Of a stretch of 64,000 nucleotides of DNA, positions 1 through 64,000 are shown piece by piece (the first letter of the stretch is position 1; the number at the start of each line of letters is the position of its first letter). The notes under the pieces are model-generated. The model saw nothing but the letters and a program-made list of their open reading frames with translations, was not told where the DNA came from and searched no databases. Origin of the DNA: Bacillota bacterium. GTDB taxonomy: Bacteria > Bacillota > Clostridia > Christensenellales > WQRI01. The stretch spans positions 15,266 to 79,265 of the forward strand of contig WQRI01000001.1 in the NCBI GenBank assembly GCA_009786825.1, in the 5' to 3' direction. A program made the translations under genes and the position numbers.

Positions 1-36
1 CCCTGCCATTCCAACTAAAACTATTACCTTTGCCAT
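1..36 (-). CDS. 5' end of a CDS leaving the left edge; the N-terminus MAKVIVLVGMAG looks like the beta1/P-loop start of a small kinase (shikimate-kinase-like guess)
   Basis: The reverse complement of 1-36 reads ATG GCA AAG GTA ATA GTT TTA GTT GGA ATG GCA GGG. It is absent from the ORF track because it is truncated. It lies directly downstream of aroQ on the same strand. Confidence 0.25.
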   Translation of the reverse strand, partial: MAKVIVLVGMAG

Positions 37-89
37 AACCCTTTACAAAAATTTTCTCGCGGTGCGAGTTTAGCGTTATTCGTGTGCCA

Positions 90-521
90 CTATTCGTTAT
101 TCATTAACTTGATAATGCGCTCTAGCGCTATAAAATACCCATTAACGCCCCTGCCGTAAACAAAGTCTTTGCATACATCTTTCAGCACATTAACTTGTCT
201 GAACGGCTCTCTTGCAGACACATCAGATATATGAACTTCAATTACAGGTATGCCAACACTTGCAATCGCGTCCCTAATAGCATAAGAATAATGCGACAAA
301 GCCCCCGCGTTTAAAACCAAAAAGTCGTCGCTACACGTATGAATAATGTTTATAATCTCGCCCTCAAAACTAGTTTGGTGAAAGGTTAAACTTAACCCCT
401 TCTCTTTAGCAAAATCTAAAAGCCTACCATTTAAAGACTCTAAACTCTCTCTTCCGTAAATCTCAATTTCCCGCTGTCCCAACAAATTTAAGTTAGGACC
501 ATTTAAAATCGTAACTCTCAT
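90..521 (-). CDS. aroQ: 3-dehydroquinate dehydratase, type II
   Basis: MRVTILNGPNLNLLGQREIEIYG ... VLNAGALSHYSYAIRDAI ... IEVHISDVSAREPFR matches type II DHQase hallmarks. The start was moved to the internal Met (the track ORF extends to 665). Confidence 0.9.
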   Translation of the reverse strand: MRVTILNGPNLNLLGQREIEIYGRESLESLNGRLLDFAKEKGLSLTFHQTSFEGEIINIIHTCSDDFLVLNAGALSHYSYAIRDAIASVGIPVIEVHISDVSAREPFRQVNVLKDVCKDFVYGRGVNGYFIALERIIKLMNNE

Positions 522-705
522 ACCCATAATTATATCACATACACAAGAAAAAAGCAACGCACTTGTTGCTTTAAAAAAAGTTTTTTCGCAAAATCTACTG
601 TGAAAATATTTTGGCATATCTGTAAACGCTTGACTTCTTGCGTAAATTTTTGTATCATAGAACAAAAGGTGGTCTCACCACTTCTGTAGTTTAAGGCTGA
701 AAAAT

Positions 706-1089
706 TTGTTAGCACAAATTAAAAAAATTATGGGTAAGAAAAAACGTATAAAACTTGAAGTTCCTGAAAATAAGCCTGAGAGTTGGGCTAGTTATGTTGA
801 GATGGGAAATAGGGCTTTGAATATGGCACCTGTTAGTTTTGTTATGGGGATAACCGCTTTGCTACTTAGTATATTTTTTATGCCGAGTGACGTTTTTGGC
901 GAGCAAGCCTTATACTTTGGCTTTGTGTTTTTGTCTGTTATAATAGGTTGGTTTGCCTTTATGTTTATACGCGTGCAACTTAAAATGAACAACACGTACA
1001 AGTTTAAGTATTTGGTTCTAGCACTAATTTTTGGTGGCTTTGCGCTGTCTATAGCAAGCGCAGTTGTATTTGTAGTTAATAGTCTATAA
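706..1089 (+). CDS. small integral membrane protein (about 3 TM helices), unknown function
   Basis: Hydrophobic segments ITALLLSIFFM, LYFGFVFLSVIIGWFAFMFI and LVLALIFGGFALSIASAVVFVV. The track start is a TTG; an ATG (MGKKKR) lies 24 nt downstream, so the start is uncertain. Confidence 0.5.
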   Translation: MLAQIKKIMGKKKRIKLEVPENKPESWASYVEMGNRALNMAPVSFVMGITALLLSIFFMPSDVFGEQALYFGFVFLSVIIGWFAFMFIRVQLKMNNTYKFKYLVLALIFGGFALSIASAVVFVVNSL

Positions 1090-1141
1090 GGCGCTTATAG
1101 CACAAAGCAAAATAAACAAATAATTATTAAAACAAATTGAT

Positions 1142-1167
1142 AAAGGGATAGCTTTGCTATCCCTTTT
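1142..1167. terminator. bidirectional hairpin terminator between convergent genes
   Basis: AAAGGGATAGC-TTTG-CTATCCCTTT with flanking A and T runs. Confidence 0.6.
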
Positions 1168-1199
1168 TGTAGTTTGTTGCTAGATTGCTGCACCAATTA

Positions 1200-1640
1200 C
1201 TACTGATTAACTGGCGTTGCTTGAGCCAGCCACTCTCTTGTGTAGTCTGGGTTTGTAGAACCGTCTATAAGGTCTGACTTTAGTGTCCAAAAGTCTGCAC
1301 CTGCTAAACTTATAAGTTGTGTTCCGTTTCTTTCATAACTTTGAAACGCGTTTATGTCCGGCGTTGGAAGACCCGACTTAGACTTATTCCCACCCTTGCT
1401 AAGCGCTGTAACTTCTGCAGCCGCGCCACCTGATGTTCCGCCAAATATCATACCGCCCGCGGCTACTGCTAGACCTGCCATTGCTGTGCCTGCGGCTATC
1501 CATTTGGCTGCGTTCCTACTGCCGCCTTCAATGTCTTGCATTTCTGCCGTGTCTGTTTCTTGACCTATTTCTGGTAGAACTAGGTTTTCTGTTTGATTTT
1601 CTGACTGGCTTTTGTTGCCCTTGTTAATTTTGTTACTCAT
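1200..1640 (-). CDS. double-glycine-leader secreted protein (outlier copy); Gly/Ala-rich hydrophobic segment followed by a soluble domain
   Basis: The leader ...NLVLPEIGQETDTAEMQDIEGG|S is the same motif as the 7.5-13.8 kb array. The SD AAGGGGAAAA lies upstream. After GG comes WIAAGTAMAGLAVAAGGMIFGGTSGGAAA. Confidence 0.7.
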   Translation of the reverse strand: MSNKINKGNKSQSENQTENLVLPEIGQETDTAEMQDIEGGSRNAAKWIAAGTAMAGLAVAAGGMIFGGTSGGAAAEVTALSKGGNKSKSGLPTPDINAFQSYERNGTQLISLAGADFWTLKSDLIDGSTNPDYTREWLAQATPVNQ

Positions 1641-1806
1641 TTGCTTTTCCCCTTTTTTTGTTTTTTTGTGAATATTGTTACATATATATTAACACAAAGT
1701 TAAGAAAAAAGCAAGCGTTTTAACAAAATTTATTTAAAAAATTTTACAGCACTAGTTCGCTTAGTACGGCAAATATTAATACACCCAAAACGAGTAGAGC
1801 CTAAAA

Positions 1807-3312
1807 CTAATAGGCTTTAGCAAAAATTACAACCGTTACTGCTGGCTTTCCACAAATAGCGCAAGCCTTTTTTGGTTTAAATTTTTTGTCTAGCGCAATA
1901 TCTAGCGGAATTGCACGCGCCGAAGCCGCGTATTTTTGCTTTACAACTTCTTCGCACGCATTTAGCCCACACCAATTTGTTTTTGCAAACTGACCGCTTT
2001 CTACCGCCCCACCTAATTTTTCTAGCGTGTCTACTTCTATTGTTTTTTTGCTAAGCAAGTTTTTGTTTTGTGTATATAAAAAGTTTTGTACTTCTTTTAG
2101 TGCTTTGCTAACTTGTGTGGCTGCCTTGCTTAGCGGTATAATCTTTTTCTCTTTTTTTGGCTTGTCATCTTTTTCAGTCTTACCTTTATTGCCTTTGTCG
2201 CCTTGTTGTATGCTTTTTTCGCATACACCCCCTATCCTTTTAACTAAAACAAACTGCCCATTTTCTATATCTTTCGGACCTAACTCTATTCTAATCGGTA
2301 TGCCTAGCATTTCTGCTTGCGCAAATTTAAAGCCCGGCGTATTATCTGAAAAGTCGGCATCTGCCCTTATCCCCTTTTTAACAAGCGTTTCTACCAACTC
2401 GGCGCATTTTTCTTTAACGCCTTCTTTATGGCTTGCAACTGGTATAACCCTTACTTGCAAAGGCGCGACATTTGGCGGTAGCACAAGCCCGTTATCATCT
2501 GAGTGCGCCATTATAAGCGCGCCCATCATTCTAGTGCTTACCCCCCAACTTGTTTGGTGCGGATACTCGTGCTTGTTCGCTCTCGATAAATACTTTATAT
2601 CAAACGGCACGGAAAAATTTTGCGCCAAATAGTGCGATGTACCCGACTGAAGCGCCTTGCCATCTTGAGTTATGGTCTCTATAGTATAACTTGTGTGCGC
2701 ACCCGCAAATTTTTCCGACTCTGTTTTCTGCCCATAAAGCGCATCTATTGCCAAAATTTCTTTAAAAAAGTCTACATACACTTCAAGCATATCTAGCGTA
2801 TGCTTCTCTGCTTCGGTCTGCGACTCGTGAAGCGTATGCCCTTCTTGCCACAAAAACTCTGTTGTGCGCAAAAACGGACGCGTCGTTTTTTCCATTCTAA
2901 CAACATTAGCCCATTGGTTTATTAAAATTGGCAAATCTTTATAACTGTTAAGCCACTTAGCAAACGCGAAGCAAATAACAGTTTCTGAAGTTGGGCGAAC
3001 CGCCAAAGGCTCTGCTAGTTTCTCGTCACCCACGTGGGTCACAAGCGCAAGTTCTGGCGCAAAACCTTCTATGTGCTTTGCCTCTTTATCTATAAAACTT
3101 TTTGGGATAAACAGCGGAAAGTAAGCATTTTTATGCCCCTTTGCTTTTATGCGCCTATCAAGTTCTGCCCTTATAATCTCCCAAATCTCATAGCCGTAGG
3201 GTCTGATTATCATCGTACCCTTAACCGGACCATAATCTACAAGTTCTGTTTTTATTACTACATCTGTATACCAACGAGCAAAATCGTCAGCACGTTTTGT
3301 TATTTCTCTCAC
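1807..3312 (-). CDS. proS: proline--tRNA ligase (archaeal/eukaryotic-type class II)
   Basis: DDFARWYTDVVIKTELVDYGPVKGTMIIRPYGYEIWE, FLRTTEFLWQEGHT and SWGVSTR motifs. Start set to the GTG at 3312, 5 nt after AAAGGAG; the ATG at 3336 has no SD. There is a Lys-rich insertion (GDKGNKGKTEKDDKPKKEKK). Confidence 0.88.
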   Translation of the reverse strand: MREITKRADDFARWYTDVVIKTELVDYGPVKGTMIIRPYGYEIWEIIRAELDRRIKAKGHKNAYFPLFIPKSFIDKEAKHIEGFAPELALVTHVGDEKLAEPLAVRPTSETVICFAFAKWLNSYKDLPILINQWANVVRMEKTTRPFLRTTEFLWQEGHTLHESQTEAEKHTLDMLEVYVDFFKEILAIDALYGQKTESEKFAGAHTSYTIETITQDGKALQSGTSHYLAQNFSVPFDIKYLSRANKHEYPHQTSWGVSTRMMGALIMAHSDDNGLVLPPNVAPLQVRVIPVASHKEGVKEKCAELVETLVKKGIRADADFSDNTPGFKFAQAEMLGIPIRIELGPKDIENGQFVLVKRIGGVCEKSIQQGDKGNKGKTEKDDKPKKEKKIIPLSKAATQVSKALKEVQNFLYTQNKNLLSKKTIEVDTLEKLGGAVESGQFAKTNWCGLNACEEVVKQKYAASARAIPLDIALDKKFKPKKACAICGKPAVTVVIFAKAY

Positions 3313-3334
3313 GAAAACTCCTTTTTCAATTAAC

Positions 3335-3484
3335 ATTGAACACTGAATATTGAACAATGGCTTAGCCCCTTAATACAGAAACTTTTGAACAGCCAGAATT
3401 TAAATTTCAATGCAGTTTGCAAATAAACTTTGCTCGCGCTAGCGTGTAACAATTGTTCAGTATTCAATGTTAAGTGTTCAATTA
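3335..3484. repeat. intergenic hairpin element (core family), ATTGAACA arm flavour
   Basis: The arms ATTGAACACTGAATATTGAACAATGG and CAATTGTTCAGTATTCAATGTTAAGTGTTCAAT are inverted. The core holds TTGAACAGCC ... TTTGCAAA ... TTGCTCGCGCTAGCGTGTAAC. Confidence 0.75.
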
Positions 3485-6400
3485 TCAAACTGCATTTGCT
3501 AGTGCCAAAACAACTTGGTTAAATTCGTCGTCTGATAGCATTTGCAACTCTTTTCTTTGTCTGCCTTTAAAGTTATCTACTATGCGCAGTATATTATCTT
3601 GCGCTTCGAGTTCGTACCTGCCACTTGTAGACTTTACTAGCCTGCTTGTTGCTTTGTTTATAATTGTGTTAAGGCGCGCTGGTGATATTTGTTTGTCTAG
3701 CGCACCATTTTTAAGCGCCTTGTAAAGTTGCGCTGTAATCTCGCCATCTTTAGCAATTTGGTCTGATTCTGCCTTTATCTCGGCTAGCCTATCCGACGTC
3801 TTTTTAGCATCTGCAATTTGTTGCTTAAGCGACTCTACATCTAGTTTTGCTTGTATAATCTCGTCCGTTGTAGCCGTAATATTATACACAAGCCTATCTA
3901 ACTCTTTGCTCTCAATCGCTTTGCCGCGCTTGTTAGGCTTAAGGCTGTCTAACTTAGACTTAACAACCGCCGTCTCAATTTTGTGGCTTTCTATATCTTT
4001 GTTAAGCGCCCTAAGTTCTGCTTGCGATATTATAAAATCTTGTATGCTTTCTATATCCTCAAAGCCCTCGTCCTTTGCCCTTGTTTCTATCTCGCTCTCT
4101 AGCGCTATTAACTCGGCTTCTTTACGCGCTAGGTCTGCCGTGTTAAGCCTTAGTTTTTCGGCTTCTTTCAAGTATGCGTTTTCTGCCTTTGCCCTATCAT
4201 CTTTAAGTTTATTTTCTTTCTCGCTGTTTTTGGTTAGCGTATTTGTTATTGTGATTATCTCTGCGTGTGGTTGTTTGCCCATTATGCCTAGGTTGCGCTT
4301 AAGCACCTGAATCTCATCTATAACAGCCGCCGCTTGCTCGCCGTGCTTTTTTATGTTAGCAAGCTCTAACGCACACTCTGATATGTGGTTGTCGTTTTTA
4401 GCAATATCCAAAAGCAGTTTAGCCCTTAAATCTTCTTGCTCTTTTATTTTGGCTTCTATATCGAAGCGCTGACGCTCAGACTTCTTTATAAGAATATCTG
4501 CATCTTTAGCCGTGCCACCACCAAGCGCATCTGCATACTTATAATACTGCATATTAATCTGCGCGATGTCTGCGTTAAGTTGGCGCGATATTGTAGAGTT
4601 TGTGAATAACTCTTTATTTAAACTGTCTAGTTTTGTCCAGCGCTCTAGGTGGTTTTTCTCGTTTATATGAAGTTCGTTTTTAAGCGCAACGTAAGATGCC
4701 ACAAGGCTTTCTAGTTTTTCTACGCGCTCTGAATACATCTTAAGCGCTTCGTACATCTGCTCTGTATCGCCACCAATGTGCGACCACTTTGTAAGTAGGT
4801 TGTCGCGCTCTAATTCTTTTGCGCTTATAAGCGTTAGGTTGTTGTCTATTTGCCTTTTGTTTTCTTCAGAGCGCGCGGTAAGGGACGCAAACTTCTTTAT
4901 TGCGGCTTCTTTCTTGTGCTGAGTTTGTGATATTTGCGTGCGTAAGTCTTGCAACTCGCTGTCAAACGCTTCAAGCGGTATCATATGCTGTCTTACCGGA
5001 TTTTTTTGAAGCATAGTGCTACACACGGGACAACTATCGCCCTCGTTTAAATTTGCTGTGCGTATAGCAAAAGAATTTTTCTGTAAATAGTCTTCGCGCT
5101 GCATCAACTTAAAGGTAAGTTGTTCTTCTAGCCTTGCTATTGCCGAAGTTGCCGCTTTGTCTTCATCTAACATATCTAGTATTGTGTTAGAGCGCATATC
5201 TATTTTTTCTAGAAGTTTTTCGTTTTGCGAAGTTGTTAGTGCAATTGCATCATTTAGTATTTTAACTGTTGCAATTGCTTTTTCCATTTCGTAAGCCTCT
5301 TTTTGAGCGTTGGTTAATACTATGTGGCGGTCTGCTTTTTCATCTATGTCGTAGAGTTTTTCTATGGCGCTGTCTACGCGGGACAGGTCTGCTTCTATGC
5401 GCTTTACAACTGTTTTAATGGTGTCTATCTCTCTTGTTAGAGAGTTTCTCTGAGCGCCGCGCTTTACATCTTGCGCCTCTATTGCTTTTAGTTGAGCCTC
5501 TAAGTTGTCGCGCTTAATCTCTAACTCCCAAGCCCTTTTAATAGCCTCCATTATCTGCGGTGAGACAACAACCCTATTGTGCGCCGACCTAAGTTCTTTT
5601 AAATAGCGCTCTGACGCGTCTTTAAGTCGTCCGTACTCTGCACGGTTTTTTAACAGCCTTTCGTACTCGGCTTCTTTGTTAGCAAAATCTTTCAGTAAGT
5701 CTTGTCGCCTTTTTAAGTTTATTGCTTCTACTTCTAGGCGCGGAATAAAGTTTTGTATGTGCGCTTTTCTCTCAATTAACTCTATGCTAGTTTGTTTAAG
5801 TTGAGCCTCTCTTTCTAATATTGCTTCGTTTGCTTCTTCCAAGTTTTTTAGCAGTCCATCAAGTTTACTGCCCGCCTCGCTTGATGCTAGCCTATCTTTT
5901 AGCACAGCCCCGCGTAGTTTTTGTAGCCTTTTGCTTAGCGGTGTTAAACTTAAAGCAGCCCTTGCAAGTTTCAGTTTGTCTTCTTTGTCTGTAATATACT
6001 GCCCTTCGTACTCTAATTCTACTTGCCTTTGCGTTAGAATGTCGTAGTTTTCTGTATCTAGCAAAAAACTATTTGCTTTGGTTTTTTCTAAGTCTGCTAA
6101 TTTGCCTTTAAGCGTGCTAACTTCTTTCTCTCTCTCTTTTAGACCACGCTCTAGCGTCCCAATATTTAAAATAGAAAAAGCAGACAAAGCCTTCATCTCA
6201 CCCTCTAACATTGCCTTTTCTGTTTCTTTTTTTAGCATTTTGTCTAGCACATCTGCGCTAAACTCTGACGCGGTTATATTTAGTAGCGTAGCAAGCGTAA
6301 GGCTATCTGCGCCCGCACTCGCACCGATGTTCGCCCCGATATTCGCTTTGTTGTCCGCCCTGTTTTTTTCCCCTACAATGTTTTCTTTACTTTGAACTTT

Positions 6401-7213
6401 CATTTTGTTTGCCTCACCCATTGTATTTACTAGGCTAATATAATTTTTTGTATTGTTTTGTTTGTTTTGTTGGCTCGCTGTAGCATTCTGAGCGTTTTGC
6501 TGTTGCTCTATCTGTTGCCCCTGTGCTTGCTCTATTTGTTGCCCTAACTGTGTTTGTTGCTCTGAGATTGCTTTGTCGTGGTTTTCTTTAATCTCGCTCA
6601 TTCTTTTTTGAAGTTGCTCTAGCGTTGTGTTTTGCTTGCTTTGCACTTCGTTTTGCTGTTCGCTCTGTTGCTCGTTTTGCTGTAGCCCTTGTTGCCCCGC
6701 TTGTTGTCCCCCGTGATGTCCGCCTTGCTGTTCGCTTTGCTGTATGCCTTGTTGCCCCAATTGCTGTGTGCTTTTTTGCCTTTCTTCGTTTATATAATTT
6801 TTAAACTGCTCTCTCGTTTTTCCCAAAACATTTTTTATATACTGGCTTACAAGGCTAGAAGTATTTGCAAGCATAATTCTGCCGTTTTGTTTAATCTCAA
6901 AAAGTTCTGCCCCATACAGCTCGTTTGCCTTTGTTTCGTTTTTCTTTGCCCTGAATATTCGCTCTACCAAAAATGTATATTTGGGTTGCATATGTTGGTC
7001 TGTAACCGAAAAAGTAAAACTAACCCTTGCCGTTTTAGAGCCAGCCTTTACCAAAGTATCTACATCTATCTCGGGCTTCAAGCCATAAAGCGCAAGTTCT
7101 ACACAATTTATAATGCCTTGCGAGAATTCTACAATTCCGCCGTCTCCAAACTCTATTACTTGCTTGCCCTCAAAGCCCACAAGCCCATCTGTTTCTAACC
7201 TCAAACTTCTCAT
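3485..7213 (-). CDS. SbcC/Rad50-like long coiled-coil protein with a CxxC zinc hook and a degenerate ATPase head
   Basis: The N-terminus MRSLRLETDGLVGFEGKQVIEF..GIVEFSQGIINCVELALYG aligns to the SbcC head, but the GPxGxGKT Walker A is missing. A central DSCPVCST hook is flanked by about 1000 aa of heptad-like sequence. The C-terminus ends at LSDDEFNQVVLALANAV (signature-like), with no Walker B or H-loop. There is a Gln-rich tract near the N-terminus. Confidence 0.65.
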   Translation of the reverse strand: MRSLRLETDGLVGFEGKQVIEFGDGGIVEFSQGIINCVELALYGLKPEIDVDTLVKAGSKTARVSFTFSVTDQHMQPKYTFLVERIFRAKKNETKANELYGAELFEIKQNGRIMLANTSSLVSQYIKNVLGKTREQFKNYINEERQKSTQQLGQQGIQQSEQQGGHHGGQQAGQQGLQQNEQQSEQQNEVQSKQNTTLEQLQKRMSEIKENHDKAISEQQTQLGQQIEQAQGQQIEQQQNAQNATASQQNKQNNTKNYISLVNTMGEANKMKVQSKENIVGEKNRADNKANIGANIGASAGADSLTLATLLNITASEFSADVLDKMLKKETEKAMLEGEMKALSAFSILNIGTLERGLKEREKEVSTLKGKLADLEKTKANSFLLDTENYDILTQRQVELEYEGQYITDKEDKLKLARAALSLTPLSKRLQKLRGAVLKDRLASSEAGSKLDGLLKNLEEANEAILEREAQLKQTSIELIERKAHIQNFIPRLEVEAINLKRRQDLLKDFANKEAEYERLLKNRAEYGRLKDASERYLKELRSAHNRVVVSPQIMEAIKRAWELEIKRDNLEAQLKAIEAQDVKRGAQRNSLTREIDTIKTVVKRIEADLSRVDSAIEKLYDIDEKADRHIVLTNAQKEAYEMEKAIATVKILNDAIALTTSQNEKLLEKIDMRSNTILDMLDEDKAATSAIARLEEQLTFKLMQREDYLQKNSFAIRTANLNEGDSCPVCSTMLQKNPVRQHMIPLEAFDSELQDLRTQISQTQHKKEAAIKKFASLTARSEENKRQIDNNLTLISAKELERDNLLTKWSHIGGDTEQMYEALKMYSERVEKLESLVASYVALKNELHINEKNHLERWTKLDSLNKELFTNSTISRQLNADIAQINMQYYKYADALGGGTAKDADILIKKSERQRFDIEAKIKEQEDLRAKLLLDIAKNDNHISECALELANIKKHGEQAAAVIDEIQVLKRNLGIMGKQPHAEIITITNTLTKNSEKENKLKDDRAKAENAYLKEAEKLRLNTADLARKEAELIALESEIETRAKDEGFEDIESIQDFIISQAELRALNKDIESHKIETAVVKSKLDSLKPNKRGKAIESKELDRLVYNITATTDEIIQAKLDVESLKQQIADAKKTSDRLAEIKAESDQIAKDGEITAQLYKALKNGALDKQISPARLNTIINKATSRLVKSTSGRYELEAQDNILRIVDNFKGRQRKELQMLSDDEFNQVVLALANAV

Positions 7214-7350
7214 TCGACACTCGCCGTGTCGGGCTGTTAAGTTTGCTTAGCCCGACTATTTATGTTTTCTGTTCCGTGACATAGTTGATTTTTTTCTATG
7301 TATTTATACATTATACATTAAACCAAAAAAAAAATCAAGCAAACAACCAA

Positions 7351-7386
7351 AAAAGGTTTTTTGAAAATTTTTTCAAAAAACCTTTT
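7351..7386. repeat. perfect 17-bp-stem A/T-rich hairpin
   Basis: AAAAGGTTTTTTGAAAA-TT-TTTTCAAAAAACCTTTT. The word flavour is similar to the hairpins at 57475-57504 and 60255-60292. Confidence 0.7.
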
Positions 7387-7518
7387 GTTTTGTCTTTTTA
7401 AAACTCTTTGCTAATTTTCGCTTCGCTAGACCCTTCACTTCGTTCAGGGTGACTACTTAAAATCTTTTACCGCACAAGCGGTCGTAACCATTTAACATTT
7501 AAAACTTAACATTTAAAA

Positions 7519-8244
7519 TTAATAATTCGTATTAATTCTAATATTCGACATTATCCTTAGGTTGTCTATTACAAGTGTTGGTTGAGTTGGTTGTTCTATT
7601 ACTGGTGGTAAGTAGCCCTCACCGTACCCTACAAACTCGCGCGGTTGCGGTGTTATATACGGCTGAGTAATTGGCATACCATCTATTCGCCCGCCGATGT
7701 CTTGCACTTGTTGCGCCATATCTATCATCTGATGTTGAAGCACGCTTACGCTTTCTTGCAACTGTGCTATGTCATTCATCATTGTGTTTATTACGCTTGC
7801 AGACACCCCGTTTTCTACAGAGTTTTCTATTGCCCTTTCTATAACAAGCATTCTGCTCTCTAGTCCCCTTAAATGATATATCTCTTCAGCAGACAAGCCT
7901 TGCCCCGCCGGACCCGCCGGTCCTTGTGGACCCTGCAAGCCTTGAGCGCCCTGTGGCCCTTGCGGACCTTGCGCGCCAGTAGCCCCGTCCGCACCTATTG
8001 CACGCCTACCAGTATTTTGGTCACCAAACCACCAATAGCCCCTATCACAAATGTGCGGCGTTATGCCGTCTGTAACCTGCCCTAAAGTACGCAGCGCCGC
8101 ATCTATTGCGTTTATTCTGTCTAGCAAATATTGCGGACCAACAAGACCCGGACCTATAGTAGACCCACCCTCTATAGTTTGCATCTCGTACTTGTTCATT
8201 TCGCCGCCACTTATTGGCACTATTAAACTTTTTTCGTTATTCAT
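7519..8244 (-). CDS. double-glycine-leader protein with a collagen-like GXY tract and a coiled-coil C-terminal region
   Basis: Leader MNNEKSLIVPISGGEMNKYEMQTIEGG|S. There are 11 GXY triplets (GADGATGAQGPQGPQGAQGLQGPQGPAGPAGQG, nt 7897-7995), preceded by GYWWFGDQNTG. The SD is AAAGGGGA. Confidence 0.8.
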   Translation of the reverse strand: MNNEKSLIVPISGGEMNKYEMQTIEGGSTIGPGLVGPQYLLDRINAIDAALRTLGQVTDGITPHICDRGYWWFGDQNTGRRAIGADGATGAQGPQGPQGAQGLQGPQGPAGPAGQGLSAEEIYHLRGLESRMLVIERAIENSVENGVSASVINTMMNDIAQLQESVSVLQHQMIDMAQQVQDIGGRIDGMPITQPYITPQPREFVGYGEGYLPPVIEQPTQPTLVIDNLRIMSNIRINTNY

Positions 8245-8315
8245 AGCCTAATCCCCTTTATAGTTATTTGTTATTTTTCTGATTTATTACTTAACAAGCT
8301 TATCCGTTGTAGCCG

Positions 8316-8696
8316 TTACCCGTTGTAGCCATTGTAAAATATATCCCCGTGTATTATGCTGTTGTTGTCGCCCCTAAGCCAGCCTGCATCTATAAGTTCT
8401 TGCAACGCCCTATCACCCTCTGGGCTAAACCTACGGCGCACTTCGCCCGGTTGCTCTCTTTCTAATAGTCTAAAATTGCCCATATCAAAACCCGGCGGTG
8501 TCGCTACCGGCGTACCCGCTCGCCCGCCTAGCAATCTGTAAAGCCCTTCACCCGCAAGCATACCTAGGCTTCCAATTGCAAGCCCGCCCGCAATTATCAA
8601 GCCAGTAGCAAGCGCGCCACCTTCTATATACTGAATTTCATTTTCGTTTGTTTGTATGCCCCCCGTTGGCAATACTAACCCTTTGTTTTGTGTCAT
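8316..8696 (-). CDS. double-glycine-leader protein; GxxxG-rich hydrophobic helix plus a soluble tail
   Basis: Leader MTQNKGLVLPTGGIQTNENEIQYIEGG|A, then LATGLIIAGGLAIGSLGMLAGEG. The SD is GGGGGGA. Confidence 0.8.
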   Translation of the reverse strand: MTQNKGLVLPTGGIQTNENEIQYIEGGALATGLIIAGGLAIGSLGMLAGEGLYRLLGGRAGTPVATPPGFDMGNFRLLEREQPGEVRRRFSPEGDRALQELIDAGWLRGDNNSIIHGDIFYNGYNG

Positions 8697-8835
8697 AAAT
8701 CTATTCCCCCCGATGTAGTTTCATATTAAATATTTCTTTTCTGTTCCTTCTTTTCTGCCAAAGCCACAACTCACCATTAATGTTCTAAGTTATGTTGAGA
8801 CTGGTCGCTTATCCCTGAACGCTGACCCCTACCCT

Positions 8836-9261
8836 TTAGGGATAAGCTATACTTGTCCCCGGTAGTGCTGCGCGCATTACATTTGTTGCAGAGCGCGAGT
8901 CCATAACCACACGGCTTCCGCCACCCGCATTACAAGTTGTTATTCCGCCCCCGCCCGTAGCCCTTAAAACTTGTATAGGTTTTATGGTTAAAGAATATGT
9001 GTCTGCCGGCGCGTGATAAGGCAGTAAGTGTTGTAGGCTGTTTCCGCGAAGCGCGTCCGCTAAGCTGCCCCCATAAGTAGAAATCGTAACAGACTGCCAG
9101 CCATTTGCACCGCCAACCCTTTTTACATTAACACCCGTAGGCGCTAAACTAAATATGGCGTTAAACAGTTCTGCAGAGCCACCGCCCGTTAAGTACTGCG
9201 CCTCACACTCACTTACTTGCCGCCCGCTTGGCAAAATTAACCTTGTTTGTACTTTATCCAT
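8836..9261 (-). CDS. double-glycine-leader protein, cargo family 2
   Basis: Leader MDKVQTRLILPSGRQVSECEAQYLTGGG|S. The cargo shares L.Q/ALRG..L..L and other blocks with the genes at 9901 and 10988. Confidence 0.8.
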   Translation of the reverse strand: MDKVQTRLILPSGRQVSECEAQYLTGGGSAELFNAIFSLAPTGVNVKRVGGANGWQSVTISTYGGSLADALRGNSLQHLLPYHAPADTYSLTIKPIQVLRATGGGGITTCNAGGGSRVVMDSRSATNVMRAALPGTSIAYP

Positions 9262-9317
9262 TTTAAAATTCCCCTTCCGTTTTGTATCTCTTATCTTTTA
9301 TCTTTTATATTTCTCTC

Positions 9318-9695
9318 TTACCTGCGCCTATGGTGTTCCGGTAAAATAGTCCAACTGTCTGGCGTTAGCGGTGTTGTTGTATAGCCCGCGCATACCGGCT
9401 TACAAATAACAGCCGGCGCCGGTGCAGGTCTGTAATAAAACCGCGGAGAAACAACCAAGTTTGGTGGCTGTATAACTTCTACAGTTCTGTTAAGATATGC
9501 CCTAAAGTTTTCGCCCGTAAGCCCCGCATACACACCACCACCCGCAACATCTACACTACCGCCTATCGCATCTACGTATATGCTTTCTGTAATTTCTAAA
9601 TTGCGTATAGATATTCCGCTATTTCCGCCCTCTATGTATTGAAGCATTTCTGCATCTATCTCTCTACCACTCGGCAGTATTAAATTGTTACCCAT
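9318..9695 (-). CDS. double-glycine-leader protein, cargo family 3
   Basis: Start moved to MGNNLILPSGREIDAEMLQYIEGG|NS (SD AAGGGG). The cargo SGISIRNLEITE...VDVAGGGV is paralogous to the gene at 10437 (SGITIRNIEIME...VQVGGAGV). Confidence 0.8.
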   Translation of the reverse strand: MGNNLILPSGREIDAEMLQYIEGGNSGISIRNLEITESIYVDAIGGSVDVAGGGVYAGLTGENFRAYLNRTVEVIQPPNLVVSPRFYYRPAPAPAVICKPVCAGYTTTPLTPDSWTILPEHHRRR

Positions 9696-9710
9696 ATTAA
9701 CCCCTTTTTT

Positions 9711-9897
9711 AAAATTACAAATTACAGTGTACAAATTACAAATATTTAACTCATTATTACCGCAACATTTGAACATCTCAGCGTTAGAAATTTTTATTAG
9801 TTTTATTATGTTAAATTATCAATTTGTAACTGTTCAAGCGCTTGGCATTTAGTGAGTTCAACATTTGTACATTGTAATTTGTTATTTGTTATTTGTT
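9711..9897. repeat. intergenic hairpin element, TGTACAAATTACAA arm flavour
   Basis: Left arm AAAATTACAAATTACAGTGTACAAATTACAAAT; right arm ACATTTGTACATTGTAATTTGTTATTTGTTATTTG. The interior contains ACTGTTCAAGCGCTTGGCA (core 2). Confidence 0.7.
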
Positions 9898-9900
9898 CAA

Positions 9901-10323
9901 CTACCTAAGCCCTAGCAAAGTAGAAGCCCACGCACAAGTCATATACCACCTACCCGGCGTAGAACCTGCGCCCGCCCTTACTGTACCGCTTGCGTGCGCC
10001 GAATACGGAACAATAACTAAAGTATGAATACCCCTAAGCAAATTGCCATTATGGTTTAAGCTACCAAGTGGTGTGCCTGCAAGTTGTTGCGCTAGCCCGC
10101 CCGGCGCATTTGTGCTTAGAGTTACAAAATTTATATCAGCGTTTGGTCGTAAGTCTGCAAACGAAGATACACCCGATAAACTAGCCCCGTGGCTTTGCAA
10201 GGTTGAACCTACTCTGTTTACTACGTTGCCCCAGTTAGCACAACCGCCTATTACATATTGCATTTGATTATATTCTATTTGGTTGCCACTATTTGGCACT
10301 ACTAATTTAGATACGTTTCTCAT
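9901..10323 (-). CDS. double-glycine-leader protein, cargo family 2
   Basis: Leader MRNVSKLVVPNSGNQIEYNQMQYVIGG|C. The cargo contains GGLAQQLAGTPLGSL (compare MFAGTPLSRL in the gene at 10988). Confidence 0.8.
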   Translation of the reverse strand: MRNVSKLVVPNSGNQIEYNQMQYVIGGCANWGNVVNRVGSTLQSHGASLSGVSSFADLRPNADINFVTLSTNAPGGLAQQLAGTPLGSLNHNGNLLRGIHTLVIVPYSAHASGTVRAGAGSTPGRWYMTCAWASTLLGLR

Positions 10324-10340
10324 TCTAAATTTCCCCCTGT

Positions 10341-10430
10341 GTAAATGTTCAATTTTAAATTTTCAATGTTAAATTATTGCGCGCTAGCGATGAAACCATT
10401 AAACATTTAACATTTACAATTTAACATTTT
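10341..10430. repeat. intergenic hairpin element (short form), TAAATGTTAAAT arm flavour
   Basis: GTAAATGTTCAATTTTAAATTTTCAATGTTAAATT - ATTGCGCGCTAGCGATGAAACC - ATTAAACATTTAACATTTACAATTTAACATTTT. Confidence 0.75.
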
Positions 10431-10436
10431 AAGACT

Positions 10437-10859
10437 TTATCTTGCCCAATTTATAGTACCCGGCGCTGCATTTCTGCCCGCGTATGTTCTGTACCACAAA
10501 TTAGTTGGTGTACAAACTGCCGCAACCGCTCTAGACGGCACTTGTACCGCTGGCTGTCTTACTGCCGCGTTAAAAGTAATTACTGGTTGAACCACTTGCG
10601 TTGCGCGTGGCGCTACATTTACTGTTCTCTCAACCCCTATTCTAAGCGTTCCACACGCTTGTAAAAAGTCTACGCTAACCCCCGCGCCACCAACCTGAAC
10701 ATTCATTCCTGGCGCGTTAATATCTAGGTCTTCCATTATTTCTATGTTGCGTATAGTTATGCCACTGCCGCCCTCTATGTACTGCATTTCGTTTACGCAG
10801 AGTTCGCTTCCCGTTGGTAGAACAAGCGCCCCCCATTCATTTTGCTTAACTTTTTGCAT
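10437..10859 (-). CDS. double-glycine-leader protein, cargo family 3
   Basis: Leader MQKVKQNEWGALVLPTGSELCVNEMQYIEGG|S. The SD is AAGGGGGA. Confidence 0.8.
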   Translation of the reverse strand: MQKVKQNEWGALVLPTGSELCVNEMQYIEGGSGITIRNIEIMEDLDINAPGMNVQVGGAGVSVDFLQACGTLRIGVERTVNVAPRATQVVQPVITFNAAVRQPAVQVPSRAVAAVCTPTNLWYRTYAGRNAAPGTINWAR

Positions 10860-10987
10860 AAGTTGTATCCCCCTTATCTAGTTTGTTTGTTTTGGGTATG
10901 TTAAATATTTTTTTAAGTTTGCCCCTTAAGTTTGCTCTTTCCCTATAAGCATTCTGTGGTTACTGCCTCTGTTACCACTTTACTCTA

Positions 10988-11371
10988 TTACCTTGTTATC
11001 CACATAAAAGTGTCGCCCCTAGAAACCACGCCCGCAGCCCTATCTGCGCGTATGTTTAAAACGCCCGGAGCATCAATTCTGCCCCTTGCTGCAGTATAAA
11101 TATTAAGTTTTTGGACTGAGCCTAGATTTTCTGGTGGCATAAGCCTTGATAGCGGTGTACCCGCAAACATTTGCTGTAGGCTGATAGATTGGTCGGGCGA
11201 CTCGACCGTTATTGTCGCACCGTGAGACGGTGTAAAGCCACGCGTGTGGTTACCTAAATAATTAATTGTTTGAACAACTTCCGTATACCAACTTCCGCCG
11301 ATAATGTTTTGTTGCTCAGACAAACTGGCTTCTCTGCCCTCTTGTGGCAAAACCAAATTAGATTTTTGCAT
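10988..11371 (-). CDS. double-glycine-leader protein, cargo family 2
   Basis: Leader MQKSNLVLPQEGREASLSEQQNIIGG|S. The SD is AAAAGGGGAAG. Confidence 0.8.
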   Translation of the reverse strand: MQKSNLVLPQEGREASLSEQQNIIGGSWYTEVVQTINYLGNHTRGFTPSHGATITVESPDQSISLQQMFAGTPLSRLMPPENLGSVQKLNIYTAARGRIDAPGVLNIRADRAAGVVSRGDTFMWITR

Positions 11372-11676
11372 TTTTTCTTCCCCTTTTTGTTTTGTTATAT
11401 GTGCCTAGCGCCCCGCATCTCAGTTTTAGGTTTTCCAGTTTTCGTTTTTAAAGCCCTACCTTTTAAGCGCCACTCGTATTATATATTATATGTGTTTGCT
11501 TCGCGTTTGATTAATTTTTATGCGTTTGTTCATAAATTTGCCGTGTCTGCAATTTTTATGTAACAAAGAAAGCCCATCTTTCAATAAATGAAAATAATGC
11601 ACAAGACTTTTGCCCCCTTAGCATAAACCTTGTACATTATTTTAACATATTTTACTAAATTTAGCAAGTGTTTTTT

Positions 11677-11710
11677 ACAATTTTAACAAATTTTTATTTG
11701 TTAAAATTGT
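11677..11710. promoter_or_regulatory. 34-bp perfect palindrome (candidate operator) inside the array's only long gap
   Basis: ACAATTTTAACAAA-TTTTTA-TTTGTTAAAATTGT (14-bp arms). Confidence 0.35.
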
Positions 11711-11760
11711 TAATAGTTTTTTAACAATTGCAGAAAGCGCCTATTAGAAAAAATTACAAA

Positions 11761-11789
11761 GGGCGGCTTCATATTTTCTGAAGCCGCCC
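11761..11789 (-). terminator. rho-independent terminator after the gene at 11877-12209
   Basis: GGGCGGCTTC-loop-GAAGCCGCCC, followed on the minus strand by TTTGTAATTTTTT. Confidence 0.7.
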
Positions 11790-11876
11790 ATTGTATTTTT
11801 TGTAATTTTGTTTTTTAGTATTTGCGTTTTTTTGGTGATACTAATTTGTTTTTAAGTTCTTAGTATGATGTTTGCT

Positions 11877-12209
11877 TTAGCGCCTTGTAATTGGGCTTAG
11901 AGTTCCGTTTTGGTATATCCAGCCGTCTTCGTTTCTTGTTGCTATTCTGTGGGCGTGTAGAATATTGCCCTCGCCATCGAACCTTGCGTGCATTAATTGC
12001 GCCCCGCGCCAGTCTCTTATTACGTGTGAGGCTCTGCCTGCTTGGTTTACCGCCCAGCCAGGTCTTCTGTTTGCTTTGTCTGATAGGCGTTCCCACTCTG
12101 CTGCTACAAAGTTGCTTACTTCATTACTTCCGCCCTCTAACTCTTGCATTGCGTACTCATCAAGTTCTTCGCCAAACTCTGGCAAGTGTAATTTAAATTT
12201 CCTAGACAT
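11877..12209 (-). CDS. double-glycine-leader protein, cargo family 4
   Basis: Start moved to MSRKFKLHLPEFGEELDEYAMQELEGG|S (SD AGGGGAGGA). The cargo block FVAAEWERLSDKA..PGW is paralogous to the next three genes. Confidence 0.8.
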   Translation of the reverse strand: MSRKFKLHLPEFGEELDEYAMQELEGGSNEVSNFVAAEWERLSDKANRRPGWAVNQAGRASHVIRDWRGAQLMHARFDGEGNILHAHRIATRNEDGWIYQNGTLSPITRR

Positions 12210-12365
12210 AATATGTCCTCCCCTTTTGGATATGTAAATTCTTTTACACACCCAGCATTTTATAAATATTTTTGTTATTTACTTTAATTTTGTGGTAGGC
12301 TTATTTTAGCCCAACTATAAATTAACCTAACTATCTATTAAACTAACTATCAATTCAACTATCCG

Positions 12366-12704
12366 TTAGTTGAAATTTGGTGGTTGCAATGTAAACTTAC
12401 CATTAGAGTAAGCCCAACTCTCTTTTTTGTTGCTGTATTTTGTGGCGTTTAAAATGCGCCCGCTCTCGTTTGCAATTGCTTTAAACATAAGCCCTTTTTC
12501 ATCTTTAATAGAGGTTTTAATCTCACCCCAAACTTCATCGTGGTCTACAGAAAGTGTCCAACCGCTGTTGCTCTTCGCCGCCGCGCTAAGCCTTGTAAAC
12601 TCTGCCATTACAAAAGCACTATCGCACCCACCTACCACTTGTTGCATTTGTGAGTTTTGCATTTCCTTTCCCTCTTTTGGCAAAACCAAATTTGTTTTTT
12701 CCAT
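12366..12704 (-). CDS. double-glycine-leader protein, cargo family 4
   Basis: Start moved to MEKTNLVLPKEGKEMQNSQMQQVVGG|C (SD CAGGGGGAA). Cargo block FVMAEFTRLSAAAKSNSGW. Confidence 0.8.
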   Translation of the reverse strand: MEKTNLVLPKEGKEMQNSQMQQVVGGCDSAFVMAEFTRLSAAAKSNSGWTLSVDHDEVWGEIKTSIKDEKGLMFKAIANESGRILNATKYSNKKESWAYSNGKFTLQPPNFN

Positions 12705-12888
12705 AAGTAATTCCCCCTGACACATTATCTTAAAATATTTTGTTTAATATTATCAGTTCTAAGTTGTGTTGAATGATGGTGCGCAGGTACGTAAATTTTT
12801 TGACCTTGTGACTACGCCCGCACGCACACTGCTGAATGCTACCTTAAAACTGCGGAGGCACTCAGACAAAAAATTTACATATCAAGCA

Positions 12889-13239
12889 CTAGACATTGGT
12901 TGTTGGCGTAAACTGCCCATCTACATATATCCAGTTTTGTTTTGCGTTGCTTTGCTTTTTGCTGTTGCGCATTTGCGCGCTTATAACACAGCCCGAGTCT
13001 GTGCTTCTATGTATACCAAACATAAAGCCTTTGCCATCTTGAATTTGTGTGTGGACAGTAGCCCCGCCAAAAAACATTTTTCTATCTATGCTCCAGCCGT
13101 CTGTATTTGATGCTATCTCGCTTAGTCGAAGGTATTCAGACACTACGTAAGCATCACTTCCCCCTTCTACCCTTTGCATTTGCTTGTTACTTAATTCTTT
13201 ACCCAAGTTTGGTAAAATCAAATTAGTTGTTTTAGACAT
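12889..13239 (-). CDS. double-glycine-leader protein, cargo family 4
   Basis: Leader MSKTTNLILPNLGKELSNKQMQRVEGG|S. Cargo block YVVSEYLRLSEIASNTDGW ... VISAQMRNSKKQSNAKQNW. Confidence 0.8.
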   Translation of the reverse strand: MSKTTNLILPNLGKELSNKQMQRVEGGSDAYVVSEYLRLSEIASNTDGWSIDRKMFFGGATVHTQIQDGKGFMFGIHRSTDSGCVISAQMRNSKKQSNAKQNWIYVDGQFTPTTNV

Positions 13240-13442
13240 AATTTTTCCCCTTGTTTTTTTCGTGTACGTAAACGAATGCCTTACGCCCTTTTATTTGTTT
13301 TTTCGTTTTTTCTTATTTTGTTTTTTCTCGTACGTAAACGAATGCTTTACGTTTTTGTTTTAGTTATTTGTTTTGTGACTTAATCTTTACGTTTTAGGTT
13401 TTGATTTCTGTTTGTTTTTCGAAGTTGCCTATATAAGATAAC

Positions 13443-13790
13443 CTACATAGGTGTTACAATAAACGAGCCGCCTAAGTAATCCCAATTTTGATTAACATCG
13501 CTTGGCTTACTTGCGTTTACCATTTGTGCGCTTACTACATCGCCATTTTTGCTACACGTTTGCATACTAAATAAAAAACTTTTTCCATCACTTATTTCTG
13601 TATGCACAATGTTGCCCCTAGAAGTTGTAACCTTGTCGAATCTCCAGCCCGGCGTATTTACAGCAACTTCACTAAGCCTTGCGTACTCTGCCGTAATAAA
13701 ACTGCTATCGCTTCCGCCACTTATGCCCTCTAGTTGCGTATCACTTACTTCTCGCCCGCCCTCTGGTAAAATTAAATTAGTTTTTTCCAT
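13443..13790 (-). CDS. double-glycine-leader protein, cargo family 4 (first gene of the array)
   Basis: Leader MEKTNLILPEGGREVSDTQLEGISGG|S. Cargo block FITAEYARLSEVAVNTPGW ... VVSAQMVNASKPSDVNQNW. Confidence 0.8.
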   Translation of the reverse strand: MEKTNLILPEGGREVSDTQLEGISGGSDSSFITAEYARLSEVAVNTPGWRFDKVTTSRGNIVHTEISDGKSFLFSMQTCSKNGDVVSAQMVNASKPSDVNQNWDYLGGSFIVTPM

Positions 13791-13890
13791 TTCTCGTATC
13801 CCCCTTATTTGTTCTTTTGTTTGTTTGATTTTGATTTTTGTTTCTTTTGTTTTTCGAATTGCTTAAACCGAATATTTAAACTATATTTGT

Positions 13891-13919
13891 ATTCTATCAC
13901 AAATAAAAATAAAAAGCAA
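13891..13919 (-). promoter_or_regulatory. candidate sigma-A promoter for the double-glycine array
   Basis: The minus strand reads TTGCTT-17 nt-TAGAAT with a TG-extended -10 (TGATAGAAT), about 100 nt upstream of the ATG at 13790. Confidence 0.4.
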
Positions 13920-14043
13920 CTGTTTTTAACAACTTTTTCATATTTTTTCACATTTTTTTCACAACTATTTTCTTGTGCTATTCTTGCCTGTTAAAACCAA
14001 ATCTCTAAAACTACCGGCTTAATGAAAATTATTTGTTAACTTA

Positions 14044-14072
14044 TTGACTTCTTTTGGTTTTTGGTGTATACT
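14044..14072 (+). promoter_or_regulatory. candidate sigma-A promoter of the ParE-type TA operon
   Basis: TTGACT-17 nt-TATACT, then the SD GTGGGGG and the ATG at 14105. Confidence 0.55.
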
Positions 14073-14104
14073 ATTAGCATACAAAAAATAGTGGGGGCGA
14101 TAAA

Positions 14105-14365
14105 ATGAAAACAAACAAAAAACAATTTGCAAACGACCTTAAGCAACTTATGGCTAGTTATAGTATTACAAACTCTGACTTGGTAACAATTATTAAAACT
14201 AGTCTACTGACTTCCGACGAGGCTGAACTTTTATCTATTTTGCAAGATGAAACTTTTAACGAATTTTTGCTTGCTAAGGCAGAAAAGGGTATACACGACT
14301 TCGAGCTTGGTAAATATGTAGAATACTCGTTTGATTCTTTAAATGAGAGGTACGGTATTAAATAA
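14105..14365 (+). CDS. putative antitoxin of the ParE-family toxin
   Basis: An 86-aa acidic protein. Its stop overlaps the toxin ATG (TAATG). This is a position-based call. Confidence 0.55.
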   Translation: MKTNKKQFANDLKQLMASYSITNSDLVTIIKTSLLTSDEAELLSILQDETFNEFLLAKAEKGIHDFELGKYVEYSFDSLNERYGIK

Positions 14366-14691
14366 TGAAGCAAACTGTATTAACAGACGAAGCCCTTGCC
14401 GACATAGATAGCATTTATAACTACATTGCTTTAGACAGCGTAAATATTGCCTCTAAGCAAGTTACAAAAATTAACCTACAAATAAAAAAAGTTTCTGAAA
14501 ACCCAAACATCTATCCTATTGTGGAAGGGCATTCTGATAGGTTTGAAAATTTGAGAAAGTCGGTAATAAACCCATACATTATTTTATTTGATAACAGAGC
14601 CGATTTAATTGTTATAGTGGGCGTTGTTCATACAAAGCGAGATTACAAAAAGATATCAAAACAAAGAAAAACGCCAAAACAGTATACATAA
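14365..14691 (+). CDS. type II toxin, RelE/ParE family (ParE-like)
   Basis: LTDEALADIDSIYNYIALDS...A...V..I...I..VSENPNIYP ... VIVGVVHTKRDY is the typical ParE layout. Confidence 0.7.
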   Translation: MKQTVLTDEALADIDSIYNYIALDSVNIASKQVTKINLQIKKVSENPNIYPIVEGHSDRFENLRKSVINPYIILFDNRADLIVIVGVVHTKRDYKKISKQRKTPKQYT

Positions 14692-14698
14692 ATTTTAA

Positions 14699-14732
14699 AT
14701 ACTTCGGTAACATCTGCCGAAGTATTTTTTTA
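14699..14732. terminator. bidirectional terminator between the TA operon and the lipid-kinase gene
   Basis: ATACTTCGG-TAACATCTG-CCGAAGTAT followed by TTTTTTT. Confidence 0.7.
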
Positions 14733-14753
14733 GAAAGTTGTTTTAGCGGTTTG

Positions 14754-15722
14754 CTAGGCGGTGTTTTCGCCTACTATTAGCCTTATGTGTTTTGGAAGTA
14801 CTTTTATTTCTATGTTGTTGCTTTTGTTTAGGGTTTTAGATTTTTCGCCATCTATAGACCAGTTGGCGTTTTGGGTTTTTATTTTTAGGTTAGATGTTGT
14901 TGTTCTGCTTAGATTTTTTGTGTAAAAGTCGCCTTCTATTTTTGCGAAGCGTAAAAACATTAGAGCAGATGCGACAGACAAAAATTTTCTGATTTTGTTG
15001 TTGCTTGTTTTTTTAACTAGTATTAGTTGTGCGCTTCCGCTATCGTGCTTGTAGCCTCTGTTTATTTTAGCGCCCGCAACGTGCTTAGAATTTAAAACTA
15101 GTAGAAGGGAAGCGCCCTTTGAAGCGCTTGCCATATTTGTGTTATCTTTTAACTCTATGCTTTCTATATCAAGCCCTTTAATGTGCTTGTTAATATTAAG
15201 CGCACCCAAAAAATATGCCAGTCGCCCTATGCGGTTTTTTTTGTTTTGGCACGTTTTATAGCCTATAGACACTAAACTTCCTGCCCCCACAGCATACACG
15301 GCGTAAACTTCGTTTATTTTAAGCGCGTCTATCTCTAGCGCCTTTTTGCTGGCTATACCATTTTCTATAATCTCTAGCGCGCGCAATATGTTTCGCGGCA
15401 GTTTAAAGTTAGAGGCAATATCGCACGTTGTTCCGCTTGGTATGTAGCCCAAAATGGGACTAGGCTTATAGCAGGCTATGCCGTTTACAATCTCGTTAAA
15501 TGTGCCATCTCCCCCGCCAAAAATTATATATTCGTACCTACCACAAGCCTCTTTAGCAAACTCTAGGGCATCGCCCTTTTTGCTGGTCTCTTTAACATCT
15601 ACTTTGCCAAAGCGCTTGTTAAGCCTTATAATAATAAGCCCTAACCTTTTTTTTATTCGCCCCCTACCTGCAACAGGGTTGTATATAAATATAGCATTAC
15701 TTGGTGAATTGTATATAATCAT
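14754..15722 (-). CDS. diacylglycerol-kinase-family lipid kinase (YegS/DagK-like)
   Basis: IFIYNPVAGRGR ... YIIFGGGDGTFNEIVNGI ... LGYIPSGTTCDIA. Confidence 0.8.
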   Translation of the reverse strand: MIIYNSPSNAIFIYNPVAGRGRIKKRLGLIIIRLNKRFGKVDVKETSKKGDALEFAKEACGRYEYIIFGGGDGTFNEIVNGIACYKPSPILGYIPSGTTCDIASNFKLPRNILRALEIIENGIASKKALEIDALKINEVYAVYAVGAGSLVSIGYKTCQNKKNRIGRLAYFLGALNINKHIKGLDIESIELKDNTNMASASKGASLLLVLNSKHVAGAKINRGYKHDSGSAQLILVKKTSNNKIRKFLSVASALMFLRFAKIEGDFYTKNLSRTTTSNLKIKTQNANWSIDGEKSKTLNKSNNIEIKVLPKHIRLIVGENTA

Positions 15723-15814
15723 ACATTTAGTATTAACCGCCCGCCTAGTTATTATACGCAGAGCGCGCGCTACTACTACATTATATGCAAAACCACGAAC
15801 AAAGGCAATGTGCT

Positions 15815-15982
15815 AATGTTAAATTTTAAATGTTAAATGTTGAATGATTTCACCCGCTGTCGCGGAAAAAGCAAAACGAAAATTATATGCAAACAGCCCG
15901 CAATTATTACTGCGGGCTGTTCAAACGTTGTATCGTTAATGAATTAAACCATTAAAAATTTACCATTTAACATTTAACATTA
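15815..15982. repeat. intergenic hairpin element, TAAATGTTAAAT flavour, variant core
   Basis: Arms AATGTTAAATTTTAAATGTTAAATGTTGAATG and CCATTAAAAATTTACCATTTAACATTTAACATTA. The core holds TTTCACCCGCTGTCGCGG and a CAGCCCGCA..TGCGGGCTG hairpin, followed by TTCAAACG. Confidence 0.75.
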
Positions 15983-15986
15983 GATA

Positions 15987-18161
15987 CTAAATATCAAACA
16001 ACAACTCTACGTACGTAGGTATTGGCCAATGCTTTTTTGCAACTAACAACTCAAGTTCATCTGCCGCTTCCCTAAGTTCTACCATAAGTGGCACTATTTC
16101 GTCCTTGTAAAAAGTTGCAACACTTATTGGGTCAGAGCCTTTTTGGCTTGCCTCCTCTGTTTTTGCTTGTGCTTGCTCTAGCAAAATCTCAACTTCGTTT
16201 GTCACATTATAAAGCAGGCTTGTTAGGTTAGATATATTGTCTAGCAAGTCTTCTTCTGCGCAAACTGGGAAGTATGTGTCTTGTGCCTCTAAGCCCACTT
16301 CTTCTTTTTGCCCACCAAAAAACTTATCTAGTTTAAACTTTAGCCTTAAAAGTTCTGCTAACTCTTTTTGATATTGAAGCGCTGCTGGAAGTATTAGTTG
16401 GCGCGCCATATCAACCATACAAAGCGCCTCTATATTTAACTGCATACAGTAGCCTTCTACAAGTATGTTATACCTAGCAAGCAACTCTTCGCGGCTTAGT
16501 ACGCTATGCTTTGTAAACAGCCCAACCGCCTTTTTATCTTTATAAGCGGCAAGTGCTTCCGGCGTGGTTTTTAAGTTAGATAGCCCTCTCTGTGAAGCCT
16601 CTGCTTGCCACTCTTCCGCGTAGCCATCGCCGTTAAAGATAATGCGCTTGTGCTTTGTGTAGGTTTCTTTTATTAGGGCTGCTAAGTCTTGCTTGAAGTT
16701 TTTAGACTTCTCTAACTTATCTGCAAACTCTCTTAAAATTTCTGCAACCGCTGTGTTTATGATAGTTGTAGGACCAGCCGCACTAAAACTAGAGCCTAAC
16801 ATTCTGAACTCGAACTTGTTACCCGTAAACGCGAACGGCGACGTTCTGTTTCTGTCTGTGCTGTCTTTAGGGATTGGCGGAAGCACAGTTGTGCCAATTT
16901 CCATTTGCATTTTTTTCTTGCCTTTGTATGCGCTACCTAACTCTATCGCCTCTAAAACTTCTGCAAGCTCTGTGCCTATAAATACGCTTATGATAGCAGG
17001 TGGCGCTTCGTGTCCACCTAGGCGGTGGTCGTTACCAGCAGAGGCTGAACTAGCCCTTAATAAGTCTTGATACTCATCTATTGCTTTTACGATTGCCACC
17101 AAAAACAGTAAAAATTGCGCGTTGTCGTACGGCGTCTCACCCGGCTCTAAAAGGTTTGCGCCATCATAGGTTGCTAAAGACCAATTTATGTGCTTACCAC
17201 TTCCGTTAACATCTTTAAACGGCTTTTCGTGAAGCAAGCAAGCAAGCCCGTGCTTGCGCGCAAGATTTTTTAGAAGTTCCATTGTGATTTGGTTGTCGTC
17301 CGTTGCCAAATTTGCAGAAGTGTAAACTGGCGCAAACTCGTACTGACCGGGCGCAACTTCGTTATGCCTTGTTTTTGCAAAAACGCCCAACTTCCACAAC
17401 TTCTCATCTAACTCTTGCATAAACTTTAAAACGCGCGGCTTGATAGCACCAAAATAATGGTCGGACATCTCCTGACCCTTTGGCGGGCGCGCACCAAAAA
17501 CTGTTCTGCCTGCAAGACGTAGGTCAATACGCTTGTTGTAAAGCTCGCGGTCTACTAAAAAGTACTCTTGCTCTGGACCAACACTTACATCTACACGCTT
17601 TGGGCTTTTGTCGAACAACTTTAGTATGCGAAGGGCTTGCTTGTTTATAGTGTCCATACTTCTTAAAAGCGGCGTTTTCATATCTAGCGCGTGTCCGCCG
17701 TAAGAGCAATAAGCGGTTGGGATATACAGCGTGTTGTTTTTTATAAAAGCCGGGCTTGTCGTATCCCAAACTGTGTAGCCACGCGCCTCGAACGTTACGC
17801 GCAGGCCTCCGTGTGGAAAACTTGAAGCATCAGGCTCGCCCTTTACAAGTTCTTTGCCCGAAAACTCCATAATGACTTTGTCGTTAGACTGCGGGCTTAT
17901 AAAAGCCTCGTGCTTTTCTGCCGTTATGCCCGTTAGTGGCTGAAACCAATGAGTAAAGTGCGTAGCACCTTTTTCTACCGCCCACTCTTTCATAGCAGCA
18001 GCCACAACATTAGCCACGCTTAACTCTAGCCTACCGCCCTCTAGTTTGGTTTTTTGTAGTGCCTTGTAAATGTCCTTCGGAAGACGCTCTTTCATAACAC
18101 TATCAGAGAATACTCTCTCCCCAAAGACAGCGGGGATATTTTTGTTTTTTGCAATTTTCAT
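15987..18161 (-). CDS. glnN: glutamine synthetase, type III
   Basis: 724 aa. The N-terminus [23 protein letters not shown]...[12 protein letters not shown] and the length fit GS-III. The SD is AGGAGGG. Confidence 0.9.
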
Positions 18162-18174
18162 TGCGCCCTCCTTT

Positions 18175-18311
18175 TTAATGTTAAATTTTTAATTTTAAAT
18201 GTTTAATGGCTTTGCCCGCTTAAAGCGGTATAGGTTGATTTGCCAACCACTTCACTAAAACGCTTGTGTCAGCCTGCAAACATTTAAAATTTAACATTTA
18301 AAATTTAAAAT
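18175..18311. repeat. intergenic hairpin element, TAAATGTTAAAT flavour, variant core
   Basis: Arms TTAATGTTAAATTTTTAATTTTAAATGTTTAATGG and CAAACATTTAAAATTTAACATTTAAAATTTAAAATT. The core is GCCCGCTTAAAGCGG. Confidence 0.75.
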
Positions 18312-18316
18312 TGGTC

Positions 18317-19849
18317 CTATTCCCATTCTATCGTACTTGGTGGTTTAGATGATACATCGTAAACCACTCGGCTAACCGTTTTAATCTCGCTTGTAATTCT
18401 ATTAACTATGGTGTCTAAAATCTTGTACGGAATTTTCATATACGTAGCGGTCATAAAGTCTGTTGTAACAACCGCCCTAACCGCCACAACATAGTCGTAT
18501 ACTCTATCGTCGCCCTTAACACCAACGCTTTTGGTGTTGGTTAAAACCGCGAAATACTGGTTTGGCTTTTTGCTTAACTTATCTAGTTCTGCCCTAACTA
18601 TTGCATCTACTTCCCTTAGTGTGTCTAACTTCTCTTTAGTAATCTCGCCCACAACCCTAATAGCAAGCCCTGGTCCTGGGAAAGGCTGGCGGTTTACTAA
18701 AAAGTCTGGAAGCCCAAGTCGCTTACCGATTTTACGCACTTCATCTTTAAAAAGGCTGCTTAGAGGCTCTACAAGTTTAGAAAACTTTAAGTTGTCTGGC
18801 AAGCCCCCAACGTTGTGGTGGCTTTTAATTGTAGCGCCGTGCGCGCCCCCACTCTCTACTATATCGGGGTAAATTGTGCCTTGTGCCAAAAACGGAATGT
18901 CGCCAAGTTTTGCTGCCGCTTCTTCAAAAACCCTTATAAACTCTTCGCCTATAATCTTACGCTTTGTCTCTGGCTCTTCCACGCCCTCTACCTTGCGCAA
19001 AAAGCGCGACTGTGCATTAACCCTTATAAAGTCTAGGTCCATATTAGAGAACACTTGCTCTACCTCATCGCCCTCGCCCTGTCTCATAAAGCCGTGGTCT
19101 ACAAAAATACACGTTAACTGATTTGGAATAGCCTTAGATAAAAGCGCCGCGCAAACACTACTGTCTACACCGCCACTAAGCGCAAGCAAAACTTTTTTGT
19201 CGCCTATGCTATCTTTCAACTCTTTGATTATGCCCTTTATAAAATTGCCAAGTTTATAATCGCCGCGCGCCTCGCAAATGTTATACAAAAACTTTTGTAT
19301 GATTTGCTTGCCACCTTGCGTAAGCGACACTTCTGGGTGAAACTGCACGCCGTATATTTTTTTGTGGTGGTTGTCCATACTTGCTATGCACGTGTCTGTG
19401 TGAGAAGTTGGCACAAAGCCCGCCGGCACGCGAACAACCTTATCTCTGTGGCTCATAAGTGCTTTGAAAGGCTTTGCATTATGTACGCCGAACTTGTCCG
19501 TAACAAGCGCCCACTCGCGTGTTGGAAGCACGTTAAACTGACCATATTCGCCCGCGCCTTCGCCCGAAACCTCTCCCCCTAGCATATGTGCTATAAGTTG
19601 CATTCCATAACATATTCCTAAAATCGGTATGCCCAACTCAAAAATTGCAGGGTCTGGCTTAACGCTTTTTTCTAAATATACACTTTGAGGTCCGCCCGTT
19701 AGAATTATGCCGATAGGTGCTATTTTTTTAATCTCTTCTACGCTTATCGTACCCGGCTTAATTATAGAGTAAACCTTTAAACTTCTGATTGTTCTGGCGA
19801 TTAATTCTTTATACTGACCGCCAAAATCTAACACTAAAACTTTTTCCAT
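18317..19849 (-). CDS. guaA: GMP synthase (glutamine-hydrolysing)
   Basis: GATase (GICYGMQL, FHPE), the ATP-PPase SGGVDSS motif and a C-terminal dimerisation domain ending PPSTIEWE. Confidence 0.95.
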   Translation of the reverse strand: MEKVLVLDFGGQYKELIARTIRSLKVYSIIKPGTISVEEIKKIAPIGIILTGGPQSVYLEKSVKPDPAIFELGIPILGICYGMQLIAHMLGGEVSGEGAGEYGQFNVLPTREWALVTDKFGVHNAKPFKALMSHRDKVVRVPAGFVPTSHTDTCIASMDNHHKKIYGVQFHPEVSLTQGGKQIIQKFLYNICEARGDYKLGNFIKGIIKELKDSIGDKKVLLALSGGVDSSVCAALLSKAIPNQLTCIFVDHGFMRQGEGDEVEQVFSNMDLDFIRVNAQSRFLRKVEGVEEPETKRKIIGEEFIRVFEEAAAKLGDIPFLAQGTIYPDIVESGGAHGATIKSHHNVGGLPDNLKFSKLVEPLSSLFKDEVRKIGKRLGLPDFLVNRQPFPGPGLAIRVVGEITKEKLDTLREVDAIVRAELDKLSKKPNQYFAVLTNTKSVGVKGDDRVYDYVVAVRAVVTTDFMTATYMKIPYKILDTIVNRITSEIKTVSRVVYDVSSKPPSTIEWE

Positions 19850-19864
19850 AAAACTCCTTTTGTA

Positions 19865-20012
19865 TAATGTTAAATTTTAAATGCTAAATGTTAAATGGTT
19901 AAACACATTGAATGCTTTACTTTTGAGCAGTTGTAGTTGCTTGTTTACGCAACTTGCAAAACAAATATTGCCCGCGCTAGCGGTGAAACCATTTAAAATT
20001 TAAAATTTAACA
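19865..20012. repeat. intergenic hairpin element, TAAATGTTAAAT flavour, canonical core (inverted orientation)
   Basis: The core is ...TTGCAAAACAAATATTGCCCGCGCTAGCGGTGAAACC. The arms are TAATGTTAAATTTTAAATGCTAAATGTTAAATGG and CCATTTAAAATTTAAAATTTAACATTA. Confidence 0.8.
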
Positions 20013-21551
20013 TTAATTCCCGTATCCCGTGAAGCACGCTGTGCAGAATTTTCTTGTGCTGAACCTACACGCGTATAGCAAGCCTTCTAGGCTGATGTAG
20101 GCTAGCGTGTCTGCGCCTACGCTGTCTCTAATTTTTTGAATGGCTTTTTTGTTCTCTTCGCTTTTTATATTTCGTGCCAAATCGCTTGTTAAGCCCACTT
20201 TGTTTGCAATTAGGTTTTCTTCATTATCTATATCTGTGCCGAAATGGCAAGTGTATAAAAACGGCGGACTAGATATTCTAAGGTGAACCTCTTTTGCGCC
20301 TGCGTCTTTAAGCGCCCTTACTATCTTTTTGCTTGTTGTCCCCCTAACAATACTGTCATCTACAAGTATAACGCTTTTGCCTTTAACATTCATACTAACA
20401 GGGTTTAGTTTAAGCCTTACAATGCTCTCCCTTTGGCTTTGCGTTGGGTATATAAAACTTCTGCCTAGATATCTGTTTTTAACAAATCCACTCACAAGCG
20501 GTATGCCGCTTTCTAAACTGTAGCCATAAGCCGCATCTAGCCCACTATCTGGCACGCCGCAAACTATATCGGGCTTAACCTTAGCATCTAACTCTATGTT
20601 CTCTCTTGCCAAAGTCTTACCCATAGATACGCGCGCCCTATGCACGCTTTGATTGTCTACAATACTGTCGCCACGCGAAAAATAAACATACTCGAAAATG
20701 CATAGCCCAAAGCGCTTGCTACTGCCCTCTGCTTTAAGTTTTATTTTTTCGTATACAATCTGCCCGCTCTCTACAACCACAATCTCGCCCGGCAACACAT
20801 CGCGCTCTGGCTTAAAGCCCGTGCTGTCTAAAGCACAACTCTCAGAAGCCACCGCAATACCGCTCTCGTTCCTGCCTATAATAAGTGGTCTGAACCCTTG
20901 TGGGTCTCTTACAATAATCATTTTGCCACAGCCCGTTGCTATAACCAAACAAAAAGCCCCCTCTAGCAACTTACACGCTTTTGCTATACCGCCAACAATT
21001 GCCTTTAGTTGTAACTCGTCACCACCCTTATACCTAGAGTGCATTACATCTTTAAAGTTGCCCGTTCTGCCCTTTGTTATAACAAGTTTTTCTTGCTCGC
21101 GCGACACGAAGTAGGCAACAAGGCTTGCTATAACTTCGCTGTCTGTTGTTGCCCTAAAGGTTATGCCATAACTTTTAAGTTGCTCTTTAACTTCTGAGGC
21201 GTTTGTAACATTGCCGTTATGAGAAAGCGCGATTCTGCCCGTTAGATACTCTTTCAAAAACGGACCAACATTTTCTTTTACGTTGCCACCCGTTGTAGAA
21301 TATCTGTTATGACCAACAGCAACCCTGCCGCGCGGCATACCCGCAAGTTTGTGGGACAGCGCCTCGCCAACAAGCCCAACATCTTTTCTTATGGCTATGC
21401 GGTTGTCGTAAACAACGGCTATTCCTGCGCCTTCTTGCCCCCTGTGTTGCAACGCTAAAAGCCCGTTGTACGTTACGCCAACAGCATCATCACTAGAAAG
21501 CGAAACCCCAAACACCCCGCACTCTTCTTTTAGTTTATCTAAAAACATCAT
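20013..21551 (-). CDS. purF: amidophosphoribosyltransferase
   Basis: A propeptide followed by CGVFGV, and a PRTase fold (VILVDDSIVRGTT). Confidence 0.93.
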   Translation of the reverse strand: MMFLDKLKEECGVFGVSLSSDDAVGVTYNGLLALQHRGQEGAGIAVVYDNRIAIRKDVGLVGEALSHKLAGMPRGRVAVGHNRYSTTGGNVKENVGPFLKEYLTGRIALSHNGNVTNASEVKEQLKSYGITFRATTDSEVIASLVAYFVSREQEKLVITKGRTGNFKDVMHSRYKGGDELQLKAIVGGIAKACKLLEGAFCLVIATGCGKMIIVRDPQGFRPLIIGRNESGIAVASESCALDSTGFKPERDVLPGEIVVVESGQIVYEKIKLKAEGSSKRFGLCIFEYVYFSRGDSIVDNQSVHRARVSMGKTLARENIELDAKVKPDIVCGVPDSGLDAAYGYSLESGIPLVSGFVKNRYLGRSFIYPTQSQRESIVRLKLNPVSMNVKGKSVILVDDSIVRGTTSKKIVRALKDAGAKEVHLRISSPPFLYTCHFGTDIDNEENLIANKVGLTSDLARNIKSEENKKAIQKIRDSVGADTLAYISLEGLLYACRFSTRKFCTACFTGYGN

Positions 21552-21729
21552 AATTTTTACCTTTGCCCCAAAGTCTACCTATTTTACAAATCGATTGAGG
21601 TAGCAATCGTTACACCGCCAAGGGCGGTCGGATAATTTTAGCCACTTATGCTTGATGTTAAAATTTTGAGCCTTTGGCTTTGCCGTAGGCAAAACAACAG
21701 TGAAAAATTTTATACATCAAGCGTATACA

Positions 21730-23019
21730 TCAAGCATCACCACCAAGCAAGAAATAATCTGCTCTGTCTGGTCCGACTGATACATACTTTATTTTGCTGT
21801 TTGTTGCCTTTTGCAAAAACATAATATAGTCTAGCGCTTCTTTTGGCAAGTCACTCACACATCGGCACTTACTTATATCTTTTTTAAAGCCCGGCAAATA
21901 TTCGTATATTGGCTTTGCCCTTGCTAGTTTGTCGCCCGTTGGAAAATAGTCTATACGCTTGCCATCTACTTCGTAAGCAACACACACCGGTATTTTATCC
22001 ATATAAGAGAGAATATCTAACTTTGTAAGCGCAATTTCTGTTGCGCCCTGAACCTTTATTCCGTACCTACTCGCAACAACATCAAACGCCCCTACACGAC
22101 GCGGTCTACCCGTTGCCGCACCATATTCGCCGCCCGCTTCCCTTAATTTAGTGGCTTCATCGCCAGACATCTCAACTACAAACGGACCTTCCCCAACACA
22201 CGTAGAGAAAGCCTTCATAACCCCTATAACCTTGTCTAGCCTTGCAAACGGCACACCCGCACCCGTTGGCGCATACGCCGCAAGCGTTGTAGAACTTGTG
22301 GTGTATGGATAAATGCCATACTCTATATCCCTTAAAGCGCCCAACTGCCCTTCAAACAAAATGCGCTTTTTATCTGCCATCGCCTTTTCTAAAAAGTGAG
22401 TTGTGTCTGTTACGTAAGGCAGTATATTGTCTGCATAGGTGTTTAGCCACGCTAGCGTCTCTTTAGCGCACACCTTTTTTTTGTAACCCTTAAGCGTTAG
22501 GTTTTTCCACTCTACAAGGGATTCCACCTTTTCTTTAAGCGTTTCTTTATCTTGCAAGTCTGATATTCTAAGCGCCTTTTTTAAAAACTTATCTGAATAA
22601 GCGGGCGCGATTCCACGGCGGGTAGAGCCAAACTTTTTGTCTTTAAGGCGCTCTTCTTCTAGCACATCTTGCAAAATATGGTAAGGCAAAACTACAGTTG
22701 CCTTGTCAGACACCTTAACGTTTTCGGGCGTTACGCCTTTGCCTAAAGGCTTTAGTTTCTCGTTAAGGCTAGCAATCTCGTTACTTAAATGCTGTATGTC
22801 TATAACCATACCCGCGCCCAAAACGTTTACCGTACCCTTATGTATAACCCCGCTTGGCAAAAGGTTTAACACGAATTTGCCAAAGTCGTTTATAATGGTA
22901 TGCCCCGCGTTGTTGCCGCCCTGATACCTAACAATAACATCATAGTCTCTTGCAAAAAGGTCTACCATTCTGCCCTTCCCCTCGTCTCCCCAATTAATTC
23001 CTACTACTGCTGTAAGCAT
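21730..23019 (-). CDS. purA: adenylosuccinate synthase
   Basis: VVGINWGDEGKGRMVD, GNNAGHT and GTTRRGIAPAY-like motifs. Confidence 0.95.
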   Translation of the reverse strand: MLTAVVGINWGDEGKGRMVDLFARDYDVIVRYQGGNNAGHTIINDFGKFVLNLLPSGVIHKGTVNVLGAGMVIDIQHLSNEIASLNEKLKPLGKGVTPENVKVSDKATVVLPYHILQDVLEEERLKDKKFGSTRRGIAPAYSDKFLKKALRISDLQDKETLKEKVESLVEWKNLTLKGYKKKVCAKETLAWLNTYADNILPYVTDTTHFLEKAMADKKRILFEGQLGALRDIEYGIYPYTTSSTTLAAYAPTGAGVPFARLDKVIGVMKAFSTCVGEGPFVVEMSGDEATKLREAGGEYGAATGRPRRVGAFDVVASRYGIKVQGATEIALTKLDILSYMDKIPVCVAYEVDGKRIDYFPTGDKLARAKPIYEYLPGFKKDISKCRCVSDLPKEALDYIMFLQKATNSKIKYVSVGPDRADYFLLGGDA

Positions 23020-23036
23020 ATTATTTACTCCTTTTT

Positions 23037-23200
23037 AGTGTAGAGTGTAAAGTTTAAAGTGTAAAGTTGTTTCACCGCTAGCGCGGGCAATATTGCATTT
23101 TGCAAACTCTGAGTAAATAACAAATTTCAGGCTGTTCAAACGCTTTGCATTTAATGTACTTAACCACTCTACACTTTACACTTTACATTTTACACTAGTG
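23037..23200. repeat. intergenic hairpin element, GTAAAGTGTAAAG flavour, canonical core
   Basis: AGTGTAGAGTGTAAAGTTTAAAGTGTAAAGT - GTTTCACCGCTAGCGCGGGCAATATT ... GGCTGTTCAAACGCTTTGCA - CCACTCTACACTTTACACTTTACATTTTACACT. Confidence 0.85.
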
Positions 23201-23209
23201 TGAAACACA

Positions 23210-24631
23210 CTAAACTTTTATCTCTACTTCTGCCCCTATAAAACTTTTGTTTGTTTTTAACACTTGTTGCACATACGGCAAAAATTCTTCTACTTGCTGT
23301 GCTGCCCTACCCGTAAAGTTTGCTGATAATATTTTGTCTAACTCTGCCTTTGTTAGTTTAAAGGCTTTGTCTGCTAGTATTCTGTCTAGTAAGTCGTTAG
23401 TCTCGCCATTTCTAATTCTCTCGCCCGCGCGCATAGAATGCTCTTTAATTCTGTTGTGTAAATCTTGTCTGTCGCCACCCTTTGTAACACAATACATAAG
23501 TATATTTTCGGTTGCCAAAAACGGAATTTCTACGCGCAAGTTTTTTTCGATAACGCCCTTGTTAACCACAAGCCCGCCCGCAACATTTATGTATAAACTT
23601 AGTATAGCATCTACCGCCAAAAAACTTTGCGGAATAACGATACGGCGGTTTGCGCTGTCATCTAGCGTGCGCTCTAGCCATTGCGCACTTGCCGTTAAAG
23701 AGGTATTAAGCGTCCCTACGCTTACATATCTAGCAAGTGCGGCTATCCGCTCGCTTCGCATAGGGTTGCGTTTGTAAGGCATTGCAGAACTTCCCACCTG
23801 CGCTTTTTCAAACGGCTCTTCAATCTCTTTTAGGTTAGACAAAAGCCTTATATCGTTAGAAAATTTGTATGCACTTTGCGCTATTCCACTAAGCACGCTC
23901 AGCACAAAATAGTCTATTTTTCGGCTGTAGGTCTGCCCACTTATTTGGTGTATTTTGTCAAAGCCAAACTGCTTTGCTATTTTTTTCTCTAACTCTATAA
24001 CCTTTGCGTGCTTGCCGTTAAATAATTCTAGCATAGAAGCCGCCGTTCCGGTCGCGCCCTTACAGCCAAAAAACTTTAGTTTTGCTAGTGTCTCTTCCAG
24101 CCTTTCTAAGTCTAGCAACAAGTCGTTAAGCCAAAGCGACGCCCTTTTTCCAACAGTTGTTGGCTGTGCAGGCTGATAGTGCGTAAAGGCTAGTGTGGGC
24201 AAATCTTTATACTGCTTTGCAAATTTGGCAAGCACGTCTATCGTGCTAACCAAAAGCCTTTTAATGTGTAAAAGTGCATCGCGCTGCAAAATGATGTCTG
24301 TGTTGTCGCCAACGTAACAACTGGTTGCGCCAAGGTGAATGATTGGCTTGGCTTCTTTCGCCACCTCGCCATACGCCTTTATGTGCGCCATAACATCGTG
24401 GCGCGTCTCTTTCTCTATTTGGCTCGCGCGCTCGAAATCTATGTTTTCTGTGTGCTTTTCTAGTTGCTTAATTTGTTCACTCGTAATCTCTAAGCCCAAC
24501 TCTTTTTGCGCCTTTGCAAGCGCAACCCAAAGCCTGCGCCACAAAACAAACTTACTTTTGTCTGAGAAAATTGCTTGCATTGTTTTAGACGCATATCGCG
24601 TTATCAACGGATTTTGATACACATTGTGCAT
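23210..24631 (-). CDS. purB: adenylosuccinate lyase
   Basis: Fumarate-lyase superfamily signature GSSAMPYKRNP; the length and N-terminus are typical of PurB. Confidence 0.93.
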   Translation of the reverse strand: MHNVYQNPLITRYASKTMQAIFSDKSKFVLWRRLWVALAKAQKELGLEITSEQIKQLEKHTENIDFERASQIEKETRHDVMAHIKAYGEVAKEAKPIIHLGATSCYVGDNTDIILQRDALLHIKRLLVSTIDVLAKFAKQYKDLPTLAFTHYQPAQPTTVGKRASLWLNDLLLDLERLEETLAKLKFFGCKGATGTAASMLELFNGKHAKVIELEKKIAKQFGFDKIHQISGQTYSRKIDYFVLSVLSGIAQSAYKFSNDIRLLSNLKEIEEPFEKAQVGSSAMPYKRNPMRSERIAALARYVSVGTLNTSLTASAQWLERTLDDSANRRIVIPQSFLAVDAILSLYINVAGGLVVNKGVIEKNLRVEIPFLATENILMYCVTKGGDRQDLHNRIKEHSMRAGERIRNGETNDLLDRILADKAFKLTKAELDKILSANFTGRAAQQVEEFLPYVQQVLKTNKSFIGAEVEIKV

Positions 24632-24676
24632 ACTATCTATCTCCTTATTTTTTCAACAGCCCCTTAATCAAAGCGC

Positions 24677-25480
24677 TTACGCTTTAGGTTTTGCCTTGCT
24701 ACTCTCTAGCCTTGTCAAAACTTTTTTATAACCCTCTAGCACTTCGCCCAAATCTTTTCTGAACCTATCTTTGTCTAAAATCTCGTTAGTTTCTATATCC
24801 CAAAGCCTGCAACTGTCGGGCGAGATTTCATCTATTAAAATTATGCAAGTTGTAAGGCTACCCTTTTTATACTCTAGCCCAAACTCTAACTTAAAGTCTA
24901 CAAGCCGTATGCCCGCGCGCTTAAAAAGGCACGTAAGCAAACTGTTTATTCTTGTGGCTTCTTTTACCATTGTCTCAAGTTGATATTTTGGCGCAAGCCC
25001 CAGCGCTGTTATTTGGCTCTCGTTTATAAGTGGGTCGCCTAGTACGTCCGACTTTACGCTAAACTCGAACACAACATTATTAAGCGCGCTTCCCCACTTA
25101 ACGCCATACTTTTTAGCAAAAGAGCCAGCCGCCAAATTCCTAACAACTATCTCAACTGGAATAACTTGTGTCTTTTTAACAAGGCAAAATTCGCTTTGCC
25201 CGCCTTGGTCGCCTTGGTCGCCTTGGTCACCGCCCGCATACTTTTCTCTAAATTGCTTAAGCGTTAGTATGTTTGTAACCCTATGCGTTTTAACTCCATT
25301 ACTCTCTAGGTGGGCAAAAATAATATTAGATATGGCTCTGTTTAACTGCCCCTTGCCCGCTAACTCTTCGCGCTTCTCGCCATTAAAAGCAGTCGCCGTA
25401 TCTTTATACTTTATAATAACCGTGTCTTCGCACAGCCCCTCATAAATAATCTTAGATTTTCCTTCATATAAAAGTTTCAT
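24677..25480 (-). CDS. purC: SAICAR synthase with an in-frame low-complexity insertion
   Basis: LLYEGKSKIIYEG, VVRN..AGS and LIDEISPDSCRLWD motifs. There is an extra segment of roughly 24 aa containing GGDQGDQGDQGGQ. Confidence 0.9.
   Translation of the reverse strand: MKLLYEGKSKIIYEGLCEDTVIIKYKDTATAFNGEKREELAGKGQLNRAISNIIFAHLESNGVKTHRVTNILTLKQFREKYAGGDQGDQGDQGGQSEFCLVKKTQVIPVEIVVRNLAAGSFAKKYGVKWGSALNNVVFEFSVKSDVLGDPLINESQITALGLAPKYQLETMVKEATRINSLLTCLFKRAGIRLVDFKLEFGLEYKKGSLTTCIILIDEISPDSCRLWDIETNEILDKDRFRKDLGEVLEGYKKVLTRLESSKAKPKA
25212..25238. repeat. perfect 9-bp x3 tandem repeat inside purC
   Basis: GCCTTGGTC x3, encoding (DQG)3 on the minus strand. Confidence 0.9.
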
Positions 25481-26053
25481 AATTCTTTAATATTGTAAAG
25501 TGTAAAATGTAAAGTGTAAAGTAGTTAAACTAATTAAACGCTATACTTTTCAACAGTCTGCATTTGTTGTTTCACGCAGTTTGTATATTTAAAATTTTGT
25601 CTCGGTGTCGCACAACTAAATTTCGCACTAAAGCGGTTGCTCGCTATACAAACCGCCGCTTTGATATAATTTCTTGCAAACAAAAAAAGTATCCTTCCTT
25701 TTTGATGTTCTAAGCAAGTGTGTGCTTCGCCGAAGGGCTATCTCGCCGCCCCTGTCTTTTTGGGTTGCAACACATATATTTAATTGCTAAAAACATTTTA
25801 AAGGTTTGATACTTCCTTCAGTAAACTTATTTAAGGCAGACACCTGCGCTTCACGCTTCACTTGAAATCTTTGCATAAGGTTTAGTCTACGCCTGCTCCG
25901 CAAAACCACCCTAACAAAAATAATTCAAGCCCTACCTCTGAGTATTTATTATACCACATTTAAAACAATAATGCAACTGTTTTACATAAATTTCTACACT
26001 TCCCGCCAAATTACCCACCGCACAAACTACTTCTCTCTGCACATCTAGCCCTA

Positions 26054-26332
26054 CTACCTAAACTCTATGTGCAACGTTTTGCCTATGCCGTTAGCAACCT
26101 TGTGCAAAAACTGTACAGATGGGTTATATTCCCCCGTCTCTAGTTTGCTAATCAGGCTTTGGTCTATGCCTATTTTTTCTGCAAATTGTTTTTGTGTTAG
26201 ACTTAGGTCGTGCCTAATCGCATTAATGTGAATGCCCAACTGCAAACTCTGCATCTCTTGCTCGTAACCTGCCCTAAATTCCGGACACTCTAAAAGCCTT
26301 GCTCTATGTTTTTCATAATTAGTCATATTCAT
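26054..26332 (-). CDS. XRE-family HTH antitoxin (HigA-like)
   Basis: LSLTQKQFAEKIGIDQSLISKLETGEYNPSVQFLHKVA is an HTH_3-type motif. The gene overlaps the upstream toxin by 14 nt. Confidence 0.75.
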   Translation of the reverse strand: MNMTNYEKHRARLLECPEFRAGYEQEMQSLQLGIHINAIRHDLSLTQKQFAEKIGIDQSLISKLETGEYNPSVQFLHKVANGIGKTLHIEFR

Positions 26333-26672
26333 ACCTCCTTTTATAATCTTCTCTATAAATTTTTGCTTTCTCTATTTCTTGCCTTGGCACCTTATTTGTT
26401 TTTTTAACGAAGCCATTTGTGAGTATAATTTTAGAGCCTGTGTAAAAAAAATATAGCACCCTAGCGTGATTTGTGGAAAACTGTATTCTTAACTCAAAAA
26501 TCCCATCTTCCAAATGCTTACTTTTTGGCTCACCCAATCTGTTCCCAAGCATTTTAAGCGCGTCTATTGTTGCAATTGCTTTCTTTTTTAATTTATCATC
26601 AAGTTCGTAATCTATGAACTTCTCTACAGGGCTTTCACCGCTATCTTTTTCGTAGTATTCAATTTTCCACAT
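26319..26672 (-). CDS. type II toxin, RelE/ParE superfamily (Gp49/HigB-like)
   Basis: The pattern MWKIEYYEKDSGESPVEKFI ... DGIFELRIQFSTNHARVLYFFYTGSKIILTNGFVKKT. Start chosen at the Met 7 nt downstream of a consensus -10 element. Confidence 0.75.
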   Translation of the reverse strand: MWKIEYYEKDSGESPVEKFIDYELDDKLKKKAIATIDALKMLGNRLGEPKSKHLEDGIFELRIQFSTNHARVLYFFYTGSKIILTNGFVKKTNKVPRQEIEKAKIYREDYKRRYEYD

Positions 26673-26678
26673 ACTAAT

Positions 26679-26707
26679 ATTATAATGCATTATAATACAT
26701 ATGTCAA
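26679..26707 (-). promoter_or_regulatory. consensus sigma-A promoter giving a probably leaderless higB-like mRNA
   Basis: The minus strand reads TTGACA-17 nt-TATAAT-ATTAGT-ATG (ATG at 26672), with no SD. Confidence 0.6.
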
Positions 26708-26784
26708 CCCCTTTTGCAATATTTTTTAAAAATTATGATTTGGTGTTCTGCTTGTGCTTAATACAGAAAAATTGTCAATGCGTG

Positions 26785-26949
26785 TGTTGTCGCATTTTGT
26801 CGGTTGTTCTAGTTGAATAGCGTTGTCGGGTTTTGTCGGTTTGCGAAACACGAAAAAAGCCCGATGCGTTGCATCGGGCTTTTTGTGAAGCATTAAGAAT
26901 TTACTTTAGGAGGTTTTTTCTTATGCTTTTTGTTTTGGTTTAGTCCTTA
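26785..26949. repeat. direct repeat copy A (contains a terminator hairpin)
   Basis: TGTTGTCGCATTTTGTCGGTTG...AAAAAAGCCCGATGCGTTGCATCGGGCTTTTTGTGAAGCATTAAGAATTTACTTT...GGTTTAGTCCTTA. It is near-identical to 28172-28327 apart from a 12-bp indel and a few substitutions. Confidence 0.9.
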
Positions 26950-26960
26950 AAGAGTTGTTA

Positions 26961-28046
26961 TTAAGTTGACTCCTTTAAAAACTTCTCTCTTAGGATAGCC
27001 TCTTTTTCTCTCTGCAATTCTTTTGCCAGTTCTTCTTCCGTTGGCAGATGTGTGAAATACTTTGATGTAAATATCTGCGAATTTCCCCCTTCTGGAAGCG
27101 TATATTTTACTACGCTCTCGTGCTTATCTGCACACAAGATAATCCCGATGGGTGGATTATCCCCTTCGTTCATTAGCTCTCTAGTGTAATAATTCACATA
27201 CATCTGCATTTGCCCAATATCTTGATGTGTTAACTCCCCTGCTTTGATGTCTATTAGTACGAAGCATTTCAAAGAATAATTATAAAAAACCAAATCTATA
27301 TAGAAATGTTTGCCGTCTAACGTTATACGCTTTTGGCGAGACTCGAAAGCAAACCCTCTACCTAGCTCTAGTAAAAAATTTCTTAAATGGTCTATTAGCG
27401 CTTGCTCTATATTAGATTCCAAATAATCTTTATTCTCTTTTAAGCCTAAAAACTCTAGCACATATGGGTCTTTAACCATATCTAACGGACCCTTCTCTGG
27501 CTCCCTTTTTAACGTGTCATTTTTCACCAACTCCTTGTTCTGACTAGCGAGAATCCTCTCGTAAGACTGCGTACTTATTTGGCGTTCTAACTGCCTTGTA
27601 CTCCAGTTGCCTAGCATTGCTTCTTCTAAATAGAAGTTTCTAGCCTTATCTTTTTCTACTCGCATTAAAAGCCTATAATGAGTCCAACTTAATTCTCTAC
27701 GCACTGCGTTGAGAATTGGAAACGTTAGAAAAAATTGACGCATATTCCATAAATTTGCCTTGTCAAACCCTTTACCAAATTCGGTCGTAAGTTTTAAAGA
27801 CAAATTCTCTATGAGTCCGTCACCATATGCGGCGCGCTCTTCTCCGCCTTGTTTTTCTACTATAAGTTTGCCTATATTCCAATAAGCTTCGACCATTGCA
27901 AAATTTATAGCCGCATATGCCTTGCTTCTTGCGCCACTTATAATCTCTTTTATATTATTGAACAACTCAGCCTCTACTCCCGCTTTAGTTGCTTCTTTGT
28001 TCGCTCCTTCTAGCTTGGGCGCTTTATTTTTAATTTTTTTAGACAT
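26961..28046 (-). CDS. DUF1016/YhcG-family PDDEXK nuclease-domain protein
   Basis: AYWNIGKLIVE, LSWTHYRLLMRV, NFYLEEA..NWSTRQLERQI and DPYVLEFLGL, with a PD-(D/E)xK-like IDLVFYN...VLIDIKAGELTHQDIGQMQMYVNYY. Start at MSKKIKNK with the SD GAGAGGA. Confidence 0.8.
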   Translation of the reverse strand: MSKKIKNKAPKLEGANKEATKAGVEAELFNNIKEIISGARSKAYAAINFAMVEAYWNIGKLIVEKQGGEERAAYGDGLIENLSLKLTTEFGKGFDKANLWNMRQFFLTFPILNAVRRELSWTHYRLLMRVEKDKARNFYLEEAMLGNWSTRQLERQISTQSYERILASQNKELVKNDTLKREPEKGPLDMVKDPYVLEFLGLKENKDYLESNIEQALIDHLRNFLLELGRGFAFESRQKRITLDGKHFYIDLVFYNYSLKCFVLIDIKAGELTHQDIGQMQMYVNYYTRELMNEGDNPPIGIILCADKHESVVKYTLPEGGNSQIFTSKYFTHLPTEEELAKELQREKEAILREKFLKEST

Positions 28047-28171
28047 ACGATATCCTCTCAAAATTCAAACACAACAATAGATTTCTACTGTTATAATTAT
28101 ATCATATATCCACCATTGTTGCAAGCAAAATAATGCAAAAAAGGCATTCCGTTTTGGTTGGAATGCCTTTT

Positions 28172-28327
28172 TGTTGTCGCATTTTGTCGGTTGCTCTAGT
28201 TGCATAATGTTGTCGGGTTTTGTCGAGTTACGAAACACGAAAAAAGCCCGATGCGTTGCATCGGGCTTTTTGTGAAGCATTAAGAATTTACTTTCTTATG
28301 CTTTTTGTTTTTTTGGTTTAGTCCTTA
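28172..28327. repeat. direct repeat copy B
   Basis: See copy A. It includes the same GCCCGATGCGTTGCATCGGGC terminator, here placed just downstream of the giant lipoprotein gene. Confidence 0.9.
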
Positions 28328-28363
28328 TGGGATTTGTTGTGGGTTTTGTTTACGCAAGTTGTA

Positions 28364-31300
28364 TTACTCAATCACTATGTGTATTGTGTGTGTGAATGCC
28401 CCTACAACTACTTCAAGAACTAACTGATTGCCTACGTATAGTCCTGTGCCAAGTGTAACTGTAAGCGTTGCTGTGTCTTCACCTGTATATGCTACAGCTG
28501 TGCTTGCTGGATAACCTGTAACCTCTGGGCTACCAGTTATGCTTGCATCCGTGAAAGACCAAGTGATTGTAGCACCTAACTGTGCGCCTGCTGGAGTTGG
28601 TACAACTGTGAACACTATTGGCGTAGCGTGGTTGGCTGCAACCGTAACAGTTTGAACGCCACCTACTTCTGTAGATGTAAGGCCAGCAGCTTCTACAACT
28701 ATGCCAGTTAGTGCTGGTGGAGCTGTAGGAAGTGCTGCTATTGCTGCAAAGATTATTGCGTTGATTGCACTTGCTGTTGTAAACGTAGCGCCTGTTACTA
28801 CTCTGATTGCTGGTCTCTCGTATGCTGCTGTACCTTCTGCTGTGAAGAAGCCACCTGCCCTTGGTGCATCAGTAGTTGAGTGTGTAGCAAAAGTAGCCCA
28901 CTGTGCAACATCTGCAATGTTCTCGCCTAAGAAAGGCTCGAATGCTGCTGCAATAGTGTTTCCGCTGTTTGCTGCTGAACTACCGATTAGCATTTGAATA
29001 ACGTGACGAGTTCTGGTAGTAGTTATCCACCCGTTTGTTCTTGCGCCCGTGTACTGATTTCTCCAAAGAGTGTCTGGGTTGATTAAGATGTTTACAATGT
29101 AGCCATCTTCGTCTATAACTAGAGTTACTGGTGTTCTACCTGTATTATTCCAGCCACCGAAGTTATTCCAGTCTGCCGCTTCGTTATATGCGCTAACAAA
29201 CCTGTGGTCTGCTACTATTGCTTCTGCCCTTGCTAATAAGTACTCTGCCCACAATAGTGGTAAGAACCTTGCAGTAATTTGTGCTGAATTATCGCCAACT
29301 GCAGTTGAGCCATCTACAACCGCTAGTTGTTGTGCCCAAGTTGCGCTTTCGAACGCTGCTCTTGCTGCTAGTATAAGCGCTCTGTGCTGTATTGCGTTTG
29401 CAAGTGTTATTGTTGGTAAGTTTTCTATTAGATACGTAGCGTGAGCGGCTCTTGTTACAAGTGTAGCGCTTGTTCTTGCTGTGTCTAATGTTGTTCTTGC
29501 TGTGTTTATTTCAGCAACATCTGTTAGTAATAGTGCTGGCTCTGCCGCTGTTATAGCCGCCGCTAGCGCTGATGCGTCCCAAGATGCTGGCGTAACTGTT
29601 GGTTGAAGTGCTTGTGTAGTTGCTATAGATGCTTCTAATAATCTTCTTGCCTCTGCTAGTGTTGTTTCTAGTGCGTTTCTTGCTGCAGTTAGGCTTGCGA
29701 TTACTGGTGCTACTCTGAATGCAACTCTATTTGCCGCTGGTACTTCAGACACCTCAACTGCTGCTGCTCTTGCTGCTACGAAAGGAGTCCACGTTGCAGT
29801 TGTGTTGTAGCCTTGAACAGTTATAGCGTTTGATAGTGCTAATTCTGCCTCTAGTGCCACATTCACCGCTGTTAAAGTGCTGTTAAACGCCGCAATAATA
29901 ACAGCATTGATAGCACTTGCTGTTGTGAAAGTAGCGCCAGTTACTACTGGTATTGCTGGCCTTTGTGTTGCTAGTGCGCCTTGAGCTGTAAACACAGGTG
30001 GTGTTCCGCCCCTAGGAGCATTTGCTTCAGAGTGAGATACAAACACACCAAACTGAGCAACATCTGCAACACTTAAACCTCTAAATACCTCAAACGTAGC
30101 ATCTATTGTTCTGTCTGAGTTTGCAGCCGAACTTCCAATTAACATTTGAAGAACGTGCCTTACTCTGTCTGTAGTTATCCACGCTTGCGTTCTGTCTGCC
30201 TCTGGAAGTTGATTCCACCAAAGACGATTTGGCGTTATTAAAATGTCGTGTATTACACCTGCCTCTGTTACTATTATAGTAACCGGTGTTTGACCAGTTT
30301 GATTCCACACGCCAGCATTGTGACCCGTAGCTTGCATATTATAGCCTGTTATAGTAGTACTACCTGTTGGAGCATCTGCCCTTGCTAAGAAGTACTCTGC
30401 CCACAGTAGCGGTAAGAACCTTGTAGTGATTGCTGCTGCCGCTGCTGTATCTGTTGCAGCATTGTTCGGCATTGCTGTTGCATTTGCCATTACCCAAAGT
30501 TGCTCAGCCCACGTTCCTAGGTTGTCGAAAGCGTACCTTGCTGCTTCTATAGCCGCTCTGTTTTCAACTGCGTTTGCTGCCGTAATGTTTAGTGGACCTA
30601 GTGCTGCAATTAGAGCTAGGGCAAGGCTTTGGTACGTAACAAGAGCATTAGCGCCCTCAACAGCTTGCGCCGTAGTTAATGCACTTGTAAGTGCTGTTCT
30701 TGCTGCGTCTAGTTGCGCCGCTGTTAGCGCATCATTTTCAACCGCAGTTGTTGCAGTTAAAATGTGAGCTGTTATGCCTGAAGCTGTCCAAGAAGCCGCT
30801 GTATGAAGTGCCTCAAGGTTACTAATTCTAAGGATTTCTGCTTGAAGTAGCGCTCTTGCGTGCTCTTCAACTGTTACAAGTGCTTCGTGAGCCGCCCATA
30901 ACGCTTCCATCGCTTGAAGTAATCTGAAAGCTGTTCTGTTGTTGTTTTCTAGTAGTGCGGTTGCTGCTGTTCTTGCATTGTTGAAAGCAGTCCACGTTGC
31001 TGGTGAAAAGTCTGCAGAAGCGTAGTCTTCTACGTCTTCTAATAGCTCTTCCATATATTCTTCTGCTATTTCTAAGAATGTTGCGTTGAATGCTGCGAAA
31101 ATTATTGCGTTAATTGCACTTGCTGTTGTAAACGTAGCGCCACTTACAACTCTAACCGCCATTGTGTTTGTGCCTGTACCAACTGCAACAAAGTGTGAAT
31201 CACTTCTGTGTGCATTTGCTGCGTTGTTAGCGTGAGAACCGAACTTATTAAACTCTGCTACATCTTCGATGTATAAGCCTCTAAATGCTTCGAACGTAGC

Positions 31301-33760
31301 ATCTATTGTTCTGTTACCGAAAGCAGCTGAGCCACCAATGAATAGTTGAACAACGTGTTGCATTCTTGTTGTAGTTACCCAAGAATGGTCTGTGCCTGCT
31401 ACCGGGTCTGTAAACTGATTTCTCCATAAATGAAGTGGGTTGATTAAAATATCGTGTATTACGCCTGCCGGAGTTACTATTATTGTAAGTGGTGTTTGAC
31501 CAGTCTCACCCCACGGAGCTACTGCGTGACCCGTAGCTTGCATATTGTAGCCAGTTATAGTAGTACTACCTGTCGGAGCATCTGCCCTTGCTAAGAAGTA
31601 CTCTGCCCATAAAAGTGGCATAAATCTCTCGGTGAAAGCTGTTGCTTGCGCCGTTGCGCTGTTTCCACTTGGCATTGTTATTGTTATTACCCAAAGTTGC
31701 TGCGCCCACGTTAGGTTATCGAAAGCGTATCTTGCTGCGCGTATATCATCTGCGTTTGCTAGTGCGTTTGCTAGTGTTATAGTAGGTAGGTCTGCGATTA
31801 GACCTAAAGCACGCTCTTGCGCTATAACAACATCTTCCATTGCCTCGTTTAAGCTTGTTAGTGCTGTTGTTAGGCCTGCTGGTGTTCTTGCTGAGTTGAT
31901 TAACATAGCTTCTGCTTCTTGTCTTGCTGTGTTGAATGCAGCCCAACCGCTGAATACATCTACTTCAGCTAGTGGACGAAGTTCTACTAAGCGAGCGCTT
32001 AAAGCATTTTGAGCAACAACAAAAGGAGAAGTTTGTGTAGCAACTATAAAGCCGTTAACAAATGTTGTAGCAGTAATTGTTACGCCCGTGAATGCTGCAA
32101 TATTAACCCCTCTATCTTGAAGTGGTTGTCTGTAAGCAGCACCGTTATCCGCAGGTGTTCCAGTAGCACCTCTGTTTATACCTGTCCCCTCGGTGTTTGC
32201 CGCAATTGGCGTTAATGTTTGAAGAGTAGTAGTAGGAATTGCTAGTAATTGTGCGATTACTGCGCTTACATTTCCTTGAGATGTTGTAGCGTTAACACCT
32301 ATTAACCAATGCCTTGGCCATTGCGTTGAAGTAGTCCATCTACCTGAAATGTCAATCGTTCCCCCGCCCGTGCCTAAGCCTTGAAGTTGTGCGAAGTCCC
32401 AAGAGATTGCTACTGCTGCACCCGTTGTGTTTAAGAATGCTACGTGAACGTTACCCGCTCCGCCTCTGTCTGACTCCCAAGAAGAGTAGCCTGTTATTAT
32501 AGTGTGAGTTGTTGTAGGATGCTCGTATAAGAATATAGAATGCTCTGCTTGTAAGAATGCACCAAACCAAGCCCATATTTCTGCGCTAGGAGCACCAGCA
32601 TTTCCGCTTGGGTCTTCTGTTGGAGATAAAAGCCTTCTTTGTTGCTCCCAAGATAAGTTACCGAAGTAGTATCTGATGTAACCTACATCTTCTATGTCAT
32701 CTGCACTTGGAGTAGCACCGAAAGCACGTAAGTTTACTATTCTGTAAACTACATTTCTGATTTCTAAATCGTGTAGTGCGATGTTGTGTACTGGTGTGTC
32801 GTTTGCTAGTGGGTCTGCGATTATACCCGAGATAGCAATTGTGTTAGCACCTGCAACAAGAGTTGCTGTAAACGTTTGAGCAAGACCAGTTGCTGGTACG
32901 CCAGTTAGTGCTGTTGTGTTATGCGCTACAACTATTGCGTCGTCTATCATAAAGCCTAGTGCTGGAGCAACTGTGAAAGTGAAAGCACCTACTGGTAGCC
33001 TTGCTGGTATTGCTGGCGTTAGTACTGCATTTGCGCCTCCAGTTACTGTTACATCTACAAGCTCTGTTCCGTGATTCCACACAAATACTGTTACTGTTGC
33101 TGTGTGTGTTCCGATAGTTGCTGTAACTGTTGTGTAACCCTCGATTGCTAAAGAGTTAACTTGTACTGTTGCCGTTGCTGTAGTTCCGCTTCTTACTGCT
33201 GTAACTGTTGCTGGAACTGTTGCAACTGTTGGAGCAGAAGACGCTAGAGTCACTATTAGTGGGAACTCGCCTACACCTGTAAGTGTAAGTGTGAATGTAC
33301 CTGTGTTTGGTGTGTTTCCTGTTCCTAGAATTATTTCTAGTGTAGGAACACTTGCTGTAATGTTGCTTACAACACCCGGAACCGCTTCAACTGTGCGTAC
33401 AGCGTACATTGCTGTGTTTACAGTAGAAGTTGCTCTTACTGTGATGTTTCCAACTGCTGTTGCAGATAGAACACCTGCTTCTGTTATAGACGCGCGCTCT
33501 GCTTCAGCTGCGTTTGGTATAGACCACGTAACTGTTTGCGCAGGCTCGTGTTCTCCTTGTACAGTTGCACCAAACGTGATTGTTGTTCCAACGTTAAACT
33601 GATAGTTTGCCGCCGGACCAGTTATGGTTACACCTGTAACTGTTGGAGTTGGGTCTGGCTCGTCGCCATTGTCGTCGCCGTTGCCACAAGCAGCAAGTAC
33701 GAATATCATTGCTGTTGTAAGCGCTAGCGCTAATAGGATTCTAAATAATCTTTTTGACAT
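28364..33760 (-). CDS. giant surface lipoprotein with Ig-like (Big_2-like) domains at both ends and three tandem modules each ending in an FMN_bind-like domain
   Basis: Signal and lipobox MSKRLFRILLALALTTAMIFVLAAC|GNG. There is a Big_2-like segment VTGVTITGP...TVTWSI...VGNITVRATS. Three modules contain ITGYNMQATGH...TIIVT.AGVIHDILI ... VV(S/T)GATFTTASAINA(I/V)I. Confidence 0.75.
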   Translation of the reverse strand: MSKRLFRILLALALTTAMIFVLAACGNGDDNGDEPDPTPTVTGVTITGPAANYQFNVGTTITFGATVQGEHEPAQTVTWSIPNAAEAERASITEAGVLSATAVGNITVRATSTVNTAMYAVRTVEAVPGVVSNITASVPTLEIILGTGNTPNTGTFTLTLTGVGEFPLIVTLASSAPTVATVPATVTAVRSGTTATATVQVNSLAIEGYTTVTATIGTHTATVTVFVWNHGTELVDVTVTGGANAVLTPAIPARLPVGAFTFTVAPALGFMIDDAIVVAHNTTALTGVPATGLAQTFTATLVAGANTIAISGIIADPLANDTPVHNIALHDLEIRNVVYRIVNLRAFGATPSADDIEDVGYIRYYFGNLSWEQQRRLLSPTEDPSGNAGAPSAEIWAWFGAFLQAEHSIFLYEHPTTTHTIITGYSSWESDRGGAGNVHVAFLNTTGAAVAISWDFAQLQGLGTGGGTIDISGRWTTSTQWPRHWLIGVNATTSQGNVSAVIAQLLAIPTTTLQTLTPIAANTEGTGINRGATGTPADNGAAYRQPLQDRGVNIAAFTGVTITATTFVNGFIVATQTSPFVVAQNALSARLVELRPLAEVDVFSGWAAFNTARQEAEAMLINSARTPAGLTTALTSLNEAMEDVVIAQERALGLIADLPTITLANALANADDIRAARYAFDNLTWAQQLWVITITMPSGNSATAQATAFTERFMPLLWAEYFLARADAPTGSTTITGYNMQATGHAVAPWGETGQTPLTIIVTPAGVIHDILINPLHLWRNQFTDPVAGTDHSWVTTTRMQHVVQLFIGGSAAFGNRTIDATFEAFRGLYIEDVAEFNKFGSHANNAANAHRSDSHFVAVGTGTNTMAVRVVSGATFTTASAINAIIFAAFNATFLEIAEEYMEELLEDVEDYASADFSPATWTAFNNARTAATALLENNNRTAFRLLQAMEALWAAHEALVTVEEHARALLQAEILRISNLEALHTAASWTASGITAHILTATTAVENDALTAAQLDAARTALTSALTTAQAVEGANALVTYQSLALALIAALGPLNITAANAVENRAAIEAARYAFDNLGTWAEQLWVMANATAMPNNAATDTAAAAAITTRFLPLLWAEYFLARADAPTGSTTITGYNMQATGHNAGVWNQTGQTPVTIIVTEAGVIHDILITPNRLWWNQLPEADRTQAWITTDRVRHVLQMLIGSSAANSDRTIDATFEVFRGLSVADVAQFGVFVSHSEANAPRGGTPPVFTAQGALATQRPAIPVVTGATFTTASAINAVIIAAFNSTLTAVNVALEAELALSNAITVQGYNTTATWTPFVAARAAAVEVSEVPAANRVAFRVAPVIASLTAARNALETTLAEARRLLEASIATTQALQPTVTPASWDASALAAAITAAEPALLLTDVAEINTARTTLDTARTSATLVTRAAHATYLIENLPTITLANAIQHRALILAARAAFESATWAQQLAVVDGSTAVGDNSAQITARFLPLLWAEYLLARAEAIVADHRFVSAYNEAADWNNFGGWNNTGRTPVTLVIDEDGYIVNILINPDTLWRNQYTGARTNGWITTTRTRHVIQMLIGSSAANSGNTIAAAFEPFLGENIADVAQWATFATHSTTDAPRAGGFFTAEGTAAYERPAIRVVTGATFTTASAINAIIFAAIAALPTAPPALTGIVVEAAGLTSTEVGGVQTVTVAANHATPIVFTVVPTPAGAQLGATITWSFTDASITGSPEVTGYPASTAVAYTGEDTATLTVTLGTGLYVGNQLVLEVVVGAFTHTIHIVIE
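28745..32000. repeat. three tandem intragenic repeats of about 1.15-1.2 kb inside the lipoprotein gene
   Basis: Long near-identical stretches, e.g. 30320-30420 vs 31526-31625 (GTGACCCGTAGCTTGCATATT.TAGCC.GTTATAGTAGTACTACCTGT.GGAGCATCTGCCCTTGCTAAGAAGTACTCTGCCCA). The SGAT-coding blocks lie near 28790, 29935 and 31140. Confidence 0.8.
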
Positions 33761-34163
33761 TTAGTTTTTCCCTCCTTAAATAAATTTGTTTTTTAATGAT
33801 TAGGTTTCACCTAATCAGCGGTCAGGTTTCAGCGTTCAGGGATGAGGTTTTGGGGTTTTGTAACCTTTGGCTCATCGCTGGTTGCTGTTTGCTGGTCGCT
33901 GAATTTGGCGTTCCCGCCGAATTCGACGGGGTGGTTATTTTTGCCTTGTGGGCTTTTTTATGTAACCCACAAGGGCTACTGGTTTGTTGTTGTATAAATG
34001 TTTACTGGTATTTAGGTTATTGCCACAAATTTGTGCTTTTATAACTATTGCCCCGAATATGCACAAAGTTTTTTGTACATACACAAAGTCTTACTTTTTT
34101 AGCAACTAAAAAAGGGCAGACCTGTATCAGTATACAACTATACAGTAACATTTTACATTAAAA

Positions 34164-34197
34164 GAAAAAGTGTGTCAACTAAATTGGCACACTTTTT
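34164..34197 (-). terminator. hairpin terminator after the four-helix-bundle gene
   Basis: AAAAAGTGTGTCAA-CTAAA-TTGGCACACTTTTT (one mismatch), with T-rich sequence on the minus strand. Confidence 0.5.
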
Positions 34198-34380
34198 GGA
34201 ATATGAACGGGGTGTTAAAATTGTTAAAATTGCCCGTTGGGCAATTTCAGGGATGAGCGGAGAGCGAACAGGGACGAGTTTTTGGGTTCTCGGGCATAGG
34301 TGGCTTGCATTGAACTTTTGTTTTTGGTTTTTATACTGCCTCTTCCGCTCGGTGAGCGAACAGGGATGAGTTCTTGGGTC

Positions 34381-34746
34381 TTACAACTGCTCGTTTAGTT
34401 TCTTGATTATTGAAATAAGCATTTTTCTTGTTTCTTCTAGCAACGATATACTTTTTTCAACTTCTTTGTTTTTTAGCAAGCCCAAATTCACGCACGCTAG
34501 AATTTGTGTTTCTAGTTCGTATGCTGAACCTCTTGCAACTGATAAAAACTGCCTATACTCTTTAGGCGAGTTTCTGCCCCAGCCTTCTGCTATGTTTGAT
34601 GGGATAGACAGTGCAGAGCGTTGCATTTGGTTTGCTAGAATGTATTTTTGTTCTGGTGGCAGAAGGTTGCATATTTTATAGACTTCTGTTAGAAGGTCCA
34701 TAGATTTTTGCCACACGATAAGTTCTTTAAAACTTTTTATTTTCAT
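34381..34746 (-). CDS. four-helix-bundle protein (23S rRNA intervening-sequence protein family)
   Basis: FKELIVWQKSMDL..EVYK....LP..E.Y.L..QMQRSALSIPSNIAEGWGR.S.KEY.QFL.VARGSAYELETQ. Confidence 0.85.
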   Translation of the reverse strand: MKIKSFKELIVWQKSMDLLTEVYKICNLLPPEQKYILANQMQRSALSIPSNIAEGWGRNSPKEYRQFLSVARGSAYELETQILACVNLGLLKNKEVEKSISLLEETRKMLISIIKKLNEQL

Positions 34747-34877
34747 AATGCTTTTGTTGAGGGATGAGCGGCGAGCGAACAGCGATGAGTTTTTGGCTTT
34801 TGCGTTTTAGCGCTTAAGTCTTTTGCTCGGGTTTAGTTTCGCTGAAGTCTGGTCTCTGGTCGCTGAACCCTGAACGC

Positions 34878-35144
34878 TTAAAATAGGTCTGAGTGTGTGC
34901 CGACCGCCATAAAGTAGATAGCGTTGTCGTCTATATCCCAAACTAGCAGTAAGTCGTTTGATACGTGGCACTCCCATAGCCCTTTATAGTTTCCTTTTAG
35001 TTTGTGTGGTCTGTGAACCTTATCTAAAGGCACTTGGTTTGCCAACTTGTCCATAATCTCTTCTAGTTTTGTAAGGTCTACGCCTCTTTTAACTAGCCTT
35101 TTTAAGTCTCTTTTGAAATTGTTGGTCTGTACAACATTTAGCAT
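34878..35144 (-). CDS. yafQ: type II toxin, YafQ family mRNA interferase
   Basis: FKRDLKRLVKRGVDLTKL ... HKLKGNYKGLWECHVSNDLLLVW ... GTHSDLF. Start moved to MLNVVQ, 1 nt after the dinJ stop. Confidence 0.85.
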   Translation of the reverse strand: MLNVVQTNNFKRDLKRLVKRGVDLTKLEEIMDKLANQVPLDKVHRPHKLKGNYKGLWECHVSNDLLLVWDIDDNAIYFMAVGTHSDLF

Positions 35145-35145
35145 A

Positions 35146-35421
35146 TTAGTCCTCCATAGCCTCTGCAAAAATTGCTTCTATGGTTGTATAGTTCTTTGGG
35201 ATTTTGCCCGCTTTCATTAACTCGACTTCTCGCCTTGCGCTTAGAATGTCGGACTTAGGCTCTAGCGTAACCGGGAACGGCAAGCCTTTGTGTATTGTAA
35301 CTTGCCTTAAAAATACATTTACTGCCTCGCCGGTAGACAGCCCAAGTTGTTTAAGAACACTATCCGCTTCTTTTTTTAGGTCTGGGGATAGCCTAATGTG
35401 TAGTACTTCACTTTTTGCCAT
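35146..35421 (-). CDS. dinJ: type II antitoxin, RelB/DinJ family
   Basis: IRLSPDLKKEADSVLKQLGLSTGEAVNVFLRQVTIHKGLPFPV. Confidence 0.85.
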   Translation of the reverse strand: MAKSEVLHIRLSPDLKKEADSVLKQLGLSTGEAVNVFLRQVTIHKGLPFPVTLEPKSDILSARREVELMKAGKIPKNYTTIEAIFAEAMED

Positions 35422-35451
35422 AAATTTACCTCCGCTTTAATAGCATATGTA

Positions 35452-35481
35452 ATTGTATCACATTTAGTATACATTTGTCAA
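35452..35481 (-). promoter_or_regulatory. candidate promoter of dinJ-yafQ
   Basis: The minus strand reads TTGACA-18 nt-TACAAT with a TG extension, followed by the SD GCGGAGGT. Confidence 0.5.
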
Positions 35482-35608
35482 ACATTTTGCATAAAGTTTT
35501 TTATGGTTGCTCGAACTGGCTTGGTCGCTGAAACCTGAACGCTTATCCCTAAACCCTGAGCGCTGGTCGCTGGTCGTTGCTAAATTGTTCGCCTATCGGG
35601 TGAACAAA

Positions 35609-36838
35609 TTAGCCCGGGGCTTTGAAGTTGTAGAGTACTCTTAGGCGGCGGGTGATTTCGGCGGTTGGGGGGATGTGGGCGGTGATTTCGTTTAGGGGTT
35701 TGTAGGCGAATGGGGCTTCATCTAGGGTAGAGCGTTTGATTGTTGTTGAGTGAATGCCTTGCATTGCCTTTTGGAAGTCTTCCATTTTTAAGTTTTTTAG
35801 GGCGGCGGTACGGCTCATTATTCTGCCCGCGCCGTGTGGGGCTGAGTTGTTCCAGTCTGGGTTTCCTTTGCCTACTGCTATAATGCTTCCGTCTCGCATA
35901 TTGAATGGGATAAGCACTTGCTCGCCTTTATGGGCTGAGATTGCGCCTTTGCGCAGTATCATATCGCGCGGGTCTATAAAGTTATGTACTGTTGTAAAAC
36001 TTTCTGCCGCCTGAAGCCCTACGCGGCGCGTTATATCTTCTACAATTGCACGGCGGTTTATTGCCGCGTACTCTTGTAGGATTGTCATATCGTGAATGTA
36101 GTCGTTGAACCCCTCGCCAATTAAAAACTCTAGCCCGCTGTCTATTCGATAGTCTGCTTTTAGAGTTTTGCGCGTTTGGTGAAGTTGCTTTACCGCAAGG
36201 CGCTGATAATACTCGCACGTTTTGTGACCAATATTACGCGAGCCGGAATGAACCACTAAGTAGATATCGCCACACGATGTGCCGTTACCTTTTTCATCTG
36301 CCTCACACCCGCACGGCATTTTGCCAACAAGCCCTGAGAGTGTACCGCCTGCTGTCTTTGGTTTTGTAGCATCACAGCGGTTAAGTTCTATGAAGTGGTT
36401 GCCGCCGCCTAGCGTACCCATAGATAAAACTGCCCTGTCTATCGCTTTGCTGCCTAGTATTTTGGCAATTTTAAGTTTGTTTAGGCTTGCTTTTTCTATG
36501 TATGGGTGTGGGGCTTTTCGCACGTTATGGCCACTCGGTATGTTTCTGTGAATCTCGCGGTCTAGTTTTTCTAGGTCTATATCTTTTTGTTTTAAGCGGA
36601 CAGTTTCCATTCCGCAGCCGATGTCTACGCCTACCATATTTGGCACGACCTTATCTTTTACTGTGATTGTTGTGCCTATTGTAGAGCCGGCGCCCGCGTG
36701 AGTGTCTGGCATTATTCTGATTGTTGCGCCCTGAACAAACCCTTGCTCTAGTAGGGTTTTGATTTGTTCCATTGTTTTTTCTTCTACTTTGTCTGTGAAA
36801 ATTTTTGCTGTGCCGTATGTTCCTTTAACTTCTATCAT
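35609..36838 (-). CDS. rtcB: RNA-splicing ligase RtcB
   Basis: MPDTHAGAGSTIG, GGGNHFIE, VHSGSRNIGH, TVHNFI and APHGAGR motifs. There is a Cys-containing insertion (GKMPCGCEADEKGNGTSCG). Confidence 0.9.
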   Translation of the reverse strand: MIEVKGTYGTAKIFTDKVEEKTMEQIKTLLEQGFVQGATIRIMPDTHAGAGSTIGTTITVKDKVVPNMVGVDIGCGMETVRLKQKDIDLEKLDREIHRNIPSGHNVRKAPHPYIEKASLNKLKIAKILGSKAIDRAVLSMGTLGGGNHFIELNRCDATKPKTAGGTLSGLVGKMPCGCEADEKGNGTSCGDIYLVVHSGSRNIGHKTCEYYQRLAVKQLHQTRKTLKADYRIDSGLEFLIGEGFNDYIHDMTILQEYAAINRRAIVEDITRRVGLQAAESFTTVHNFIDPRDMILRKGAISAHKGEQVLIPFNMRDGSIIAVGKGNPDWNNSAPHGAGRIMSRTAALKNLKMEDFQKAMQGIHSTTIKRSTLDEAPFAYKPLNEITAHIPPTAEITRRLRVLYNFKAPG

Positions 36839-37173
36839 TGCACCTCCTCTTTAGCACGCTCTACTACTTCTGTTAATACTTGTAATTTCTCTAGTAGGCT
36901 TTTGTGCTGAATTTCTGTGATGTGTTTTTCTTCTAGGATTTTGTCTATTATCATACGCGTAAAGCCGAAGCCATTTGCGATATCTTCTAGATTTTTTTTA
37001 AATTCTTGTACTGTGTTTATTTGGTAGAAGATTGAACCTATGCCTGTTCCTGCAAACATAAGTGCATCTATAACATCCATATTTTTATCTGGCTTTGCAT
37101 TTAATTCTTTGCAAAACTCTAAAATTTCTACACCGAAGTGTATAGCGGCATCTTTTGCTTTTTTAAAACCCAT
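36835..37173 (-). CDS. hypothetical helical protein translationally coupled to rtcB
   Basis: A 112-aa ORF with a 4-nt overlap (ATGA) with the rtcB start. It is not archease-like by eye. Confidence 0.5.
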   Translation of the reverse strand: MGFKKAKDAAIHFGVEILEFCKELNAKPDKNMDVIDALMFAGTGIGSIFYQINTVQEFKKNLEDIANGFGFTRMIIDKILEEKHITEIQHKSLLEKLQVLTEVVERAKEEVQ

Positions 37174-37207
37174 AGTCTTTTATCTCCTTTTGGTTGCTTT
37201 TGTTGAT

Positions 37208-39223
37208 TTAAGACGCTTCCTCTGAGAACTGGCTTTGGTGCAGGCGGGCGTAGTAGCCACCTTTTGCTAGAAGTTGGTTATGGTTGCCTTGTTCTACAAT
37301 GTCGCCGTTGTTTACTACTAGTATTATGTCGGCACTTCTGATTGTGCTTAGGCGGTGGGCAATTACAAATGATGTTCTGCCGCGGGATAGGCTTTGCAGG
37401 GCTTGTTTTATGCTGACTTCTGTGCGCGTGTCTACGCTTGATGTTGCTTCATCTAGTATTATGATTGCGGGGTTGGCTAAAAACACCCTTGCTATTGTAA
37501 GAAGTTGTTTTTGACCGGCAGAGATGTTTGTTGCATCTTCGTTTAGTATTGTGTTGTAGCCATCTGGCATTTTTTCTATGAAGTAGTGGGCTTGGGCTTT
37601 TGTTGCGGCTTTTATAATTTCTTCGTCTGTTGCATCTTCTTTGCCGTAGGCTATGTTGTCGCGTATGCTTCCGTTGAACAGCCACGTGTCTTGCAAAACC
37701 ATACCGAAGCACTTGCGAAGTGTGTAGTGGTCTAGCGTTGAGATGTCTGTGCCATCTAGCGTTATTTTACCGCTGTTAATCTCGTAAAAGCGCATAAGCA
37801 AGTTTACGATTGTGGTTTTGCCAGCACCCGTTGGTCCGACAATTGCTATGGTCTGACCCGCTTTTGCCGTTAGGTTCATATTGTTTATTATAATTTTTTC
37901 TGGCTCGTAGCCGAATGTTACGTTGTTGAATTCTATGTCGCCTTTTATACTTGAGGGTTCAGCGAACAGCGATGAGCGATGAGGTTTTTGGGTTTCTTTA
38001 TTAATTGCGGTCTCCGTTTCAATCTGACCGCTGGTCGCTTCCCGCTGGTCGCTCTTATACTGTTCGCTGGTCGCTGACCGCTGGTCGCTGACAACGTCCG
38101 CTATCTCTTCTTCATCTAGTATCTCAAACACGCGCTCGGCGCTTGCTATTGTGCTTTGTATTACGCCGATTATTTGTGCGGCTTGCGAAATTGGCATTCC
38201 TAGCGTGCGTACGTACTGTACAGACGCTTGAATATCACCCGCGCTTATTCTGCCCGCGCGCAAGTGTATTGCGCCCACAACAACTACAAGCACGTATGTC
38301 ACGTTGGATAAAAAGCGCATAAGGGGCATTATAAGGGCTGTTAAAAACTGGGCGCGCTTGGACGCATCGTATAAGTCTGCGTTTATATTATCGAATTGCT
38401 CTATCGCTTTTTGCTCGTACGAGAATGCTTTTACTACTGTGTGAGAGCCGTACATCTCTTCTATGTGTGCGTTGATTTGACCCGTGTGCATTGCGCTTCG
38501 CTTGAATTGTTTTTGGCTACGCTTTGCTATAAAAGCGGTTGCTAAAAGGGAGATGGGTATGCTTCCAACAACAATTAGCGCAAGCAACCAATGAATTGTA
38601 AACATCATTATTACAGAGCCTACAACTTGTATTACTGCAGAAATTACTTGCAGTAGGGTTTGTTGAAGCGTTGTGCTTATTGTGTCTATGTCGTTGGTCA
38701 TTCGGCTTAGGGTTTCGCCGTAACTGTTTTTGTCGTAGAATTTTAGCGGGACGCGGTCTAGTTTTTGCTTCATCTCGCGGCGCATTCTGAATACTATGCG
38801 CTGAGCCACGCCCGATATTAAAAAAGAGGCGATGTACGATATTATAGAACTTGATGTGTAGAGTATGCCCGCAATTACTAGTAGGCGCACAACGTTTTGT
38901 AGGGTTGATAGCCCTTCCGCCATTAAGAATATATTTGTGGTTGCCTCGCCTGAGATGCGCGGACCAACTATCCAAACGCCCGTGCCGACTATTGTTATAA
39001 AAATTACAAAAGCCAATAGATAAGCCTCGCGCCCCATATATGTTGTGAGACGGCGGAATGTGCCTTTAAAATCTTTTGCCTTTTGCGCAAAGCCCATACC
39101 CGCACGACCAAAGCCCCTAGGTTGCGCTTGCCCCGCCTTTTGTTGCTGGCGGACAAGGTCTAGGTCTTTTTGGTCTTGAGTGTTTTCAGGTTTGCCCTGC
39201 TTGTTGTTTTTATTTTTGCTCAT
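37208..39223 (-). CDS. ABC exporter, fused permease/ATPase (heterodimer partner 2) with an element-derived insertion in the TMD-NBD linker
   Basis: Six-TM exporter fold. Walker A GPTGAGKTT, signature ISAGQKQ, Walker B IIILDEATS. There is no N-terminal C39 peptidase domain. Confidence 0.88.
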   Translation of the reverse strand: MSKNKNNKQGKPENTQDQKDLDLVRQQQKAGQAQPRGFGRAGMGFAQKAKDFKGTFRRLTTYMGREAYLLAFVIFITIVGTGVWIVGPRISGEATTNIFLMAEGLSTLQNVVRLLVIAGILYTSSSIISYIASFLISGVAQRIVFRMRREMKQKLDRVPLKFYDKNSYGETLSRMTNDIDTISTTLQQTLLQVISAVIQVVGSVIMMFTIHWLLALIVVGSIPISLLATAFIAKRSQKQFKRSAMHTGQINAHIEEMYGSHTVVKAFSYEQKAIEQFDNINADLYDASKRAQFLTALIMPLMRFLSNVTYVLVVVVGAIHLRAGRISAGDIQASVQYVRTLGMPISQAAQIIGVIQSTIASAERVFEILDEEEIADVVSDQRSATSEQYKSDQREATSGQIETETAINKETQKPHRSSLFAEPSSIKGDIEFNNVTFGYEPEKIIINNMNLTAKAGQTIAIVGPTGAGKTTIVNLLMRFYEINSGKITLDGTDISTLDHYTLRKCFGMVLQDTWLFNGSIRDNIAYGKEDATDEEIIKAATKAQAHYFIEKMPDGYNTILNEDATNISAGQKQLLTIARVFLANPAIIILDEATSSVDTRTEVSIKQALQSLSRGRTSFVIAHRLSTIRSADIILVVNNGDIVEQGNHNQLLAKGGYYARLHQSQFSEEAS
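37955..38100. repeat. intergenic-type repeat element read through in frame inside the ABC exporter gene
   Basis: GGGTTCAGCGAACAGCGATGAGCGATGAGGTTTTTGGGTT...CTGACCGCTGGTCGCT...CTGTTCGCTGGTCGCTGACCGCTGGTCGCTGAC. The same words occur as in the intergenic copies at 33810-33900, 34230-34380 and 34750-34877 (e.g. GAGCGAACAGCGATGAGTTTTTGGCTT). Confidence 0.75.
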
Positions 39224-39237
39224 AGTTTTATTTTTTG

Positions 39238-39394
39238 AATGTACAAATTACAATGTACAATGTACAAATGTTTCACCGCTAGCGCGGGCAATATTTTGCG
39301 TTTGCAAATGCTCTAAAAATCATAACGCAGACTGTTCAAACGCTTTGCAATTAACGAATTTAACATTTGTAATTTGTACACTGTAATTTGTAAT
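39238..39394. repeat. intergenic hairpin element, TGTACAAATTACAA flavour, canonical core
   Basis: AATGTACAAATTACAATGTACAATGTACAAAT - GTTTCACCGCTAGCGCGGGCAATATT ... GACTGTTCAAACGCTTTGCA - ACATTTGTAATTTGTACACTGTAATTTGTAATTT. Confidence 0.85.
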
Positions 39395-39398
39395 TTGG

Positions 39399-41150
39399 CT
39401 AGTTCTCTTGTGAGTTTACTATCTCTCTATACACGCTACAACTCTGAAGTAATTGCTCGTTCGTGCCTTGTGAGACTATTTGCCCTTCTTCTAGTACTAT
39501 AATGTTATCTGCTTCTTTTATTGTGGATACGCGCTGGGCTACTATTATTGTGATTGCTTCTTTGCCCGCCTCTCTCTTTGTGGTTTCTGTTTTTAAGTTT
39601 GCGCGTACTTGGGCGTCTGTTGTGTAGTCTAGCGCCGAGAAAGTGTCGTCAAACAAGTATATGCTGGGGCTTCCTACAACTGCGCGCGCTATGCTTAGCC
39701 TTTGCTTTTGCCCACCGCTAAAGTTTTTGCCGCCTTGCGCAACCGGTGCATCTAAGCCTTTTTCTAGCGCGAACTCTGCACTAGCAACATCTAGCGCGTG
39801 TAAAATTTCGCTCTCCGATGCATCTGCCTTACCTACTAAAATGTTGCTTACTATATCACCCTTAAACAGCATTGCTTTTTGAGATGTATAGCCAATTTGG
39901 CTTCTGTAGTCTTTCACGTTAAACTCGCGTATGTTTGTGCCACTTACGCTTATGCTTCCGCTGTCTATATTGTAAAAGCGCATAAGTATATTTGCTAGGG
40001 TTGTTTTTCCGCTTCCGGTCGGACCAATTATTGCTGTGGTTTGCCCCGCGTGCGCGCTAAAACTTATATCTCTAAGGGCTGGTTTGCTTGCGCGCGGATA
40101 TGTAAACGTAACATTTTCAAACACAAGCGTGCCACCGCATAACTCGCCCCGCCCTAAAGGCTTACCGCCGTTGTCGTTAATTTCTGGCTGTATTTTTAAA
40201 ATCTCGTTTATTCTGTTTGCGCTGGCTTGAGAGCGCGGCCATTGTATAAACAGCATAGTGAACATCATAAACGCGAACATAATCTGCATAGAGTACTGGA
40301 ACACGGCGAATACGCGCGCTAGTTCTGCGCGTGAGATTGTCTCGCCCGCATCTACTTGACCTTGTGTTGTGTGCGCCGTTAAAAATATAATGCCTAGTTG
40401 CATTCCAAACATCACAAGCATTGCGACGGGGTTTGTTATGCTGGCTATTCTGTTAACCCTAAGGGTTGTGCGCGTTAGGTTTACGTTGCTCTCGTGAAAG
40501 CGCTGTTGCTCTCTGGCTTGTCTGTTAAAGGCGCGTGTTACGCGTACGCCCGTAAGCCCTTCGCGCGCGACAAGTGTCAGTTTATCTAAGCGCTTTTGAA
40601 TGCGGTTGTACATCGGGAATACCACAAACATAACTGCCGCAACAATCAGTAGCATTATGCCTAGCGCGCCACCTATAACTAGCATATAGTCGCCGCCAAA
40701 CTCGCTTGCGTATATTATACCAAAAACAAAGGTGATAGGGGCGGAAGCCATTGTTGTAAACATCAGCACAAAAAACTGTTGCACTTGCTGAACATCGTTT
40801 GTTGTGCGCGTAATTAGGCTTGCCGTGCCTACTTCATCAAACTCTTTTAGCGAAAAACCCTCTACTTTTTCGAAAACCCTTTTGCGTAAGTTTCTAGAAA
40901 AGCCCACCGCCATTCTAGAAGCAAAAAACGCAACAAACACATTCGCAACAATCGCGCCAAACGCAAGCCCAAACATCCACCCGCCGCGCTCTATAATTTG
41001 CGCAACGCTCTCGTATTCTGTTGCGCCTATTGTTGCCGCCATTCTGCGCGGAAGTTCTAAGTCTAGAAGTGCCGCCGCCGCAACGAAAATAAGTGTCAGC
41101 AACGCTAACACTATTAAACGCGGGGTGAAGATTTTTAAAAGTTTGAACAT
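39399..41150 (-). CDS. ABC exporter, fused permease/ATPase (heterodimer partner 1)
   Basis: Walker A GPTGSGKTT, signature FSGGQKQ, Walker B IYLFDDTFS (a degenerate D instead of E, typical of heterodimeric exporters). Confidence 0.88.
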   Translation of the reverse strand: MFKLLKIFTPRLIVLALLTLIFVAAAALLDLELPRRMAATIGATEYESVAQIIERGGWMFGLAFGAIVANVFVAFFASRMAVGFSRNLRKRVFEKVEGFSLKEFDEVGTASLITRTTNDVQQVQQFFVLMFTTMASAPITFVFGIIYASEFGGDYMLVIGGALGIMLLIVAAVMFVVFPMYNRIQKRLDKLTLVAREGLTGVRVTRAFNRQAREQQRFHESNVNLTRTTLRVNRIASITNPVAMLVMFGMQLGIIFLTAHTTQGQVDAGETISRAELARVFAVFQYSMQIMFAFMMFTMLFIQWPRSQASANRINEILKIQPEINDNGGKPLGRGELCGGTLVFENVTFTYPRASKPALRDISFSAHAGQTTAIIGPTGSGKTTLANILMRFYNIDSGSISVSGTNIREFNVKDYRSQIGYTSQKAMLFKGDIVSNILVGKADASESEILHALDVASAEFALEKGLDAPVAQGGKNFSGGQKQRLSIARAVVGSPSIYLFDDTFSALDYTTDAQVRANLKTETTKREAGKEAITIIVAQRVSTIKEADNIIVLEEGQIVSQGTNEQLLQSCSVYREIVNSQEN

Positions 41151-41155
41151 ACTTG

Positions 41156-41216
41156 ATTAATTATGAATTCGGAATTATGAATTATGAATTGTTGCACACT
41201 AGCGCGGGCAAAGTTT
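41156..41216. repeat. half hairpin element, ATTATGAATT flavour
   Basis: ATTAATTATGAATTCGGAATTATGAATTATGAATT - GTTGCACACTAGCGCGGGCAAAGTTT. No matching right arm was seen. Confidence 0.6.
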
Positions 41217-41435
41217 GTTTTGGTCTACTTTATGTAGTTTTGGTTTCACGTGATTGCTTTTGGTTTCCTTAAATAATTTGATTTCTCTTAATTTTATCAC
41301 ATAACCCGCCGTAAGTCAATAATTTGACACTAAAATAATATGCCAAATTGCTTGACTAAATTGTGAAAATATTGTAAACTATTATGTAGGGGGTATACAA
41401 ATTTTTTCGCCTGCCATACTGTCAATGCTCTTGCA

Positions 41436-41618
41436 TTTAAAGCCCTAGATGCAAGAAAGCCACTCGCCTTTTGACGCTTTTGCTACGCAAAAGGCTAAAA
41501 CCTTACGGTTTACGGCTCGTCGGAAAGGTGCGCATTTGCGAAGGGCGCGTACTAGGCGTACGCAACTGAGCAAAGCGTAAACCTTGACGCAGTATTGCGC
41601 AGCATATAGGGCTTTAAA
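41436..41618. ncRNA. structured about 180-nt element, copy 1 (candidate ncRNA, leader or MITE)
   Basis: Closing inverted repeat TTTAAAGCCCTA...TAGGGCTTTAAA. Internal hairpins are GCCTTTT..AAAAGGC, AAACC-TTAC-GGTTT, GCGTAC..GTACGC and CGCA-GTAT-TGCG. It is homologous to 47374-47553. Confidence 0.45.
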
Positions 41619-41622
41619 TGTT

Positions 41623-42366
41623 ATGTTTATTGATTTAATAATTGTCGCGGTAATTATTTTGAGCGCTCTGGTTGGTTTTGCCAGAGGTTTTTTGCCTTCC
41701 ATTATGTCTCTTTTTGGGTGGGCTGCTTCTTTAATTATTGCTGTTTGGCTTGGTGGTAGATTTATAGATTTACTAGATAGTTTTTTTGATGTTAGAGAAA
41801 TGGTTTCTGAGGCTTTTATCACGCGTCTTGAGAGTATGAACCCCACGCTTTTTGCACAGCCACCAACAGAAGAAAACATTATTCAGGGGCTTTACGAGTT
41901 TGGGCTACCGGGCTTTATAAATAACTTGCTTGTGCCGGTTTTGTACCCGGGCGACCCGACTGTTGATATAGCGCTATCTCACTTGTTAGGACCAGCACTA
42001 GCAAACATTGTTTTGCGCGTTTTAAGTATGCTTATTTTGTTTACGCTTTTAAGTGTTTTAACCACCCTTTTAAATATGGGCGTAAACAGTTTATTACTAG
42101 ACAGAGATGGCGAGCGCAAAACGCTTGGGCAAGTAGACCGCGCCGTTGGCGTGCTGTTTGGTATTGGGCGCGGAATTGTTATGGTTGTTGCGGGCTTCTT
42201 TATACTAATAATAGCGCTATCTCTTCCGTTTGGTGCCGAGTTCGGTCATAACATAGAGCCGTCTCTAGACCAATCGTTCATCGCCCGCCACGTACTCTAC
42301 AACCTATACGACCAAATAATACAAATGCTAGACCTAGAAAATATTCTTACCAATGTTCAATTTTAG
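41623..42366 (+). CDS. cvpA: CvpA-family membrane protein
   Basis: MFIDLIIVAVIILSALVGFARGFLPSIMSLFGWAASLIIAVWLG is a typical CvpA N-terminus. Start moved to the internal Met. Confidence 0.75.
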   Translation: MFIDLIIVAVIILSALVGFARGFLPSIMSLFGWAASLIIAVWLGGRFIDLLDSFFDVREMVSEAFITRLESMNPTLFAQPPTEENIIQGLYEFGLPGFINNLLVPVLYPGDPTVDIALSHLLGPALANIVLRVLSMLILFTLLSVLTTLLNMGVNSLLLDRDGERKTLGQVDRAVGVLFGIGRGIVMVVAGFFILIIALSLPFGAEFGHNIEPSLDQSFIARHVLYNLYDQIIQMLDLENILTNVQF

Positions 42367-42497
42367 AATGGTAAATGTTAAATTGTTTCACCGCTAGCGC
42401 TGGCAATTTGATTGAAGTTGGAAAACGCAGACTGTTCAAAGGCAATATATATAATTGTGCTTCGCCATTAAAAATTTAAAATTTACCATTAAACATT
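42367..42497. repeat. intergenic hairpin element, TAAATGTTAAAT flavour, canonical core
   Basis: AATGGTAAATGTTAAATT - GTTTCACCGCTAGCGCTGGCAATTTG ... GACTGTTCAAAGGC - CCATTAAAAATTTAAAATTTACCATTAAACATT. Confidence 0.8.
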
Positions 42498-42525
42498 AAA
42501 AAAAGTGGCAATGCCACTTTTTTTA
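42498..42525. terminator. bidirectional terminator between cvpA and potD
   Basis: AAAAAAGTGGC-AAT-GCCACTTTTTT. Confidence 0.75.
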
Positions 42526-44013
42526 GTTTGCGTTTCGCCTGCGTCTTATGGCTAGTAGGATTAGGGCTGCGGCTATTAGGGTTATTGCGCTGGTGGTTAC
42601 TGCGAGCCATACGATGTCCATTGTGTTTAGCCCGCTCTCGCCCCCGCCCCTTGCTACGTTCCACACGTGCAGAACAAGGGCGTCTTGTGCTGGTGTGAAG
42701 TCTGCTAGTATTGCGAATGCTTCGTAGTGTGGCGCTCTGTGCGGAAAGAAAACATAGTTGCTATAAAACTCTGGGTCTGCTAAAGAAATTGGCTGACCCG
42801 CCGCATTTGTCTCACCAAAGATGTTTGGTATGCTGTGTACCAAAAAGTAAGTCAGATAGTCGTAAATCTCTTGCCCCAAATATTCTACTGTGTAAAACTT
42901 TGGGTCTACTGTTGTTGTGTAAAAGTGTGTAAGTATATTAGATGCCGCAGCCCACGGGTTGAACATCCAATTTATAAATTTATGCGCCGCATCTACATTT
43001 CTTGCGTTTTGCGGAATAACAAACATATCCATCCAAAAGTTAGCGCCCTCTGGTGGCAGAAAATAATATAAGTCTGGGTTTTGGAACATCGCAAAAACTG
43101 CTTGCCCACTCCACTCCATATTCATAATAATCTCGTTAGCAACCATTGCGTGCGTGTCTGTATCTACACCAAAGCGCGGGTTTTGAGAATCTGCCCCGCT
43201 TCCTAAAAGCCTATTAAAAGCCGCTTGAACCGCTTGCAAGTTTTCTGGCGAAGTACTATTATAAAAGTAGGTTGCTTTTGCCCCGCGCTCTATTTGGTCT
43301 GGTATTGCCAAAAGTGCATCTCTATTTGCATACAGCGCACCAACGCCAAACGCAAGGCGAAAACTGTCTTTAACCGCAATTTGTCCCCTAAGGCGCGAGT
43401 CCCACAGTATGCCCCAACCCTCTCTTTCTTTCCACTCTTGCAGTTGCAAATCTGTATAGCCTAGCCTTTCTTGCAAAAGTCTTCTGTTAAACATTATGCC
43501 CGTTGTGCCTTGTGTGTACGGCACGGCAAACCTATTTTGCGGGTTCCAATCTTCGAAATGCCCTAGCGGGTTGCCGTTATGCTGTATTATATAGTTTGTT
43601 ACGTTTGGCAACAAGTCGTAATTTAACTCGACTAGATGCCCTTCGCGCGCAAGCCTACTTGCCATATAATCAGATGGCACAAAAACATCGAAGTCTGTGC
43701 GCTGGTGAACAAGCAAGTTATACGCCGCCTCGTTTGTCTCGAATGTAGAAATTTCTACGCGAAGCCCGTAGTTTTCTTCAAACGCTTGAACTGTTGCAAT
43801 ACATAAATATCCCGTCCAGTTTAACACGCGCAAAATATTGTCGCGCGAAGCACAACCCGACAAAGAAAATGTAAACACAAAACTGCTTGCCACTAAAGCA
43901 AGTGATAATAGCGTAACCTTTATTTTTGTAAACAACCCCTTATTTGCCACTAGGGTTGTGCTTAAACTTTGTGTAATTGTTTGGGACGACCCGCCCCCAT
44001 TAGATTTAATCAT
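42523..44013 (-). CDS. potD: spermidine/putrescine ABC transporter substrate-binding lipoprotein with an extra C-terminal TM anchor
   Basis: Lipobox FSLSGC|ASRD and a PotD-like body. The C-terminus IVWLAVTTSAITLIAAALILLAIRRRRNAN is a TM helix plus a basic stop-transfer sequence. Confidence 0.8.
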   Translation of the reverse strand: MIKSNGGGSSQTITQSLSTTLVANKGLFTKIKVTLLSLALVASSFVFTFSLSGCASRDNILRVLNWTGYLCIATVQAFEENYGLRVEISTFETNEAAYNLLVHQRTDFDVFVPSDYMASRLAREGHLVELNYDLLPNVTNYIIQHNGNPLGHFEDWNPQNRFAVPYTQGTTGIMFNRRLLQERLGYTDLQLQEWKEREGWGILWDSRLRGQIAVKDSFRLAFGVGALYANRDALLAIPDQIERGAKATYFYNSTSPENLQAVQAAFNRLLGSGADSQNPRFGVDTDTHAMVANEIIMNMEWSGQAVFAMFQNPDLYYFLPPEGANFWMDMFVIPQNARNVDAAHKFINWMFNPWAAASNILTHFYTTTVDPKFYTVEYLGQEIYDYLTYFLVHSIPNIFGETNAAGQPISLADPEFYSNYVFFPHRAPHYEAFAILADFTPAQDALVLHVWNVARGGGESGLNTMDIVWLAVTTSAITLIAAALILLAIRRRRNAN

Positions 44014-44034
44014 TTTATCTGCCCCCGCCTTATT

Positions 44035-44916
44035 TTAAGTTTTTTTGAACTTGCTACGTGCAAGCCTGTTTTGCGCAAGTGTACCGATAGCAATTATGCT
44101 TATTGCGCCTACAAACATTACTGTTGCTAAAGCCCTGATAGCGCCCATAGTCTCGGCGTTACCAAATCGCGCCGCCGAATAGATGTATAGGGATAGCGTC
44201 TCTACAACCCCGCTGTTAAACCTTGTTATTAAAAAGTCGTCTAAACTAAGCGTGATAGACAGAACAAACGCCCCTAGCATTGCCGGAAAAATCTCAGGTA
44301 TAATTACTCGCCTTAATGCGTGAAATGGGCTTGCCCCTAAGTCTAGCGCGGCCTCGTAATTGTTTGGGTTTATTCGCCTAAGTCGCGGTAAAATGTTTAA
44401 AACTACAAACGGCGTGCATAACGCTACGTGACCTATAATTATTGTTACAAACCCAAAGGCAAAGTTATGTGGCAGAATTAAGTCGCCAAGTGGCATAAAC
44501 GCAACAGTAAAAAATAAGAATAGCCCCATTGCCGTTACTACTTCTGGGTTAACTACATTTATTTGGTTACCAAAAAGCATAACTCTTTTTGGGTTTCTGT
44601 TCATATAGAAAATACCTATTGCGCCAAGCGTGCCTAGTATGGTTGCTATTGTTGCTGATGTTAGTGTGATTATAAGTGTATTTCTTAGCGCGCGCCTAAG
44701 GGTTGGGTCGTTAAACATAAAGCGGTAGTTATCAAAAGTGAAGTTGCCGTCCATACCCATAAACCTAACGTCCATAAAACTGAAAAAGACCATATAAAAT
44801 ATTGGCGCGTACAATATTAAAAGCACAAGGGCAAGATAACTGCGCGCTAAAACTTTTTTAGGTGAGACTTTTTTAAACCACTCTGAGATAGCGGTTGTGC
44901 GTGTTTTTGTATCCAT
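44035..44916 (-). CDS. potC: spermidine/putrescine ABC transporter permease
   Basis: BPD-transporter permease with an EAA-like loop (EAALDLGASPFHALRRVIIPE). Named by operon position. Confidence 0.75.
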   Translation of the reverse strand: MDTKTRTTAISEWFKKVSPKKVLARSYLALVLLILYAPIFYMVFFSFMDVRFMGMDGNFTFDNYRFMFNDPTLRRALRNTLIITLTSATIATILGTLGAIGIFYMNRNPKRVMLFGNQINVVNPEVVTAMGLFLFFTVAFMPLGDLILPHNFAFGFVTIIIGHVALCTPFVVLNILPRLRRINPNNYEAALDLGASPFHALRRVIIPEIFPAMLGAFVLSITLSLDDFLITRFNSGVVETLSLYIYSAARFGNAETMGAIRALATVMFVGAISIIAIGTLAQNRLARSKFKKT

Positions 44917-45686
44917 TATATACTTGCCCCCCTACCTGTTTTTTCTTCTTTGCTTAGCAGTAAACTAACAAACACAAGCATAAATAATACAAGCGACAGC
45001 GCCGCGCCCACATTGTGTTGCCTGCCCTCGAAGTAGTTAAATATCAAGTCGCCCAAAAGCCTTACTCGCCCAGAACTTAGTATATCTGATATTACAAAAG
45101 TAGATATTGCCGGCGTTAGAACCATAACTGTACCCGCCATAATTCCCGGCACAGACATCGGCACTATTACCCTTGTAAAAGTTTGCATATTGGTTGCACC
45201 CAAATCTGAAGACGCCTCTTGCAAACTATAGTCCATACGCATAAGGCTAGAGTAAATCGGAAAAATCATAAACGGCAAAAAGTTATAAACAAGCCCGAAC
45301 AATACCGCAAAGTACGAAAACTCTAACAGCCCAAAGTTTTGAAGTAACTCTCGCGTTGCAATTGTGCGCAGTAAAAAGTGTACCCACATCGGCACTAAAA
45401 ACAAAATTATAAGCACGCTTATTTTGTTGTACTTTCTGTTGCTTAAAATGTATGCAACGGGGTAGCCTATAAGTAAGCAAATGGCCGTTGCGCTTATGCC
45501 CATACCAACAGAGCGAAGTATTGCAGAGCGGCGATACTGCTCTGTGAATAGCCCTGTCACGTTCTCTAAAGTGAAGTTTCCGTCTGCATTTGTAAAGGCG
45601 TAGAATATAATCAGCAATATCGGCATTAAAACAAATATCACCATAAACACAGCATACGGAATTCCAAAATGTTTGCGTTTAATCAA
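44916..45686 (-). CDS. potB: spermidine/putrescine ABC transporter permease
   Basis: Permease with QEASSDLGATNMQTFTRVIVP. Its start and stop overlap the neighbouring genes. Confidence 0.75.
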   Translation of the reverse strand: MIKRKHFGIPYAVFMVIFVLMPILLIIFYAFTNADGNFTLENVTGLFTEQYRRSAILRSVGMGISATAICLLIGYPVAYILSNRKYNKISVLIILFLVPMWVHFLLRTIATRELLQNFGLLEFSYFAVLFGLVYNFLPFMIFPIYSSLMRMDYSLQEASSDLGATNMQTFTRVIVPMSVPGIMAGTVMVLTPAISTFVISDILSSGRVRLLGDLIFNYFEGRQHNVGAALSLVLFMLVFVSLLLSKEEKTGRGASI

Positions 45687-47325
45687 CCTTTTCTACCTCC
45701 TCCAACTTCAAAACCATTTTGCTTGGCACAAGCACTAAGCCTACCCTATCGCCATCATCGTAACTGTAGTTTGTGCTTACAAAAAACTCGTAGCCCTTAT
45801 CTGCTTTTACGCGCGCTTGATAGTGCGTACCCTTATAAAACGATGTTATCACCGTGCCTTTAATGTCGCCCTCACTCTCGTTATCTTTAAGTTCTATATC
45901 GCCAAACGCCATAGTAACCTCTACATTTTTGCCGTAAAGGTCTAACTCGTTTGCGATTCTCTCGCCCGCCGCGTTTACTAAATAACCGCTATCGTCATAA
46001 GCCGAGTTTTCTATAAGGGCTGTTAGGTCTACCTTTATTTTTGCGCCCTGAAGTAGAATAGCATCGTCATCTATAATTTTGCCCTTAATTACGTTAGCCT
46101 CTTTTTCTTTTTCCATTATGTGTATGTAGTCGGGCTTTATGTATAAGTTTACATTCTCGCCAACGCTATAGCCCGTAGTAGACTGCACCAAAAAGCCAAC
46201 GCCGTTAGCCTCTACTTCCATCTCGTAATGAACACCCTTAAACAAACTGCTTACTACTAGTCCTTGCAGAGTGTTATCACCTGCCGGCTTATCTTTTGCT
46301 GGTCGACTGTCGCCGTTTACAAATAGTTCTATATCCTCTGGTCTTATAACTACATCTACCCTTTCATTCTTGTCGAAGCCATAGTCTATGCACGTAAAAG
46401 TTTTGCCCGCAAACGTAACTTTATAGTCGGCTTCCATAACACCACTTATGATGTTACTCTCGCCAATAAAGTTTGCAACAAAGCCATTCTCTGGCTCATC
46501 GTAAATTTGCTTTGGCGTACCTACTTGCAGTATCTTGCCCATATTCATAACTACGATTCTGTCAGACATTGTAAGTGCTTCTTCTTGGTCGTGCGTTACG
46601 TATATGAAAGTTATGCCCAATTCTTTATGCATTTGGCGCAGTTCTAATTGCATCTCTTGTCTGAGTTTCAAGTCTAAAGCCCCTAGTGGCTCATCTAGCA
46701 GTAAAACGGCTGGCTCGTTAACAATTGCCCTAGCAATTGCTATGCGCTGTTGCTGACCGCCCGACAAACTTTCTATGTGCCTTTTTGCAAAGTCTGGTAA
46801 GTCTACAAGTTTAAGCGCTTTTTGCACTTTTTCATCTATCTCTTCTTTTCGAAGTTTGCGCATAACGGGAATTGTGTTGCCGTTTGCATCTAACACCGGC
46901 TCGTAAGAGATAACCTTTTGCTTTGCGCCCGTACTCTCACACACCACAACTTCAACCTTTTTCTTTTCTTTAATGCCCTCTACGCGCTTTAGTTTTAACC
47001 CGAATGCGATGTTGTTTTCTACATTCATATGCGGAAAAAGAGCGTACTTTTGGAACACTGTATTAAGCGGGCGCTTGTTTGGCGGCAGTTTAGAAATATC
47101 CTCGCCGTTAAGTAAAATCTCGCCACTTGTAATATTTTCAAAGCCCGCAAGCATTCTAAGCGTGGTGGTTTTACCGCACCCGCTCGGACCAAGCAGAGTA
47201 ACAAACTCGCCCCGCTTAACTTGCAGGCTAAAGTCTTCTACTGCTAAAGATGTGCCATACTGTTTGGTCACACCCTTAAACTCAATTAAAATTTCTTTCT
47301 TTAAATTATCTTTATTATTTTCCAT
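45679..47325 (-). CDS. potA: spermidine/putrescine ABC transporter ATPase, enlarged (NBD insertion and duplicated TOBE-like C-terminus)
   Basis: GPSGCGKTT, LSGGQQQR and LLLDEPLGALD. There is an insert of roughly 45 aa (VEGIKEKKKVEVVVCESTGAKQKVISYEPVLDANGNTIPVMRKL). Two C-terminal repeats are FKGVHYEMEVEANG and YKGTHYQARVKADKG. Confidence 0.85.
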   Translation of the reverse strand: MENNKDNLKKEILIEFKGVTKQYGTSLAVEDFSLQVKRGEFVTLLGPSGCGKTTTLRMLAGFENITSGEILLNGEDISKLPPNKRPLNTVFQKYALFPHMNVENNIAFGLKLKRVEGIKEKKKVEVVVCESTGAKQKVISYEPVLDANGNTIPVMRKLRKEEIDEKVQKALKLVDLPDFAKRHIESLSGGQQQRIAIARAIVNEPAVLLLDEPLGALDLKLRQEMQLELRQMHKELGITFIYVTHDQEEALTMSDRIVVMNMGKILQVGTPKQIYDEPENGFVANFIGESNIISGVMEADYKVTFAGKTFTCIDYGFDKNERVDVVIRPEDIELFVNGDSRPAKDKPAGDNTLQGLVVSSLFKGVHYEMEVEANGVGFLVQSTTGYSVGENVNLYIKPDYIHIMEKEKEANVIKGKIIDDDAILLQGAKIKVDLTALIENSAYDDSGYLVNAAGERIANELDLYGKNVEVTMAFGDIELKDNESEGDIKGTVITSFYKGTHYQARVKADKGYEFFVSTNYSYDDGDRVGLVLVPSKMVLKLEEVEKVD

Positions 47326-47373
47326 AAATTCCTTTATATAGTTGAGAGTTGAGTCCCCCCCTTTTTTTTATTT

Positions 47374-47553
47374 TTAAGCGCTAGGTGCAAGCAAGCCACC
47401 TCGCCTTTTGGCGCTTTTGCTTCGCAAAAGGCTACCGCCTTTGGCGGACGGCTCGGTCGGCGAACGGCGGATTTTCAAGGGAGCGTACTCTGTGTACGTG
47501 ACCGCAGAAAACCGTAACGTTCAACGCAGTATTGCGCAGTACATAGCGCTTAA
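47374..47553. ncRNA. structured about 180-nt element, copy 2
   Basis: Closing inverted repeat TTAAGCGCTA...TAGCGCTTAA. The hairpin order matches copy 1, with compensatory changes (CCGCC-TTTG-GCGG replaces AAACC-TTAC-GGTTT). It lies 50 nt upstream of the potA ATG. Confidence 0.45.
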
Positions 47554-48080
47554 AAATTTGGTGGCGTTGATATCCATAATATTCTCGCCTCAGTATCCAG
47601 CAAGTTTTCTAGAAAGTGTGTTTTGTCTGCCTTAAAATAAAAACTGTCTCCTGCATCTAATTTATATTTTCGCTTGCCTACTACAAGCCTTATTTTGCCT
47701 TGAAGCACATAGCCGAATTCTTCCCCCTCGTGTGGCAAATCTTGCGTTGATATTGCCCCCGCTTTTAGTGTAAAAAGTATTGGCTCTAGTTGGTTTTTTT
47801 GAGCGGACGGGACGAGCCACGCGGTTGTAGAATTCTCTTCTTCTTTTATGTAGTGGTCGCGCCTATGAAATACAATGCTGTCTACTTCATCAGAGAAAAA
47901 GTCTTTCAAGTTTGTTCCTAAAACTTCTAGCATATTAGATAGCGCCGGAACAGTCAAATTAACAATATCGTTCTCAACTTGCGATATAAAGCCCTTAGAA
48001 TACTCTAAACGGCTCGCTAACTCTTCTTGAGTTAGTCCAGCCACCAACCTTAAACTCTTAATTTTCTCACCTATAAGCAT
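47550..48080 (-). CDS. XRE-family HTH plus cupin-domain transcriptional regulator
   Basis: N-terminal IKSLRLVAGLTQEELASRLEYSKGFISQVEN. C-terminal cupin HEGEEFGYVLQG...GDSFYF. Confidence 0.8.
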   Translation of the reverse strand: MLIGEKIKSLRLVAGLTQEELASRLEYSKGFISQVENDIVNLTVPALSNMLEVLGTNLKDFFSDEVDSIVFHRRDHYIKEEENSTTAWLVPSAQKNQLEPILFTLKAGAISTQDLPHEGEEFGYVLQGKIRLVVGKRKYKLDAGDSFYFKADKTHFLENLLDTEARILWISTPPNF

Positions 48081-48335
48081 ACACCTTACCCCACCCTGTT
48101 TGTTTAAAAAAGCGCGTATTATAAAAATTTATGCACTAAGGTAAACTTGCCGTGCGCTAGCACATAGCCCTACCAACAAGCAATTCAACCTTAGTGTCTT
48201 TTATCCGCAAGTTTAGTATTACTAAACTCGAAAACATTATTAATTATAGAACATTATAAAAAATTTGTCAACTGTTTTGACAAAAATTTTTTATTTGGGT
48301 GCTTATTTTTTTGTGTGGTTACATACATATAGAGT

Positions 48336-48611
48336 ATGGAAAACAGAGAAATTAAACAGCGCCTGCACAGCGTTACTTTAGAAAACAGAAAAAAAATGTC
48401 GTTAACGGGCATCTCAAAAGTAGATACCTTTAACGACAAAACTATAACGCTTCACTCGTCTCACGGGCGAATGGTGGTTGAGGGTAGCGAATTAAACGTA
48501 AAGCGCTTCGCCGAAGAAGAGGGGCTACTTAACATAGAGGGCAACATAAAAGCGCTTAAGTATATAGATGCGACAGAGAAAAAGTCGCTAGGAAAAAAAT
48601 TATTTCGCTAA
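48336..48611 (+). CDS. yabP: sporulation protein YabP
   Basis: HSVTLENRKKMSLTGISKVDTFNDKTITLHSSHGRMVVEGSELNVKRF..EEGLLNIEGNIKAL is the YabP pattern. Confidence 0.8.
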   Translation: MENREIKQRLHSVTLENRKKMSLTGISKVDTFNDKTITLHSSHGRMVVEGSELNVKRFAEEEGLLNIEGNIKALKYIDATEKKSLGKKLFR

Positions 48612-48633
48612 AAAATTATTTAGATAATTTTTT

Positions 48634-48771
48634 TAGTGTAAAGTGTAGAGTGGTTAAACTCATTAAATACAAAGCGTTTGAACGGCTCAAAAAAAGTTCT
48701 GGTTAATTTTGCCCGCGCTAGCGGTGTAAACACTTTACACTTTACACTTTACACTCTACACTTTACACTCT
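48634..48771. repeat. intergenic hairpin element, GTAAAGTGTAAAG flavour, canonical core (inverted)
   Basis: TTAGTGTAAAGTGTAGAGTGG ... GCGTTTGAACGGC ... TTTTGCCCGCGCTAGCGGTGTAAAC - ACTTTACACTTTACACTTTACACTCTACACTTTACACTC. Confidence 0.85.
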
Positions 48772-48773
48772 CT

Positions 48774-49124
48774 ATGTCTCAATTTATCCCCTTCACAATC
48801 TGTATTGGGCTTGGCTTTGTAGTTGGCATAATTTATGTGCTTATTACAAGTGTTGCCACCCTAACAAAAAAAAGGTTTGTATATATTTTTACAGACCTAA
48901 TTTTCTTTTTATTTTTGGCGGGTGTGGTTGTTTTTTCAATTTATTTTGTCTCACTCGGGCAACCGCGGTGGTATTTGTTTTTGGGGCTAGCGACCGGGCT
49001 TGTGGCTCAGCACGTAACGCTTGGCGGTGTTTTAGGGCGGTTAGTTACTAAAATTTCTGCGCGAAAAAAGAAGCCTAAGCAACCACCTAAAAAGTTAAGT
49101 CAACAGACCCAAGGTGAACTCTAG
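48774..49124 (+). CDS. yabQ: spore cortex biosynthesis protein YabQ-like membrane protein
   Basis: It follows yabP, has about 4 TM helices and a basic tail. Start moved to MSQFIPF; the upstream part of the track ORF is the hairpin element. Confidence 0.65.
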   Translation: MSQFIPFTICIGLGFVVGIIYVLITSVATLTKKRFVYIFTDLIFFLFLAGVVVFSIYFVSLGQPRWYLFLGLATGLVAQHVTLGGVLGRLVTKISARKKKPKQPPKKLSQQTQGEL

Positions 49125-50630
49125 CCTTTTAAGGCTTTCATCTTTGCCTAAAACTTCTGCTAACTCTAGCGCTCCGCCGGCTGATGCTTCTTTGCTTGAT
49201 AGGGCTAGCCTAAGAGTCGAATATACTTGCCCCGCCTTGTACACTACGCCTTGTGCTTCGACTTCTGCGCCCCCCTTTATGTCCATTTTTGAGCCTTTAT
49301 TCGCACTTGTAAGTGGTTTTAATGCCTCGCCTAAGTTTTGCGCCGTAAAGCCTTTAGCATCTGTTTTGCTAAGTAGTGGTAGCGCTTTTTGTATAATGTC
49401 TTTTGCAATACCAGGCGTAGTTTTCATCTTTTCGTTTTTAAAAAGGTTTGTATCAAACGCGCCAAACTCTTCTATAAAATTTATTAAGGTTGGAATATCC
49501 GCAAGGGTATCCAGCCTTTTTTGTAGTATTGCGGGTAGCGCTTTTTTGTTGTAAACCCCTTTGCTTAGTTTAGCGTAAGGCTTAGATTTTTCTAAAAATG
49601 GTTGTGCAATTTTTAAAAAGTCACTCTCACTCAACTCTTTTATATAAAGCGAATTTAGCCATTTAAGTTTGTCTGCATCAAAAATTGATGGCGACTTAGA
49701 AAGCCCTTTTAAACTAAACAGCGCTTGCAACTCGGCAAAACTTAGTTTCTCTTTATTGTCTTTTGGCGACCAGCCAAGTAGCGCTACGTAGTTTATAATC
49801 GCGTCCTTTAAATAGCCCGCCGCTATAAAGTCTTCAAATGTGGCTGCGCCGTCTCTCTTAGATAACTTCTTGCGCTCGTCTTTCATTATGGGCTGCAGGT
49901 GTATATACGTTGGTCGCTTCCACTTAAACGCATCGTATAGCAAGTTAAATTTTGGTGTAGAACTTAAGTACTCAACGCCCCGAATAACGTGCGTTACGCT
50001 CATTAGGTGGTCGTCTACCACGTTAGCAAAATTGTATGTGGGGAAGCCATCTGCCTTAAGCATAACCCCATCTTCAATCTCGTGCTTTGGCACAGACACC
50101 TTGCCAAATAGCAAATCGTCGTACTCTGAGGCTATGCCATCTTGCACAACATTTTGCCTTATAACATACGGCTCGCCCGTACTAACTTTGTCCTTAGCGC
50201 CCGAGATGTCTAGCCCTAAACAATGCTTGTCGTACTTTGCAAAGGGGTCTGATTTTTTAAGTGCTTCTATTCTGTCTTTGGTGCAAAAGCAAAAATAAGC
50301 CCCGCCAAGCTCTACTAATTTGTGGGCGTACTCTTTATATATGTGCGTGCGTTTGCTTTGCACGTATGGTCCGCGCTTGCCTTTTTCTACAAGTTTGCCG
50401 CTCGACAAAAACAAGCCTTCGTGGTATAATATGCCCGCGTCCCCTAATGCCTTAACAATGGCTTCAGTCGCCCCTTCAACTTCTCTAGTTTGGTCTGTGT
50501 CTTCTATCCGTAATATAAACACCCCACCGTTTTGCTGAGCAAATAAAGAGCCATAAAGGGCTGTTCTTAAATGCCCAATATGCAAATAGCCCGTTGGTGA
50601 GGGCGCAAACCTTGTTGTGATTTTTTCCAT
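49095..50630 (-). CDS. gltX: glutamate--tRNA ligase
   Basis: RFAPSPTGYLHIGHLRTAL (HIGH motif) and KLSKRDG (KMSKS motif). The 3' end overlaps yabQ convergently by 30 nt. Confidence 0.93.
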   Translation of the reverse strand: MEKITTRFAPSPTGYLHIGHLRTALYGSLFAQQNGGVFILRIEDTDQTREVEGATEAIVKALGDAGILYHEGLFLSSGKLVEKGKRGPYVQSKRTHIYKEYAHKLVELGGAYFCFCTKDRIEALKKSDPFAKYDKHCLGLDISGAKDKVSTGEPYVIRQNVVQDGIASEYDDLLFGKVSVPKHEIEDGVMLKADGFPTYNFANVVDDHLMSVTHVIRGVEYLSSTPKFNLLYDAFKWKRPTYIHLQPIMKDERKKLSKRDGAATFEDFIAAGYLKDAIINYVALLGWSPKDNKEKLSFAELQALFSLKGLSKSPSIFDADKLKWLNSLYIKELSESDFLKIAQPFLEKSKPYAKLSKGVYNKKALPAILQKRLDTLADIPTLINFIEEFGAFDTNLFKNEKMKTTPGIAKDIIQKALPLLSKTDAKGFTAQNLGEALKPLTSANKGSKMDIKGGAEVEAQGVVYKAGQVYSTLRLALSSKEASAGGALELAEVLGKDESLKRLEFTLGLLT

Positions 50631-50759
50631 TTTTTTCTCTGTTTTTCGTGTACGTAAACGAATGCTTTACGCTCTATTTAATTTTTTTGTTATTTTTAGT
50701 CTTTTTGCAACATTTGTGATTTGTACATTGTAATTTGTAATTTAAACTAGCCTAGCGCT

Positions 50760-51536
50760 TTAAGCATTAACCTTAGCATCTGACCGCGCCCTTAATTTTT
50801 GCGGTAGCACAATCATAACCAGCACACCTAAAACCGGCACAAGCATAAACACAAAGTATAGTATTGCCGTTTTAGCAAATGGGTGTACATCGTGTATAAA
50901 TGGCAAGTTAAGCGGGAAGTCTAAAAACCTTGCAAAGTCTGCATTAAGCAAATGAGCCATTACTGCCGATATAAGCAGTAGGGAAGCGTAAATTATAAAC
51001 ACCCACTTTATGTCTCTGTTGTTTGGCGCGTACGGCTTAAGCGCAATTGCTAGCATAAAAAACAGCACTTTTATAAGGTGATAGATTGTGGTGTGGTGGT
51101 TGTAAAAAGAGCCTTGCGCGGTGAATATGTACGTGAACGAATCGGCAACAATTGCAACGGGCGCAACATAAAGCGCAAGCCCCGCAACAAACTGAATACT
51201 TAAAGAAGAGGCAAAGCCAATTTGCGATACGCGGCTATCAGGCTTTGCAAATGTGGCTAGCGCAAATGTAAGCATTGCGTAACTTGATATATGAAAGGGC
51301 AGGTGGCGCAAGTTAAAGTCTGAGCCGTAAATTATAAGTAGTCTGCTGATTTTGATAATCTCAAAAATTATCATAAAAATTGTGATAATCAAAAATGGCA
51401 GGTTGCGCATTCGCCCTTTTTTATTAGAAAAGCCCTTGTAACACGCAAGCGTTATTACAAGAAAAACGATTGTAAAAGTAAACAGCCAAAGCACATCGTA
51501 AGCCGAGTGCGCTATTGTAACACCACGATTTTCCAT
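50760..51536 (-). CDS. multi-pass membrane protein (YwaF/TIGR02206-like guess)
   Basis: Seven or eight hydrophobic helices and an LPFHISS motif. Start moved to MENRGV. Confidence 0.45.
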   Translation of the reverse strand: MENRGVTIAHSAYDVLWLFTFTIVFLVITLACYKGFSNKKGRMRNLPFLIITIFMIIFEIIKISRLLIIYGSDFNLRHLPFHISSYAMLTFALATFAKPDSRVSQIGFASSLSIQFVAGLALYVAPVAIVADSFTYIFTAQGSFYNHHTTIYHLIKVLFFMLAIALKPYAPNNRDIKWVFIIYASLLLISAVMAHLLNADFARFLDFPLNLPFIHDVHPFAKTAILYFVFMLVPVLGVLVMIVLPQKLRARSDAKVNA

Positions 51537-51728
51537 TGCCCTACAATTATAACAAAAACCGCACAACTTGTAAAGCGTTTTTAAGGCAATAAGGCAAGTA
51601 GGGGTATGGGGGTAAAGGTGTAGGTGGCTAAAAAGGGGCAAGCGTTTTTGTGTTTGGTCGGTTGGGTGCTTGGTTGGTTGGGTGCTTGGTAGCGCGCTTG
51701 TTTAAAAATCCCACCGCTACGGCTGCCA

Positions 51729-51748
51729 ATAGTTATTATGATAACTAT
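51729..51748. promoter_or_regulatory. 20-bp palindrome ATAGTTAT-N4-ATAACTAT upstream of parB
   Basis: ATAGTTATTATGATAACTAT. The same half-sites occur at 53146-53165. Confidence 0.4.
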
Positions 51749-51815
51749 CAGCGTGGGTTTGCAAAATTTTTGGTTTTTAGTTGCTTTTGTACCTGTTTTG
51801 TGCTACAATAAATTT

Positions 51816-52898
51816 ATGAGTAAAAACAGAGGATTGGGCAGGGGGCTAGGTAGCCTTTTTGCCAACACACAAGAAGAATACGAAACACAACTAGAGCAGG
51901 CGAGAGACGACCTATCAAGTGACACGCTTGCTACTATAACTGGGGTATCTCAAACTAAGTCCGGGGGCAATAATAAGGCTAAGTCTAAGGCAGGTACGGG
52001 GGCAGGCGCAAATAATTTGGCTAGCCACTCAAACACCGCAAGTGGTACTACACCCTTAGCATCGGCACACCAAAATGTTTCACGTGAAACATTGGCTGGT
52101 GGCACTAATAATACAAGCGGGGTACAGCAAATATCGCTAAGTTTAATACGCGCAAACAAAAATCAGCCACGCAAAACCTTTAATGATGAGAGGCTGGAAG
52201 AGTTAGCATCATCTATAAAAACTCACGGCGTTATCCAACCCATTTTAGTGCAAAAGAAAGGCGCGGGCTTTGAGATTATAGCGGGTGAGCGACGCTTTAG
52301 GGCTGCGCAATTAACAGAACTAGACTATATCCCTGTAATTGTGCAAAACCTAGAGGCTCAAAGCGCAAAGGAAGTTGCGCTTATAGAAAACCTACAGCGC
52401 GAAGACCTTAACGCTATAGATTCAGCCCTTGCAATACAGTCGCTAATGCAAGAGTTTAGCCTAACACAAGAGACAATCGCAAAAAGAATAGGCAAATCGC
52501 GCCCGGCAGTCGCAAACTTGCTTAGGCTTTTGGGTTTGCCCAAGTTTGTAATGCAGTCGGTTAGAGACGGCACTTTGTCGGCTGGTCACGCAAGAAGCCT
52601 TGCATCTATTTCTGACAGCCAAGCGCAAGTGCGCCTTGCAAAAAAGGCAATAGAGGGCGAGTGGTCTGTGCGCGCGCTAGAGCAAGCGGTTAAAAATTAT
52701 CTAGAGCCGAAGCCAAAAACAAAGGACACGCTAAAACCACCAAAGTCTAAAGAACTTGCAAACCTTGTAAACAACCTAAAGCGCACGCTCTCAACAAAAG
52801 TCTATGCGCTAGGCACAGAAAATAAAGGCAAAATAATAATTGAATACTACAGCACAGACGACCTTGAGAGAATAGAGCAGTTTATGACTGGTAAGTAG
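51816..52898 (+). CDS. parB: chromosome partitioning protein ParB/Spo0J with an N-terminal low-complexity insertion
   Basis: MSKNRGLGRGLGSLF, the QPRK..FNDERLEELASSIKTHGVIQPILV box, GERRFRAA and an HTH (LTQETIAKRIGKSRPAVANLLRLL). The candidate promoter TTGCTT-17-TACAAT ends 6 nt before the ATG. Confidence 0.9.
   Translation: MSKNRGLGRGLGSLFANTQEEYETQLEQARDDLSSDTLATITGVSQTKSGGNNKAKSKAGTGAGANNLASHSNTASGTTPLASAHQNVSRETLAGGTNNTSGVQQISLSLIRANKNQPRKTFNDERLEELASSIKTHGVIQPILVQKKGAGFEIIAGERRFRAAQLTELDYIPVIVQNLEAQSAKEVALIENLQREDLNAIDSALAIQSLMQEFSLTQETIAKRIGKSRPAVANLLRLLGLPKFVMQSVRDGTLSAGHARSLASISDSQAQVRLAKKAIEGEWSVRALEQAVKNYLEPKPKTKDTLKPPKSKELANLVNNLKRTLSTKVYALGTENKGKIIIEYYSTDDLERIEQFMTGK
52076..52091. 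promoter_or_regulatory. parS site (perfect) inside parB
   Basis: TGTTTCACGTGAAACA matches the Firmicute parS consensus TGTTNCACGTGAAACA. Confidence 0.85.
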
Positions 52899-52940
52899 GT
52901 CTGCTCGCACTAACTCAAAGCCTGCTCGCGCCAACTCGCA

Positions 52941-52963
52941 AAGAAGCCCGAAAGGGCTTTTTT
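52941..52963 (+). terminator. rho-independent terminator of parB
   Basis: AAGAAGCCCG-AAA-GGGCTTTTTTT. Confidence 0.75.
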
Positions 52964-52979
52964 TGTTTCACGTGAAACA
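52964..52979. promoter_or_regulatory. parS site (perfect) immediately downstream of parB
   Basis: TGTTTCACGTGAAACA. Confidence 0.85.
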
Positions 52980-52985
52980 ATGTTT

Positions 52986-53142
52986 GATTTTAAATGTTAA
53001 ATTTTAAATGTTAAATGGCTGCACCGCTAGCGCGGGCAAAGTTTATCTGCAAGTTATTAAAAGGCGCAACTACAAACCGTTCAACACCAAATGAAATAAT
53101 GAGTTTAACCATTTAACATTTAAAATTTAGCATTCAACATTT
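52986..53142. repeat. intergenic hairpin element, TAAATGTTAAAT flavour, canonical core
   Basis: GATTTTAAATGTTAAATTTTAAATGTTAAATGG - CTGCACCGCTAGCGCGGGCAAAGTTT ... ACCGTTCAAC - CCATTTAACATTTAAAATTTAGCATTCAACATTT. Confidence 0.85.
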
Positions 53143-53170
53143 GCAATAGTTATCACAATAACTATTGCAA
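53141..53170. promoter_or_regulatory. 30-bp perfect palindrome just upstream of the tRNA promoter
   Basis: TTGCAATAGTTAT-CACA-ATAACTATTGCAA. Confidence 0.45.
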
Positions 53171-53185
53171 ATTGCACCAAAATAC

Positions 53186-53214
53186 TTGACTTCTTGGGCT
53201 TCGTGTTATATAAT
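53186..53214 (+). promoter_or_regulatory. consensus sigma-A promoter for the tRNA pair
   Basis: TTGACT-17 nt-TATAAT. Confidence 0.7.
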
Positions 53215-53284
53215 TATAAAGTTACAGTTTGAAAAGCAAAGTTTGGGCGCGCCAAATTTTCTGTAACAAAAATGGTTGGGACAC

Positions 53285-53361
53285 GGGTGCATAGCTCAGT
53301 CGGTTAGAGCACCACCCTGATAAGGTGGGGGTCGGTGGTTCGAGTCCACTTGCACCCACCA
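53285..53361 (+). tRNA. tRNA-Ile (anticodon GAU), CCA encoded
   Basis: Manual cloverleaf: acceptor GGGTGCA/TGCACCC, anticodon arm CCACC-CTGATAA-GGTGG, T arm GGTGG-TTCGAGT-CCACT. Confidence 0.9.
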
Positions 53362-53499
53362 TTTCGTAATAGGCACAAAGCCTTTGCTTACGTGAAGCCT
53401 TTGCTTAGGTATTTTACAACAATACTTGTAATGCTAGGTTGAGAGCTGAGACTTTAAAAACTCGCTTAGCGCCTGACAACCTTTTAAACTTTTTGCTGT

Positions 53500-53576
53500 G
53501 GGGGTGTAGCTCAGTTGGCTAGAGCGCCTGCCTTGCAAGCAGGAGGTCAGCGGTTCGACTCCGCTCATCTCCACCA
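53500..53576 (+). tRNA. tRNA-Ala (anticodon UGC), CCA encoded
   Basis: Acceptor GGGGGTG/CATCTCC with a G3:U70 pair, anticodon arm CCTGC-CTTGCAA-GCAGG, T arm AGCGG-TTCGACT-CCGCT. Confidence 0.9.
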
Positions 53577-53728
53577 TAGCGCAAAGTTCGGCTTAGTTCG
53601 TTTTTACTTGTAGTTGCTTTTGGCAACTACTGCATAAAAAACTTCCTATGCCTTACTTTGCTTTTTTGTTTCGCTGAGCGGATTAACAATTTCAGGTACT
53701 CCCTTCGGGAGTTTGCCCTTTGGGCAAA

Positions 53729-53751
53729 TCGACTTCCGCTCATCTCCACCA
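53729..53751 (+). repeat. direct duplication of the tRNA-Ala 3' end
   Basis: TCGACTTCCGCTCATCTCCACCA vs TTCGACTCCGCTCATCTCCACCA at 53554-53576. Confidence 0.8.
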
Positions 53752-53905
53752 CAACGCAAATGTCGTCGTTTTTTGACGGCATTTTTTCTTTGGTTGAAAT
53801 TTGGTTGACAAATCGATTTAAATACTGTAAAATGGTTTTATAAACACTAGAGTTGCAAGCGTTACGTGTGCTAAAGCAACTCTACATAATAGGAGAAACT
53901 ATTTT

Positions 53906-56134
53906 ATGTCTAACAGGGTTAAGTTTATTATTTTTGGTGTTGTGGCTTTTATGGTTTTAGCGCCCGGCATCATCTTTGCTATTGTTACACTTGTTATAAG
54001 CCCGTCTTATGCACGTGTAATTTCACAAAAGTGGGAGGCTACGCTGGATAGCGACGGCAGCCTACTTATTACAGAGCGTCTCGTGTGGGACGTTCACGCG
54101 CGCGCTGACAACCCAAATACTGTTGGCGGGACAAACTTCTTTTACTTATACAGAGAAATGCACGAGGCGGAAGTATGGCTTCCTAACGGCAGTTTTGCAG
54201 TACTATCAGAGTTTGAAGTTTACTCTGTTAGGCGCATTAGCGTAAACGGATACTATGGCGATGCCATTCACGAAAGAGATGGAATGCCTTTCACATTCGA
54301 GTTAGGTAGGGCAGAGCGCCTTTACGGAACGCCGCGCTGGGTAAACTATGGCTATCCGTGGGGGTGGTTTAACTACGGCGGAAATGGTTTTAACACAGAC
54401 TTTGTTGTTAGAACAACCGCAGCGCAAGACTTAAGCACACCCGGGCTTGGACCTAACCGCTGGTATCACGACGGCGGGCGAAACGAGCAAGGTGGCTACG
54501 CGTGGCAATGCTTGTTTATATACGTAGATGGGCTTTATAGAGGCAAGTACGAGTTTGAGATTACTTACAGAATGACAAACGCGGTAACGCTGTGGCAAGA
54601 CTGTGCAGAACTTTACGTATACTTGTGGAGCGGACCAACATCGCGCTTTTTAGAAAGCGTAGATGCGCGCCTGCACATACCAAACGCGCAAATGCCAACA
54701 AACTACAACTTTTTTACAGCCGGCACAACAAACCACAACCCGCCATTTACTAAAACGACAGATGCCAACTACACAACGTTCCGCTTAAACCTTAGCGGGC
54801 GCGATTTGCGCTTCAGGCAATACAACCGCTATATAGGCTTTGCGCTTGTGGGCTATGCAAGCGATACGCAAAACGCCCATTTACTAGCCCCTGACGGCAA
54901 CACAACCATTATAGACCGCTTTGGTCAGCAAGTAGCGGGCGGCAACACGCAACACCTACAGCAAGCAATGCACAGCCACATACTAGATGAGTGGGCGCGC
55001 TATAACCGCTTGCCACGATTATTTTTCTGGATAAAAATTGCCGTGCTTGTTGGCGTGATTATAATTGTTGCGCTTATTTGGTTTATAATCTGGCGCGTGT
55101 TTCAGTCTAAGAAAAAGCGCAATAACATACCAACCCCCGTTATGCCATTTACAAGTTTTAGAGAAATACCAGAAGACCGCGATGTAACGCTTGCAGCCAC
55201 GCTCGCGTTTGCAAGGCGCAGACAAGGCTACGACGCGCGCGGTAAATACGCCGCAATACTTATGGGGCTTGTTAAAAAAGGCTATATACGGATAGAGCGC
55301 ATAACAGAAACGCGCGACTGGGCGCTGAACAACACGCACATCATAATAGAAAACATATTTAACTCGGAAGGGCAAATAGACCCGTCCTTGCCAAAAATGC
55401 ACGCGTCAGAAGAGGGTTACTTCAACTTGATAAGGCGCTACGCACCAAGCGGAACAATTACTATGGAGCAGTTCCAGCGCTCTATTTCAACTGACGCGTC
55501 CCACACAACAAACTTCTATAGGTGGCTAAAACAACTTCCAAAGCGTAAGGGTGTGTCGTTCGGCTTATTTAGGGTAGAAAACTTTAAAAAGTTAAAGTGG
55601 CAGTTTGCGGCGGGCTTTACAGCGTTTTCTATAATCGGTGTAATTGCACTTGCGGCTAACCCGTTTGTTCAGATGAGCAGACTAGACTTTGCTTTTGGTG
55701 CGTTTTTCGTGCTGGGCGCGGGGCTTATTGGCGCAGGCTTTTTTATGAGATTTTTATCTAACCGCTTACTGCTTCTAACACAACAAGGGGCAGAAGAGCA
55801 ATCTAAATGGGAAGGGCTTTACAACTTCTTAAACGATGAGACTATGATGAACGAGCATAGCGTAGAACACGTACACTTGTGGGAAGAGTTTTTAGTTTAC
55901 GCAACAGCATTCAACATAGCCGATAAAGTTATAAAGTCTATACGCCATAAATTCCCGAACGTGCCACAATTCCAAAACAGTAGGATAATGGGGCACCCAT
56001 TCTTAATGACGGGCATATTTATACGCTCTACAAATCGCTCTTTTGCAAGCGCAGGCAGAGCAGGCGGTGGTGGCTTTGGTGGCGGCTTCGGCGGTGCAGG
56101 ACGCGGTGGCGGTGGCGGAGGCGGCGGACATTAA
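53906..56134 (+). CDS. DUF2207-family membrane protein with a Gly-rich C-terminal tail
   Basis: An N-terminal TM helix, a large extracytoplasmic domain and three or more TM helices. The tail GRAGGGGFGGGFGGAGRGGGGGGGGH is typical of DUF2207. Confidence 0.75.
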   Translation: MSNRVKFIIFGVVAFMVLAPGIIFAIVTLVISPSYARVISQKWEATLDSDGSLLITERLVWDVHARADNPNTVGGTNFFYLYREMHEAEVWLPNGSFAVLSEFEVYSVRRISVNGYYGDAIHERDGMPFTFELGRAERLYGTPRWVNYGYPWGWFNYGGNGFNTDFVVRTTAAQDLSTPGLGPNRWYHDGGRNEQGGYAWQCLFIYVDGLYRGKYEFEITYRMTNAVTLWQDCAELYVYLWSGPTSRFLESVDARLHIPNAQMPTNYNFFTAGTTNHNPPFTKTTDANYTTFRLNLSGRDLRFRQYNRYIGFALVGYASDTQNAHLLAPDGNTTIIDRFGQQVAGGNTQHLQQAMHSHILDEWARYNRLPRLFFWIKIAVLVGVIIIVALIWFIIWRVFQSKKKRNNIPTPVMPFTSFREIPEDRDVTLAATLAFARRRQGYDARGKYAAILMGLVKKGYIRIERITETRDWALNNTHIIIENIFNSEGQIDPSLPKMHASEEGYFNLIRRYAPSGTITMEQFQRSISTDASHTTNFYRWLKQLPKRKGVSFGLFRVENFKKLKWQFAAGFTAFSIIGVIALAANPFVQMSRLDFAFGAFFVLGAGLIGAGFFMRFLSNRLLLLTQQGAEEQSKWEGLYNFLNDETMMNEHSVEHVHLWEEFLVYATAFNIADKVIKSIRHKFPNVPQFQNSRIMGHPFLMTGIFIRSTNRSFASAGRAGGGGFGGGFGGAGRGGGGGGGGH

Positions 56135-56165
56135 CGTGTAAAAAATTATGCAAAGTTTTTTGGTT

Positions 56166-56383
56166 GTATTCAGTAGGTTTGATGGATTGAATGCACATAA
56201 TTTTCTCTCGGTTGCCCTTACAAAACTATATGCAACGAATTTCGGCTACGCTTCGCTTCGCAAGGAAATTCTTTTGCATATAGTTTCGTACACAGGAGTT
56301 ACACCCGCTTCGCGATAAAAAAAAATTCGAAAATTATATGTATTCAATCCCTTCAGACACCAAAGGTACATCTACCCGAATAC
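56166..56383. repeat. about 220-bp nested imperfect palindrome
   Basis: GGATTGAATGCACATAATTTTC pairs with GAAAATTATATGTATTCAATCC. AAACTATATGCAACGAATTTC pairs with GAAATTCTTTTGCATATAGTTT. The central loop is GGCTACGCTTCGCTTCGCAAG. Confidence 0.7.
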
Positions 56384-56472
56384 AAACTTAATTAAAAAAA
56401 CTCTTGCATAAAACTTTTTAGCCTGTCAATAAGCCCGCTAGAGTATAAAAATAAAATGGTTTGTTAAAAGAG

Positions 56473-56503
56473 AAAAGTGGCTTGCGTAACGTAGCCACTT
56501 TTT
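56473..56503. terminator. bidirectional hairpin terminator
   Basis: AAAAGTGGCT-loop-AGCCACTTTTTGTTTTTT. Confidence 0.6.
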
Positions 56504-56547
56504 GTTTTTTATTTAATTTATTGTTTTGCTTAACTGGGTGGGGGTTT

Positions 56548-56898
56548 TTAATAGTCGCGTCTGCTTTTGTTCAGTTCTTGTACAAATGCTATAAAGCGTT
56601 CTTTTTCTGCTTGTGTTAAGCGGTCGAACTCTTTAAGCGCTCTTTTTTGTATGTCTGTTAAAACCGTAACATCTTCGTCTTCTTCGAAAAATGTTTGCAT
56701 TGACACGCCAAATGCTTTGCAAAGGTTTTCTAGTGCGTTGATTTTTGGCACTACGTTACGCGCAAACCAATTTAAAACAGTAGCCGGCGCTAAGCCAGAC
56801 TCTACCGCTAGACGATTGTTATTCCAACCCCTATCATCGCGAAGGGTTGCTATTTTTCTGATAACTGGGTTTAATTTAGACTTAGAAATTTCTGCCAT
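56548..56898 (-). CDS. XRE-family HTH transcriptional regulator
   Basis: WNNNRLAVESGLAPATVLNWFARNVVPKINALENLCKAFGVSMQTFF. Start moved to MAEISKS, behind the SD AAGGTGG. Confidence 0.75.
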   Translation of the reverse strand: MAEISKSKLNPVIRKIATLRDDRGWNNNRLAVESGLAPATVLNWFARNVVPKINALENLCKAFGVSMQTFFEEDEDVTVLTDIQKRALKEFDRLTQAEKERFIAFVQELNKSRRDY

Positions 56899-57181
56899 TT
56901 GAACCACCTTATTTTATAGTACTTTTTTAAATTTAAATGCTTTAGTAAATGCTATAGTCAATTTTTTTTGTTAAGTTTGTGTTTGTTTTTGTACATATCT
57001 ATTATAGCACATTTATAAATAAAAGACAAGTATTTTTGTGGTATTTTTAAATTTTTTTTGTGTTGACTTTAATCAATTAAAAAATACAAAACTTTAAATA
57101 AACAAATCAAAATATATTACCTTACAACAAAAAGAAGTAGTTATTAGTTAGTTAATAGATAGTATTAGTAATAGTAGGCAG

Positions 57182-57395
57182 TGTGGATATGTGGATAACT
57201 TTTGCAATATAATATTAGGTTAATAAAATTAATTGTGTATTAAAATAAAAAACAAAAAAATAGCTAGTAAACAAACAATTTTTAATCAAAAAGTAGCATT
57301 TTTGCACAGTTTTTGGTATAATACTTAAAAAACCAAATGTTAATAACTTTGTGGACAAAGTTTTTCTTCCTTGGGGTTACTCGCACTTATCCACA
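57182..57395. promoter_or_regulatory. DnaA-box cluster in an AT-rich intergenic region
   Basis: TGTGGATAT (57182-57190, 8/9), TGTGGATAA (57190-57198, perfect), TGTGGACAA (57350-57358, 8/9) and TTATCCACA (57387-57395, perfect, opposite orientation). Confidence 0.6.
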
Positions 57396-57543
57396 ACACC
57401 AAATTTCAAAAACCACAAATCAAATTTTAAAACAAACAACACCCCACAACTCAAAAAGTTTTGAAAGGGGGTCTGGGGGAAAACTTTTTCAAAAGTTTTC
57501 CCCCAACAAACAAACCTTCCCCCAAAAAACAATTACAAATACT

Positions 57544-58803
57544 ATGAGAATTAAAAATATAATTTGTGTTAAGGGCGTCTCGGGATATTTTTTTGACGAC
57601 CAAAAAGCTGTTAAGACATCTGCTAAGGCAGATGGAGAATTTTATATTGGTGAAGCTGTTACTAAAGGCTTTTCTAAGGTTAGACAACCGGGGGAATGCG
57701 TTAGTGTTATGCTTATAATGGAGAGCGGGGCAGTTGCTATTGGGGACTGCTGTGCGGTACAATATTCGGGCGCAGGCGGCAGGGATGACCTTTTTAGAGC
57801 GGATAAGTATATTGACGAGATAAAAAAGTATGTGACACCAAAACTAGTGGGTGAGAAAGTAGACAGCTTTAAAAGACTAGCAAAATTGCTGGATAACATT
57901 AGAGTAGGTGGTAAAAGATTACACAAGGCAATAACTTATGGGTTTTCGCAAGCACTATTGAAAGCGGTTGCACTTACGCAACATAATCAGATGGCACAAG
58001 TTGTTGCGAATGAATATGATTTGGAGATAGATTTAGATAACCCACCTAAGATATTGGCACAAAGCGGCGATAATAGATATTTAAATACGGATAAGATGCT
58101 TATAAAACGCGTGGATACACTTCCGCACGCACTTTTTAATACGGTAGATAAGATAGGTAAGAAGGGTGAGAAATTGGAAGAGTATGTGGGCTGGCTTAGA
58201 GAAAGAGTTAAAATACTTAATGACAAAAATTATATGCCAACGTTTCATATAGATGTTTACGGCACAGTTGGTCAGATTTTTGATAACGATATTAAAAAGG
58301 TGGCAAAATATTTAGAAAAATTAGCGGACATTGCACAACCGCATAAACTGTATGTAGAAGGACCGATAGATACGGGGGATAGGGAAAGCACACTAGAAAA
58401 ATTGAGTGGACTAGTAAAAATATTAGATAAGAATAAAAAGGTGAAAATTGTTGCGGACGAGTGGTGTAATACGCTAGAGGATATTAAAGAGTTTGCGGAT
58501 AAAAAAGCGGCACATATGATACAGATAAAAACGCCGGATTTGGGAAGCATATCGAATTCGATAAAGGCGGTGTTATACTGTAAAGAAAAGGGTGTGGAAG
58601 CGTATCTGGGTGGCACGTGTAACGAAACAGACCAATCTGCTAGAGTGTGTGTTCATATAGCAATAGCAACAGCACCACACCTAATAATGTCTAAACCGGG
58701 AATGGGCGTAGATGAAGGGCTTATGATTACAAGAAACGAACTTAATAGAACACTAGCGGTTTTGAAAGAAGAGATGCTAGAGTATGATTTTTACTTAGAC
58801 TAA
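57544..58803 (+). CDS. methylaspartate ammonia-lyase (enolase superfamily)
   Basis: MRIKNIICVKGVSGYFFDDQKAVK...GFSKVRQPGECVSVMLIMESGAVAIGDCCAVQYSGAGGRDDLF closely parallels clostridial MAL (..GFYFDDQ..VRQ.GE..SV.L.L..G....GDC.AVQYSGAGGRD.LF). Start moved to the Met at 57544. Confidence 0.85.
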   Translation: MRIKNIICVKGVSGYFFDDQKAVKTSAKADGEFYIGEAVTKGFSKVRQPGECVSVMLIMESGAVAIGDCCAVQYSGAGGRDDLFRADKYIDEIKKYVTPKLVGEKVDSFKRLAKLLDNIRVGGKRLHKAITYGFSQALLKAVALTQHNQMAQVVANEYDLEIDLDNPPKILAQSGDNRYLNTDKMLIKRVDTLPHALFNTVDKIGKKGEKLEEYVGWLRERVKILNDKNYMPTFHIDVYGTVGQIFDNDIKKVAKYLEKLADIAQPHKLYVEGPIDTGDRESTLEKLSGLVKILDKNKKVKIVADEWCNTLEDIKEFADKKAAHMIQIKTPDLGSISNSIKAVLYCKEKGVEAYLGGTCNETDQSARVCVHIAIATAPHLIMSKPGMGVDEGLMITRNELNRTLAVLKEEMLEYDFYLD

Positions 58804-58898
58804 AACGCTTAAACTATATGGAATTGGTCGACAGAAAAAATAAATTCTGCGGGGTGTTTTTTTGGCGGGCTTTATTTAAAAGCCGGTCACGTAAAGAT

Positions 58899-61214
58899 AT
58901 GAAACTGATAAAAATACCTAATGAAAAGTACGATGAGTATAGACTTGATGTGATTTTTAAAGCATACAAGTGGGACCCACAGTATATAGACAGAAATACT
59001 GTGGGTAATTTTGTTTTGGTGCTGAAAGAGAGTGAGGTTAAAGAATTAGAGAGACTAACGCAAGAGTTATATAACGAGACTGTGGCGGCAGAAAATGTGA
59101 TATTAAAAGATGATGGGCTTATAAAAAAACTTAAACTGCCACGAAAAATCAGAAAGCATATAAATAAGTCTAAACAGGCTTACACCAAAGAGAGCCATAT
59201 AAGGCTAATGAGATTTGACTTTCACCCGATAGAGAGTGGTGTAGAAAACGAAAATGTAAAAACTGGCGCAACGGGTGCGGTAGTTAATGGGTCAGAAATT
59301 ACAAACGCAACGGGCAAGACAAACACCCAAACACAATGTCCATCTAAAAGGTGGGCTATAAGTGAAGTTAACTCTGATGTGCCGGGCGGCTTTGCAGAGG
59401 CTAGCATTCTGCCAGATTTAGTTAACGAAGTGCTGGGCGGGGTGTTTGCAAAACCCAAAAATTTTGCAAGGGTGCTTGTGGATAGTTTTTTAGAAAAGAC
59501 TAATAGCGGGGACACAATTGCTATAAACCATTGCACGTGCTTTAGCGACGACAGACAACCTATGCAACTTATAGGCGATATGCTAGAGCAAAGTGATAGG
59601 CACGCGCTGTATTGTGCGGCAGACCATATCGTATTTAAAGAAAGGCAAGCATATAGTATACTAGATGGCAATGAAGGGCGTGTGGACGCGTTTTTTCGGT
59701 TTATACCGCTAGAATGGATGCTTAAACTGCCAAAAATGTGGGCGGGCTATTTTGATACTAGCACGCCAAGTTGTAATCACCCGGTAGCCGTATTTTTTCA
59801 GACAAAGCGTGTAGCACTTATTTTTGACGAACTTATAAGGCGGGGCGTAAACCTAGAGTGGTGGAAAAAACTGCTTCCGCATACAGTTAAAGCGCGCGGT
59901 AGGGTAGACAATAAAAAAGATTACATATATAAAATTGCGTTTGGCAGAACGGGCGAGAATATATCCATTAAAGAGGCGCTAAAACCAAAAGACTATAACC
60001 AGATTGTGAGAGAGGCGCTGTTAAGACCAAAACACTACATAAAGCAAAAGCGGTTTATAAGTAAGCCCGTTAGGTCTGAGTGCGGGGCAGAGTATCACGT
60101 GTGTATCGGCACGTATATTGTAGAGGGCAAACTTGCGGGAATGTATTCTAGAATATCGCCCACCGCGCTTATCGGCAGCAGTAGTATTGAAGTTCCGATT
60201 TTGGTAGAGCGTGAGAGTGAGCAAGGTGGGCAAGGAGAGCAAGGTGGGCAAGGTGGGGGGGAACTTTTACCAGATTGTAAAAGTTTCCCCCCACACCCCC
60301 CTTCAAAAGAATCGGGTAGGGTAGAGTTTGGGGCTACGACAGCAAAGCAAAAAGAGAGTGAGAGCGTAAGCAAAAATAGAGAGAGTAGCGATAAAGAGAT
60401 TTTTAAGTTGTGGACACCCAAGGGTTGCGTATGGAGTCCGTGGGTTTTGCCCGTGCCGTTTGTTAACATAAAGCAAAGCGCAGAATATGCCGTTAGTTTA
60501 GATACAGAGCATTGCACTAAATGGGCTGAGAGAATTGTTGCTAAAAGAAGTGTTGCCCCGATAAAAGTTGTCCCAAAAGGTGTGGCTAAAAAAAATGTTA
60601 CCCCTAGTAATGTGGCTATTATAATAGACGAGTGCGCGCAAGACAGTTTTGGTATGGGTATGGCGCTTTACGCACTATACAAAAATGGTAGTGGGGATAA
60701 TGTAGATATTAATAGTGATATTAAGGGGGGCTTCAGAGCAATTCCGTCGTTTTCTGGCACAAAACAGCCAAAGGGCGCAAAGGCTACAACCAACAACGAG
60801 ATTGTAGAAAGCCTTTTGTTGCAAGCCACAGAGTTATTGAAAAGGGATAACTTAAATAGGGTAGAAGCGCCCGCAGAGAACACAAGCGCTTTGGTTGGGG
60901 AAGCACCCACGCAAACAGAAATACCCACACCAGTTTTTATGCTAGATAGTAACCGCCTAAACAAAAAGCGTAGCATAAAAATATTTGATAACTCTTACGA
61001 TACGCTACCGCAAGATTATCCAAGCGCCGCTTTTTTTAAACAGCAGGGTATAGACACAATAGTTGTTAAAACACGAAAACTTCAAAGGGATATAAAACTT
61101 GTGCTTTATAGGCTTCAAAAAGATGGAATGAAAATTTTACACTTAAAGCCAAACAAAGAAAAACCAAAAAGGGTAAGGCTTATAAAAATATTCAAATGGC
61201 ACATAGCGCTATAG
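58899..61214 (+). CDS. glutathionylspermidine-synthase-like (YgiC/YjfC-type) ATP-grasp ligase fused to an uncharacterised C-terminal domain of about 330 aa
   Basis: VLKESEVKELERLTQELYNETVAAENVILKDDGLIKKLKLPRKI ... IRLMRFDFHP ... WAISEVNSDVPGGFAEAS parallels the GspS/YgiC layout (RxDxxxD...LE.NADTP...EA). The linker is EQGGQGEQGGQGGGELLPDCKSFPPHPP. The start is ambiguous (58818 or 58899). Confidence 0.65.
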   Translation: MKLIKIPNEKYDEYRLDVIFKAYKWDPQYIDRNTVGNFVLVLKESEVKELERLTQELYNETVAAENVILKDDGLIKKLKLPRKIRKHINKSKQAYTKESHIRLMRFDFHPIESGVENENVKTGATGAVVNGSEITNATGKTNTQTQCPSKRWAISEVNSDVPGGFAEASILPDLVNEVLGGVFAKPKNFARVLVDSFLEKTNSGDTIAINHCTCFSDDRQPMQLIGDMLEQSDRHALYCAADHIVFKERQAYSILDGNEGRVDAFFRFIPLEWMLKLPKMWAGYFDTSTPSCNHPVAVFFQTKRVALIFDELIRRGVNLEWWKKLLPHTVKARGRVDNKKDYIYKIAFGRTGENISIKEALKPKDYNQIVREALLRPKHYIKQKRFISKPVRSECGAEYHVCIGTYIVEGKLAGMYSRISPTALIGSSSIEVPILVERESEQGGQGEQGGQGGGELLPDCKSFPPHPPSKESGRVEFGATTAKQKESESVSKNRESSDKEIFKLWTPKGCVWSPWVLPVPFVNIKQSAEYAVSLDTEHCTKWAERIVAKRSVAPIKVVPKGVAKKNVTPSNVAIIIDECAQDSFGMGMALYALYKNGSGDNVDINSDIKGGFRAIPSFSGTKQPKGAKATTNNEIVESLLLQATELLKRDNLNRVEAPAENTSALVGEAPTQTEIPTPVFMLDSNRLNKKRSIKIFDNSYDTLPQDYPSAAFFKQQGIDTIVVKTRKLQRDIKLVLYRLQKDGMKILHLKPNKEKPKRVRLIKIFKWHIAL

Positions 61215-61263
61215 TTTTTTGGGTAAAAAAATTAAGGTGGAAAATAATTAAGTATTCCAAAAC

Positions 61264-61292
61264 TTGACTTACAATTAAAAATATAGTATAAT
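61264..61292 (+). promoter_or_regulatory. consensus sigma-A promoter of the E2-like gene
   Basis: TTGACT-17 nt-TATAAT, then the SD AGGGGGT and the ATG at 61345. Confidence 0.7.
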
Positions 61293-61344
61293 AGGTTCGG
61301 CACGGCAGTAAAAGTAAATATTTATTAGATGGCAGGGGGTGCGT

Positions 61345-64000
61345 ATGGCACAGTACGATATAAATAAAACCAAAGGTAAGGTAAGACCTACGGCAGAGAG
61401 TGATAGTAAAGAAGCAAAGGCAAGCAAGGCAGTATTTGAAAGCCAGCGTGCTAAGTTTTTGGCTGCCTCTCACGGAATAGATGCGGGGCTTATAAAGCCA
61501 ACGGGCAAGGGCAAAAAAATTACAGAGCAAGATGTTGTTGCATATTTAAAAACGGGCAGAAAGGCAGAAGAGCAAGCAAAAAAGACAGCAGAAAAAGAGC
61601 AAGAAAAAGCAAGGCTTGCAAGTATGAGCAAAGCAGAAAGAGACGCCCTAAAAGAAGCAGAGAAAAAAGAAAAACAGCGCCTAGCAAAAGAAGCAGAAAA
61701 GCAAAAAAAGGCTGCAGAAAAAGTAAGAAAAGAAATAGAGGCGGCAGAAATAGCGCTTAAAGAAAGACAAAAAGGCAAGCGTGGCGCACTAAGTGCAGCG
61801 GCCGCAAGAAAAGAATTAGAAAAGGCAAAGAAAGAAGCAGACAAAGAAAAGAAAGAAGCAGCAAAGGCTGCTAAGGCTGTAAAGGCAACTAAGGGGGTAA
61901 CTAAAGAGACAGCAAAGGTAGCAACTAAGGTAGAAACCAAGGGGGCAAGTAAGGCGACTAGTAAAGCAAGTGAGACCAAGGCTGATACAAATGTTGCTAG
62001 CGAGATTAACGAAGCAAACGTGGCTAGTGAGATTAAGAGTGCTAGTGAGACAAAGGAAGCAAGCGTTAAGCAAATTATAAGCGGGGTGTCTACAACGGCA
62101 GAGAGCGTAGAGATAGATGTTGCTAGTGAACTTTTTGCTGATGTTCAGCGAGTGGCGGCAAAGGGTGGCTTTAAAAAACTAGATGAGAGTGAAATAGCAA
62201 GCGAGCAGTCTGCTGAGCAAGAAATTAACGAAGCACAAGATGTAGATAATGAAGCCCAAGCAATAGAAACAGAGCAAGATATTGTAGCCGAGAAACAAGC
62301 ACAAGTTGCAGAAGTAGAGAGTGAAACGCAAACGGAAACGGAAGCACAAATTATAGAAAATGAGAATGAAATAGAAGCCCAAACTGAAGTACAAGATGCA
62401 GAAAAAGAACAAGAAGTTGCAACAGAAACTGAGACACAAACAATAGAAAAAGAGCAAGTGGCAGAGCCACAAGAGAGTGCTAGAGAAAGCACAACAGATA
62501 GTGGCGACCTTTTTGCTGATGTTCAGCGCGTGGCTGCTAAGGGTGGTTTTAAGGGCTTAGAAGGCAAAGAAAATGAAGGGGCAGAGCAAGCAAGCGAGAT
62601 TGAAAGGCTAAAACAGCAACTAGAGCAACTGCAAAAAGAGAAAGAAGAAGCCTACAAAAAAGCAGAGGAAATAGCAAAAAGAGAGCAAGAGCAACTAGAA
62701 AAAGAAAGGCACCAGAGGGCAGAGCAAGAGAGAGAGGAAAAAGAGCAAGCCGAAAAATTAGAAGCAGAGAGGCTAGAAAAAGAAAAGGCAGAAAGAGAGA
62801 GAATAGAGCGCGATAAAAAAGAAAAAGAGAGATTAGAGCAAGAAAAAAACGAGCAAGAAAGGTTAGAAAAAGAAAAGGCGGAAGCAGAAAGACAAGAGCA
62901 AGAGAGGCAAGAAAAAGAAAAATTAAAGAAAGAGTTAGAAGCGATAGAGGCAGAAAAGTTGGCAATGCGCCTAGAGTATGAGAGGCGTGAGCAAGAAAGG
63001 CTAGAAAAAGAAAGCCAAGAAAGAGACAGGATAGACGCCCTGCGCCAAGAAAAAGAAAGGCAAGAGAGAGAAAAACTAGAGCAAGAAAAGAATGAGTTAG
63101 AGCGCCAACTAGAAGCAGAAAGAGAGCGCACAAAAGAGTTAGAGCGCCAAAAACAGCAAGAGAGACAGCACCTAGATGAACTAGCAAGGCTAGCAAGTTT
63201 GGCAAACGAGCAAGCGGTAGAGCATAGCGCGCAAGACCAGCCTACAGATGATAGGACAGAGAATGAAATAGGCGAGCAAGATGCAGATACCTTAGCAGAC
63301 TATGTGGACACAGATATAAGCGACGACGACACTACAAGCCAAGACCCAACTACAGACACCGACACATCAGAGAACGAAGCCGAGACACTTGTGTTAAAGC
63401 GCGACGACCTAAACCTAGAAGCCCTAAACAAAATAGAGCATAAAACAATGCAGGTTACTGTAGATGTGTCTAAACTGATAGAGTGGCTAGAAGACAAAAA
63501 AGAGCAAGGCATAACGCTTGATAACGTTGTGCTAAGCGTTGTCTCACGCGCGCTAGATACCCACCCGCAATTTAACGCAAGCCTAGAAGGCGCACACACA
63601 AAGCACCAACCAGACATCAACTTAGGCTATACAATACAAGTTAACGGCAACTCTAAAACAATTGTTATACCAGACTGTCGCGACAAAAACGTAGAGCAAA
63701 TTGCAAGCGAGTTATCAGCAATAAAAATGCTTTACGAAGTGGGCGAGAGTCTAAGCCAAACCCCGCCGACATTTACTGTGGTCTCCCTATCAGACTACGG
63801 CATAGAAAGTTTTAAGCCAGACATCGCGGGCAACAATGTTGCGGCACTAGGCGTTGGGGCTGTGGGCGTAAAAATAAAAGTAGAGGGCGGCTCTACTGTG
63901 CCGTACCCATCAGTTAACCTAACCTTAAGTTACAACCCGCTAGGCATAAACGACTTTCAAGCCGCACAATTTATGAAAACCATAAGCACTACGTTAAATG
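61345..64000 (+). CDS. E2 (2-oxoacid dehydrogenase acyltransferase)-like protein: a PSBD, a charged linker of roughly 680 aa and a catalytic-fold domain lacking the active-site His; 3' end outside the window
   Basis: Hand translation (not in the ORF track because it is open-ended): MAQYDINKTKGK...SQRAKFLAASHGIDAGLIKPTGKGKKITEQDVVAYL is the E3-binding domain. A very long E/K/Q-rich tract follows. The C-terminal LDNVVLSVVSRALDTHPQFNASLEG...TFTVVSLSDYGIESF...VNLTLSYNPLGINDFQAAQF aligns to E2 catalytic domains, with NPL..ND in place of DHR..DG. Confidence 0.75.
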   Translation, partial: MAQYDINKTKGKVRPTAESDSKEAKASKAVFESQRAKFLAASHGIDAGLIKPTGKGKKITEQDVVAYLKTGRKAEEQAKKTAEKEQEKARLASMSKAERDALKEAEKKEKQRLAKEAEKQKKAAEKVRKEIEAAEIALKERQKGKRGALSAAAARKELEKAKKEADKEKKEAAKAAKAVKATKGVTKETAKVATKVETKGASKATSKASETKADTNVASEINEANVASEIKSASETKEASVKQIISGVSTTAESVEIDVASELFADVQRVAAKGGFKKLDESEIASEQSAEQEINEAQDVDNEAQAIETEQDIVAEKQAQVAEVESETQTETEAQIIENENEIEAQTEVQDAEKEQEVATETETQTIEKEQVAEPQESARESTTDSGDLFADVQRVAAKGGFKGLEGKENEGAEQASEIERLKQQLEQLQKEKEEAYKKAEEIAKREQEQLEKERHQRAEQEREEKEQAEKLEAERLEKEKAERERIERDKKEKERLEQEKNEQERLEKEKAEAERQEQERQEKEKLKKELEAIEAEKLAMRLEYERREQERLEKESQERDRIDALRQEKERQEREKLEQEKNELERQLEAERERTKELERQKQQERQHLDELARLASLANEQAVEHSAQDQPTDDRTENEIGEQDADTLADYVDTDISDDDTTSQDPTTDTDTSENEAETLVLKRDDLNLEALNKIEHKTMQVTVDVSKLIEWLEDKKEQGITLDNVVLSVVSRALDTHPQFNASLEGAHTKHQPDINLGYTIQVNGNSKTIVIPDCRDKNVEQIASELSAIKMLYEVGESLSQTPPTFTVVSLSDYGIESFKPDIAGNNVAALGVGAVGVKIKVEGGSTVPYPSVNLTLSYNPLGINDFQAAQFMKTISTTLN

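Follow-up and report, generated by a model that had tools for sequence, protein, structure and literature searches.

Correia elements of Neisseria are described as combining inverted repeats with a conserved core; promoters can arise at their ends, and RNase III can bind, cleave, or protect them (PMC2649163). The family of intergenic hairpin elements described here, first predicted in a 64-kb window (the whole stretch of DNA first examined) of an uncultured Firmicutes bacterium, has the same two features, inverted repeats and a conserved core; its earlier description as the inverse of REP/MITE logic is therefore too strong. The family is apparently an undescribed and unusual variant of small intergenic repeats known from other bacteria.

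A recurrent family of folded elements

All 12 loci of the original prediction, and its three "arm-only" sites, are present in the window where the prediction placed them (Table 1). The string CGCTAGCG occurs 11 times, against 1.3 expected, with 8 of the 11 inside elements. Core 1 gave six matches with at most one mismatch (0 expected), and core 2, which lies about 60 nt from core 1, gave four with at most two mismatches (0.12 expected), counts that exceed every shuffle. A covariance model built on the element identified 10 solid copies (matches with E < 1e-3) and 3 weak copies in the window. Across 221,764 nt of nonredundant sequence (the window plus nine further contigs from its metagenomic population), the model matched 53 times, with best E-values of 1e-16 to 1e-18, confirming that the cores recur elsewhere in the genome.

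RNA folding gave z-scores of -3.0 to -8.2 against dinucleotide shuffles for 9 of 11 window copies; the internally deleted copies at 10341 and 42367 both scored -1.1. The prediction of a genuine family of intergenic hairpin elements that share a conserved core is borne out.

Table 1. Copies and remnants of the element, and hairpins of a second family, in the window
Feature	Position	Strand	Arm flavor	Details
Full copy	3328..3483	-	ACAATGA/ACATTGA	Arms 3335-3359 and 3458-3482; model match 3351-3456, 83.8 bits; fold z = -3.0; between the stop of a 1242-aa gene (3485) and the ProRS SD
Solo arm, remnant	7489..7522	.	TAAATGT	AACC inner junction kept; TRF period 7, 4.6 copies
Diverged copy	9712..9897	+	ACAATGT/ACAAATT	Core 1 decayed, core 2 kept; arms 9712-9736 and 9863-9887, 92% complementary; model match 9762-9871, E = 8e-4; fold z = -4.5
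Short copy, internal deletion	10341..10432	-	TAAATGT	Arms (10351-10374, 10405-10428) and core 1 only; CGCTAGCG at 10382; weak model match, E = 0.21
Full copy	15813..15983	+	TAAATGT	49.3 bits; arms 38 nt, 87% complementary; fold z = -8.0; mini-hairpin loop TGTC; extra GC-rich, terminator-like hairpin at 15890-15923
Rearranged variant	18172..18312	-	TAAATGT-type	Arms 40 nt, 83% complementary; fold z = -3.4; on the minus strand, core-2-like block, then core-1-like hairpin (CCGC-TTTAA-GCGG); no model match
Full copy, purF-guaA gap	19865..20015	-	TAAATGT	105.2 bits, best in window; fold z = -5.3
Full copy, purB-purA gap	23036..23197	+	AAAGTGT	101.9 bits; arms 36 nt, 86% complementary; identical in independent JGI contig L022
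Decayed one-armed copy, upstream of purC	25494..25622	-	AAAGTGT	51.1 bits; flavor assignable to one arm
Second-family hairpin	33800..33905	.		GC-richer heptamer array, CAGCGAN units
Second-family hairpin inside ABC-transporter ORF	37953..38095	.		TRF period 7, 8.7 copies at 38029-38090
Full copy, between two ABC-transporter genes	39238..39397	+	ACAATGT/ACAAATT	96.9 bits; fold z = -8.2
Truncated copy	41159..41283	+	AATTATG	Left arm and core 1; TRF period 7; weak model match, E = 0.53; no right arm, and none matching found in the window
Copy with internal deletion	42367..42506	+	TAAATGT	57.4 bits; fold z = -1.1
Copy with internal deletion, yabP-yabQ gap	48634..48770	-	AAAGTGT	79.4 bits; fold z = -6.1; flanking genes Pfam YabP and YabQ
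Solo arm, remnant	50712..50743	.	ACAATGT/ACAAATT	AACATTTGT junction kept; TRF period 7, 4.6 copies
Full copy	52979..53142	+	TAAATGT	87 bits; arms 32 nt, 91% complementary; fold z = -5.1; abuts a parS-like palindrome after parB

A conserved interior between variable heptamer arms

In the element, typically about 155 nt long (146 to 176 nt), five tandem heptamers form a 35-nt left arm, which is followed by some 95 nt of conserved interior and then by the reverse-complement arm. The predicted core is thus real, although conservation is not confined to its two blocks but extends over the whole interior, which opens with a 4-bp GC mini-hairpin (CCGC-loop-GCGG) followed by GCAA. This mini-hairpin is 96.6% paired, with a few compensatory changes (ACGC/GCGT and CCTAC/GTAGG) and a variable loop. 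Copies diverge from the consensus by 12 to 57% (mean, about 25%), and conservation is uneven, with linker positions free to vary but the mini-hairpin, core 2, junctions, and pairing of the arms retained.

The arms are strict 7-nt tandem arrays, with exactly five units in 75 of 97 cases (77%). The outer terminus, A(G/A)TGT, and the inner junction are both defined. Their innermost and outermost units are characteristic; for the AAAGTGT flavor, the innermost right unit is often AGAGTGG, versus AAAGTGG on the left. Some arms are expanded on one side only, with at least nine units on the left at L033:13832, at least ten on the right in L037, and six on the right at L029:446. Ten window loci (3335, 9712, 10351, 15813, 18172, 19865, 23036, 39242, 48635, and 52987) carry inverted arms of 24 to 40 nt that are 83 to 92% complementary and lie 30 to 126 nt apart.

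Both arms are of the same flavor in 44 of 47 copies, compared with about 15 expected under independence. Since the three hybrids (L044:5770, L027:358, and L024:4665) have nonmatching arms, a copy can evidently survive without arm pairing. Complementarity of the arms does not reflect base-by-base compensation: pairing reaches 83.8% in register and is just as good (84%) after a shift by one heptamer. Covariation is seen in the arm-proximal 9 bp, where double-change cells number 67, versus 27 in shuffled data, and none of 500 shuffles exceeded the observed count.

At least five discrete flavors exist, each present at many loci genome-wide, and the counts originally given for the window (6, 3, 3, 1, and 1) are correct. 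Arms do pair within a locus and differ between loci, as proposed, but they are not locus specific. Because flavors are shared, arm length is fixed, and the terminus and junction are defined, the arms behave like terminal inverted repeats copied with the element. Consensus interiors of the flavors agree in the conserved blocks, and of 65 variable interior columns not one shows an association with flavor at P < 0.01. Flavor is thus almost uncoupled from interior sequence, so that variation falls on the arms and the core stays constant, as had been predicted. Classical subfamilies would be expected to carry interior diagnostics, and the absence of any such column counts against the dispersed-repeat reading favored below.

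Placement among genes

Copies lie in tandem (44), convergent (6), and divergent (1) gaps, with none inside genes. They occupy 46 of 145 tandem, 4 of 15 convergent, and 1 of 17 divergent gaps; about one third of gene-to-gene gaps are filled, and divergent (promoter) gaps rarely are. Both orientations occur, as originally noted, with 22 copies along and 22 against transcription. Such placement, chiefly in short spacers separating co-directional genes, is usual for repeats of the kind proposed below. The fit to stop codons and SD sequences is tight, as claimed: an SD-like motif starts 0 to 15 nt past the arm in 15 of 37 tandem-context copies.

The claim that elements separate nearly every gene of the purC-purB-purA-purF-guaA-glnN string holds in part. 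Copies occupy the purB-purA, purF-guaA, and guaA-glnN gaps and the gap downstream of glnN, which precedes a DAGK-domain gene, and purC has a decayed copy on its upstream side; the 45-nt purC-purB gap is empty, and the purA-purF gap holds a different hairpin repeat.

Dispersal, decay, and relatives

Complete elements, together with their arms, have been copied into many intergenic sites that are otherwise unrelated. The window copy at 39238-39396 is 88% identical over 159 nt to positions 3818-3974 of locus L028, and that at 19866-20014 is 86% identical to positions 4010-4161 of locus L038, with unrelated flanks in both cases. Other copies are internally deleted (10341, 42367, and 48634) or one-armed or truncated (25494, 41159, L033:7858, and L038:3099), and a 345-nt copy in L045 carries a 215-nt insert. 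No young copies were seen, all being diverged from the consensus to the extent given above; the only pairs less than 6% apart are separated by just 0.6 to 1.3 kb and could have arisen by local duplication.

No target site duplication was detected, the best direct-repeat match across element ends averaging 3.24 nt versus 3.14 ± 0.16 nt in mismatched controls. Duplication of TA is not supported either, because the base before the terminal A is T in only 47% of arms. With regard to a cognate mobilizing enzyme, a possibility raised with the original prediction, no transposase, integrase, or Y1/HUH Pfam family was found among the window's called genes, nor was a longer parent element flanked by these arms observed. 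No described family matched: the element had no counterpart in Rfam, plasmids, or viral contigs, nor, by sequence string, in the papers searched. Independent assemblies are 100% identical and so show no presence/absence polymorphism or empty site among them.

Four loci (40 kb) from relatives with 62 to 69% GuaA identity have pur gene gaps of 10 to 57 nt and contain no covariance-model match and no period-7 array. The element is therefore absent from the loci compared in these four distant relatives, in keeping with lineage specificity.

Origin and possible function

We lean, with moderate confidence, toward a lineage-specific, high-copy, nonautonomous dispersed foldback repeat of the MITE, Correia, or ERIC kind. 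Its arms would now and then gain or lose units by replication slippage, copies would decay through internal deletion, and recombination via the conserved interior would yield hybrids, solo arms, and rearranged copies. Because at least five flavors share one interior, the factor that propagates or maintains the element presumably reads the interior (mini-hairpin, core 2, and junctions) and would need the arms only as a matched pair of arrays. Copies are probably transcribed, since they are sited inside operons, and in the transcripts they would be expected to form AU-rich, imperfectly paired stems as long as ~35 bp that close a loop of ~95 nt. By analogy with what is reported for Correia elements, these stems are plausible RNase III substrates or 3'-end stabilizers and could uncouple expression of neighboring operon genes. 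Several of the results above count against the dispersed-repeat reading: no target site duplication, partner enzyme in the window, young copy, or empty site came to light, the flavors lack interior diagnostics, and no RNA-specific signal was seen.

It is unlikely, though worth serious consideration, that the element is instead a host-selected cis-acting RNA module. Its hairpin would then govern RNA processing, stability, or the coupling of translation from one operon gene to the next, and a host RNA-binding protein or nuclease would bind the conserved interior. Such a role would agree with uneven conservation at this level of divergence, with tight stop codon-SD placement inside essential operons, and with the high occupancy of tandem gaps. 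However, orientation relative to transcription is exactly random, and the interior would therefore appear as two different RNAs; three copies with nonpairing arms and many truncated copies persist; and the distant relatives' short pur gaps lack the element. On the mRNA strand, G·U pairs do not significantly exceed A·C pairs (58 versus 44; P = 0.2), so there is no sign that selection acts on the element as RNA rather than as DNA. This reading is compatible with a dispersed foldback repeat, as selfish repeats can be co-opted. It would be surprising if the elements acted at the DNA level, with a nucleoid, segregation, or topology protein binding the arrays and palindromic core much as gyrase or IHF binds BIMEs or as ParB spreads from half-sites. 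The inner junction (T)GTTTCAC is identical to a parS half-site (palindrome TGTTTCACGTGAAACA), a full parS-like site adjoins the copy at 52979, and orientation independence is expected of a duplex DNA site; yet a 7- to 8-nt half-parS match is within chance for AT-rich spacers. A single sequence-specific binder is unlikely because the heptamer sequence differs between flavors, and the pairing of the mini-hairpin, kept while its loop and some stem bases change, indicates a folded single strand rather than a duplex palindrome.

We also consider it improbable that only a core with short inverted ends moves or is duplicated, and that slippage during replication, together with strand switching templated by the hairpin, extends and homogenizes the heptamer arms in situ. 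Arm identity would then be a local product, as the original prediction implied. Exactly five units in 77% of arms, a few discrete flavors each common to many loci, defined termini and inner junctions, and whole elements with arms that are 86 to 88% identical between unrelated loci all argue against this, whereas the one-sided expansions, register-independent pairing, uncoupling of flavor from interior, and a second family with GC-rich heptamer arms in the same genome speak for it. So does a published account according to which heptamer repeats are over-represented among simple repeats in many bacterial genomes, with polymerase slippage proposed as the cause (Mrazek 2007, as cited in PMC4692102). 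A chance low-complexity pattern or an assembly artifact has a negligible probability: the spacers are AT rich, the arms are of low complexity, and short-read contigs do break within arms, but this reading is ruled out by core counts above all shuffles, the E-values of the covariance model, fold z-scores down to -8, and whole elements identical in sequence across ENA, JGI, and Logan assemblies.

A second heptamer-array family

The word set GGTCGCTGA/CAGCGATGAG, originally described as related, corresponds to a second, GC-richer heptamer-array hairpin family (Table 1), with further copies at about 34248, 34759, 35545, and 8811 and at loci L024, L026, L042, and L044. The hairpin within the ABC-transporter ORF is in frame, constituting a 30-aa linker insertion relative to a paralog.

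Recurrence of the element

The intergenic gaps of the window contain a foldback repeat of about 155 nt, a real finding with secure statistics. We counted 11 occurrences of the palindrome CGCTAGCG across the window versus 1.3 expected, with 8 of the 11 inside the gaps originally listed; the 20-nt core 1 (CACCGCTAGCGCGGGCAA) has six matches with no more than one mismatch where none is expected, and core 2 has four matches versus 0.12 expected. A repeat finder recovered inverted arms at ten of the listed loci (24 to 40 nt long, 83 to 92% complementary, 30 to 126 nt apart). In RNA folding against dinucleotide-preserving shuffles, 9 of 11 window copies gave z scores of -3.0 to -8.2; the exceptions, the copies starting at 10341 and 42367 (z = -1.1), are both internally deleted. 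Together, the repeat-finder arms and the shuffle-based z scores indicate that arm self-complementarity exceeds the effect of AT-richness, as the original prediction had supposed. When the gaps were read, each of the 12 loci was confirmed, as were the three "arm-only" sites and the counts of heptamer types ("flavours") of arm that it had claimed.

We built a covariance model (R1) from 36 copies. It finds 10 copies in the window at E < 1e-3, plus 3 weak ones, and 53 copies in 221,764 nt of nonredundant sequence overall, so the cores do recur elsewhere in the genome. The other loci were ascertained by the presence of a copy; the window was not picked for containing any, and by itself it has approximately one copy per 5 to 6 kb. 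The repeat covers about 3% of the genome and one third of operon spacers.

The window's proteins are present exactly in ENA ERZ27257340 (a 187-kb contig), JGI 3300002450, and one Logan assembly. A 22-nt core pattern searched against JGI metagenome contigs matched 25 loci: 22 real elements and 3 high-GC chance matches. The 22 come from a single metagenome (Ga0209755 / JGI24695J34938), where they sit on nine long contigs; since they do not overlap the window, yet the sample contains the window sequence at 100% identity, these loci belong elsewhere in that genome or population. An 18-nt core scan of representative genomes, a set that does not include the source species, returned chance matches only, in high-GC genomes; its sole low-GC match (L017) lay inside a coding sequence and was rejected.

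A conserved interior with a covarying mini-hairpin

Copies are 146 to 176 nt long and, in the orientation of the core, read (left arm) GGTTTCA-CCGC TAGC GCGG-GCAA(A/T)ATT..TTTGCAAATTGCG..(variable)..ACAAAATGCAGACTGTTCAAAAG..GCATTTAATGAGTTTAACC (right arm). By reading the sequence, we found no open reading frame (ORF) in the interior. Two conserved cores had been proposed, and both are indeed conserved; conservation is not limited to them, however, and the whole interior of approximately 95 nt is kept. Across 32 aligned copies not selected by the search pattern, the best-conserved blocks are a mini-hairpin, CTGTTCAA.AG, and both junctions with the arms, while the linkers are free.

RNAalifold predicts a single structure in the interior, the 4-bp CCGC/GCGG hairpin. 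This hairpin is paired at 96.6% over 53 copies in a model-fitted alignment, so that the figure leans towards pairing. Double changes occur in three of its four pairs (e.g., ACGC/GCGT at L045:1211 and CCTAC/GTAGG at L044:5027, two of the loci from other contigs or assemblies), and its loop varies (TAGC, TGTC, TTGC, TTTAC, TTAGC, and TTTAA). Given these compensatory pairs and the variable loop, the exact CGCTAGCG is incidental, and the part that is kept is the small hairpin with the GCAA that follows it. The motif GGGCAA-N-TTGCA was considered as a sigma-54 site and rejected by eye, since its spacing differs among copies.

Arms are paired arrays of one heptamer

The arms are strict tandem arrays with a period of 7 nt. 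Read in register from the core, their units are AAAGTGT / AGAGTGT, TAAATGT / TAAATTT, ACAATGT / ACAAATT, ACAATGA / ACATTGA, and ATAATGA / ATATTGA, with AATTATG and GTTGAGA being rarer; neighboring flavours lie one or two substitutions apart per unit. Exactly five units are present in 75 of 97 arms (77%) and six in 11, and in a few arms the number ranges from three to eight or more. The element has an outer terminus of A(G/A)TGT, supplied by the outermost unit. TRF likewise reports period 7 as predominant: it lists 145 arrays in 229 kb, about 100 of which flank a covariance model match.

The two arms of a copy match each other closely in type: among 47 copies typeable at both ends, 44 carry the same flavour on both sides, compared with approximately 15 expected if the sides were independent. 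Nine arm-proximal base pairs covary among copies (67 double-change cells versus 27 in shuffles, with 0 of 500 shuffles reaching 67), and sliding the partner by 1 to 3 columns lowers arm-proximal pairing from 89% to 34 to 47%. Within a copy, in-register complementarity is 83.8%; a shift of one unit gives 84% and a shift of two gives 76%. Variant units of one arm are not mirrored in the other. This register-free pairing and the unmirrored variants indicate that the arms are two arrays of the same heptamer rather than products of compensatory point mutation. The claim that arms vary between loci around a constant core holds in a weaker form; the arms draw on a handful of shared flavours, however, and are neither specific to each locus nor matched by base-pair compensation. 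Three copies (L044:5770, L027:358, and L024:4665) are hybrids, with arms of nonmatching flavours that do not pair. One further main-family copy, in L045, also differs in flavour between its ends and carries an unrelated interior insert of approximately 215 nt (see table).

Flavour is nearly independent of the interior

Whole units, arms included, are 86 to 88% identical at unrelated loci. The fixed arm length, the defined termini, and the characteristic inner units indicate that the arms are copied along with the element. Flavours are nevertheless only partly subfamilies. Interiors are on average 0.369 apart when they share a flavour versus 0.390 when they do not (P = 0.03), and the nearest interior neighbor shares the flavour in 17 of 44 copies, where 13.8 are expected by chance. 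We tested 65 variable interior columns, and not one shows an association with flavour at P < 0.01; the consensus interiors of the flavours agree throughout the conserved blocks. Flavour is therefore nearly independent of the interior, to the point that L033:13832 and L029:3986 have interiors differing by 10% and arms of different flavours. This pattern fits a propagating agent that holds the interior constant while the arms change freely in concert; it also fits a process in which copies swap interiors by way of the conserved blocks at both interior ends.

Genomic context

Genes themselves are free of copies. Codirectional genes flank 44 copies and convergent genes flank 6; the single copy in a divergent gap is truncated. 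Copies occupy 46 of 145 tandem, 4 of 15 convergent, and 1 of 17 divergent gaps, in counts that include nonwindow loci ascertained for containing a copy. Both orientations relative to the flanking genes had been noted, and the core is oriented with transcription in 22 cases and opposite to it in 22. The flanking genes are housekeeping genes (purA, purB, purF, guaA, glnN, and proS). In the purA-purF gap, a different hairpin repeat is found instead.

The elements were also said to abut stop codons and Shine-Dalgarno (SD) sequences tightly. This is borne out: in 15 of 37 tandem-context copies, an SD-like motif starts 0 to 15 nt past the arm, and the element fills the gap. In four loci (40 kb) of organisms with 62 to 69% GuaA identity, the pur genes lie 10 to 57 nt apart, and these loci contain no model matches and no period-7 arrays. 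With gaps this short in relatives, insertion into a short operon spacer would by itself give tight abutment. One locus, P0002/L048, scored 890 bits and was considered as a close relative; it is 62 to 70% identical, the score is inflated by an internal duplication, and the locus was set aside as a distant relative only.

The arms break short-read assemblies and mislead gene callers. Two short-read Logan contigs from the same population, L050 and L054, terminate within heptamer arms, showing that the repeat fragments assemblies. Because the heptamers contain ATG, gene callers carry ORFs on into arm sequence: ProRS is given a start at 3336, where a GTG at 3312 with an SD sequence is more likely; yabQ is called from 48678, where an ATG near 48775 is more likely; and a 152-amino-acid (aa) ORF is a case similar to that of ProRS.

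At 65 nt past the parB stop is a perfect palindrome of the parS type, TGTTTCACGTGAAACA, which directly abuts the copy at 52979; half of a parS site is identical to the inner junction of the element, (T)GTTTCAC. The cumulative GC skew reaches its minimum in this part of the window, where gene strand switches from minus to plus and parB, parS, and two tRNAs lie nearby; the region around the replication origin is therefore probably within the window. YabP, YabQ, and ParB, together with the strand switch near 50 to 52 kb, fit a spore-forming Firmicute.

Positions of side features and other repeats (window coordinates unless a locus from another contig or assembly is named)
Feature	Position	Remarks
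Second-family hairpins, window	about 8811-8831, 33800, 34248, 34759, 35545	last four within 33800-35580
Second-family hairpins, other loci	L024 2445-2601; L026 2929; L042 1467; L044 1206 and 2869	
In-frame second-family hairpin	37953-38095	inside ABC-transporter ORF 37208-39223
Main-family copy with interior insert	L045 5665-6010	345 nt
Contig ending within heptamer arms, L050	18283-19894	
Contig ending within heptamer arms, L054	7492-9739	
ORF calls running into arms	3312-3357; 9700-9776; 48678-48775	
152-aa ORF called into arm	9318-9776	
Hairpin repeat of the purA-purF gap	21640-21725	~80 nt; 94.6% identical to L030 6189-6262
GC-rich repeat upstream of cvpA	41455-41625; L027 5550-5722 and 6980-7156	~170 nt; three copies, 86% identical
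Direct repeats	26785-26907; 28172-28294	123 nt, 94% identical; flank DUF1016/YhcG-family gene 26961-28061
Small-gene array (minus strand)	7519-13790	eleven consecutive genes, 110-241 aa
1,242-aa protein	3485-7213	adjoins small-gene array, downstream on minus strand
parS-type palindrome	52964-52979	
GC skew minimum and strand switch	~48000-53000	

Relation to described repeat families

A scan of the window at Rfam gathering thresholds returned two tRNAs and no match to the element, and an E-value scan of 18100-23300 returned nothing up to E = 5. Plasmids, viral contigs, and a sequence-string search of the literature gave no match either, so that none of these sources ties the element to a described REP or MITE family. 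Termini of tandem-repeat, heptamer, or foldback type go unmentioned in a 2024 review of prokaryotic MITEs. By type, the element is one of the bacterial small intergenic repeats. It is closest in anatomy and density to the Correia elements and, for its arms, to the GGGAATC arrays of Xanthomonas. It is set apart by a conserved interior of ~95 nt whose mini-hairpin covaries, by arms built from exactly five heptamers, by the presence of several flavours around one interior, and by its very high density.

The element has the size (<300 bp), noncoding character, and terminal inverted repeats (TIRs) of a MITE, with its 35-nt arms ~84% complementary, and its dispersed copies (53 in 222 kb, with pairs 86 to 88% identical) have unrelated flanks; it does not show the target-site duplication of a MITE.

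Correia elements have one conserved TIR sequence of 26 bp, duplicate a TA target, and contain an IHF site. In Neisseria, these elements (CREE/NEMIS) are 100 to 155 nt long, consist of inverted repeats and a conserved core, and are present in hundreds of intergenic copies near genes (PMC2649163; review, PMC2229807); their hairpins are cotranscribed, RNase III can bind, cleave, or protect them, and element ends can serve as promoters (PMC2649163; PMC2229807). The element shares their size, inverted repeats with a core, and intergenic location, at a comparable density. It differs in that its TIRs are five tandem heptamers of at least five flavours, no TA duplication was detected, and its host belongs to another phylum; no sequence similarity to CREE appeared in the comparison with the Rfam library.

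Heptanucleotide repeats of cyanobacteria are called STRR. Intergenic heptamer arrays include these repeats in Calothrix and Nostoc (PMC4692102), the TAACTGA repeats of Beggiatoaceae (PMC4679880), and the Xanthomonas GGGAATC arrays (Rehm et al. 2015, PMC4692102). The last form 70 to 75 convergent pairs per genome with potential stem-loops, lie mostly between codirectional ORFs on either strand, are underrepresented between divergent ORFs, and are transcribed; their function is unknown (PMC4692102). The element likewise consists of tandem intergenic 7-nt units; unlike the free-standing, variable-length, coreless arrays of the STRR or Xanthomonas type, however, ~100 of the 145 period-7 arrays flank a model match and 77% of arms have five units. 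The preferred unit number is four in Xanthomonas and five here. Those arrays are G-rich, were studied as G-quadruplex formers, and have one dominant heptamer per genome, whereas the element is AT-rich and has several flavours; a conserved core of ~95 nt is not described for paired Xanthomonas arrays, while the arrays here are tied to the mini-hairpin interior.

Like REP sequences and REPINs, the element is high copy, extragenic, hairpin forming, vertically persistent in one lineage, and nonautonomous, with a small GC hairpin as its best-conserved part and no target duplication (PMC3116915, PMC3337134). A REPIN, however, is two inverted REP palindromes around a less conserved spacer, whereas the element has one mini-hairpin in a conserved loop and long heptamer arms. 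In place of a 20- to 40-nt imperfect palindrome in inverted doublets, there is one 4-bp mini-hairpin, and the "spacer" is conserved. No RAYT gene (Y1/HUH Pfam) was found among the window genes, and no conserved GTAG-type 5' tetranucleotide was identified in the element.

Other relationships are more distant. The enterobacterial ERIC/IRU sequence is an imperfect palindrome of ~127 nt that occurs in transcribed intergenic regions in either orientation and affects mRNA stability; it differs in having no tandem-repeat arms, in being a single sequence family, and in belonging to another clade. Drosophila foldback (FB) transposons have long TIRs of short tandem repeats (units of 10 to 31 bp) whose number varies among copies; being eukaryotic and far larger than the element, they offer an architectural analogy only. 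Rickettsia palindromic elements insert in frame into ORFs. These (named in PMC10969869) resemble the second, GC-rich family described below, which has one in-frame copy, and not the main family, which is never found inside a gene. Integron attC sites do not apply, given the evenly divided orientations, the housekeeping flanking genes, and the lack of an integrase Pfam family among window genes.

Mobility and possible function

The description that suits the element best is that of a MITE-like foldback repeat, specific to its lineage, whose terminal repeats are heptamer arrays. Its dispersal among unrelated flanks, its restriction to the lineage, and the range of its decayed forms argue that it is, or once was, mobile. 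These forms are copies with internal deletions, copies with one arm, solo arms, hybrids, one copy carrying a 215-nt insert, and the 18172 copy, a rearranged composite. Flanks match over 3.24 nt versus 3.14 ± 0.16 nt in mismatched controls, which gives no sign of a target-site duplication, although one of 1 to 2 nt is not strictly excluded; position counts do not support a TA duplication, with T preceding the terminal A in only 47% of arms. We found no transposase, integrase, or HUH families among the Pfam families of the window's called genes, no larger parent element, and, in the window, no right end for the truncated copy at 41159. Every copy lies at least 12% from the consensus, and the independent assemblies are identical, so that they offer no polymorphism. 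The paralogous small-gene array (8.3 to 13.8 kb) was considered as a source of empty sites and rejected, its paralogs being only 30 to 47% identical.

A wobble test for selection on RNA was not significant (G·U 58 versus A·C 44 on the mRNA strand, P = 0.2). A promoter scan of 15 to 26 kb gave a few weak outward promoter-like matches in the arms (TTTACA-17-TACACT and TTAACA-16-TAACAT) and nothing else of note, and over the same 15 to 26 kb no canonical terminator was found at an element apart from the extra hairpin of the 15813 copy. The imperfect AU-rich stems, up to about 35 bp, may be processed in RNA or act as stabilizers, a role predicted by extension from ERIC and REP, as these are generally described, and from Correia elements (PMC2649163). 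Processing of the hairpins, if it occurs, would reshape how core operons are expressed, the purine cluster among them.

Both the mechanism of spread and a role in RNA are inferred. It is conceivable, if improbable, that the element is a structure-specified replicator, in which the machinery would read the conserved loop on a folded single strand and would need the arms only as a matching pair of five 7-nt units. Such machinery might recognize the GC mini-hairpin followed by GCAA, plus core 2. Arm sequence would then drift and flavours would switch in concert, through array homogenization and hairpin-templated copying, with the interior fixed. Candidates would be an HUH-type single-strand DNA enzyme or an RNA-templated route in the lineage, and the second, GC-rich heptamer-hairpin family could be another client of the same process. 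If true, a replicator of this kind would reverse the usual arrangement, in which a transposase recognizes the termini.

The element provides a case for studying how inverted repeats stay matched. With arms of exactly five heptamers, interchangeable flavours, and one core, sequence requirement becomes separable from structure requirement in a small bacterial repeat. It also links two poorly connected literatures, that on MITE- and REP-type elements and that on the unexplained excess of bacterial intergenic heptamer repeats.

A second heptamer-hairpin family and other repeats

Among the related word sets that the original prediction mentioned, GGTCGCTGA and CAGCGATGAG prove to form a second, looser family, while no periodic structure was found for CGTACGTAAACGAATGC. 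Members of this family have hairpin arms of GC-rich heptamers (CAGCGAN/GAGGGAT) and short, loosely conserved loops (GAGTTTTTGGG..). Its in-frame copy encodes ..SDQRSATSEQYKSDQREATSG.. and, compared with the paralog next to it, corresponds to a 30-aa insertion in the linker that joins the membrane domain to the ATPase domain. Some ATAATGA-armed copies of the main family are flanked by GC-rich heptamer arrays. The second family and these bordering arrays indicate that heptamer-array hairpins are a more general habit of the genome.

The GC-rich repeat upstream of cvpA looks structured and has no Rfam match even at E = 10. The DUF1016/YhcG-family gene lies between direct repeats, an arrangement that suggests a small inserted cassette. 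The genes of the small-gene array have no Pfam match, and their products have in common the N-terminal leader ..L(V/I)LPxxGxE..(M/L)QY(I/V)EGG(S), which looks like a double-glycine secretion leader; the large protein adjoining the array likewise has no Pfam match.

What the first reader, a model, noticed from the sequence alone, without database searches (positions are those of the whole stretch)
7519..13790. Eleven-gene tandem array of proteins sharing a canonical double-glycine export leader but carrying large, heterogeneous cargo
Eleven consecutive minus-strand genes each have their own strong SD (AGGGG(G)A). Each starts with a 24-31-aa leader that ends in GG:
- MNNEKSLIVPISGGEMNKYEMQTIEGG
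- MTQNKGLVLPTGGIQTNENEIQYIEGG
- MDKVQTRLILPSGRQVSECEAQYLTGGG
- MGNNLILPSGREIDAEMLQYIEGG
- MRNVSKLVVPNSGNQIEYNQMQYVIGG
- MQKVKQNEWGALVLPTGSELCVNEMQYIEGG
- MQKSNLVLPQEGREASLSEQQNIIGG
- MSRKFKLHLPEFGEELDEYAMQELEGG
- MEKTNLVLPKEGKEMQNSQMQQVVGG
- MSKTTNLILPNLGKELSNKQMQRVEGG
- MEKTNLILPEGGREVSDTQLEGISGG

The last 8 residues fit the class II bacteriocin/PCAT leader rule: hydrophobic at -4 and -7, Glu at -8, often hydrophobic at -12, and GG at -2/-1. The upstream L(V/I)LP..G.E block is an extra conserved feature.

The cargos are 90-215 aa, much larger than typical bacteriocins. They fall into at least four unrelated families:
- four paralogues at 11877-13790;
- three at 8836, 9901 and 10988;
- two at 9318 and 10437;
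- one collagen-like protein and one GxxxG-helix protein.

No C39 peptidase-ABC exporter, accessory protein, immunity gene, modification enzyme or quorum two-component system lies in the 64 kb. This looks like a dedicated secretome cassette or effector arsenal using a leader-guided export route, and I do not recognise it as a described system.
Basis: partly seen in the sequence, partly recalled or inferred. Interest (0 to 1): 0.9.

Follow-up and report, generated by a model that had tools for sequence, protein, structure and literature searches.

The report
Double-glycine export leader on many proteins
A spore-forming termite-gut-type Firmicute carries about 29 genes (12 in this window) whose unrelated products share one extended double-glycine export leader of the bacteriocin/PCAT type, on cargos far larger than usual and with no transporter nearby, which points to a genome-wide leader-guided secretion set rather than a bacteriocin cluster.

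Summary
Eleven minus-strand genes at 7519-13790, each with an AGGGG Shine-Dalgarno site, carry a 24-31-aa leader ending in GG. A twelfth member lies at 1200-1640. A leader DNA pattern hits 12 times against 0.01 expected.

Across 30 leaders, L-21, P-18, G-15, G-2 and G-1 are invariant. Positions -12/-8/-7/-4 fit the published PCAT consensus L(-12)xxxE(-8)L(-7)xxxxGG. Pairwise identity is 47% in the leader and 8% just after GG.

An exhaustive HMMER census of 1.84 billion proteins finds only about 11 further representatives. Several carry the same MAG's locus tags (FWB72). One genome therefore holds about 29 such genes at 11 or more loci, with cargos of 46-523 aa.

About 143 kb of that genome shows no C39 peptidase or PCAT, no immunity genes and no modification enzymes.

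Best reading (about 0.55): these are orphan substrates of a dedicated PCAT encoded elsewhere. The L-V-L-P block at -21..-18 would act as a specificity motif, as in pneumococcal RtgAB. Cargo functions are unknown.

The claimed G3/G5/G7 family is not demonstrable. This is a new variant of a known kind.

The parts
1200..1640 (-). G0, a twelfth leader-bearing gene outside the reported span. It has a 40-aa leader (…NLVLPEIGQETDTAEMQDIEGG), then a Gly-rich TM-like helix and a soluble tail. It looks monocistronic, with its own SD, a promoter-like site and a terminator hairpin.
   Evidence: Found by DNA pattern; translation; leader HMM 48.3 bits; TM-like segment KD19 1.78; signals read; NCBI locus tag FWB72_00085.
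7519..8244 (-). G1: 27-aa leader plus 214-aa cargo. The cargo has a short collagen-like GXY tract (residues about 83-116), a predicted coiled coil and a Pro-rich C-terminus.
   Evidence: Collagen PF01391 E 1e-4, below cutoff. PHROG tail-fibre and BclA matches are confined to residues about 83-116.
8316..8696 (-). G2: 27-aa leader, a GxxxG-rich TM-like helix directly after GG, and a soluble tail.
   Evidence: KD19 1.91 at residue 2 of the cargo.
8836..9261 (-). G3: leader (GGG end) plus 113/114-aa soluble Gly-rich cargo; an orphan.
   Evidence: not joined to G5/G7.
9318..9695 (-). G4: 24-aa leader plus 101-aa beta-rich cargo; paralogue of G6. The true start is at 9695 (SD AAGGGG upstream), not the longer ORF start at 9776.
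   Evidence: (G4-G6 E 3e-10).
9901..10323 (-). G5: 27-aa leader plus 113-aa soluble cargo; marginal similarity to G7.
10437..10859 (-). G6: 31-aa leader plus 109-aa beta-rich cargo; paralogue of G4.
   Evidence: The AF2 model is all-beta but has pLDDT 41, so it is unusable.
10988..11371 (-). G7: 26-aa leader plus 101-aa soluble cargo. First gene of the G7-G1 transcription unit.
11877..12209 (-). G8: 27-aa leader plus 83-aa cargo; family A. Last gene of the G11-G8 unit.
   Evidence: FWB72_00135.
12366..12704 (-). G9: 26-aa leader plus 86-aa cargo; family A.
   Evidence: FWB72_00140.
12889..13239 (-). G10: 27-aa leader plus 89-aa cargo; family A. Its isolated leader passes the TIGR01847 cutoff (18.0 vs 15.7 bits).
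13443..13790 (-). G11: 26-aa leader plus 89-aa cargo; family A. The low-confidence model shows one helix plus a six-stranded antiparallel sheet.
   Evidence: pLDDT 59.8; no fold match.
11761..11789 (-). Intrinsic terminator after G8 (11-bp stem, 8 GC pairs, T tail). It splits the array into two units.
   Evidence: inverted repeat I6.
7351..7386 (-). Terminator-like hairpin after G1 (16-bp stem plus T tail), marking the end of the array.
   Evidence: I10.
11639..11667 (-). Sigma-70-like promoter candidate for G7-G1 (TTGCTA-17-TAAAAT with TG). It is followed by a leader of about 270 nt that begins with a 19-bp hairpin and a U tract.
   Evidence: consensus match and fold only; not evidence of function.
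13967..13994 (-). Weak sigma-70-like promoter candidate upstream of G11.
   Evidence: 9 of 12 match; the region's promoter count is not above shuffles.

Best explanation
The twelve window genes belong to a set of about 29 genes in one genome (MAG 'Firmicutes bacterium' FWB72, a spore-former from termite-gut-type metagenomes). All encode pre-proteins with one modular, extended double-glycine leader.

Inferred mechanism. The C-terminal half of the leader, [LMIV](-12)-x3-[EQ](-8)-M(-7)-Q-x-[IV](-4)-[ED]-G-G, forms the short amphipathic helix that docks on the C39 peptidase domain of a peptidase-containing ABC transporter (PCAT). The peptidase cuts after GG, and the cargo is threaded out through the ABC cavity without using Sec.

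The extra invariant block, L(-21)-[VI]-L-P(-18)…G(-15)-x-E(-13), is a specificity module. It ties this substrate pool to one dedicated PCAT encoded elsewhere in the genome, as the -22..-18 motif does for pneumococcal RtgAB.

Cargo classes. One class is hydrophobic Gly-zipper peptides and proteins that look like class II bacteriocins or microcins; these are mostly at other loci, plus G0 and G2 here. The other class, concentrated in this array, is soluble 83-214-aa proteins of at least four to five unrelated families, including a collagen-like protein with a predicted coiled coil.

What is shown: the genes, the leader, its statistics, its rarity, its genome-wide distribution and the lack of a linked transporter. 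What is inferred: cleavage, the PCAT itself, export and any cargo function.
For: - Leader reality and modularity. There are 12 pattern hits against 0.01 expected. Over 30 leaders, L-21, P-18, G-15, G-2 and G-1 are invariant; -4 is I/V/L in 30/30, -7 is M/I/L in 27/30, -8 is E/Q in 28/30 and -12 is hydrophobic in 27/30. Pairwise identity is 47% for -21..-1 and 8.4% for +1..+21.
- Match to the published consensus L(-12)xxxE(-8)L(-7)xxxxG(-2)G(-1), with a helix at -10..-4 (PMC6959990).
- Curated models. The only NCBIfam hits of isolated leaders are GG-cleaved leader families (TIGR01847 in 8/30 with one above cutoff; the NHLP leader's C-terminal end; TIGR04149; cerein 7B). Bacteriocin_IIc is the sole, sub-threshold, Pfam hit for G4, P0017, P0018, P0021 and P0024.
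- One leader on unrelated cargos. There are at least five cargo groups in the window and cargos of 46-523 aa across the genome.
- Same-genome spread. FWB72 locus tags occur on G0, G8-G11, P0020, P0023 and P0025. Tetranucleotide r is 0.92-0.98 between the window and seven of the eight Ga0209755 loci, and 0.82 for the 1.8-kb L116.
- Precedents. RtgAB selects substrates through a leader motif at -22..-18 including Pro(-18), and orphan GG peptides are recognised (PMC7018657). EbfG/PteB shows GG proteins with non-antibiotic roles.
- In another MAG the same leader precedes a hydrophobic 92-aa cargo, followed by a 220-aa multi-pass membrane ORF, which is a bacteriocin/immunity-like arrangement (L036).
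Against: - No C39 peptidase or PCAT was found in the window, in about 17 kb of flanks, or in about 62 kb of other loci of the same genome. Whether the genome has one at all could not be tested.
- Cargo size. Secretion through the best-studied PCAT (MccV CvaAB) drops abruptly at 116 aa (PMC10231218), and PCAT1's cargo is 66 aa. Here cargos reach 214 aa in the window and 523 aa elsewhere.
- Position -15 is an invariant Gly, where ComAB/BlpAB substrates have a conserved residue implicated in recognition (PMC7018657).
- No full-length protein passes any curated GG-leader or bacteriocin cutoff.
- No immunity-like ORFs lie between the array genes, which argues against a self-toxic bacteriocin arsenal.
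- The organism sporulates (YabQ, GerA, SipL, YunB). One cargo is collagen-like, as BclA-type spore-surface proteins are, and two leader loci abut sporulation genes. A spore-surface tag is therefore not excluded.
Confidence: 0.55

Rival explanations
1. The leader is a targeting and processing tag for a spore-surface or other extracellular assembly (exosporium, coat or appendage), analogous to the cleaved N-terminal domain of BclA-type collagen-like proteins. The array would encode structural subunits deposited during sporulation, not PCAT substrates.
For: The organism has sporulation and germination genes (Spore_YabQ and GerA; SipL and YunB beside leader genes in L111 and L114). G1 has a collagen-like tract whose best solved-structure sequence match is BclA. 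The cargos are small beta-rich proteins without enzymatic signatures. No exporter is nearby.
Against: - The BclA match is only the GXY repeat (residues 83-120).
- The leader does not resemble the BclA N-terminal motif (from memory LVGPTLPPIPP; not tested by a model).
- The leader's -12/-8/-7/-4/GG pattern is that of PCAT substrates.
- Most leader-bearing cargos in the genome are hydrophobic Gly-zipper, bacteriocin-like peptides, which is atypical for coat proteins.
- The candidate promoters are sigma-70-like, although that scan is weak.
- Adjacency to sipL and yunB occurs at 2 of 11 or more loci, the rest being housekeeping, so it is likely coincidence.
Confidence: 0.12
2. The genes are a bacteriocin or antagonistic-effector arsenal in the strict sense. 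Every cargo would be a toxin exported by a PCAT to kill competitors. This is a functional sub-case of the best explanation.
For: - GG leader.
- Sub-threshold Bacteriocin_IIc hits.
- Many Gly-rich hydrophobic cargos reminiscent of class II bacteriocins and microcins.
- The L036 arrangement with a downstream membrane ORF.
- Tandem paralogue expansion.
- A dense gut community as habitat.
Against: - Nine of the eleven array cargos are soluble with no TM-like segment.
- There are no immunity candidates in any intergenic gap.
- The array is identical in the samples shown, with no cassette turnover seen.
- Collagen-like and 523-aa coiled-coil cargos do not look like toxins.
- There are no matches to any toxin family.
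Confidence: 0.2
3. The proteins are RiPP-like precursors. The conserved N-terminal block (LVLP…G.E) would be a recognition sequence for a modifying enzyme, with GG the later cleavage site.
For: Weak hits of isolated leaders to RiPP leader models: NHLP, TIGR04149, grasp-with-spasm and ATP-grasp targets. The pattern of one conserved leader with hypervariable cores at many unlinked loci resembles prochlorosins (own knowledge).
Against: - The cargos are 83-523 aa, several with predicted secondary structure in low-confidence models, not short cores.
- No radical-SAM, LanM, ATP-grasp or YcaO gene lies next to any leader gene in the loci examined. The only radical-SAM-like ORF, in L117, is about 4 kb upstream of the leader gene and was judged by eye only.
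- All RiPP-model hits are far below cutoff and map to the GG end.
Confidence: 0.04
4. The leader is a pro-sequence removed inside the cell by some other protease (not C39), or not removed at all. The TM-helix cargos would be signal-anchored membrane proteins inserted by Sec/YidC, so there is no dedicated exporter.
For: No PCAT was found. Basic residues often precede the TM-like helix after GG, consistent with an N-in anchor. The genome has a normal signal peptidase I and hence Sec.
Against: Soluble cargos without any hydrophobic segment (G3-G11) carry the same leader. The leader's conserved positions coincide with the C39-binding consensus. Type IV prepilin-type sites (G/FTLxE with Glu+5) are absent, by inspection.
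Confidence: 0.09

Closest known systems
Double-glycine leader peptides of PCAT substrates (class II bacteriocins, ComC/BlpC, PCAT1-CtA; NCBIfam TIGR01847)
   Same: An N-terminal leader of 24-31 aa (40 in G0) ending in GG. It has hydrophobic -12, E/Q -8, M/L -7 and I/V -4, and an acidic -3 is common. It is modular on unrelated cargos. One isolated leader passes the TIGR01847 cutoff.
   Different: - An extra invariant L-[VI]-L-P at -21..-18, and invariant G-15 and E-13.
- Cargos of 83-523 aa instead of roughly 20-90 aa.
- About 29 substrates per genome.
- No linked transporter, accessory, immunity or regulator genes.
Pneumococcal Rtg system (RtgAB PCAT and rtg GG peptides; PMC7018657)
   Same: A family of GG substrates shares a highly conserved signal sequence. 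An N-terminal motif at -22..-18, including Pro(-18), directs them to one particular PCAT and keeps them off others. Here the conserved block occupies -21..-18 with an invariant Pro(-18).
   Different: - The rtg peptides sit in one operon with rtgAB and an Rgg/SHP regulator; here the genes are dispersed and unlinked.
- The Rtg motif sequence could not be read from the text, so sequence similarity of the motifs is untested.
- The organisms and cargos are unrelated.
EbfG1-4 / PteB of Synechococcus elongatus (PMC4997328)
   Same: Small proteins with a GG secretion motif have a non-antibiotic role (biofilm development), showing that GG leaders are not restricted to bacteriocins.
   Different: That system has four proteins; per the paper they depend on a dedicated peptidase-transporter, PteB (role recalled, not read here). 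It is cyanobacterial and lacks the LVLP block.
Prochlorosin-type precursor families (many unlinked genes, one conserved leader, hypervariable cores; own knowledge, not tested here)
   Same: Genome-wide dispersal of some dozens of genes that share a leader ending in GG, all serviced by one unlinked processing and export apparatus.
   Different: Those are RiPPs with long NHLP/Nif11 leaders and short cores modified by LanM. Here the leaders are short, the cargos are protein-sized and no maturase was seen.
BclA-type collagen-like exosporium proteins
   Same: G1 has a cleavable-looking N-terminal tag followed by a collagen-like tract, in a spore-former.
   Different: Only the GXY repeat matches. 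The N-terminal motif is different. Eleven other proteins with the same tag have no collagen tract.

Membership tests
Double-glycine (PCAT-type) leader peptide | N-terminal extension of about 15-30 aa ending in Gly-Gly (or GA/GS), directly followed by the mature part | tested here: met
   30/30 leaders end in GG. Conservation falls from 47% to 8% identity across the GG boundary.
Double-glycine (PCAT-type) leader peptide | Consensus L(-12)xxxE(-8)L(-7)xxxxG(-2)G(-1) with hydrophobic -4 (PMC6959990) | tested here: met
   -12 is L/M/I/V in 27/30; -8 is E/Q in 28/30; -7 is M/I/L in 27/30; -4 is I/V/L in 30/30.
Double-glycine (PCAT-type) leader peptide | Hydrophobic residue at -15 (ComAB/BlpAB-type recognition) | tested here: not met
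   -15 is Gly in 30/30. RtgAB substrates also depend little on -15.
Double-glycine (PCAT-type) leader peptide | Score above the curated cutoff of TIGR01847 (bacteriocin-type signal) | tested here: inconclusive
   Full-length G10 scores 14.7 against a cutoff of 15.7. The isolated G10 leader scores 18.0, above the cutoff, and 8/30 isolated leaders reach E<=1.
Double-glycine (PCAT-type) leader peptide | A cognate C39 peptidase-ABC transporter encoded next to the substrate genes | tested here: not met
   None in the 64-kb window, in about 17 kb of flanks, or in eight other loci of the genome.
Double-glycine (PCAT-type) leader peptide | A C39 peptidase/PCAT present anywhere in the genome | not testable with these tools
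   The rest of MAG FWB72 could not be read, and the homologue and collection searches were exhausted.
Double-glycine (PCAT-type) leader peptide | Cleavage after GG and ATP-dependent export of the cargo | not testable with these tools
   Needs biochemistry or proteomics.
Class II bacteriocins (Pfam Bacteriocin_IIc and relatives) | Profile match above the gathering score; a small cationic membrane-active mature peptide | tested here: not met
   The best Bacteriocin_IIc scores are 13.6-16.9 bits against a cutoff of 27.1. Nine of the eleven array cargos have no TM-like segment.
Class II bacteriocins (Pfam Bacteriocin_IIc and relatives) | An adjacent immunity gene | tested here: not met
   There is no ORF of 25 aa or more on the coding strand in any intergenic gap of the array. 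Only L036, in another MAG, has a downstream membrane ORF.
BclA-type exosporium proteins | Collagen-like region plus a BclA-type C-terminal domain and the N-terminal exosporium-targeting motif | tested here: not met
   Only G1 has a GXY tract, and the matches to BclA and phage fibres are limited to residues 83-120. The N-terminal motif comparison is by memory only.
RiPP precursors with GG-cleaved leaders (NHLP, TIGR04149, grasp-with-spasm) | Model match above cutoff, a short core peptide, and a neighbouring maturase | tested here: not met
   The G10 leader scores 15.1 and 14.9 bits against cutoffs of 50.9 and 25 for NHLP and TIGR04149; the other RiPP models give only weak E-values. The cargos are 83-523 aa. 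No maturase lies beside any leader gene in the loci examined.
Type IV pilin / class III signal peptides | Short basic leader, G/(F,M)TLxE site with Glu+5, then an about 20-aa hydrophobic helix | tested here: not met
   The leaders are acidic and 24-40 aa long with no Glu+5, and nine array cargos lack any hydrophobic helix. The NCBIfam CPR Pam-pilin hit to G5 has E 0.068, which is chance level.

The most novel reading that the evidence does not exclude
The extended GG leader defines a general, Sec-independent protein-sorting route in a spore-forming gut Clostridium. A dedicated C39-peptidase ABC machine, or an unknown machine that reads the L-V-L-P…G.E…GG signal, would process and deliver about 30 unrelated proteins of up to 523 aa. 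These include a collagen-like fibre protein, coiled-coil proteins and Gly-zipper membrane proteins, delivered to the cell or spore surface or the medium. That would be far beyond the roughly 100-aa cargo range documented for PCATs.
Probability: 0.25. Interest if true: 0.75.

Novelty: new variant of a known kind. Interest (0 to 1): 0.55.

Why it matters
PCATs are regarded as exporters of peptides and very small proteins, and published work on MccV shows secretion collapsing near 116 aa. A natural genome that places one GG leader on about 29 proteins of 46-523 aa would show one of two things. Either some PCATs act as general protein secretion systems in Gram-positive bacteria, or GG-type leaders have been recruited by a different sorting machine.

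The system also offers a clean natural test of the idea that motifs upstream of -18 encode PCAT-substrate specificity. So far that idea rests, in the paper read here, on the single case of RtgAB.

In practice, a leader-exporter pair that tolerates 20-60-kDa cargos would be useful for Sec-independent protein secretion. If instead the proteins turn out to be ordinary unlinked bacteriocin-like peptides plus a few odd cargos, the finding is a modest extension of known biology.

Tried and rejected
1. Homologue search with the family A alignment returned only the four window genes themselves.
2. A leader-only profile against the word-indexed 5.8-billion database gave 29 candidates and none scored. 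An earlier attempt failed on query length and E-value limits.
3. A chimeric concatenated query, meant to register G0-G7 and the census hits for context look-ups, failed. 
4. The genome-collection scan used a pattern that was too loose. I should have used the ATG-CAR-tightened pattern, which gave 8 true loci of 9 in metagenomes and none in viral contigs.
5. I first read the Ga0209755 loci as a related organism and L117 as syntenic with the window. Both readings were withdrawn: the loci share MAG locus tags and composition with the window, L117's 745-aa protein is not GS-III, and its ParE is only a paralogue.
6. Structure prediction gave pLDDT 59.8 for family A and 41.4 for G4/G6. No fold assignment is made.
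7. The 'Pam pilus' lead (NCBIfam hit E 0.068 on G5) was rejected as chance.
8. PHROGs and PDB sequence searches matched only the collagen repeat of G1, plus spurious protein A matches to family A.
9. Rfam at a permissive threshold found nothing but terminator look-alikes.
10. The look-up of aroQ with the TTG start failed because the called start was wrong.

Full report
**1. The observation**

For three of them (G4, G8, G9) the biologically sensible start is an internal ATG at 9695, 12209 and 12704.

Every start has a GGGG(A) Shine-Dalgarno site 6-10 nt upstream (sequence read). Metagenome gene callers call the same eleven genes; two samples are shown and three further contigs have the same neighbours.

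A degenerate DNA pattern for G-x-[EQ]-x6-[EQ]-x-(NTN codon)-x-G-G occurs 12 times in the window against 0.01 expected from shuffles. The longer pattern that includes L-[IV]-[LV]-P occurs 8 times against 0 expected.

It has a 40-aa leader, its own SD, a promoter-like site and a terminator hairpin. It is separated from the array by proS and a 1242-aa coiled-coil gene.

**2. Anatomy of the leader**

I aligned 30 leaders: 12 from the window, 13 from the other loci of the same genome, P0023 and P0025 (same MAG), and three from other sources.

- L(-21), P(-18), G(-15), G(-2) and G(-1) are invariant.
- -20 is V/I in 28/30 and -19 is L in 28/30.
- -13 is E in 27/30 and -12 is L/M/I/V in 27/30.
- -8 is E/Q in 28/30, -7 is M in 23/30 and -6 is Q in 26/30.
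- -4 is I/V/L in 30/30 and -3 is E/D in 23/30.

Mean pairwise identity is 47% over -21..-1 and 8.4% over +1..+21. This is a sharp modular boundary at GG.

The last 12 residues reproduce the published PCAT consensus L(-12)xxxE(-8)L(-7)xxxxG(-2)G(-1). In the PCAT1-CtA structure, positions -10..-4 of that consensus form the helix that docks on the C39 domain (PMC6959990).

Against curated models, full-length proteins give only sub-threshold hits (TIGR01847 at 14.7 against 15.7 bits, TIGR04149, Bacteriocin_IIc). Scanned alone, the G10 leader passes TIGR01847 (18.0 bits) and 8/30 leaders match it at E<=1. Every other family hit is also a GG-cleaved leader family.

The upstream block is extra. Its position, -21..-18 with Pro at -18, coincides with the only published case of a distal specificity motif. 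That case is the -22..-18 motif, including P(-18), that directs rtg GG peptides to RtgAB and away from ComAB/BlpAB (PMC7018657). The Rtg motif sequence itself could not be read, so this is a positional parallel and not a homology claim.

**3. The cargos**

Mature parts are 83-214 aa in the window.

| Group | Genes | Support |
|---|---|---|
| Family A | G8-G11 | E 2e-5 to 8e-27 |
| G4/G6 | G4, G6 | E 3e-10; 41% identity over the full-length proteins, leader included |
| G5/G7 | G5, G7 | marginal (0.046) |
| G3 | G3 | not linked to G5/G7 (E 0.1 against their profile) |

The claimed three-member family is therefore not demonstrated.

G1 has a short collagen tract followed by a predicted coiled coil. 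All of its database matches (phage tail fibres, BclA) are confined to the GXY repeat. G0 and G2 start with a Gly-zipper TM-like helix.

No cargo matches any Pfam, NCBIfam or PHROG family otherwise. The AlphaFold models are of low confidence: family A has pLDDT 59.8 and shows one helix plus a six-stranded sheet, and G4/G6 has pLDDT 41 and is all-beta. Foldseek against the PDB finds nothing. No fold or function is assigned.

**4. Context in the window**

The array is flanked by housekeeping genes: aroQ, proS, a DAG-kinase-like gene, type III glutamine synthetase, guaA, purF, purA, purB and purC. A ParDE-like pair lies upstream.

An intrinsic terminator after G8 (11761-11789) and another after G1 (7351-7386) divide the array into two units, G11-G8 and G7-G1. 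No ORF of 25 aa or more lies on the coding strand between the genes, so there are no immunity candidates.

All larger ORFs of the window were scanned. There is no Peptidase_C39, no HlyD/ComB-type accessory protein, no histidine kinase or response regulator and no RiPP maturase. The ABC pair at 37-41 kb is MsbA-like, and its alignment to PCAT models starts after the peptidase domain. About 8.8 kb and 7.2 kb beyond the two window ends add nothing relevant.

**5. Distribution**

Family A has no homologue other than itself in 5.8 billion proteins.

An exhaustive HMMER search with the 28-position leader profile over 1.84 billion cluster representatives gives 29 hits at E<=0.001. These are the 12 window genes, 11 further proteins with a single N-terminal match, and 6 repeat artefacts.

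A tightened DNA pattern finds eight loci in one JGI metagenome and none in viral contigs. A local leader HMM finds 15 leader genes in those loci.

These loci turned out to belong to the same genome as the window. P0020, P0023 and P0025 carry FWB72 locus tags, like G0 and G8-G11. Tetranucleotide correlation with the window is 0.92-0.98 for seven of the loci and 0.82 for the 1.8-kb L116. My interim 'related organism / synteny' reading was wrong and is withdrawn.

One MAG therefore has about 29 leader genes at 11 or more loci. They occur in groups of 1-4, apart from this array, among genes such as hrcA-grpE-dnaK-dnaJ and ackA as judged from ORF starts, and Pfam-confirmed sipL and yunB. None is next to a transporter.

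Cargos range from 46 to 523 aa. P0020 has a TM helix and a long coiled coil.

Outside the window, 16 of 21 cargos have a Gly-rich TM-like helix and look like class II bacteriocins or microcins. The array concentrates the soluble cargos: 9 of its 11 have no TM-like segment.

Two other termite-type Clostridiales MAGs have single members (P0018/L036 and P0021). In L036 the gene is followed by a 220-aa multi-pass membrane ORF, an immunity-like arrangement.

**6. Most likely mechanism**

The simplest account is that these are 'orphan' substrates of a dedicated PCAT encoded elsewhere. The distal L-V-L-P/G-x-E block would serve as the specificity element and GG as the cleavage site. The features behind this are:

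- A conserved, modular N-terminal signal on unrelated cargos.
- The -12/-8/-7/-4/GG pattern.
- Hits only to GG-leader models.
- Bacteriocin-like cargos elsewhere in the genome.

I put this at about 0.55.

The main weaknesses are these. No C39 protein was seen in about 143 kb, and the rest of the genome could not be searched. The cargo sizes exceed what is documented: MccV CvaAB secretion drops sharply at 116 aa (PMC10231218), and CtA's cargo is 66 aa.

The rivals are:
- a spore- or cell-surface targeting tag, given the sporulation genes, the collagen-like G1 and the two loci beside sipL and yunB;
- a strict bacteriocin arsenal, weakened by the soluble cargos and the absence of immunity genes;
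- RiPP precursors, unlikely given cargo size and the absence of maturases;
- a non-C39 pro-sequence on Sec/YidC-inserted proteins.

**7. Comparison with known systems and novelty**

It works like a GG-leader/PCAT substrate family. Membership in the GG-leader class is met for the defining sequence features. It is inconclusive against the curated cutoff, not met for transporter linkage, and untestable for cleavage and export.

The closest specific precedents are these:
- RtgAB, for a distal specificity motif with Pro-18 and for orphan substrates.
- EbfG/PteB, for non-antibiotic GG proteins.
- Prochlorosin-type leader families, for many unlinked genes sharing one leader (own knowledge).

What is new is the combination: a rare, lineage-restricted extended leader; about 29 substrates in one genome; and protein-sized, partly structural-looking cargos. 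I rate it a new variant of a known kind, with interest 0.55.

Scan the complete FWB72 genome for C39 domains, then test cleavage and export of leader fusions.

Noticed in passing
window 3485-7213 (-): A 1242-aa coiled-coil protein sits between G0/proS and the array. Its N- and C-termini resemble SbcC/Rad50 heads but the Walker A motif is degenerate. It has a CPVC zinc-hook-like motif mid-protein and a long Gln-rich low-complexity insert. There is no SbcD partner nearby. It has no Pfam hit and only faint NCBIfam SMC/SbcC hits.
   Followed up: partly
window 28364-33760 (-): A 1798-aa ORF with no Pfam or NCBIfam match at E<=0.001. It is one of the largest genes in the window and is completely unannotatable.
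   Followed up: partly
window 14105-14691 (+); L117 8534-8869: A ParD/ParE-like toxin-antitoxin pair lies directly upstream of G11. A 55%-identical ParE paralogue sits directly upstream of another leader gene (P0020) at a different locus of the same genome. This could be coincidence or a recurrent association.
   Followed up: partly
window 13255-13374: Two copies of a 54-nt direct repeat lie between G11 and G10. Each contains a hairpin (ACGTAAACGAATGC[C/T]TTACG). They may be RNA processing or stability elements inside the G11-G8 operon.
   Followed up: no
window about 11590-11645 (-): The 5' end of the putative G7-G1 transcript folds into a 19-bp hairpin followed by a U-rich tract. The whole 274-nt leader has z = -2.9 against shuffles. 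This could be an attenuator; there is no Rfam match.
   Followed up: partly
window 7419-7453, 10398-10429, 48738-48772, 41436-41619; L111, L117, L118, L119: Short (29-186 nt) intergenic sequences are repeated at 88-100% identity between the window and other loci of the same genome. This looks like a REP-like dispersed repeat family.
   Followed up: no
window 53285-53576 (+): tRNA-Ile(GAT) and tRNA-Ala(TGC) are adjacent, as in rRNA operon spacers, but no rRNA is detected anywhere in the window.
   Followed up: no
window 26319-28061 (-): A Gp49/HigB-like toxin-family gene and a YhcG-type PDDEXK nuclease (DUF1016) sit between the purine genes and the 1798-aa ORF. This may be a small mobile or defence islet.
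   Followed up: no
L119 8051-12462: About 7 kb from a leader gene (P0017) lie an FtsK/SpoIIIE-family ATPase fragment and several small helical proteins, reminiscent of a type VII secretion locus. No link to the leader genes was established.
   Followed up: partly
L113 2595-3539: Two adjacent leader proteins end in the same 15-aa C-terminal peptide (…GNSTGYSPNQIW). Several Gly-zipper cargos have Gly/Ser/Tyr-rich tails reminiscent of class II microcins.
   Followed up: no

What the first reader, a model, noticed from the sequence alone, without database searches (positions are those of the whole stretch)
37955..38100. An intergenic-type repeat element is read through in frame inside an essential-looking ABC exporter gene
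The linker between the permease and ATPase domains contains an extra segment of about 45 aa (ADVVSDQRSATSEQYKSDQREATSGQIETETAINKETQKPHRSSLFAEPSS). Its DNA consists of the same words as the intergenic elements 3 kb away (GTTCAGCGAACAGCGATGAGCGATGAGGTTTTTGGGTT ... CTGTTCGCTGGTCGCTGACCGCTGGTCGCTGAC). It has partially complementary halves (CAGCGAACAG and CTGTTCGCTG). The ORF stays open across it. This looks like a repeat insertion tolerated, or exapted, as a protein linker, and it gives direct evidence that these elements are or were mobile.
Basis: seen in the sequence. Interest (0 to 1): 0.65.

Follow-up and report, generated by a model that had tools for sequence, protein, structure and literature searches.

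The report
Hairpin repeat translated as exporter linker
A 144-bp hairpin-type repeat, of the kind that flanks small 'intervening-sequence' (S23p/PF05635) genes, sits in frame inside an ABC exporter gene of an uncultured Firmicute and is read through as about 39 extra disordered residues between the membrane and ATPase domains, a real case of selfish DNA becoming protein sequence.

Summary
ORF 37208-39223(-) is an intact 671-aa ABC exporter half-transporter. Its TMD-NBD connector is 39 aa longer than in 103 of 119 orthologues, and the extra DNA (37951-38094) is a diverged member of a local repeat family. A profile built only from the intergenic copies finds its two arms at E=2e-6 and 4e-4. Phased SAGSG/CSCTS heptamer runs number 7 against 0.04 expected. 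The element has two inverted arrays of phased heptamers around a loop, is open in the gene's frame, and is modelled as disordered. Copies A and C, outside genes, have stops in all six frames. The connector tolerates insertions in general: about six other lineages carry unrelated inserts there, and the three examined are not hairpins.

The same arm and junction directly follow the stop codon of the neighbouring PF05635 (23S-rRNA IVS protein, S23p) gene. In other phyla, 15 of 21 PF05635 genes have adjacent heptamer arrays (0.59 against 0.016 arrays per kb). Six complete cassettes lie inside methylase or DnaE genes with the host frame open right through them.

The linker is therefore most likely an ORF-less derivative of an IVS-type selfish element. 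How it moves is unknown. 'Essential' and 'exapted' are not supported.

The parts
37208..39223 (-). ABC exporter half-transporter (671 aa, TMD+NBD) carrying the insert. It has the canonical Walker B Glu592 and switch His623.
   Evidence: ORF and translation; Pfam; exact protein on record as a MAG Firmicutes ABC transporter; PDB relatives (8wcw_B, TM288, BmrD).
37951..38094 (-). The inserted hairpin element (144 bp = 48 codons; net +39 aa relative to the modal orthologue connector), translated as VSDQRSATSEQYKSDQREATSGQIETETAINKETQKPHRSSLFAEPS.
   Evidence: Alignment A1; connector lengths; frames; RNA fold z=-3.1; AF2 pLDDT<50 for residues 376-424.
37951..37984 (+). Arm 1: phased heptamers TTGAGGG TTCAGCG AACAGCG ATGAGCG ATGAGG. 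This is the 3' arm in gene sense.
   Evidence: leave-one-out nhmmer E=2.1e-6.
37985..37995 (+). Conserved junction TTTTTGGGTTT, shared by all left arms. In copy B2 it lies between the arm and the PF05635 stop codon.
   Evidence: Alignment A2; pattern search; sequence.
37996..38023 (+). Loop, not repeated, containing a small internal hairpin GCGGTCTCCGTTTCAATCTGACCGC.
   Evidence: no significant similarity to the cassette interior.
38024..38094 (+). Arm 2: about ten phased heptamers (CTGACCG CTGGTCG CTTCCCG CTGGTCG CTCTTATA CTGTTCG CTGGTCG CTGACCG CTGGTCG CTGACAA). It looks like two 35/36-nt blocks and gives the 12-aa peptide repeat SDQRSATSEQYK/SDQREATSGQIE.
   Evidence: TRF period 7 and 14; repeat family D2; nhmmer E=3.9e-4.
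33812..33905 (.). Intergenic copy A: the best-preserved hairpin of the family.
   Evidence: Fold z=-8.5 (minus strand) and -5.7 (plus strand); alignment.
34246..34380 (.). Copies B1 (34246-34292) and B2 (34338-34380): arm-plus-junction halves. B2 abuts the stop codon of the PF05635 gene.
34381..34746 (-). PF05635 (23S_rRNA_IVP / S23p four-helix-bundle) gene bounded by the GC-type arms.
   Evidence: Pfam E=3e-37; homologues.
34757..34883 (.). Intergenic copy C: a complete but degraded hairpin, and the closest relative of the linker's arm 1.
   Evidence: (36/45 identical).
35514..35592 (.). Copy D: arm-2-type arrays between rtcB and relB.
8797..8830 (.). Isolated partial arm (CTGGTCG CTTATCC CTGAACG CTGACCC) outside the cluster.
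   Evidence: nhmmer E=0.0014; sequence.
39399..41150 (-). Partner ABC half-transporter (583 aa) with degenerate-site residues (Walker B Asp, switch Gln).

Best explanation
The extra 144 bp is a copy, without its own ORF, of a hairpin repeat whose two arms are inverted arrays of phased 7-nt units: (nnSAGSG)n, then TTTTTGGG, a loop, then (CSCTSnn)n. It belongs to the family that bounds the neighbouring PF05635 (S23p, '23S rRNA intervening-sequence protein') gene, so it is most likely a gene-less derivative of an IVS-type selfish cassette. A copy landed in the TMD-NBD connector of the exporter subunit, either by an unknown transposition-like step or by recombination with the cluster 3 kb away. 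That connector is a surface junction that tolerates insertions. The copy survived because its length is a multiple of three and the gene's frame through it has no stop codon. Ribosomes read straight through it, adding about 39 net residues of hydrophilic, disordered linker (S/E/A/Q/T-rich). The RNA stem has decayed, so there is no terminator and only a weak target for double-strand RNases. Shown: the insertion relative to orthologues, family membership, the open frame, the disorder prediction, and the general association of heptamer arms with PF05635 genes, including read-through when such cassettes lie in genes. Inferred: derivation from the PF05635 cassette, the way it moved, and neutrality of the insert.
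For: Insertion: connector 101 aa against a modal 62 in 103/119 orthologues; alignment A1; 8 against 50 residues relative to 8wcw_B. Family membership: z=7.6 local alignment; 7 phased runs against 0.04 expected; leave-one-out nhmmer E=2e-6 and 4e-4; same order of arm, junction, loop and arm as copies A and C. Hairpin: RNA fold z=-3.1, with 0/200 shuffles as stable, against z=-8.5 for intergenic copy A. Filtering for an open frame: the genic copy is open in 2 of 3 sense frames, while A and C have stops in all 6 frames. Tolerance: AF2 pLDDT<50 for 376-424 with TMD and NBD modelled; 10/119 orthologues have unrelated connector inserts, and three examined are not hairpins (z +0.6, -0.6, +1.9). No terminator-like site. 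Link to PF05635: arm plus junction directly follows the PF05635 stop codon at 34381. PF05635 genes in Bacteroidota, Gracilibacteraceae, Thermodesulfovibrio and 17 distinct viral-contig loci carry inverted heptamer arms: 15/21 by a strict threshold, 0.594 against 0.016 arrays per kb. Those loci also hold ORF-less hairpins of the same unit. Six gene-embedded cassettes keep the host frame open (0 stops) while 0 of 26 alternative frames are open in 13 intergenic cassettes. Literature: the Coxiella 23S IVS has strain-variable tandem heptamers next to its S23p ORF and is cut by RNase III at the first repeat (PMC4990558).
Against: No close relative exists (next best orthologue is 53-56% identical), so neither an empty site nor the age of the insertion can be shown. 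There is no unambiguous target-site duplication: TTATACT occurs at 37945 and 38055, but at background frequency in the window. No transposase, integrase or reverse transcriptase is present in 64 kb. The loops of the solo copies show no significant similarity to the cassette interior (p=0.24 and 0.49) and no PF05635 coding remnants, so derivation from the cassette rests on the arms and the 10-nt junction only. Apart from one partial arm at 8.8 kb, every GC-type copy lies within 4.3 kb, which fits local copying as well as it fits transposition. The rest of the genome could not be searched: pattern scans of the two public collections returned only chance-level hits.
Confidence: 0.72

Rival explanations
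1. The segment was copied into the gene by ectopic recombination, gene conversion or template switching with the repeat cluster 3 kb away, not by a dedicated mobility mechanism. The element family is not autonomously mobile.
For: Apart from one partial arm, all GC-type copies lie between 33.8 and 38.1 kb. No transposase or integrase is in the window. No clear target-site duplication. The closest paralogue (C) is only 80% identical over 45 nt.
Against: The host connector shows no homology to the element that could seed recombination. The whole architecture (arm, junction, loop, arm) was transferred as a unit. Related cassettes occupy unrelated genes in other phyla, which implies some means of moving to new sites. 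Only 64 kb of the genome was visible.
Confidence: 0.2
2. The linker arose in place by slippage-driven expansion of a short heptamer microsatellite or a low-complexity tract, and resembles the intergenic elements only by convergence.
For: The connector expands independently in about six other lineages. One of those inserts is a tandem-repeat expansion (15-nt unit). Arm 2 contains a perfect 14-nt tandem duplication. Heptamer unit numbers vary between strains in related cassettes (PMC4990558).
Against: The non-repetitive junction GATGAGGTTTTTGGGTTT and the order and inverted polarity of both arms match the intergenic copies. A 7-nt unit cannot expand in frame except in steps of 21 nt. The other lineages' inserts show no period 7 and no hairpin.
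Confidence: 0.05
3. The insert has been exapted. Either the longer flexible connector tunes coupling between the TMD and the NBD, or the mRNA stem serves as a regulatory site (RNase III cleavage or ribosome pausing) that controls exporter level.
For: Residual stem with z=-3.1. RNase III is known to cut IVS stems at the heptamer repeats (PMC4990558). The frame is kept open and the gene is otherwise intact, with all catalytic motifs.
Against: The stem is much weaker than in intergenic copy A. The peptide is low-complexity and predicted disordered. No conservation can be assessed because no relative carries it. Unrelated inserts at the same junction suggest simple tolerance.
Confidence: 0.1
4. 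The gene is a decaying pseudogene or the segment is an assembly chimera, so the read-through is meaningless.
For: The genome is a MAG. The start codon lacks an obvious Shine-Dalgarno sequence because an AT-rich element abuts it.
Against: The sequence is identical in independent ENA and Logan assemblies. The ORF is full length, with 56% identity to orthologues and all invariant ABC motifs. The partner gene is intact.
Confidence: 0.02

Closest known systems
23S rRNA intervening sequences (IVS) carrying an S23p/PF05635 ORF (Leptospira, Coxiella, Brucella, Xanthomonas)
   Same: A stem formed by inverted flanks encloses a PF05635 ORF. Coxiella has tandem heptameric repeats (GACAGAT, 2-3 units, variable between strains) next to the ORF, the element is regarded as selfish and horizontally acquired, and RNase III cuts at the first repeat (PMC4990558). 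The window's PF05635 gene and 15/21 PF05635 genes sampled elsewhere show the same heptamer-arm architecture.
   Different: The linker copy has no ORF, lies in a protein-coding gene rather than helix 25/45 of 23S rRNA, and is translated rather than excised (as far as sequence can tell). The arms are longer (5 and 10 units) and G+C-rich. RNase III processing was not tested here.
Rickettsia palindromic elements (RPE)
   Same: Palindromic repeats of about 150 bp, inserted in frame into unrelated protein-coding genes and read through as extra peptide, at positions judged compatible with the protein fold (review PMC10969869). The size and the outcome are the same here.
   Different: There is no sequence relationship and the phylum differs. 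RPE arms are not phased heptamer arrays and have no link to PF05635. RPEs inserted dozens of times per genome, whereas only one genic copy is seen here in 64 kb.
MITEs, REP/BIME and REPIN elements
   Same: Short non-coding repeats with inverted ends and hairpin potential, mostly intergenic, thought to derive from or depend on a coding partner.
   Different: No transposase or RAYT partner was found, there are no defined TIR/TSD boundaries and no GTAG/CGTC head motif. The arms are built from 7-nt units whose sequence differs between lineages while the architecture is kept.
Tandem heptanucleotide repeats of cyanobacteria (STRR) and Beggiatoaceae (TAACTGA)
   Same: Intergenic arrays with a 7-nt period (PMC4692102 and PMC4679880, found; STRR from my own knowledge).
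   Different: Those are described mainly as direct arrays. Pairing as inverted arms around a PF05635 ORF, and insertion in genes, is not described in those papers as far as I read. Homology was not tested.
Borg tandem repeats that create intrinsically disordered regions
   Same: Repeat DNA inside ORFs adds new disordered protein segments (PMC9879509).
   Different: The Borg repeats are direct, codon-phased tandem repeats that arise in place, not an inserted inverted-repeat element.
Heterodimeric type IV ABC exporters with one degenerate ATP site (TM287/288, BmrCD)
   Same: The host gene pair: TM288 E=3.5e-133 and BmrD E=1.5e-87. The partner has Walker B Asp and switch Gln, and the insert-bearing subunit has Glu and His.
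   Different: The connector is 39 aa longer. In orthologous loci the two genes overlap by 4 nt; here they are separated by 175 bp.

Membership tests
Local GC-type heptamer-arm hairpin family (copies A, B1, B2, C, D) | Arm of phased nnSAGSG units followed by the junction GAYGAG(G)TTTTTGG | tested here: met
   Alignment; pattern 3 hits against 0.00 expected; nhmmer leave-one-out E=2.1e-6.
Local GC-type heptamer-arm hairpin family (copies A, B1, B2, C, D) | Second arm of the inverse units (CSCTSnn)n on the same strand, giving a hairpin | tested here: met
   TRF period 7; nhmmer E=3.9e-4; fold z=-3.1 and -2.4. The stem is weaker than in copy A.
IVS-type PF05635 (S23p) cassette | Inverted flanking arms made of tandem heptamers | tested here: met
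   Linker arms. The same feature is found at 15/21 PF05635 genes, and in Coxiella (PMC4990558).
IVS-type PF05635 (S23p) cassette | PF05635 ORF between the arms | tested here: not met
   The loop is 28-40 nt. hmmsearch of six-frame translations gives E>2. No significant similarity to the cassette interior. At most it is an ORF-less derivative, not a full member.
IVS-type PF05635 (S23p) cassette | Excision of the stem-loop from the transcript by RNase III | not testable with these tools
   Needs RNA-seq or RACE in this organism, or an in-vitro RNase III assay.
IVS-type PF05635 (S23p) cassette | Location in 23S rRNA helix 25 or 45 | tested here: not met
   The element lies in an ABC exporter ORF. 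No rRNA is present in the window (Rfam).
MITE | Terminal inverted repeats | tested here: met
   The two arms are inverted arrays.
MITE | Target-site duplication | tested here: inconclusive
   TTATACT occurs at 37945 and 38055, and next to B2 at 34331, but the motif is at background frequency (17 against 14 expected), and the second copy lies inside arm 2.
MITE | Cognate autonomous element encoding a transposase | tested here: not met
   No transposase, integrase or reverse transcriptase in 64 kb. The only associated gene is PF05635. The rest of the genome was not available.
Rickettsia palindromic element (RPE) | Palindromic repeat of about 150 bp inserted in frame in a protein-coding gene and translated | tested here: met
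   144 bp, open frame, intact flanking domains. This is a functional analogy only.
Rickettsia palindromic element (RPE) | Sequence homology to one of the RPE families; Rickettsiales host | not tested
   No RPE sequences were compared. The host is a spore-forming Firmicute (YabP/YabQ neighbours), so membership is not claimed.
REP/BIME with RAYT | 20-40 bp palindrome with a GTAG/CGTC head and an associated Y1 transposase | tested here: not met
   The architecture is different and there is no Y1 transposase.
Integron attC site / gene cassette | RYYYAAC...GTTRRRY core sites and an IntI integrase | tested here: not met
   No such cores at the element ends and no integrase in the window.
Intrinsic terminator | GC-rich stem followed by a U-run on the transcribed strand | tested here: not met
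   No terminator-like site in 37951-38094 on either strand.
Known Rfam RNA family | Match at the gathering threshold | tested here: not met
   Only two tRNAs were found in the window.
Type IV (ABCB-like) heterodimeric ABC exporter (the host gene) | ABC_membrane plus ABC_tran in one chain, a paired partner gene, and one degenerate site | tested here: met
   Pfam; PDB hits; motifs read.

The most novel reading that the evidence does not exclude
PF05635/S23p 'intervening sequences' are not an rRNA curiosity. They form a broad class of selfish cassettes defined by inverted arrays of phased heptamers. They colonise intergenic spacers, rRNA and protein-coding genes across phyla. When they lie in a gene, the host frame is kept open through the whole cassette, so the PF05635 ORF overlaps a host-protein insert in another frame. 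They also spawn ORF-less hairpin derivatives, one of which is the translated ABC linker here. The AT-rich heptamer hairpins that fill most intergenic spacers of this genome may be further derivatives.
Probability: 0.4. Interest if true: 0.8.

Novelty: new variant of a known kind. Interest (0 to 1): 0.62.

Why it matters
In-frame insertion of palindromic repeats into genes has been a textbook oddity of Rickettsia. This is a clear case in a free-living, spore-forming Firmicute, at a defined structural position: the TMD-NBD connector of an ABC exporter. It shows how selfish DNA can add disordered linker sequence to a conserved machine. More broadly, following it led to a simple sequence signature, inverted period-7 arrays, that ties the linker to the poorly understood S23p/PF05635 'intervening sequence' genes. 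It also led to complete cassettes embedded in DNA methylase and DnaE genes with the host frame preserved. If that holds in a systematic survey, several questions become testable: what PF05635 proteins do outside diversity-generating retroelements, how IVS elements move, and why their arms are built from 7-nt units.

Tried and rejected
1. Integron attC/cassette reading of the 33.8-35.6 kb cluster (small TA and PF05635 genes between hairpins): rejected, because there are no RYYYAAC/GTTRRRY cores and no integrase.

2. Known RNA family: Rfam at the gathering threshold finds only two tRNAs.

3. Intrinsic terminator inside the gene: none found.

4. Finding the rest of the genome or relatives by DNA pattern. 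The genome-contig scan gave 13 hits against roughly 9 expected by my own estimate and the metagenome-contig scan gave 10 hits. All are single and from unrelated taxa.

5. Strain variation: L001 and L002 are 100% identical to the window, the protein cluster has a single member, and no empty-site allele was found.

6. My first idea that the L008/L010 Bacteroidales hairpins would sit next to PF05635 genes: they do not. They lie downstream of ordinary genes.

7. Target-site duplication TTATACT: inconclusive.

8. Residual homology of the solo-hairpin loops to the PF05635 cassette interior: not significant. PF05635 coding remnants in solo elements or AT-rich cores: none.

9. The first control for the heptamer/PF05635 association was flawed, because other ORF boundaries in the same loci were contaminated by extra arrays. 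It was replaced by unrelated loci.

10. Homology between this insert and other lineages' connector inserts: only a weak, composition-driven match to P0009 (23.5 bits), with no DNA similarity and a different repeat structure.

11. PF05635 paralogues from the same genome, as a route to more loci: none among the top hits.
Full report

Yes. ORF 37208-39223 on the minus strand encodes 671 aa with an ABC_membrane domain (71-344) and an ABC_tran domain (447-595). The exact protein is already on record from a 'Firmicutes bacterium' MAG. The same DNA was assembled independently in ENA and Logan data, 100% identical over 22 kb and 7.7 kb, so it is not an assembly artefact. Neighbouring YabP/YabQ genes indicate a spore-forming Firmicute.

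**2. Anatomy of the segment**

On the plus strand, 37951-38094 reads as follows:
- Five phased heptamers (TTGAGGG TTCAGCG AACAGCG ATGAGCG ATGAGG).
- The motif TTTTTGGGTTT.
- A 28-nt loop.
- About ten heptamers of the inverse type (CTGACCG CTGGTCG ... CTGGTCG CTGACAA).

Copies with the same layout lie at 33812-33905 (A) and 34757-34883 (C). Half copies lie at 34246-34292 (B1), 34338-34380 (B2) and 35514-35592 (D), and a stray partial arm lies at 8797-8830.

**3. Is the similarity more than chance?**

- Phase-7 runs of SAGSG/CSCTS: 7 in the window against 0.04 in Markov shuffles.
- GCTGGTCGCTGAC with up to 2 mismatches: 7 hits against 0.65 expected.
- The arm-junction pattern: 3 hits against 0.00 expected.
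- Local alignment of the left 50 nt against the window with the gene masked: score 43 against 25.9+-2.3 for dinucleotide shuffles, best hit copy C, 36/45 identical.
- A profile built only from the intergenic copies finds the linker's arm 1 at E=2.1e-6 and arm 2 at E=3.9e-4. These are the best hits outside the training copies.

The element folds better than shuffles (RNA of the gene strand -46.7 kcal/mol, z=-3.1) but far less well than copy A (z=-8.5). It is a degraded hairpin.

**4. Is it an insertion?**

Among the 120 best homologues the next best is only 53-56% identical, so there is no close relative. Across 119 of them, the distance from the AERVF motif at the end of the TMD to Walker A is 62 residues in 103 proteins and 101 in this one, a net gain of 39 aa. 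Against the best solved relative (8wcw_B) the connector is 50 residues rather than 8.

Ten of the 119, from about six lineages, also have long connectors. Their sequences are unrelated. At the DNA level the three I fetched show no excess folding (z=+0.6, -0.6, +1.9), no period 7 and no paralogues nearby, and one is a codon-phased 15-nt tandem repeat.

So the junction is generally permissive, and only this insert is a hairpin repeat. AF2 models the TMD and NBD with reasonable confidence (mean pLDDT 73.6) but gives pLDDT below 50 for residues 376-424.

**5. Signs of filtering**

In the gene's orientation the genic copy is stop-free in two of three frames, whereas intergenic copies A and C have stops in all six frames. 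There is no terminator-like site in the element. Of 25 strong period-7 arrays in the window, only the two in this gene lie inside a long ORF.

**6. The host gene**

The 671-aa subunit has the canonical Walker B Glu and switch His. The upstream 583-aa partner has Asp and Gln at those positions. This is therefore a heterodimeric exporter with one degenerate ATP site, like TM287/288 and BmrCD. Nothing indicates essentiality.

**7. What kind of element is it?**

The GC-type copies surround a PF05635 gene (23S_rRNA_IVP, the S23p four-helix-bundle family; 34381-34746, E=3e-37) and a RelB/YafQ pair. Copy B2, an arm plus the junction, starts 10 nt after the PF05635 stop codon.

I therefore looked at PF05635 genes elsewhere:
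- In Bacteroidota contigs the gene lies between (nAGGCAA)n and (TTGCCTn)n arrays, whose unit number differs between samples (3-8 and 3-10 units).
- In a Gracilibacteraceae MAG the arms are (nnCAGTG)n/(CACTGnn)n, and in Thermodesulfovibrio they are (GGGGATA)n/(TATCCCC)n.
- A scan of viral contigs with a PF05635 alignment gave 23 loci, almost all with inverted period-7 arms whose units are specific to each lineage. One locus has period 8.

Quantified, strong period-7 arrays occur at 0.594 per kb in 96 kb of PF05635 loci against 0.016 per kb in 182 kb of unrelated loci, and 15 of 21 PF05635 ORFs have one directly adjacent. My first control was invalid because those loci also contain extra arrays and ORF-less hairpins of the same unit. 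That is itself evidence that gene-less derivatives are common.

The literature holds one precedent. The Coxiella 23S IVS has two or three tandem GACAGAT heptamers next to its S23p ORF, the number varies between strains, and RNase III cuts at the first repeat (PMC4990558). I found no paper that generalises this. The library is limited to open-access text.

**8. Cassettes inside genes**

Six of the 19 complete cassettes I examined lie inside protein-coding genes. Four are in Eco57I/MmeI-type (PglX-like) methylases, one in a DUF1156 methylase, and one in DNA polymerase III alpha, between the NTPase and finger domains.

In all six, the frame one position before the PF05635 frame has no stop across the whole ORF and is continuous with the host ORF. 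It is open for 0.5-2.5 kb upstream and for 83-1,565 nt downstream, the shortest being limited by the contig end. In the 13 intergenic cassettes none of the 26 alternative frames is open; each carries 1-16 stops.

The host proteins would thus carry a hydrophilic insert of about 120-140 aa. The four methylase cases share one site and are not independent, so this amounts to three or four events. Read-through of this element class in genes is therefore not peculiar to the ABC exporter.

**9. Best explanation**

The linker is an ORF-less copy of an IVS-type heptamer-arm element that entered a permissive surface connector and survived because it is in frame and stop-free. It is now translated as a disordered extension.

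- Shown: the insertion, family membership, the open frame, and the class-level association.
- Inferred: derivation from the PF05635 cassette, the mechanism of movement, and neutrality. The derivation rests on the shared arm and 10-nt junction only. Loop similarity to the cassette interior is not significant and there are no coding remnants.

No transposase, integrase or reverse transcriptase lies in the window. No convincing target-site duplication was found.

**10. Rivals**

- Local recombination with the cluster 3 kb away is compatible with the clustering and is not excluded.
- In-situ microsatellite growth is unlikely given the conserved non-repeat junction and the paired polarity of the arms.
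- Exaptation is untested and has no positive evidence.
- Pseudogene or artefact is contradicted by the intact motifs and the independent assemblies.

**11. Comparison with known systems**

In outcome it works like a Rickettsia palindromic element: about 150 bp, in frame, translated (PMC10969869). In architecture it resembles the S23p IVS. It is not a full member of either. It lacks the ORF and the rRNA location of an IVS, and it has no tested homology to RPEs. It also fails the MITE, REP and attC criteria that could be tested.

**12. Verdict**

I rate it a new variant of a known kind. Interest is moderate to high, mainly because the finding opens a testable link between heptamer-arm hairpins, PF05635 genes and read-through insertions in proteins.

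Noticed in passing
window 3325-3492, 7380-7530, 9702-9900, 10335-10445, 15805-15990, 18165-18320, 19858-20020, 23028-23205, 25485-25620, 39232-39402, 41150-41300, 42355-42510, 48625-48780, 50640-50765, 52970-53150: A second, AT-rich family of heptamer-arm hairpins (arms such as AATGTTA/TAACATT, AGTGTAA/TTACACT, GTACAAA/TTTGTAC) fills most intergenic spacers between housekeeping genes. Several copies share the core TTTCACCGCTAGCGCGGGCAAT ... CTGTTCAAACG, and the elements occur in both orientations. Unit sequences differ between copies while the two arms of each copy stay complementary. No Rfam match and no PF05635 coding remnant.
   Followed up: partly
window 39224-39398: The two ABC exporter genes overlap by 4 nt in three orthologous loci (L026, L027, L062). 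Here they are separated by 175 bp, which is filled entirely by an AT-rich heptamer hairpin, so the downstream gene has no visible Shine-Dalgarno sequence. This looks like an element inserted between translationally coupled genes.
   Followed up: partly
L037 2-2989; L039 331-3444; L040 79-1614; L041 1-3438; L038 919-1884; L050 574-4410: Complete PF05635 cassettes with heptamer (L050: octamer) arms lie inside PglX-like methylase, DUF1156 and DNA pol III alpha genes. The host frame has zero stops through the whole cassette, so the PF05635 ORF overlaps a host-protein insert in another frame. In 13 intergenic cassettes, 0 of 26 alternative frames are open.
   Followed up: yes
L028-L036 (Bacteroidota contigs), around the PF05635 gene (in L028: 2893-3000 and 3363-3440): The number of heptamer units in the arms differs between samples for the same gene (3-8 units upstream, 3-10 downstream). 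The upstream array begins at the stop codon of the preceding gene.
   Followed up: partly
L037 about 1150-1650 (host aa 396-498): The same PglX-like ORF also carries an in-frame DUF559 (endonuclease-like) insertion, bounded by repeated peptide-coding units (PLPWRGAAERRGG... / HPAASRHPSKGGEL x2). This is a second kind of selfish insert read through in the same gene.
   Followed up: no
L008 5714-5880; L010 4200-4335: Bacteroidales loci found by chance have ORF-less heptamer-arm hairpins ((nnnnGAG)n, a T-run, then (CTCnnnn)n) just downstream of ordinary genes, one between convergent genes, with no PF05635 gene nearby.
   Followed up: partly
window 34246-35592: In gene orientation the order is: D (plus-type arm), relB-yafQ, hairpin C, PF05635 gene, B2 and B1 (minus-type arms). 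The outer arms could pair and enclose the toxin-antitoxin pair and the PF05635 gene as one composite cassette. An RtcB RNA ligase gene (35609-36838) lies immediately upstream.
   Followed up: no
window 37945-37951, 38055-38061, 34331-34337: TTATACT occurs at the outer edge of arm 1, inside arm 2 and next to copy B2. That is 3 of its 10 plus-strand occurrences, although the motif as a whole is at background frequency. It could be an element terminus, a target motif or chance.
   Followed up: partly
window 7519-9776: Four adjacent paralogous small or medium ORFs share an N-terminal motif (L[IV][LV]P.[SG]G...E.(Q)YIEGG) that resembles a double-glycine leader. One has collagen-like GPQ repeats. 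Those I scanned (7519-8244 and 9318-9776) have no Pfam match.
   Followed up: no
window 28364-33760 and 3485-7213: Two very large ORFs (1798 and 1242 aa) have no Pfam match. The first contains internal direct repeats spaced 1206 nt apart (30201-30439 against 31407-31645, 77-85% identical).
   Followed up: no
window 53285-53576: A tRNA-Ile(GAT) and tRNA-Ala(TGC) pair, the usual rRNA-spacer tRNAs, with no rRNA gene detected anywhere in the window.
   Followed up: no
window 61400-63200: A purine-rich, strongly AT-skewed region with many imperfect tandem repeats (periods 9-30 and 90 nt, AAG/GAA-rich) at the right end of the window.
   Followed up: no
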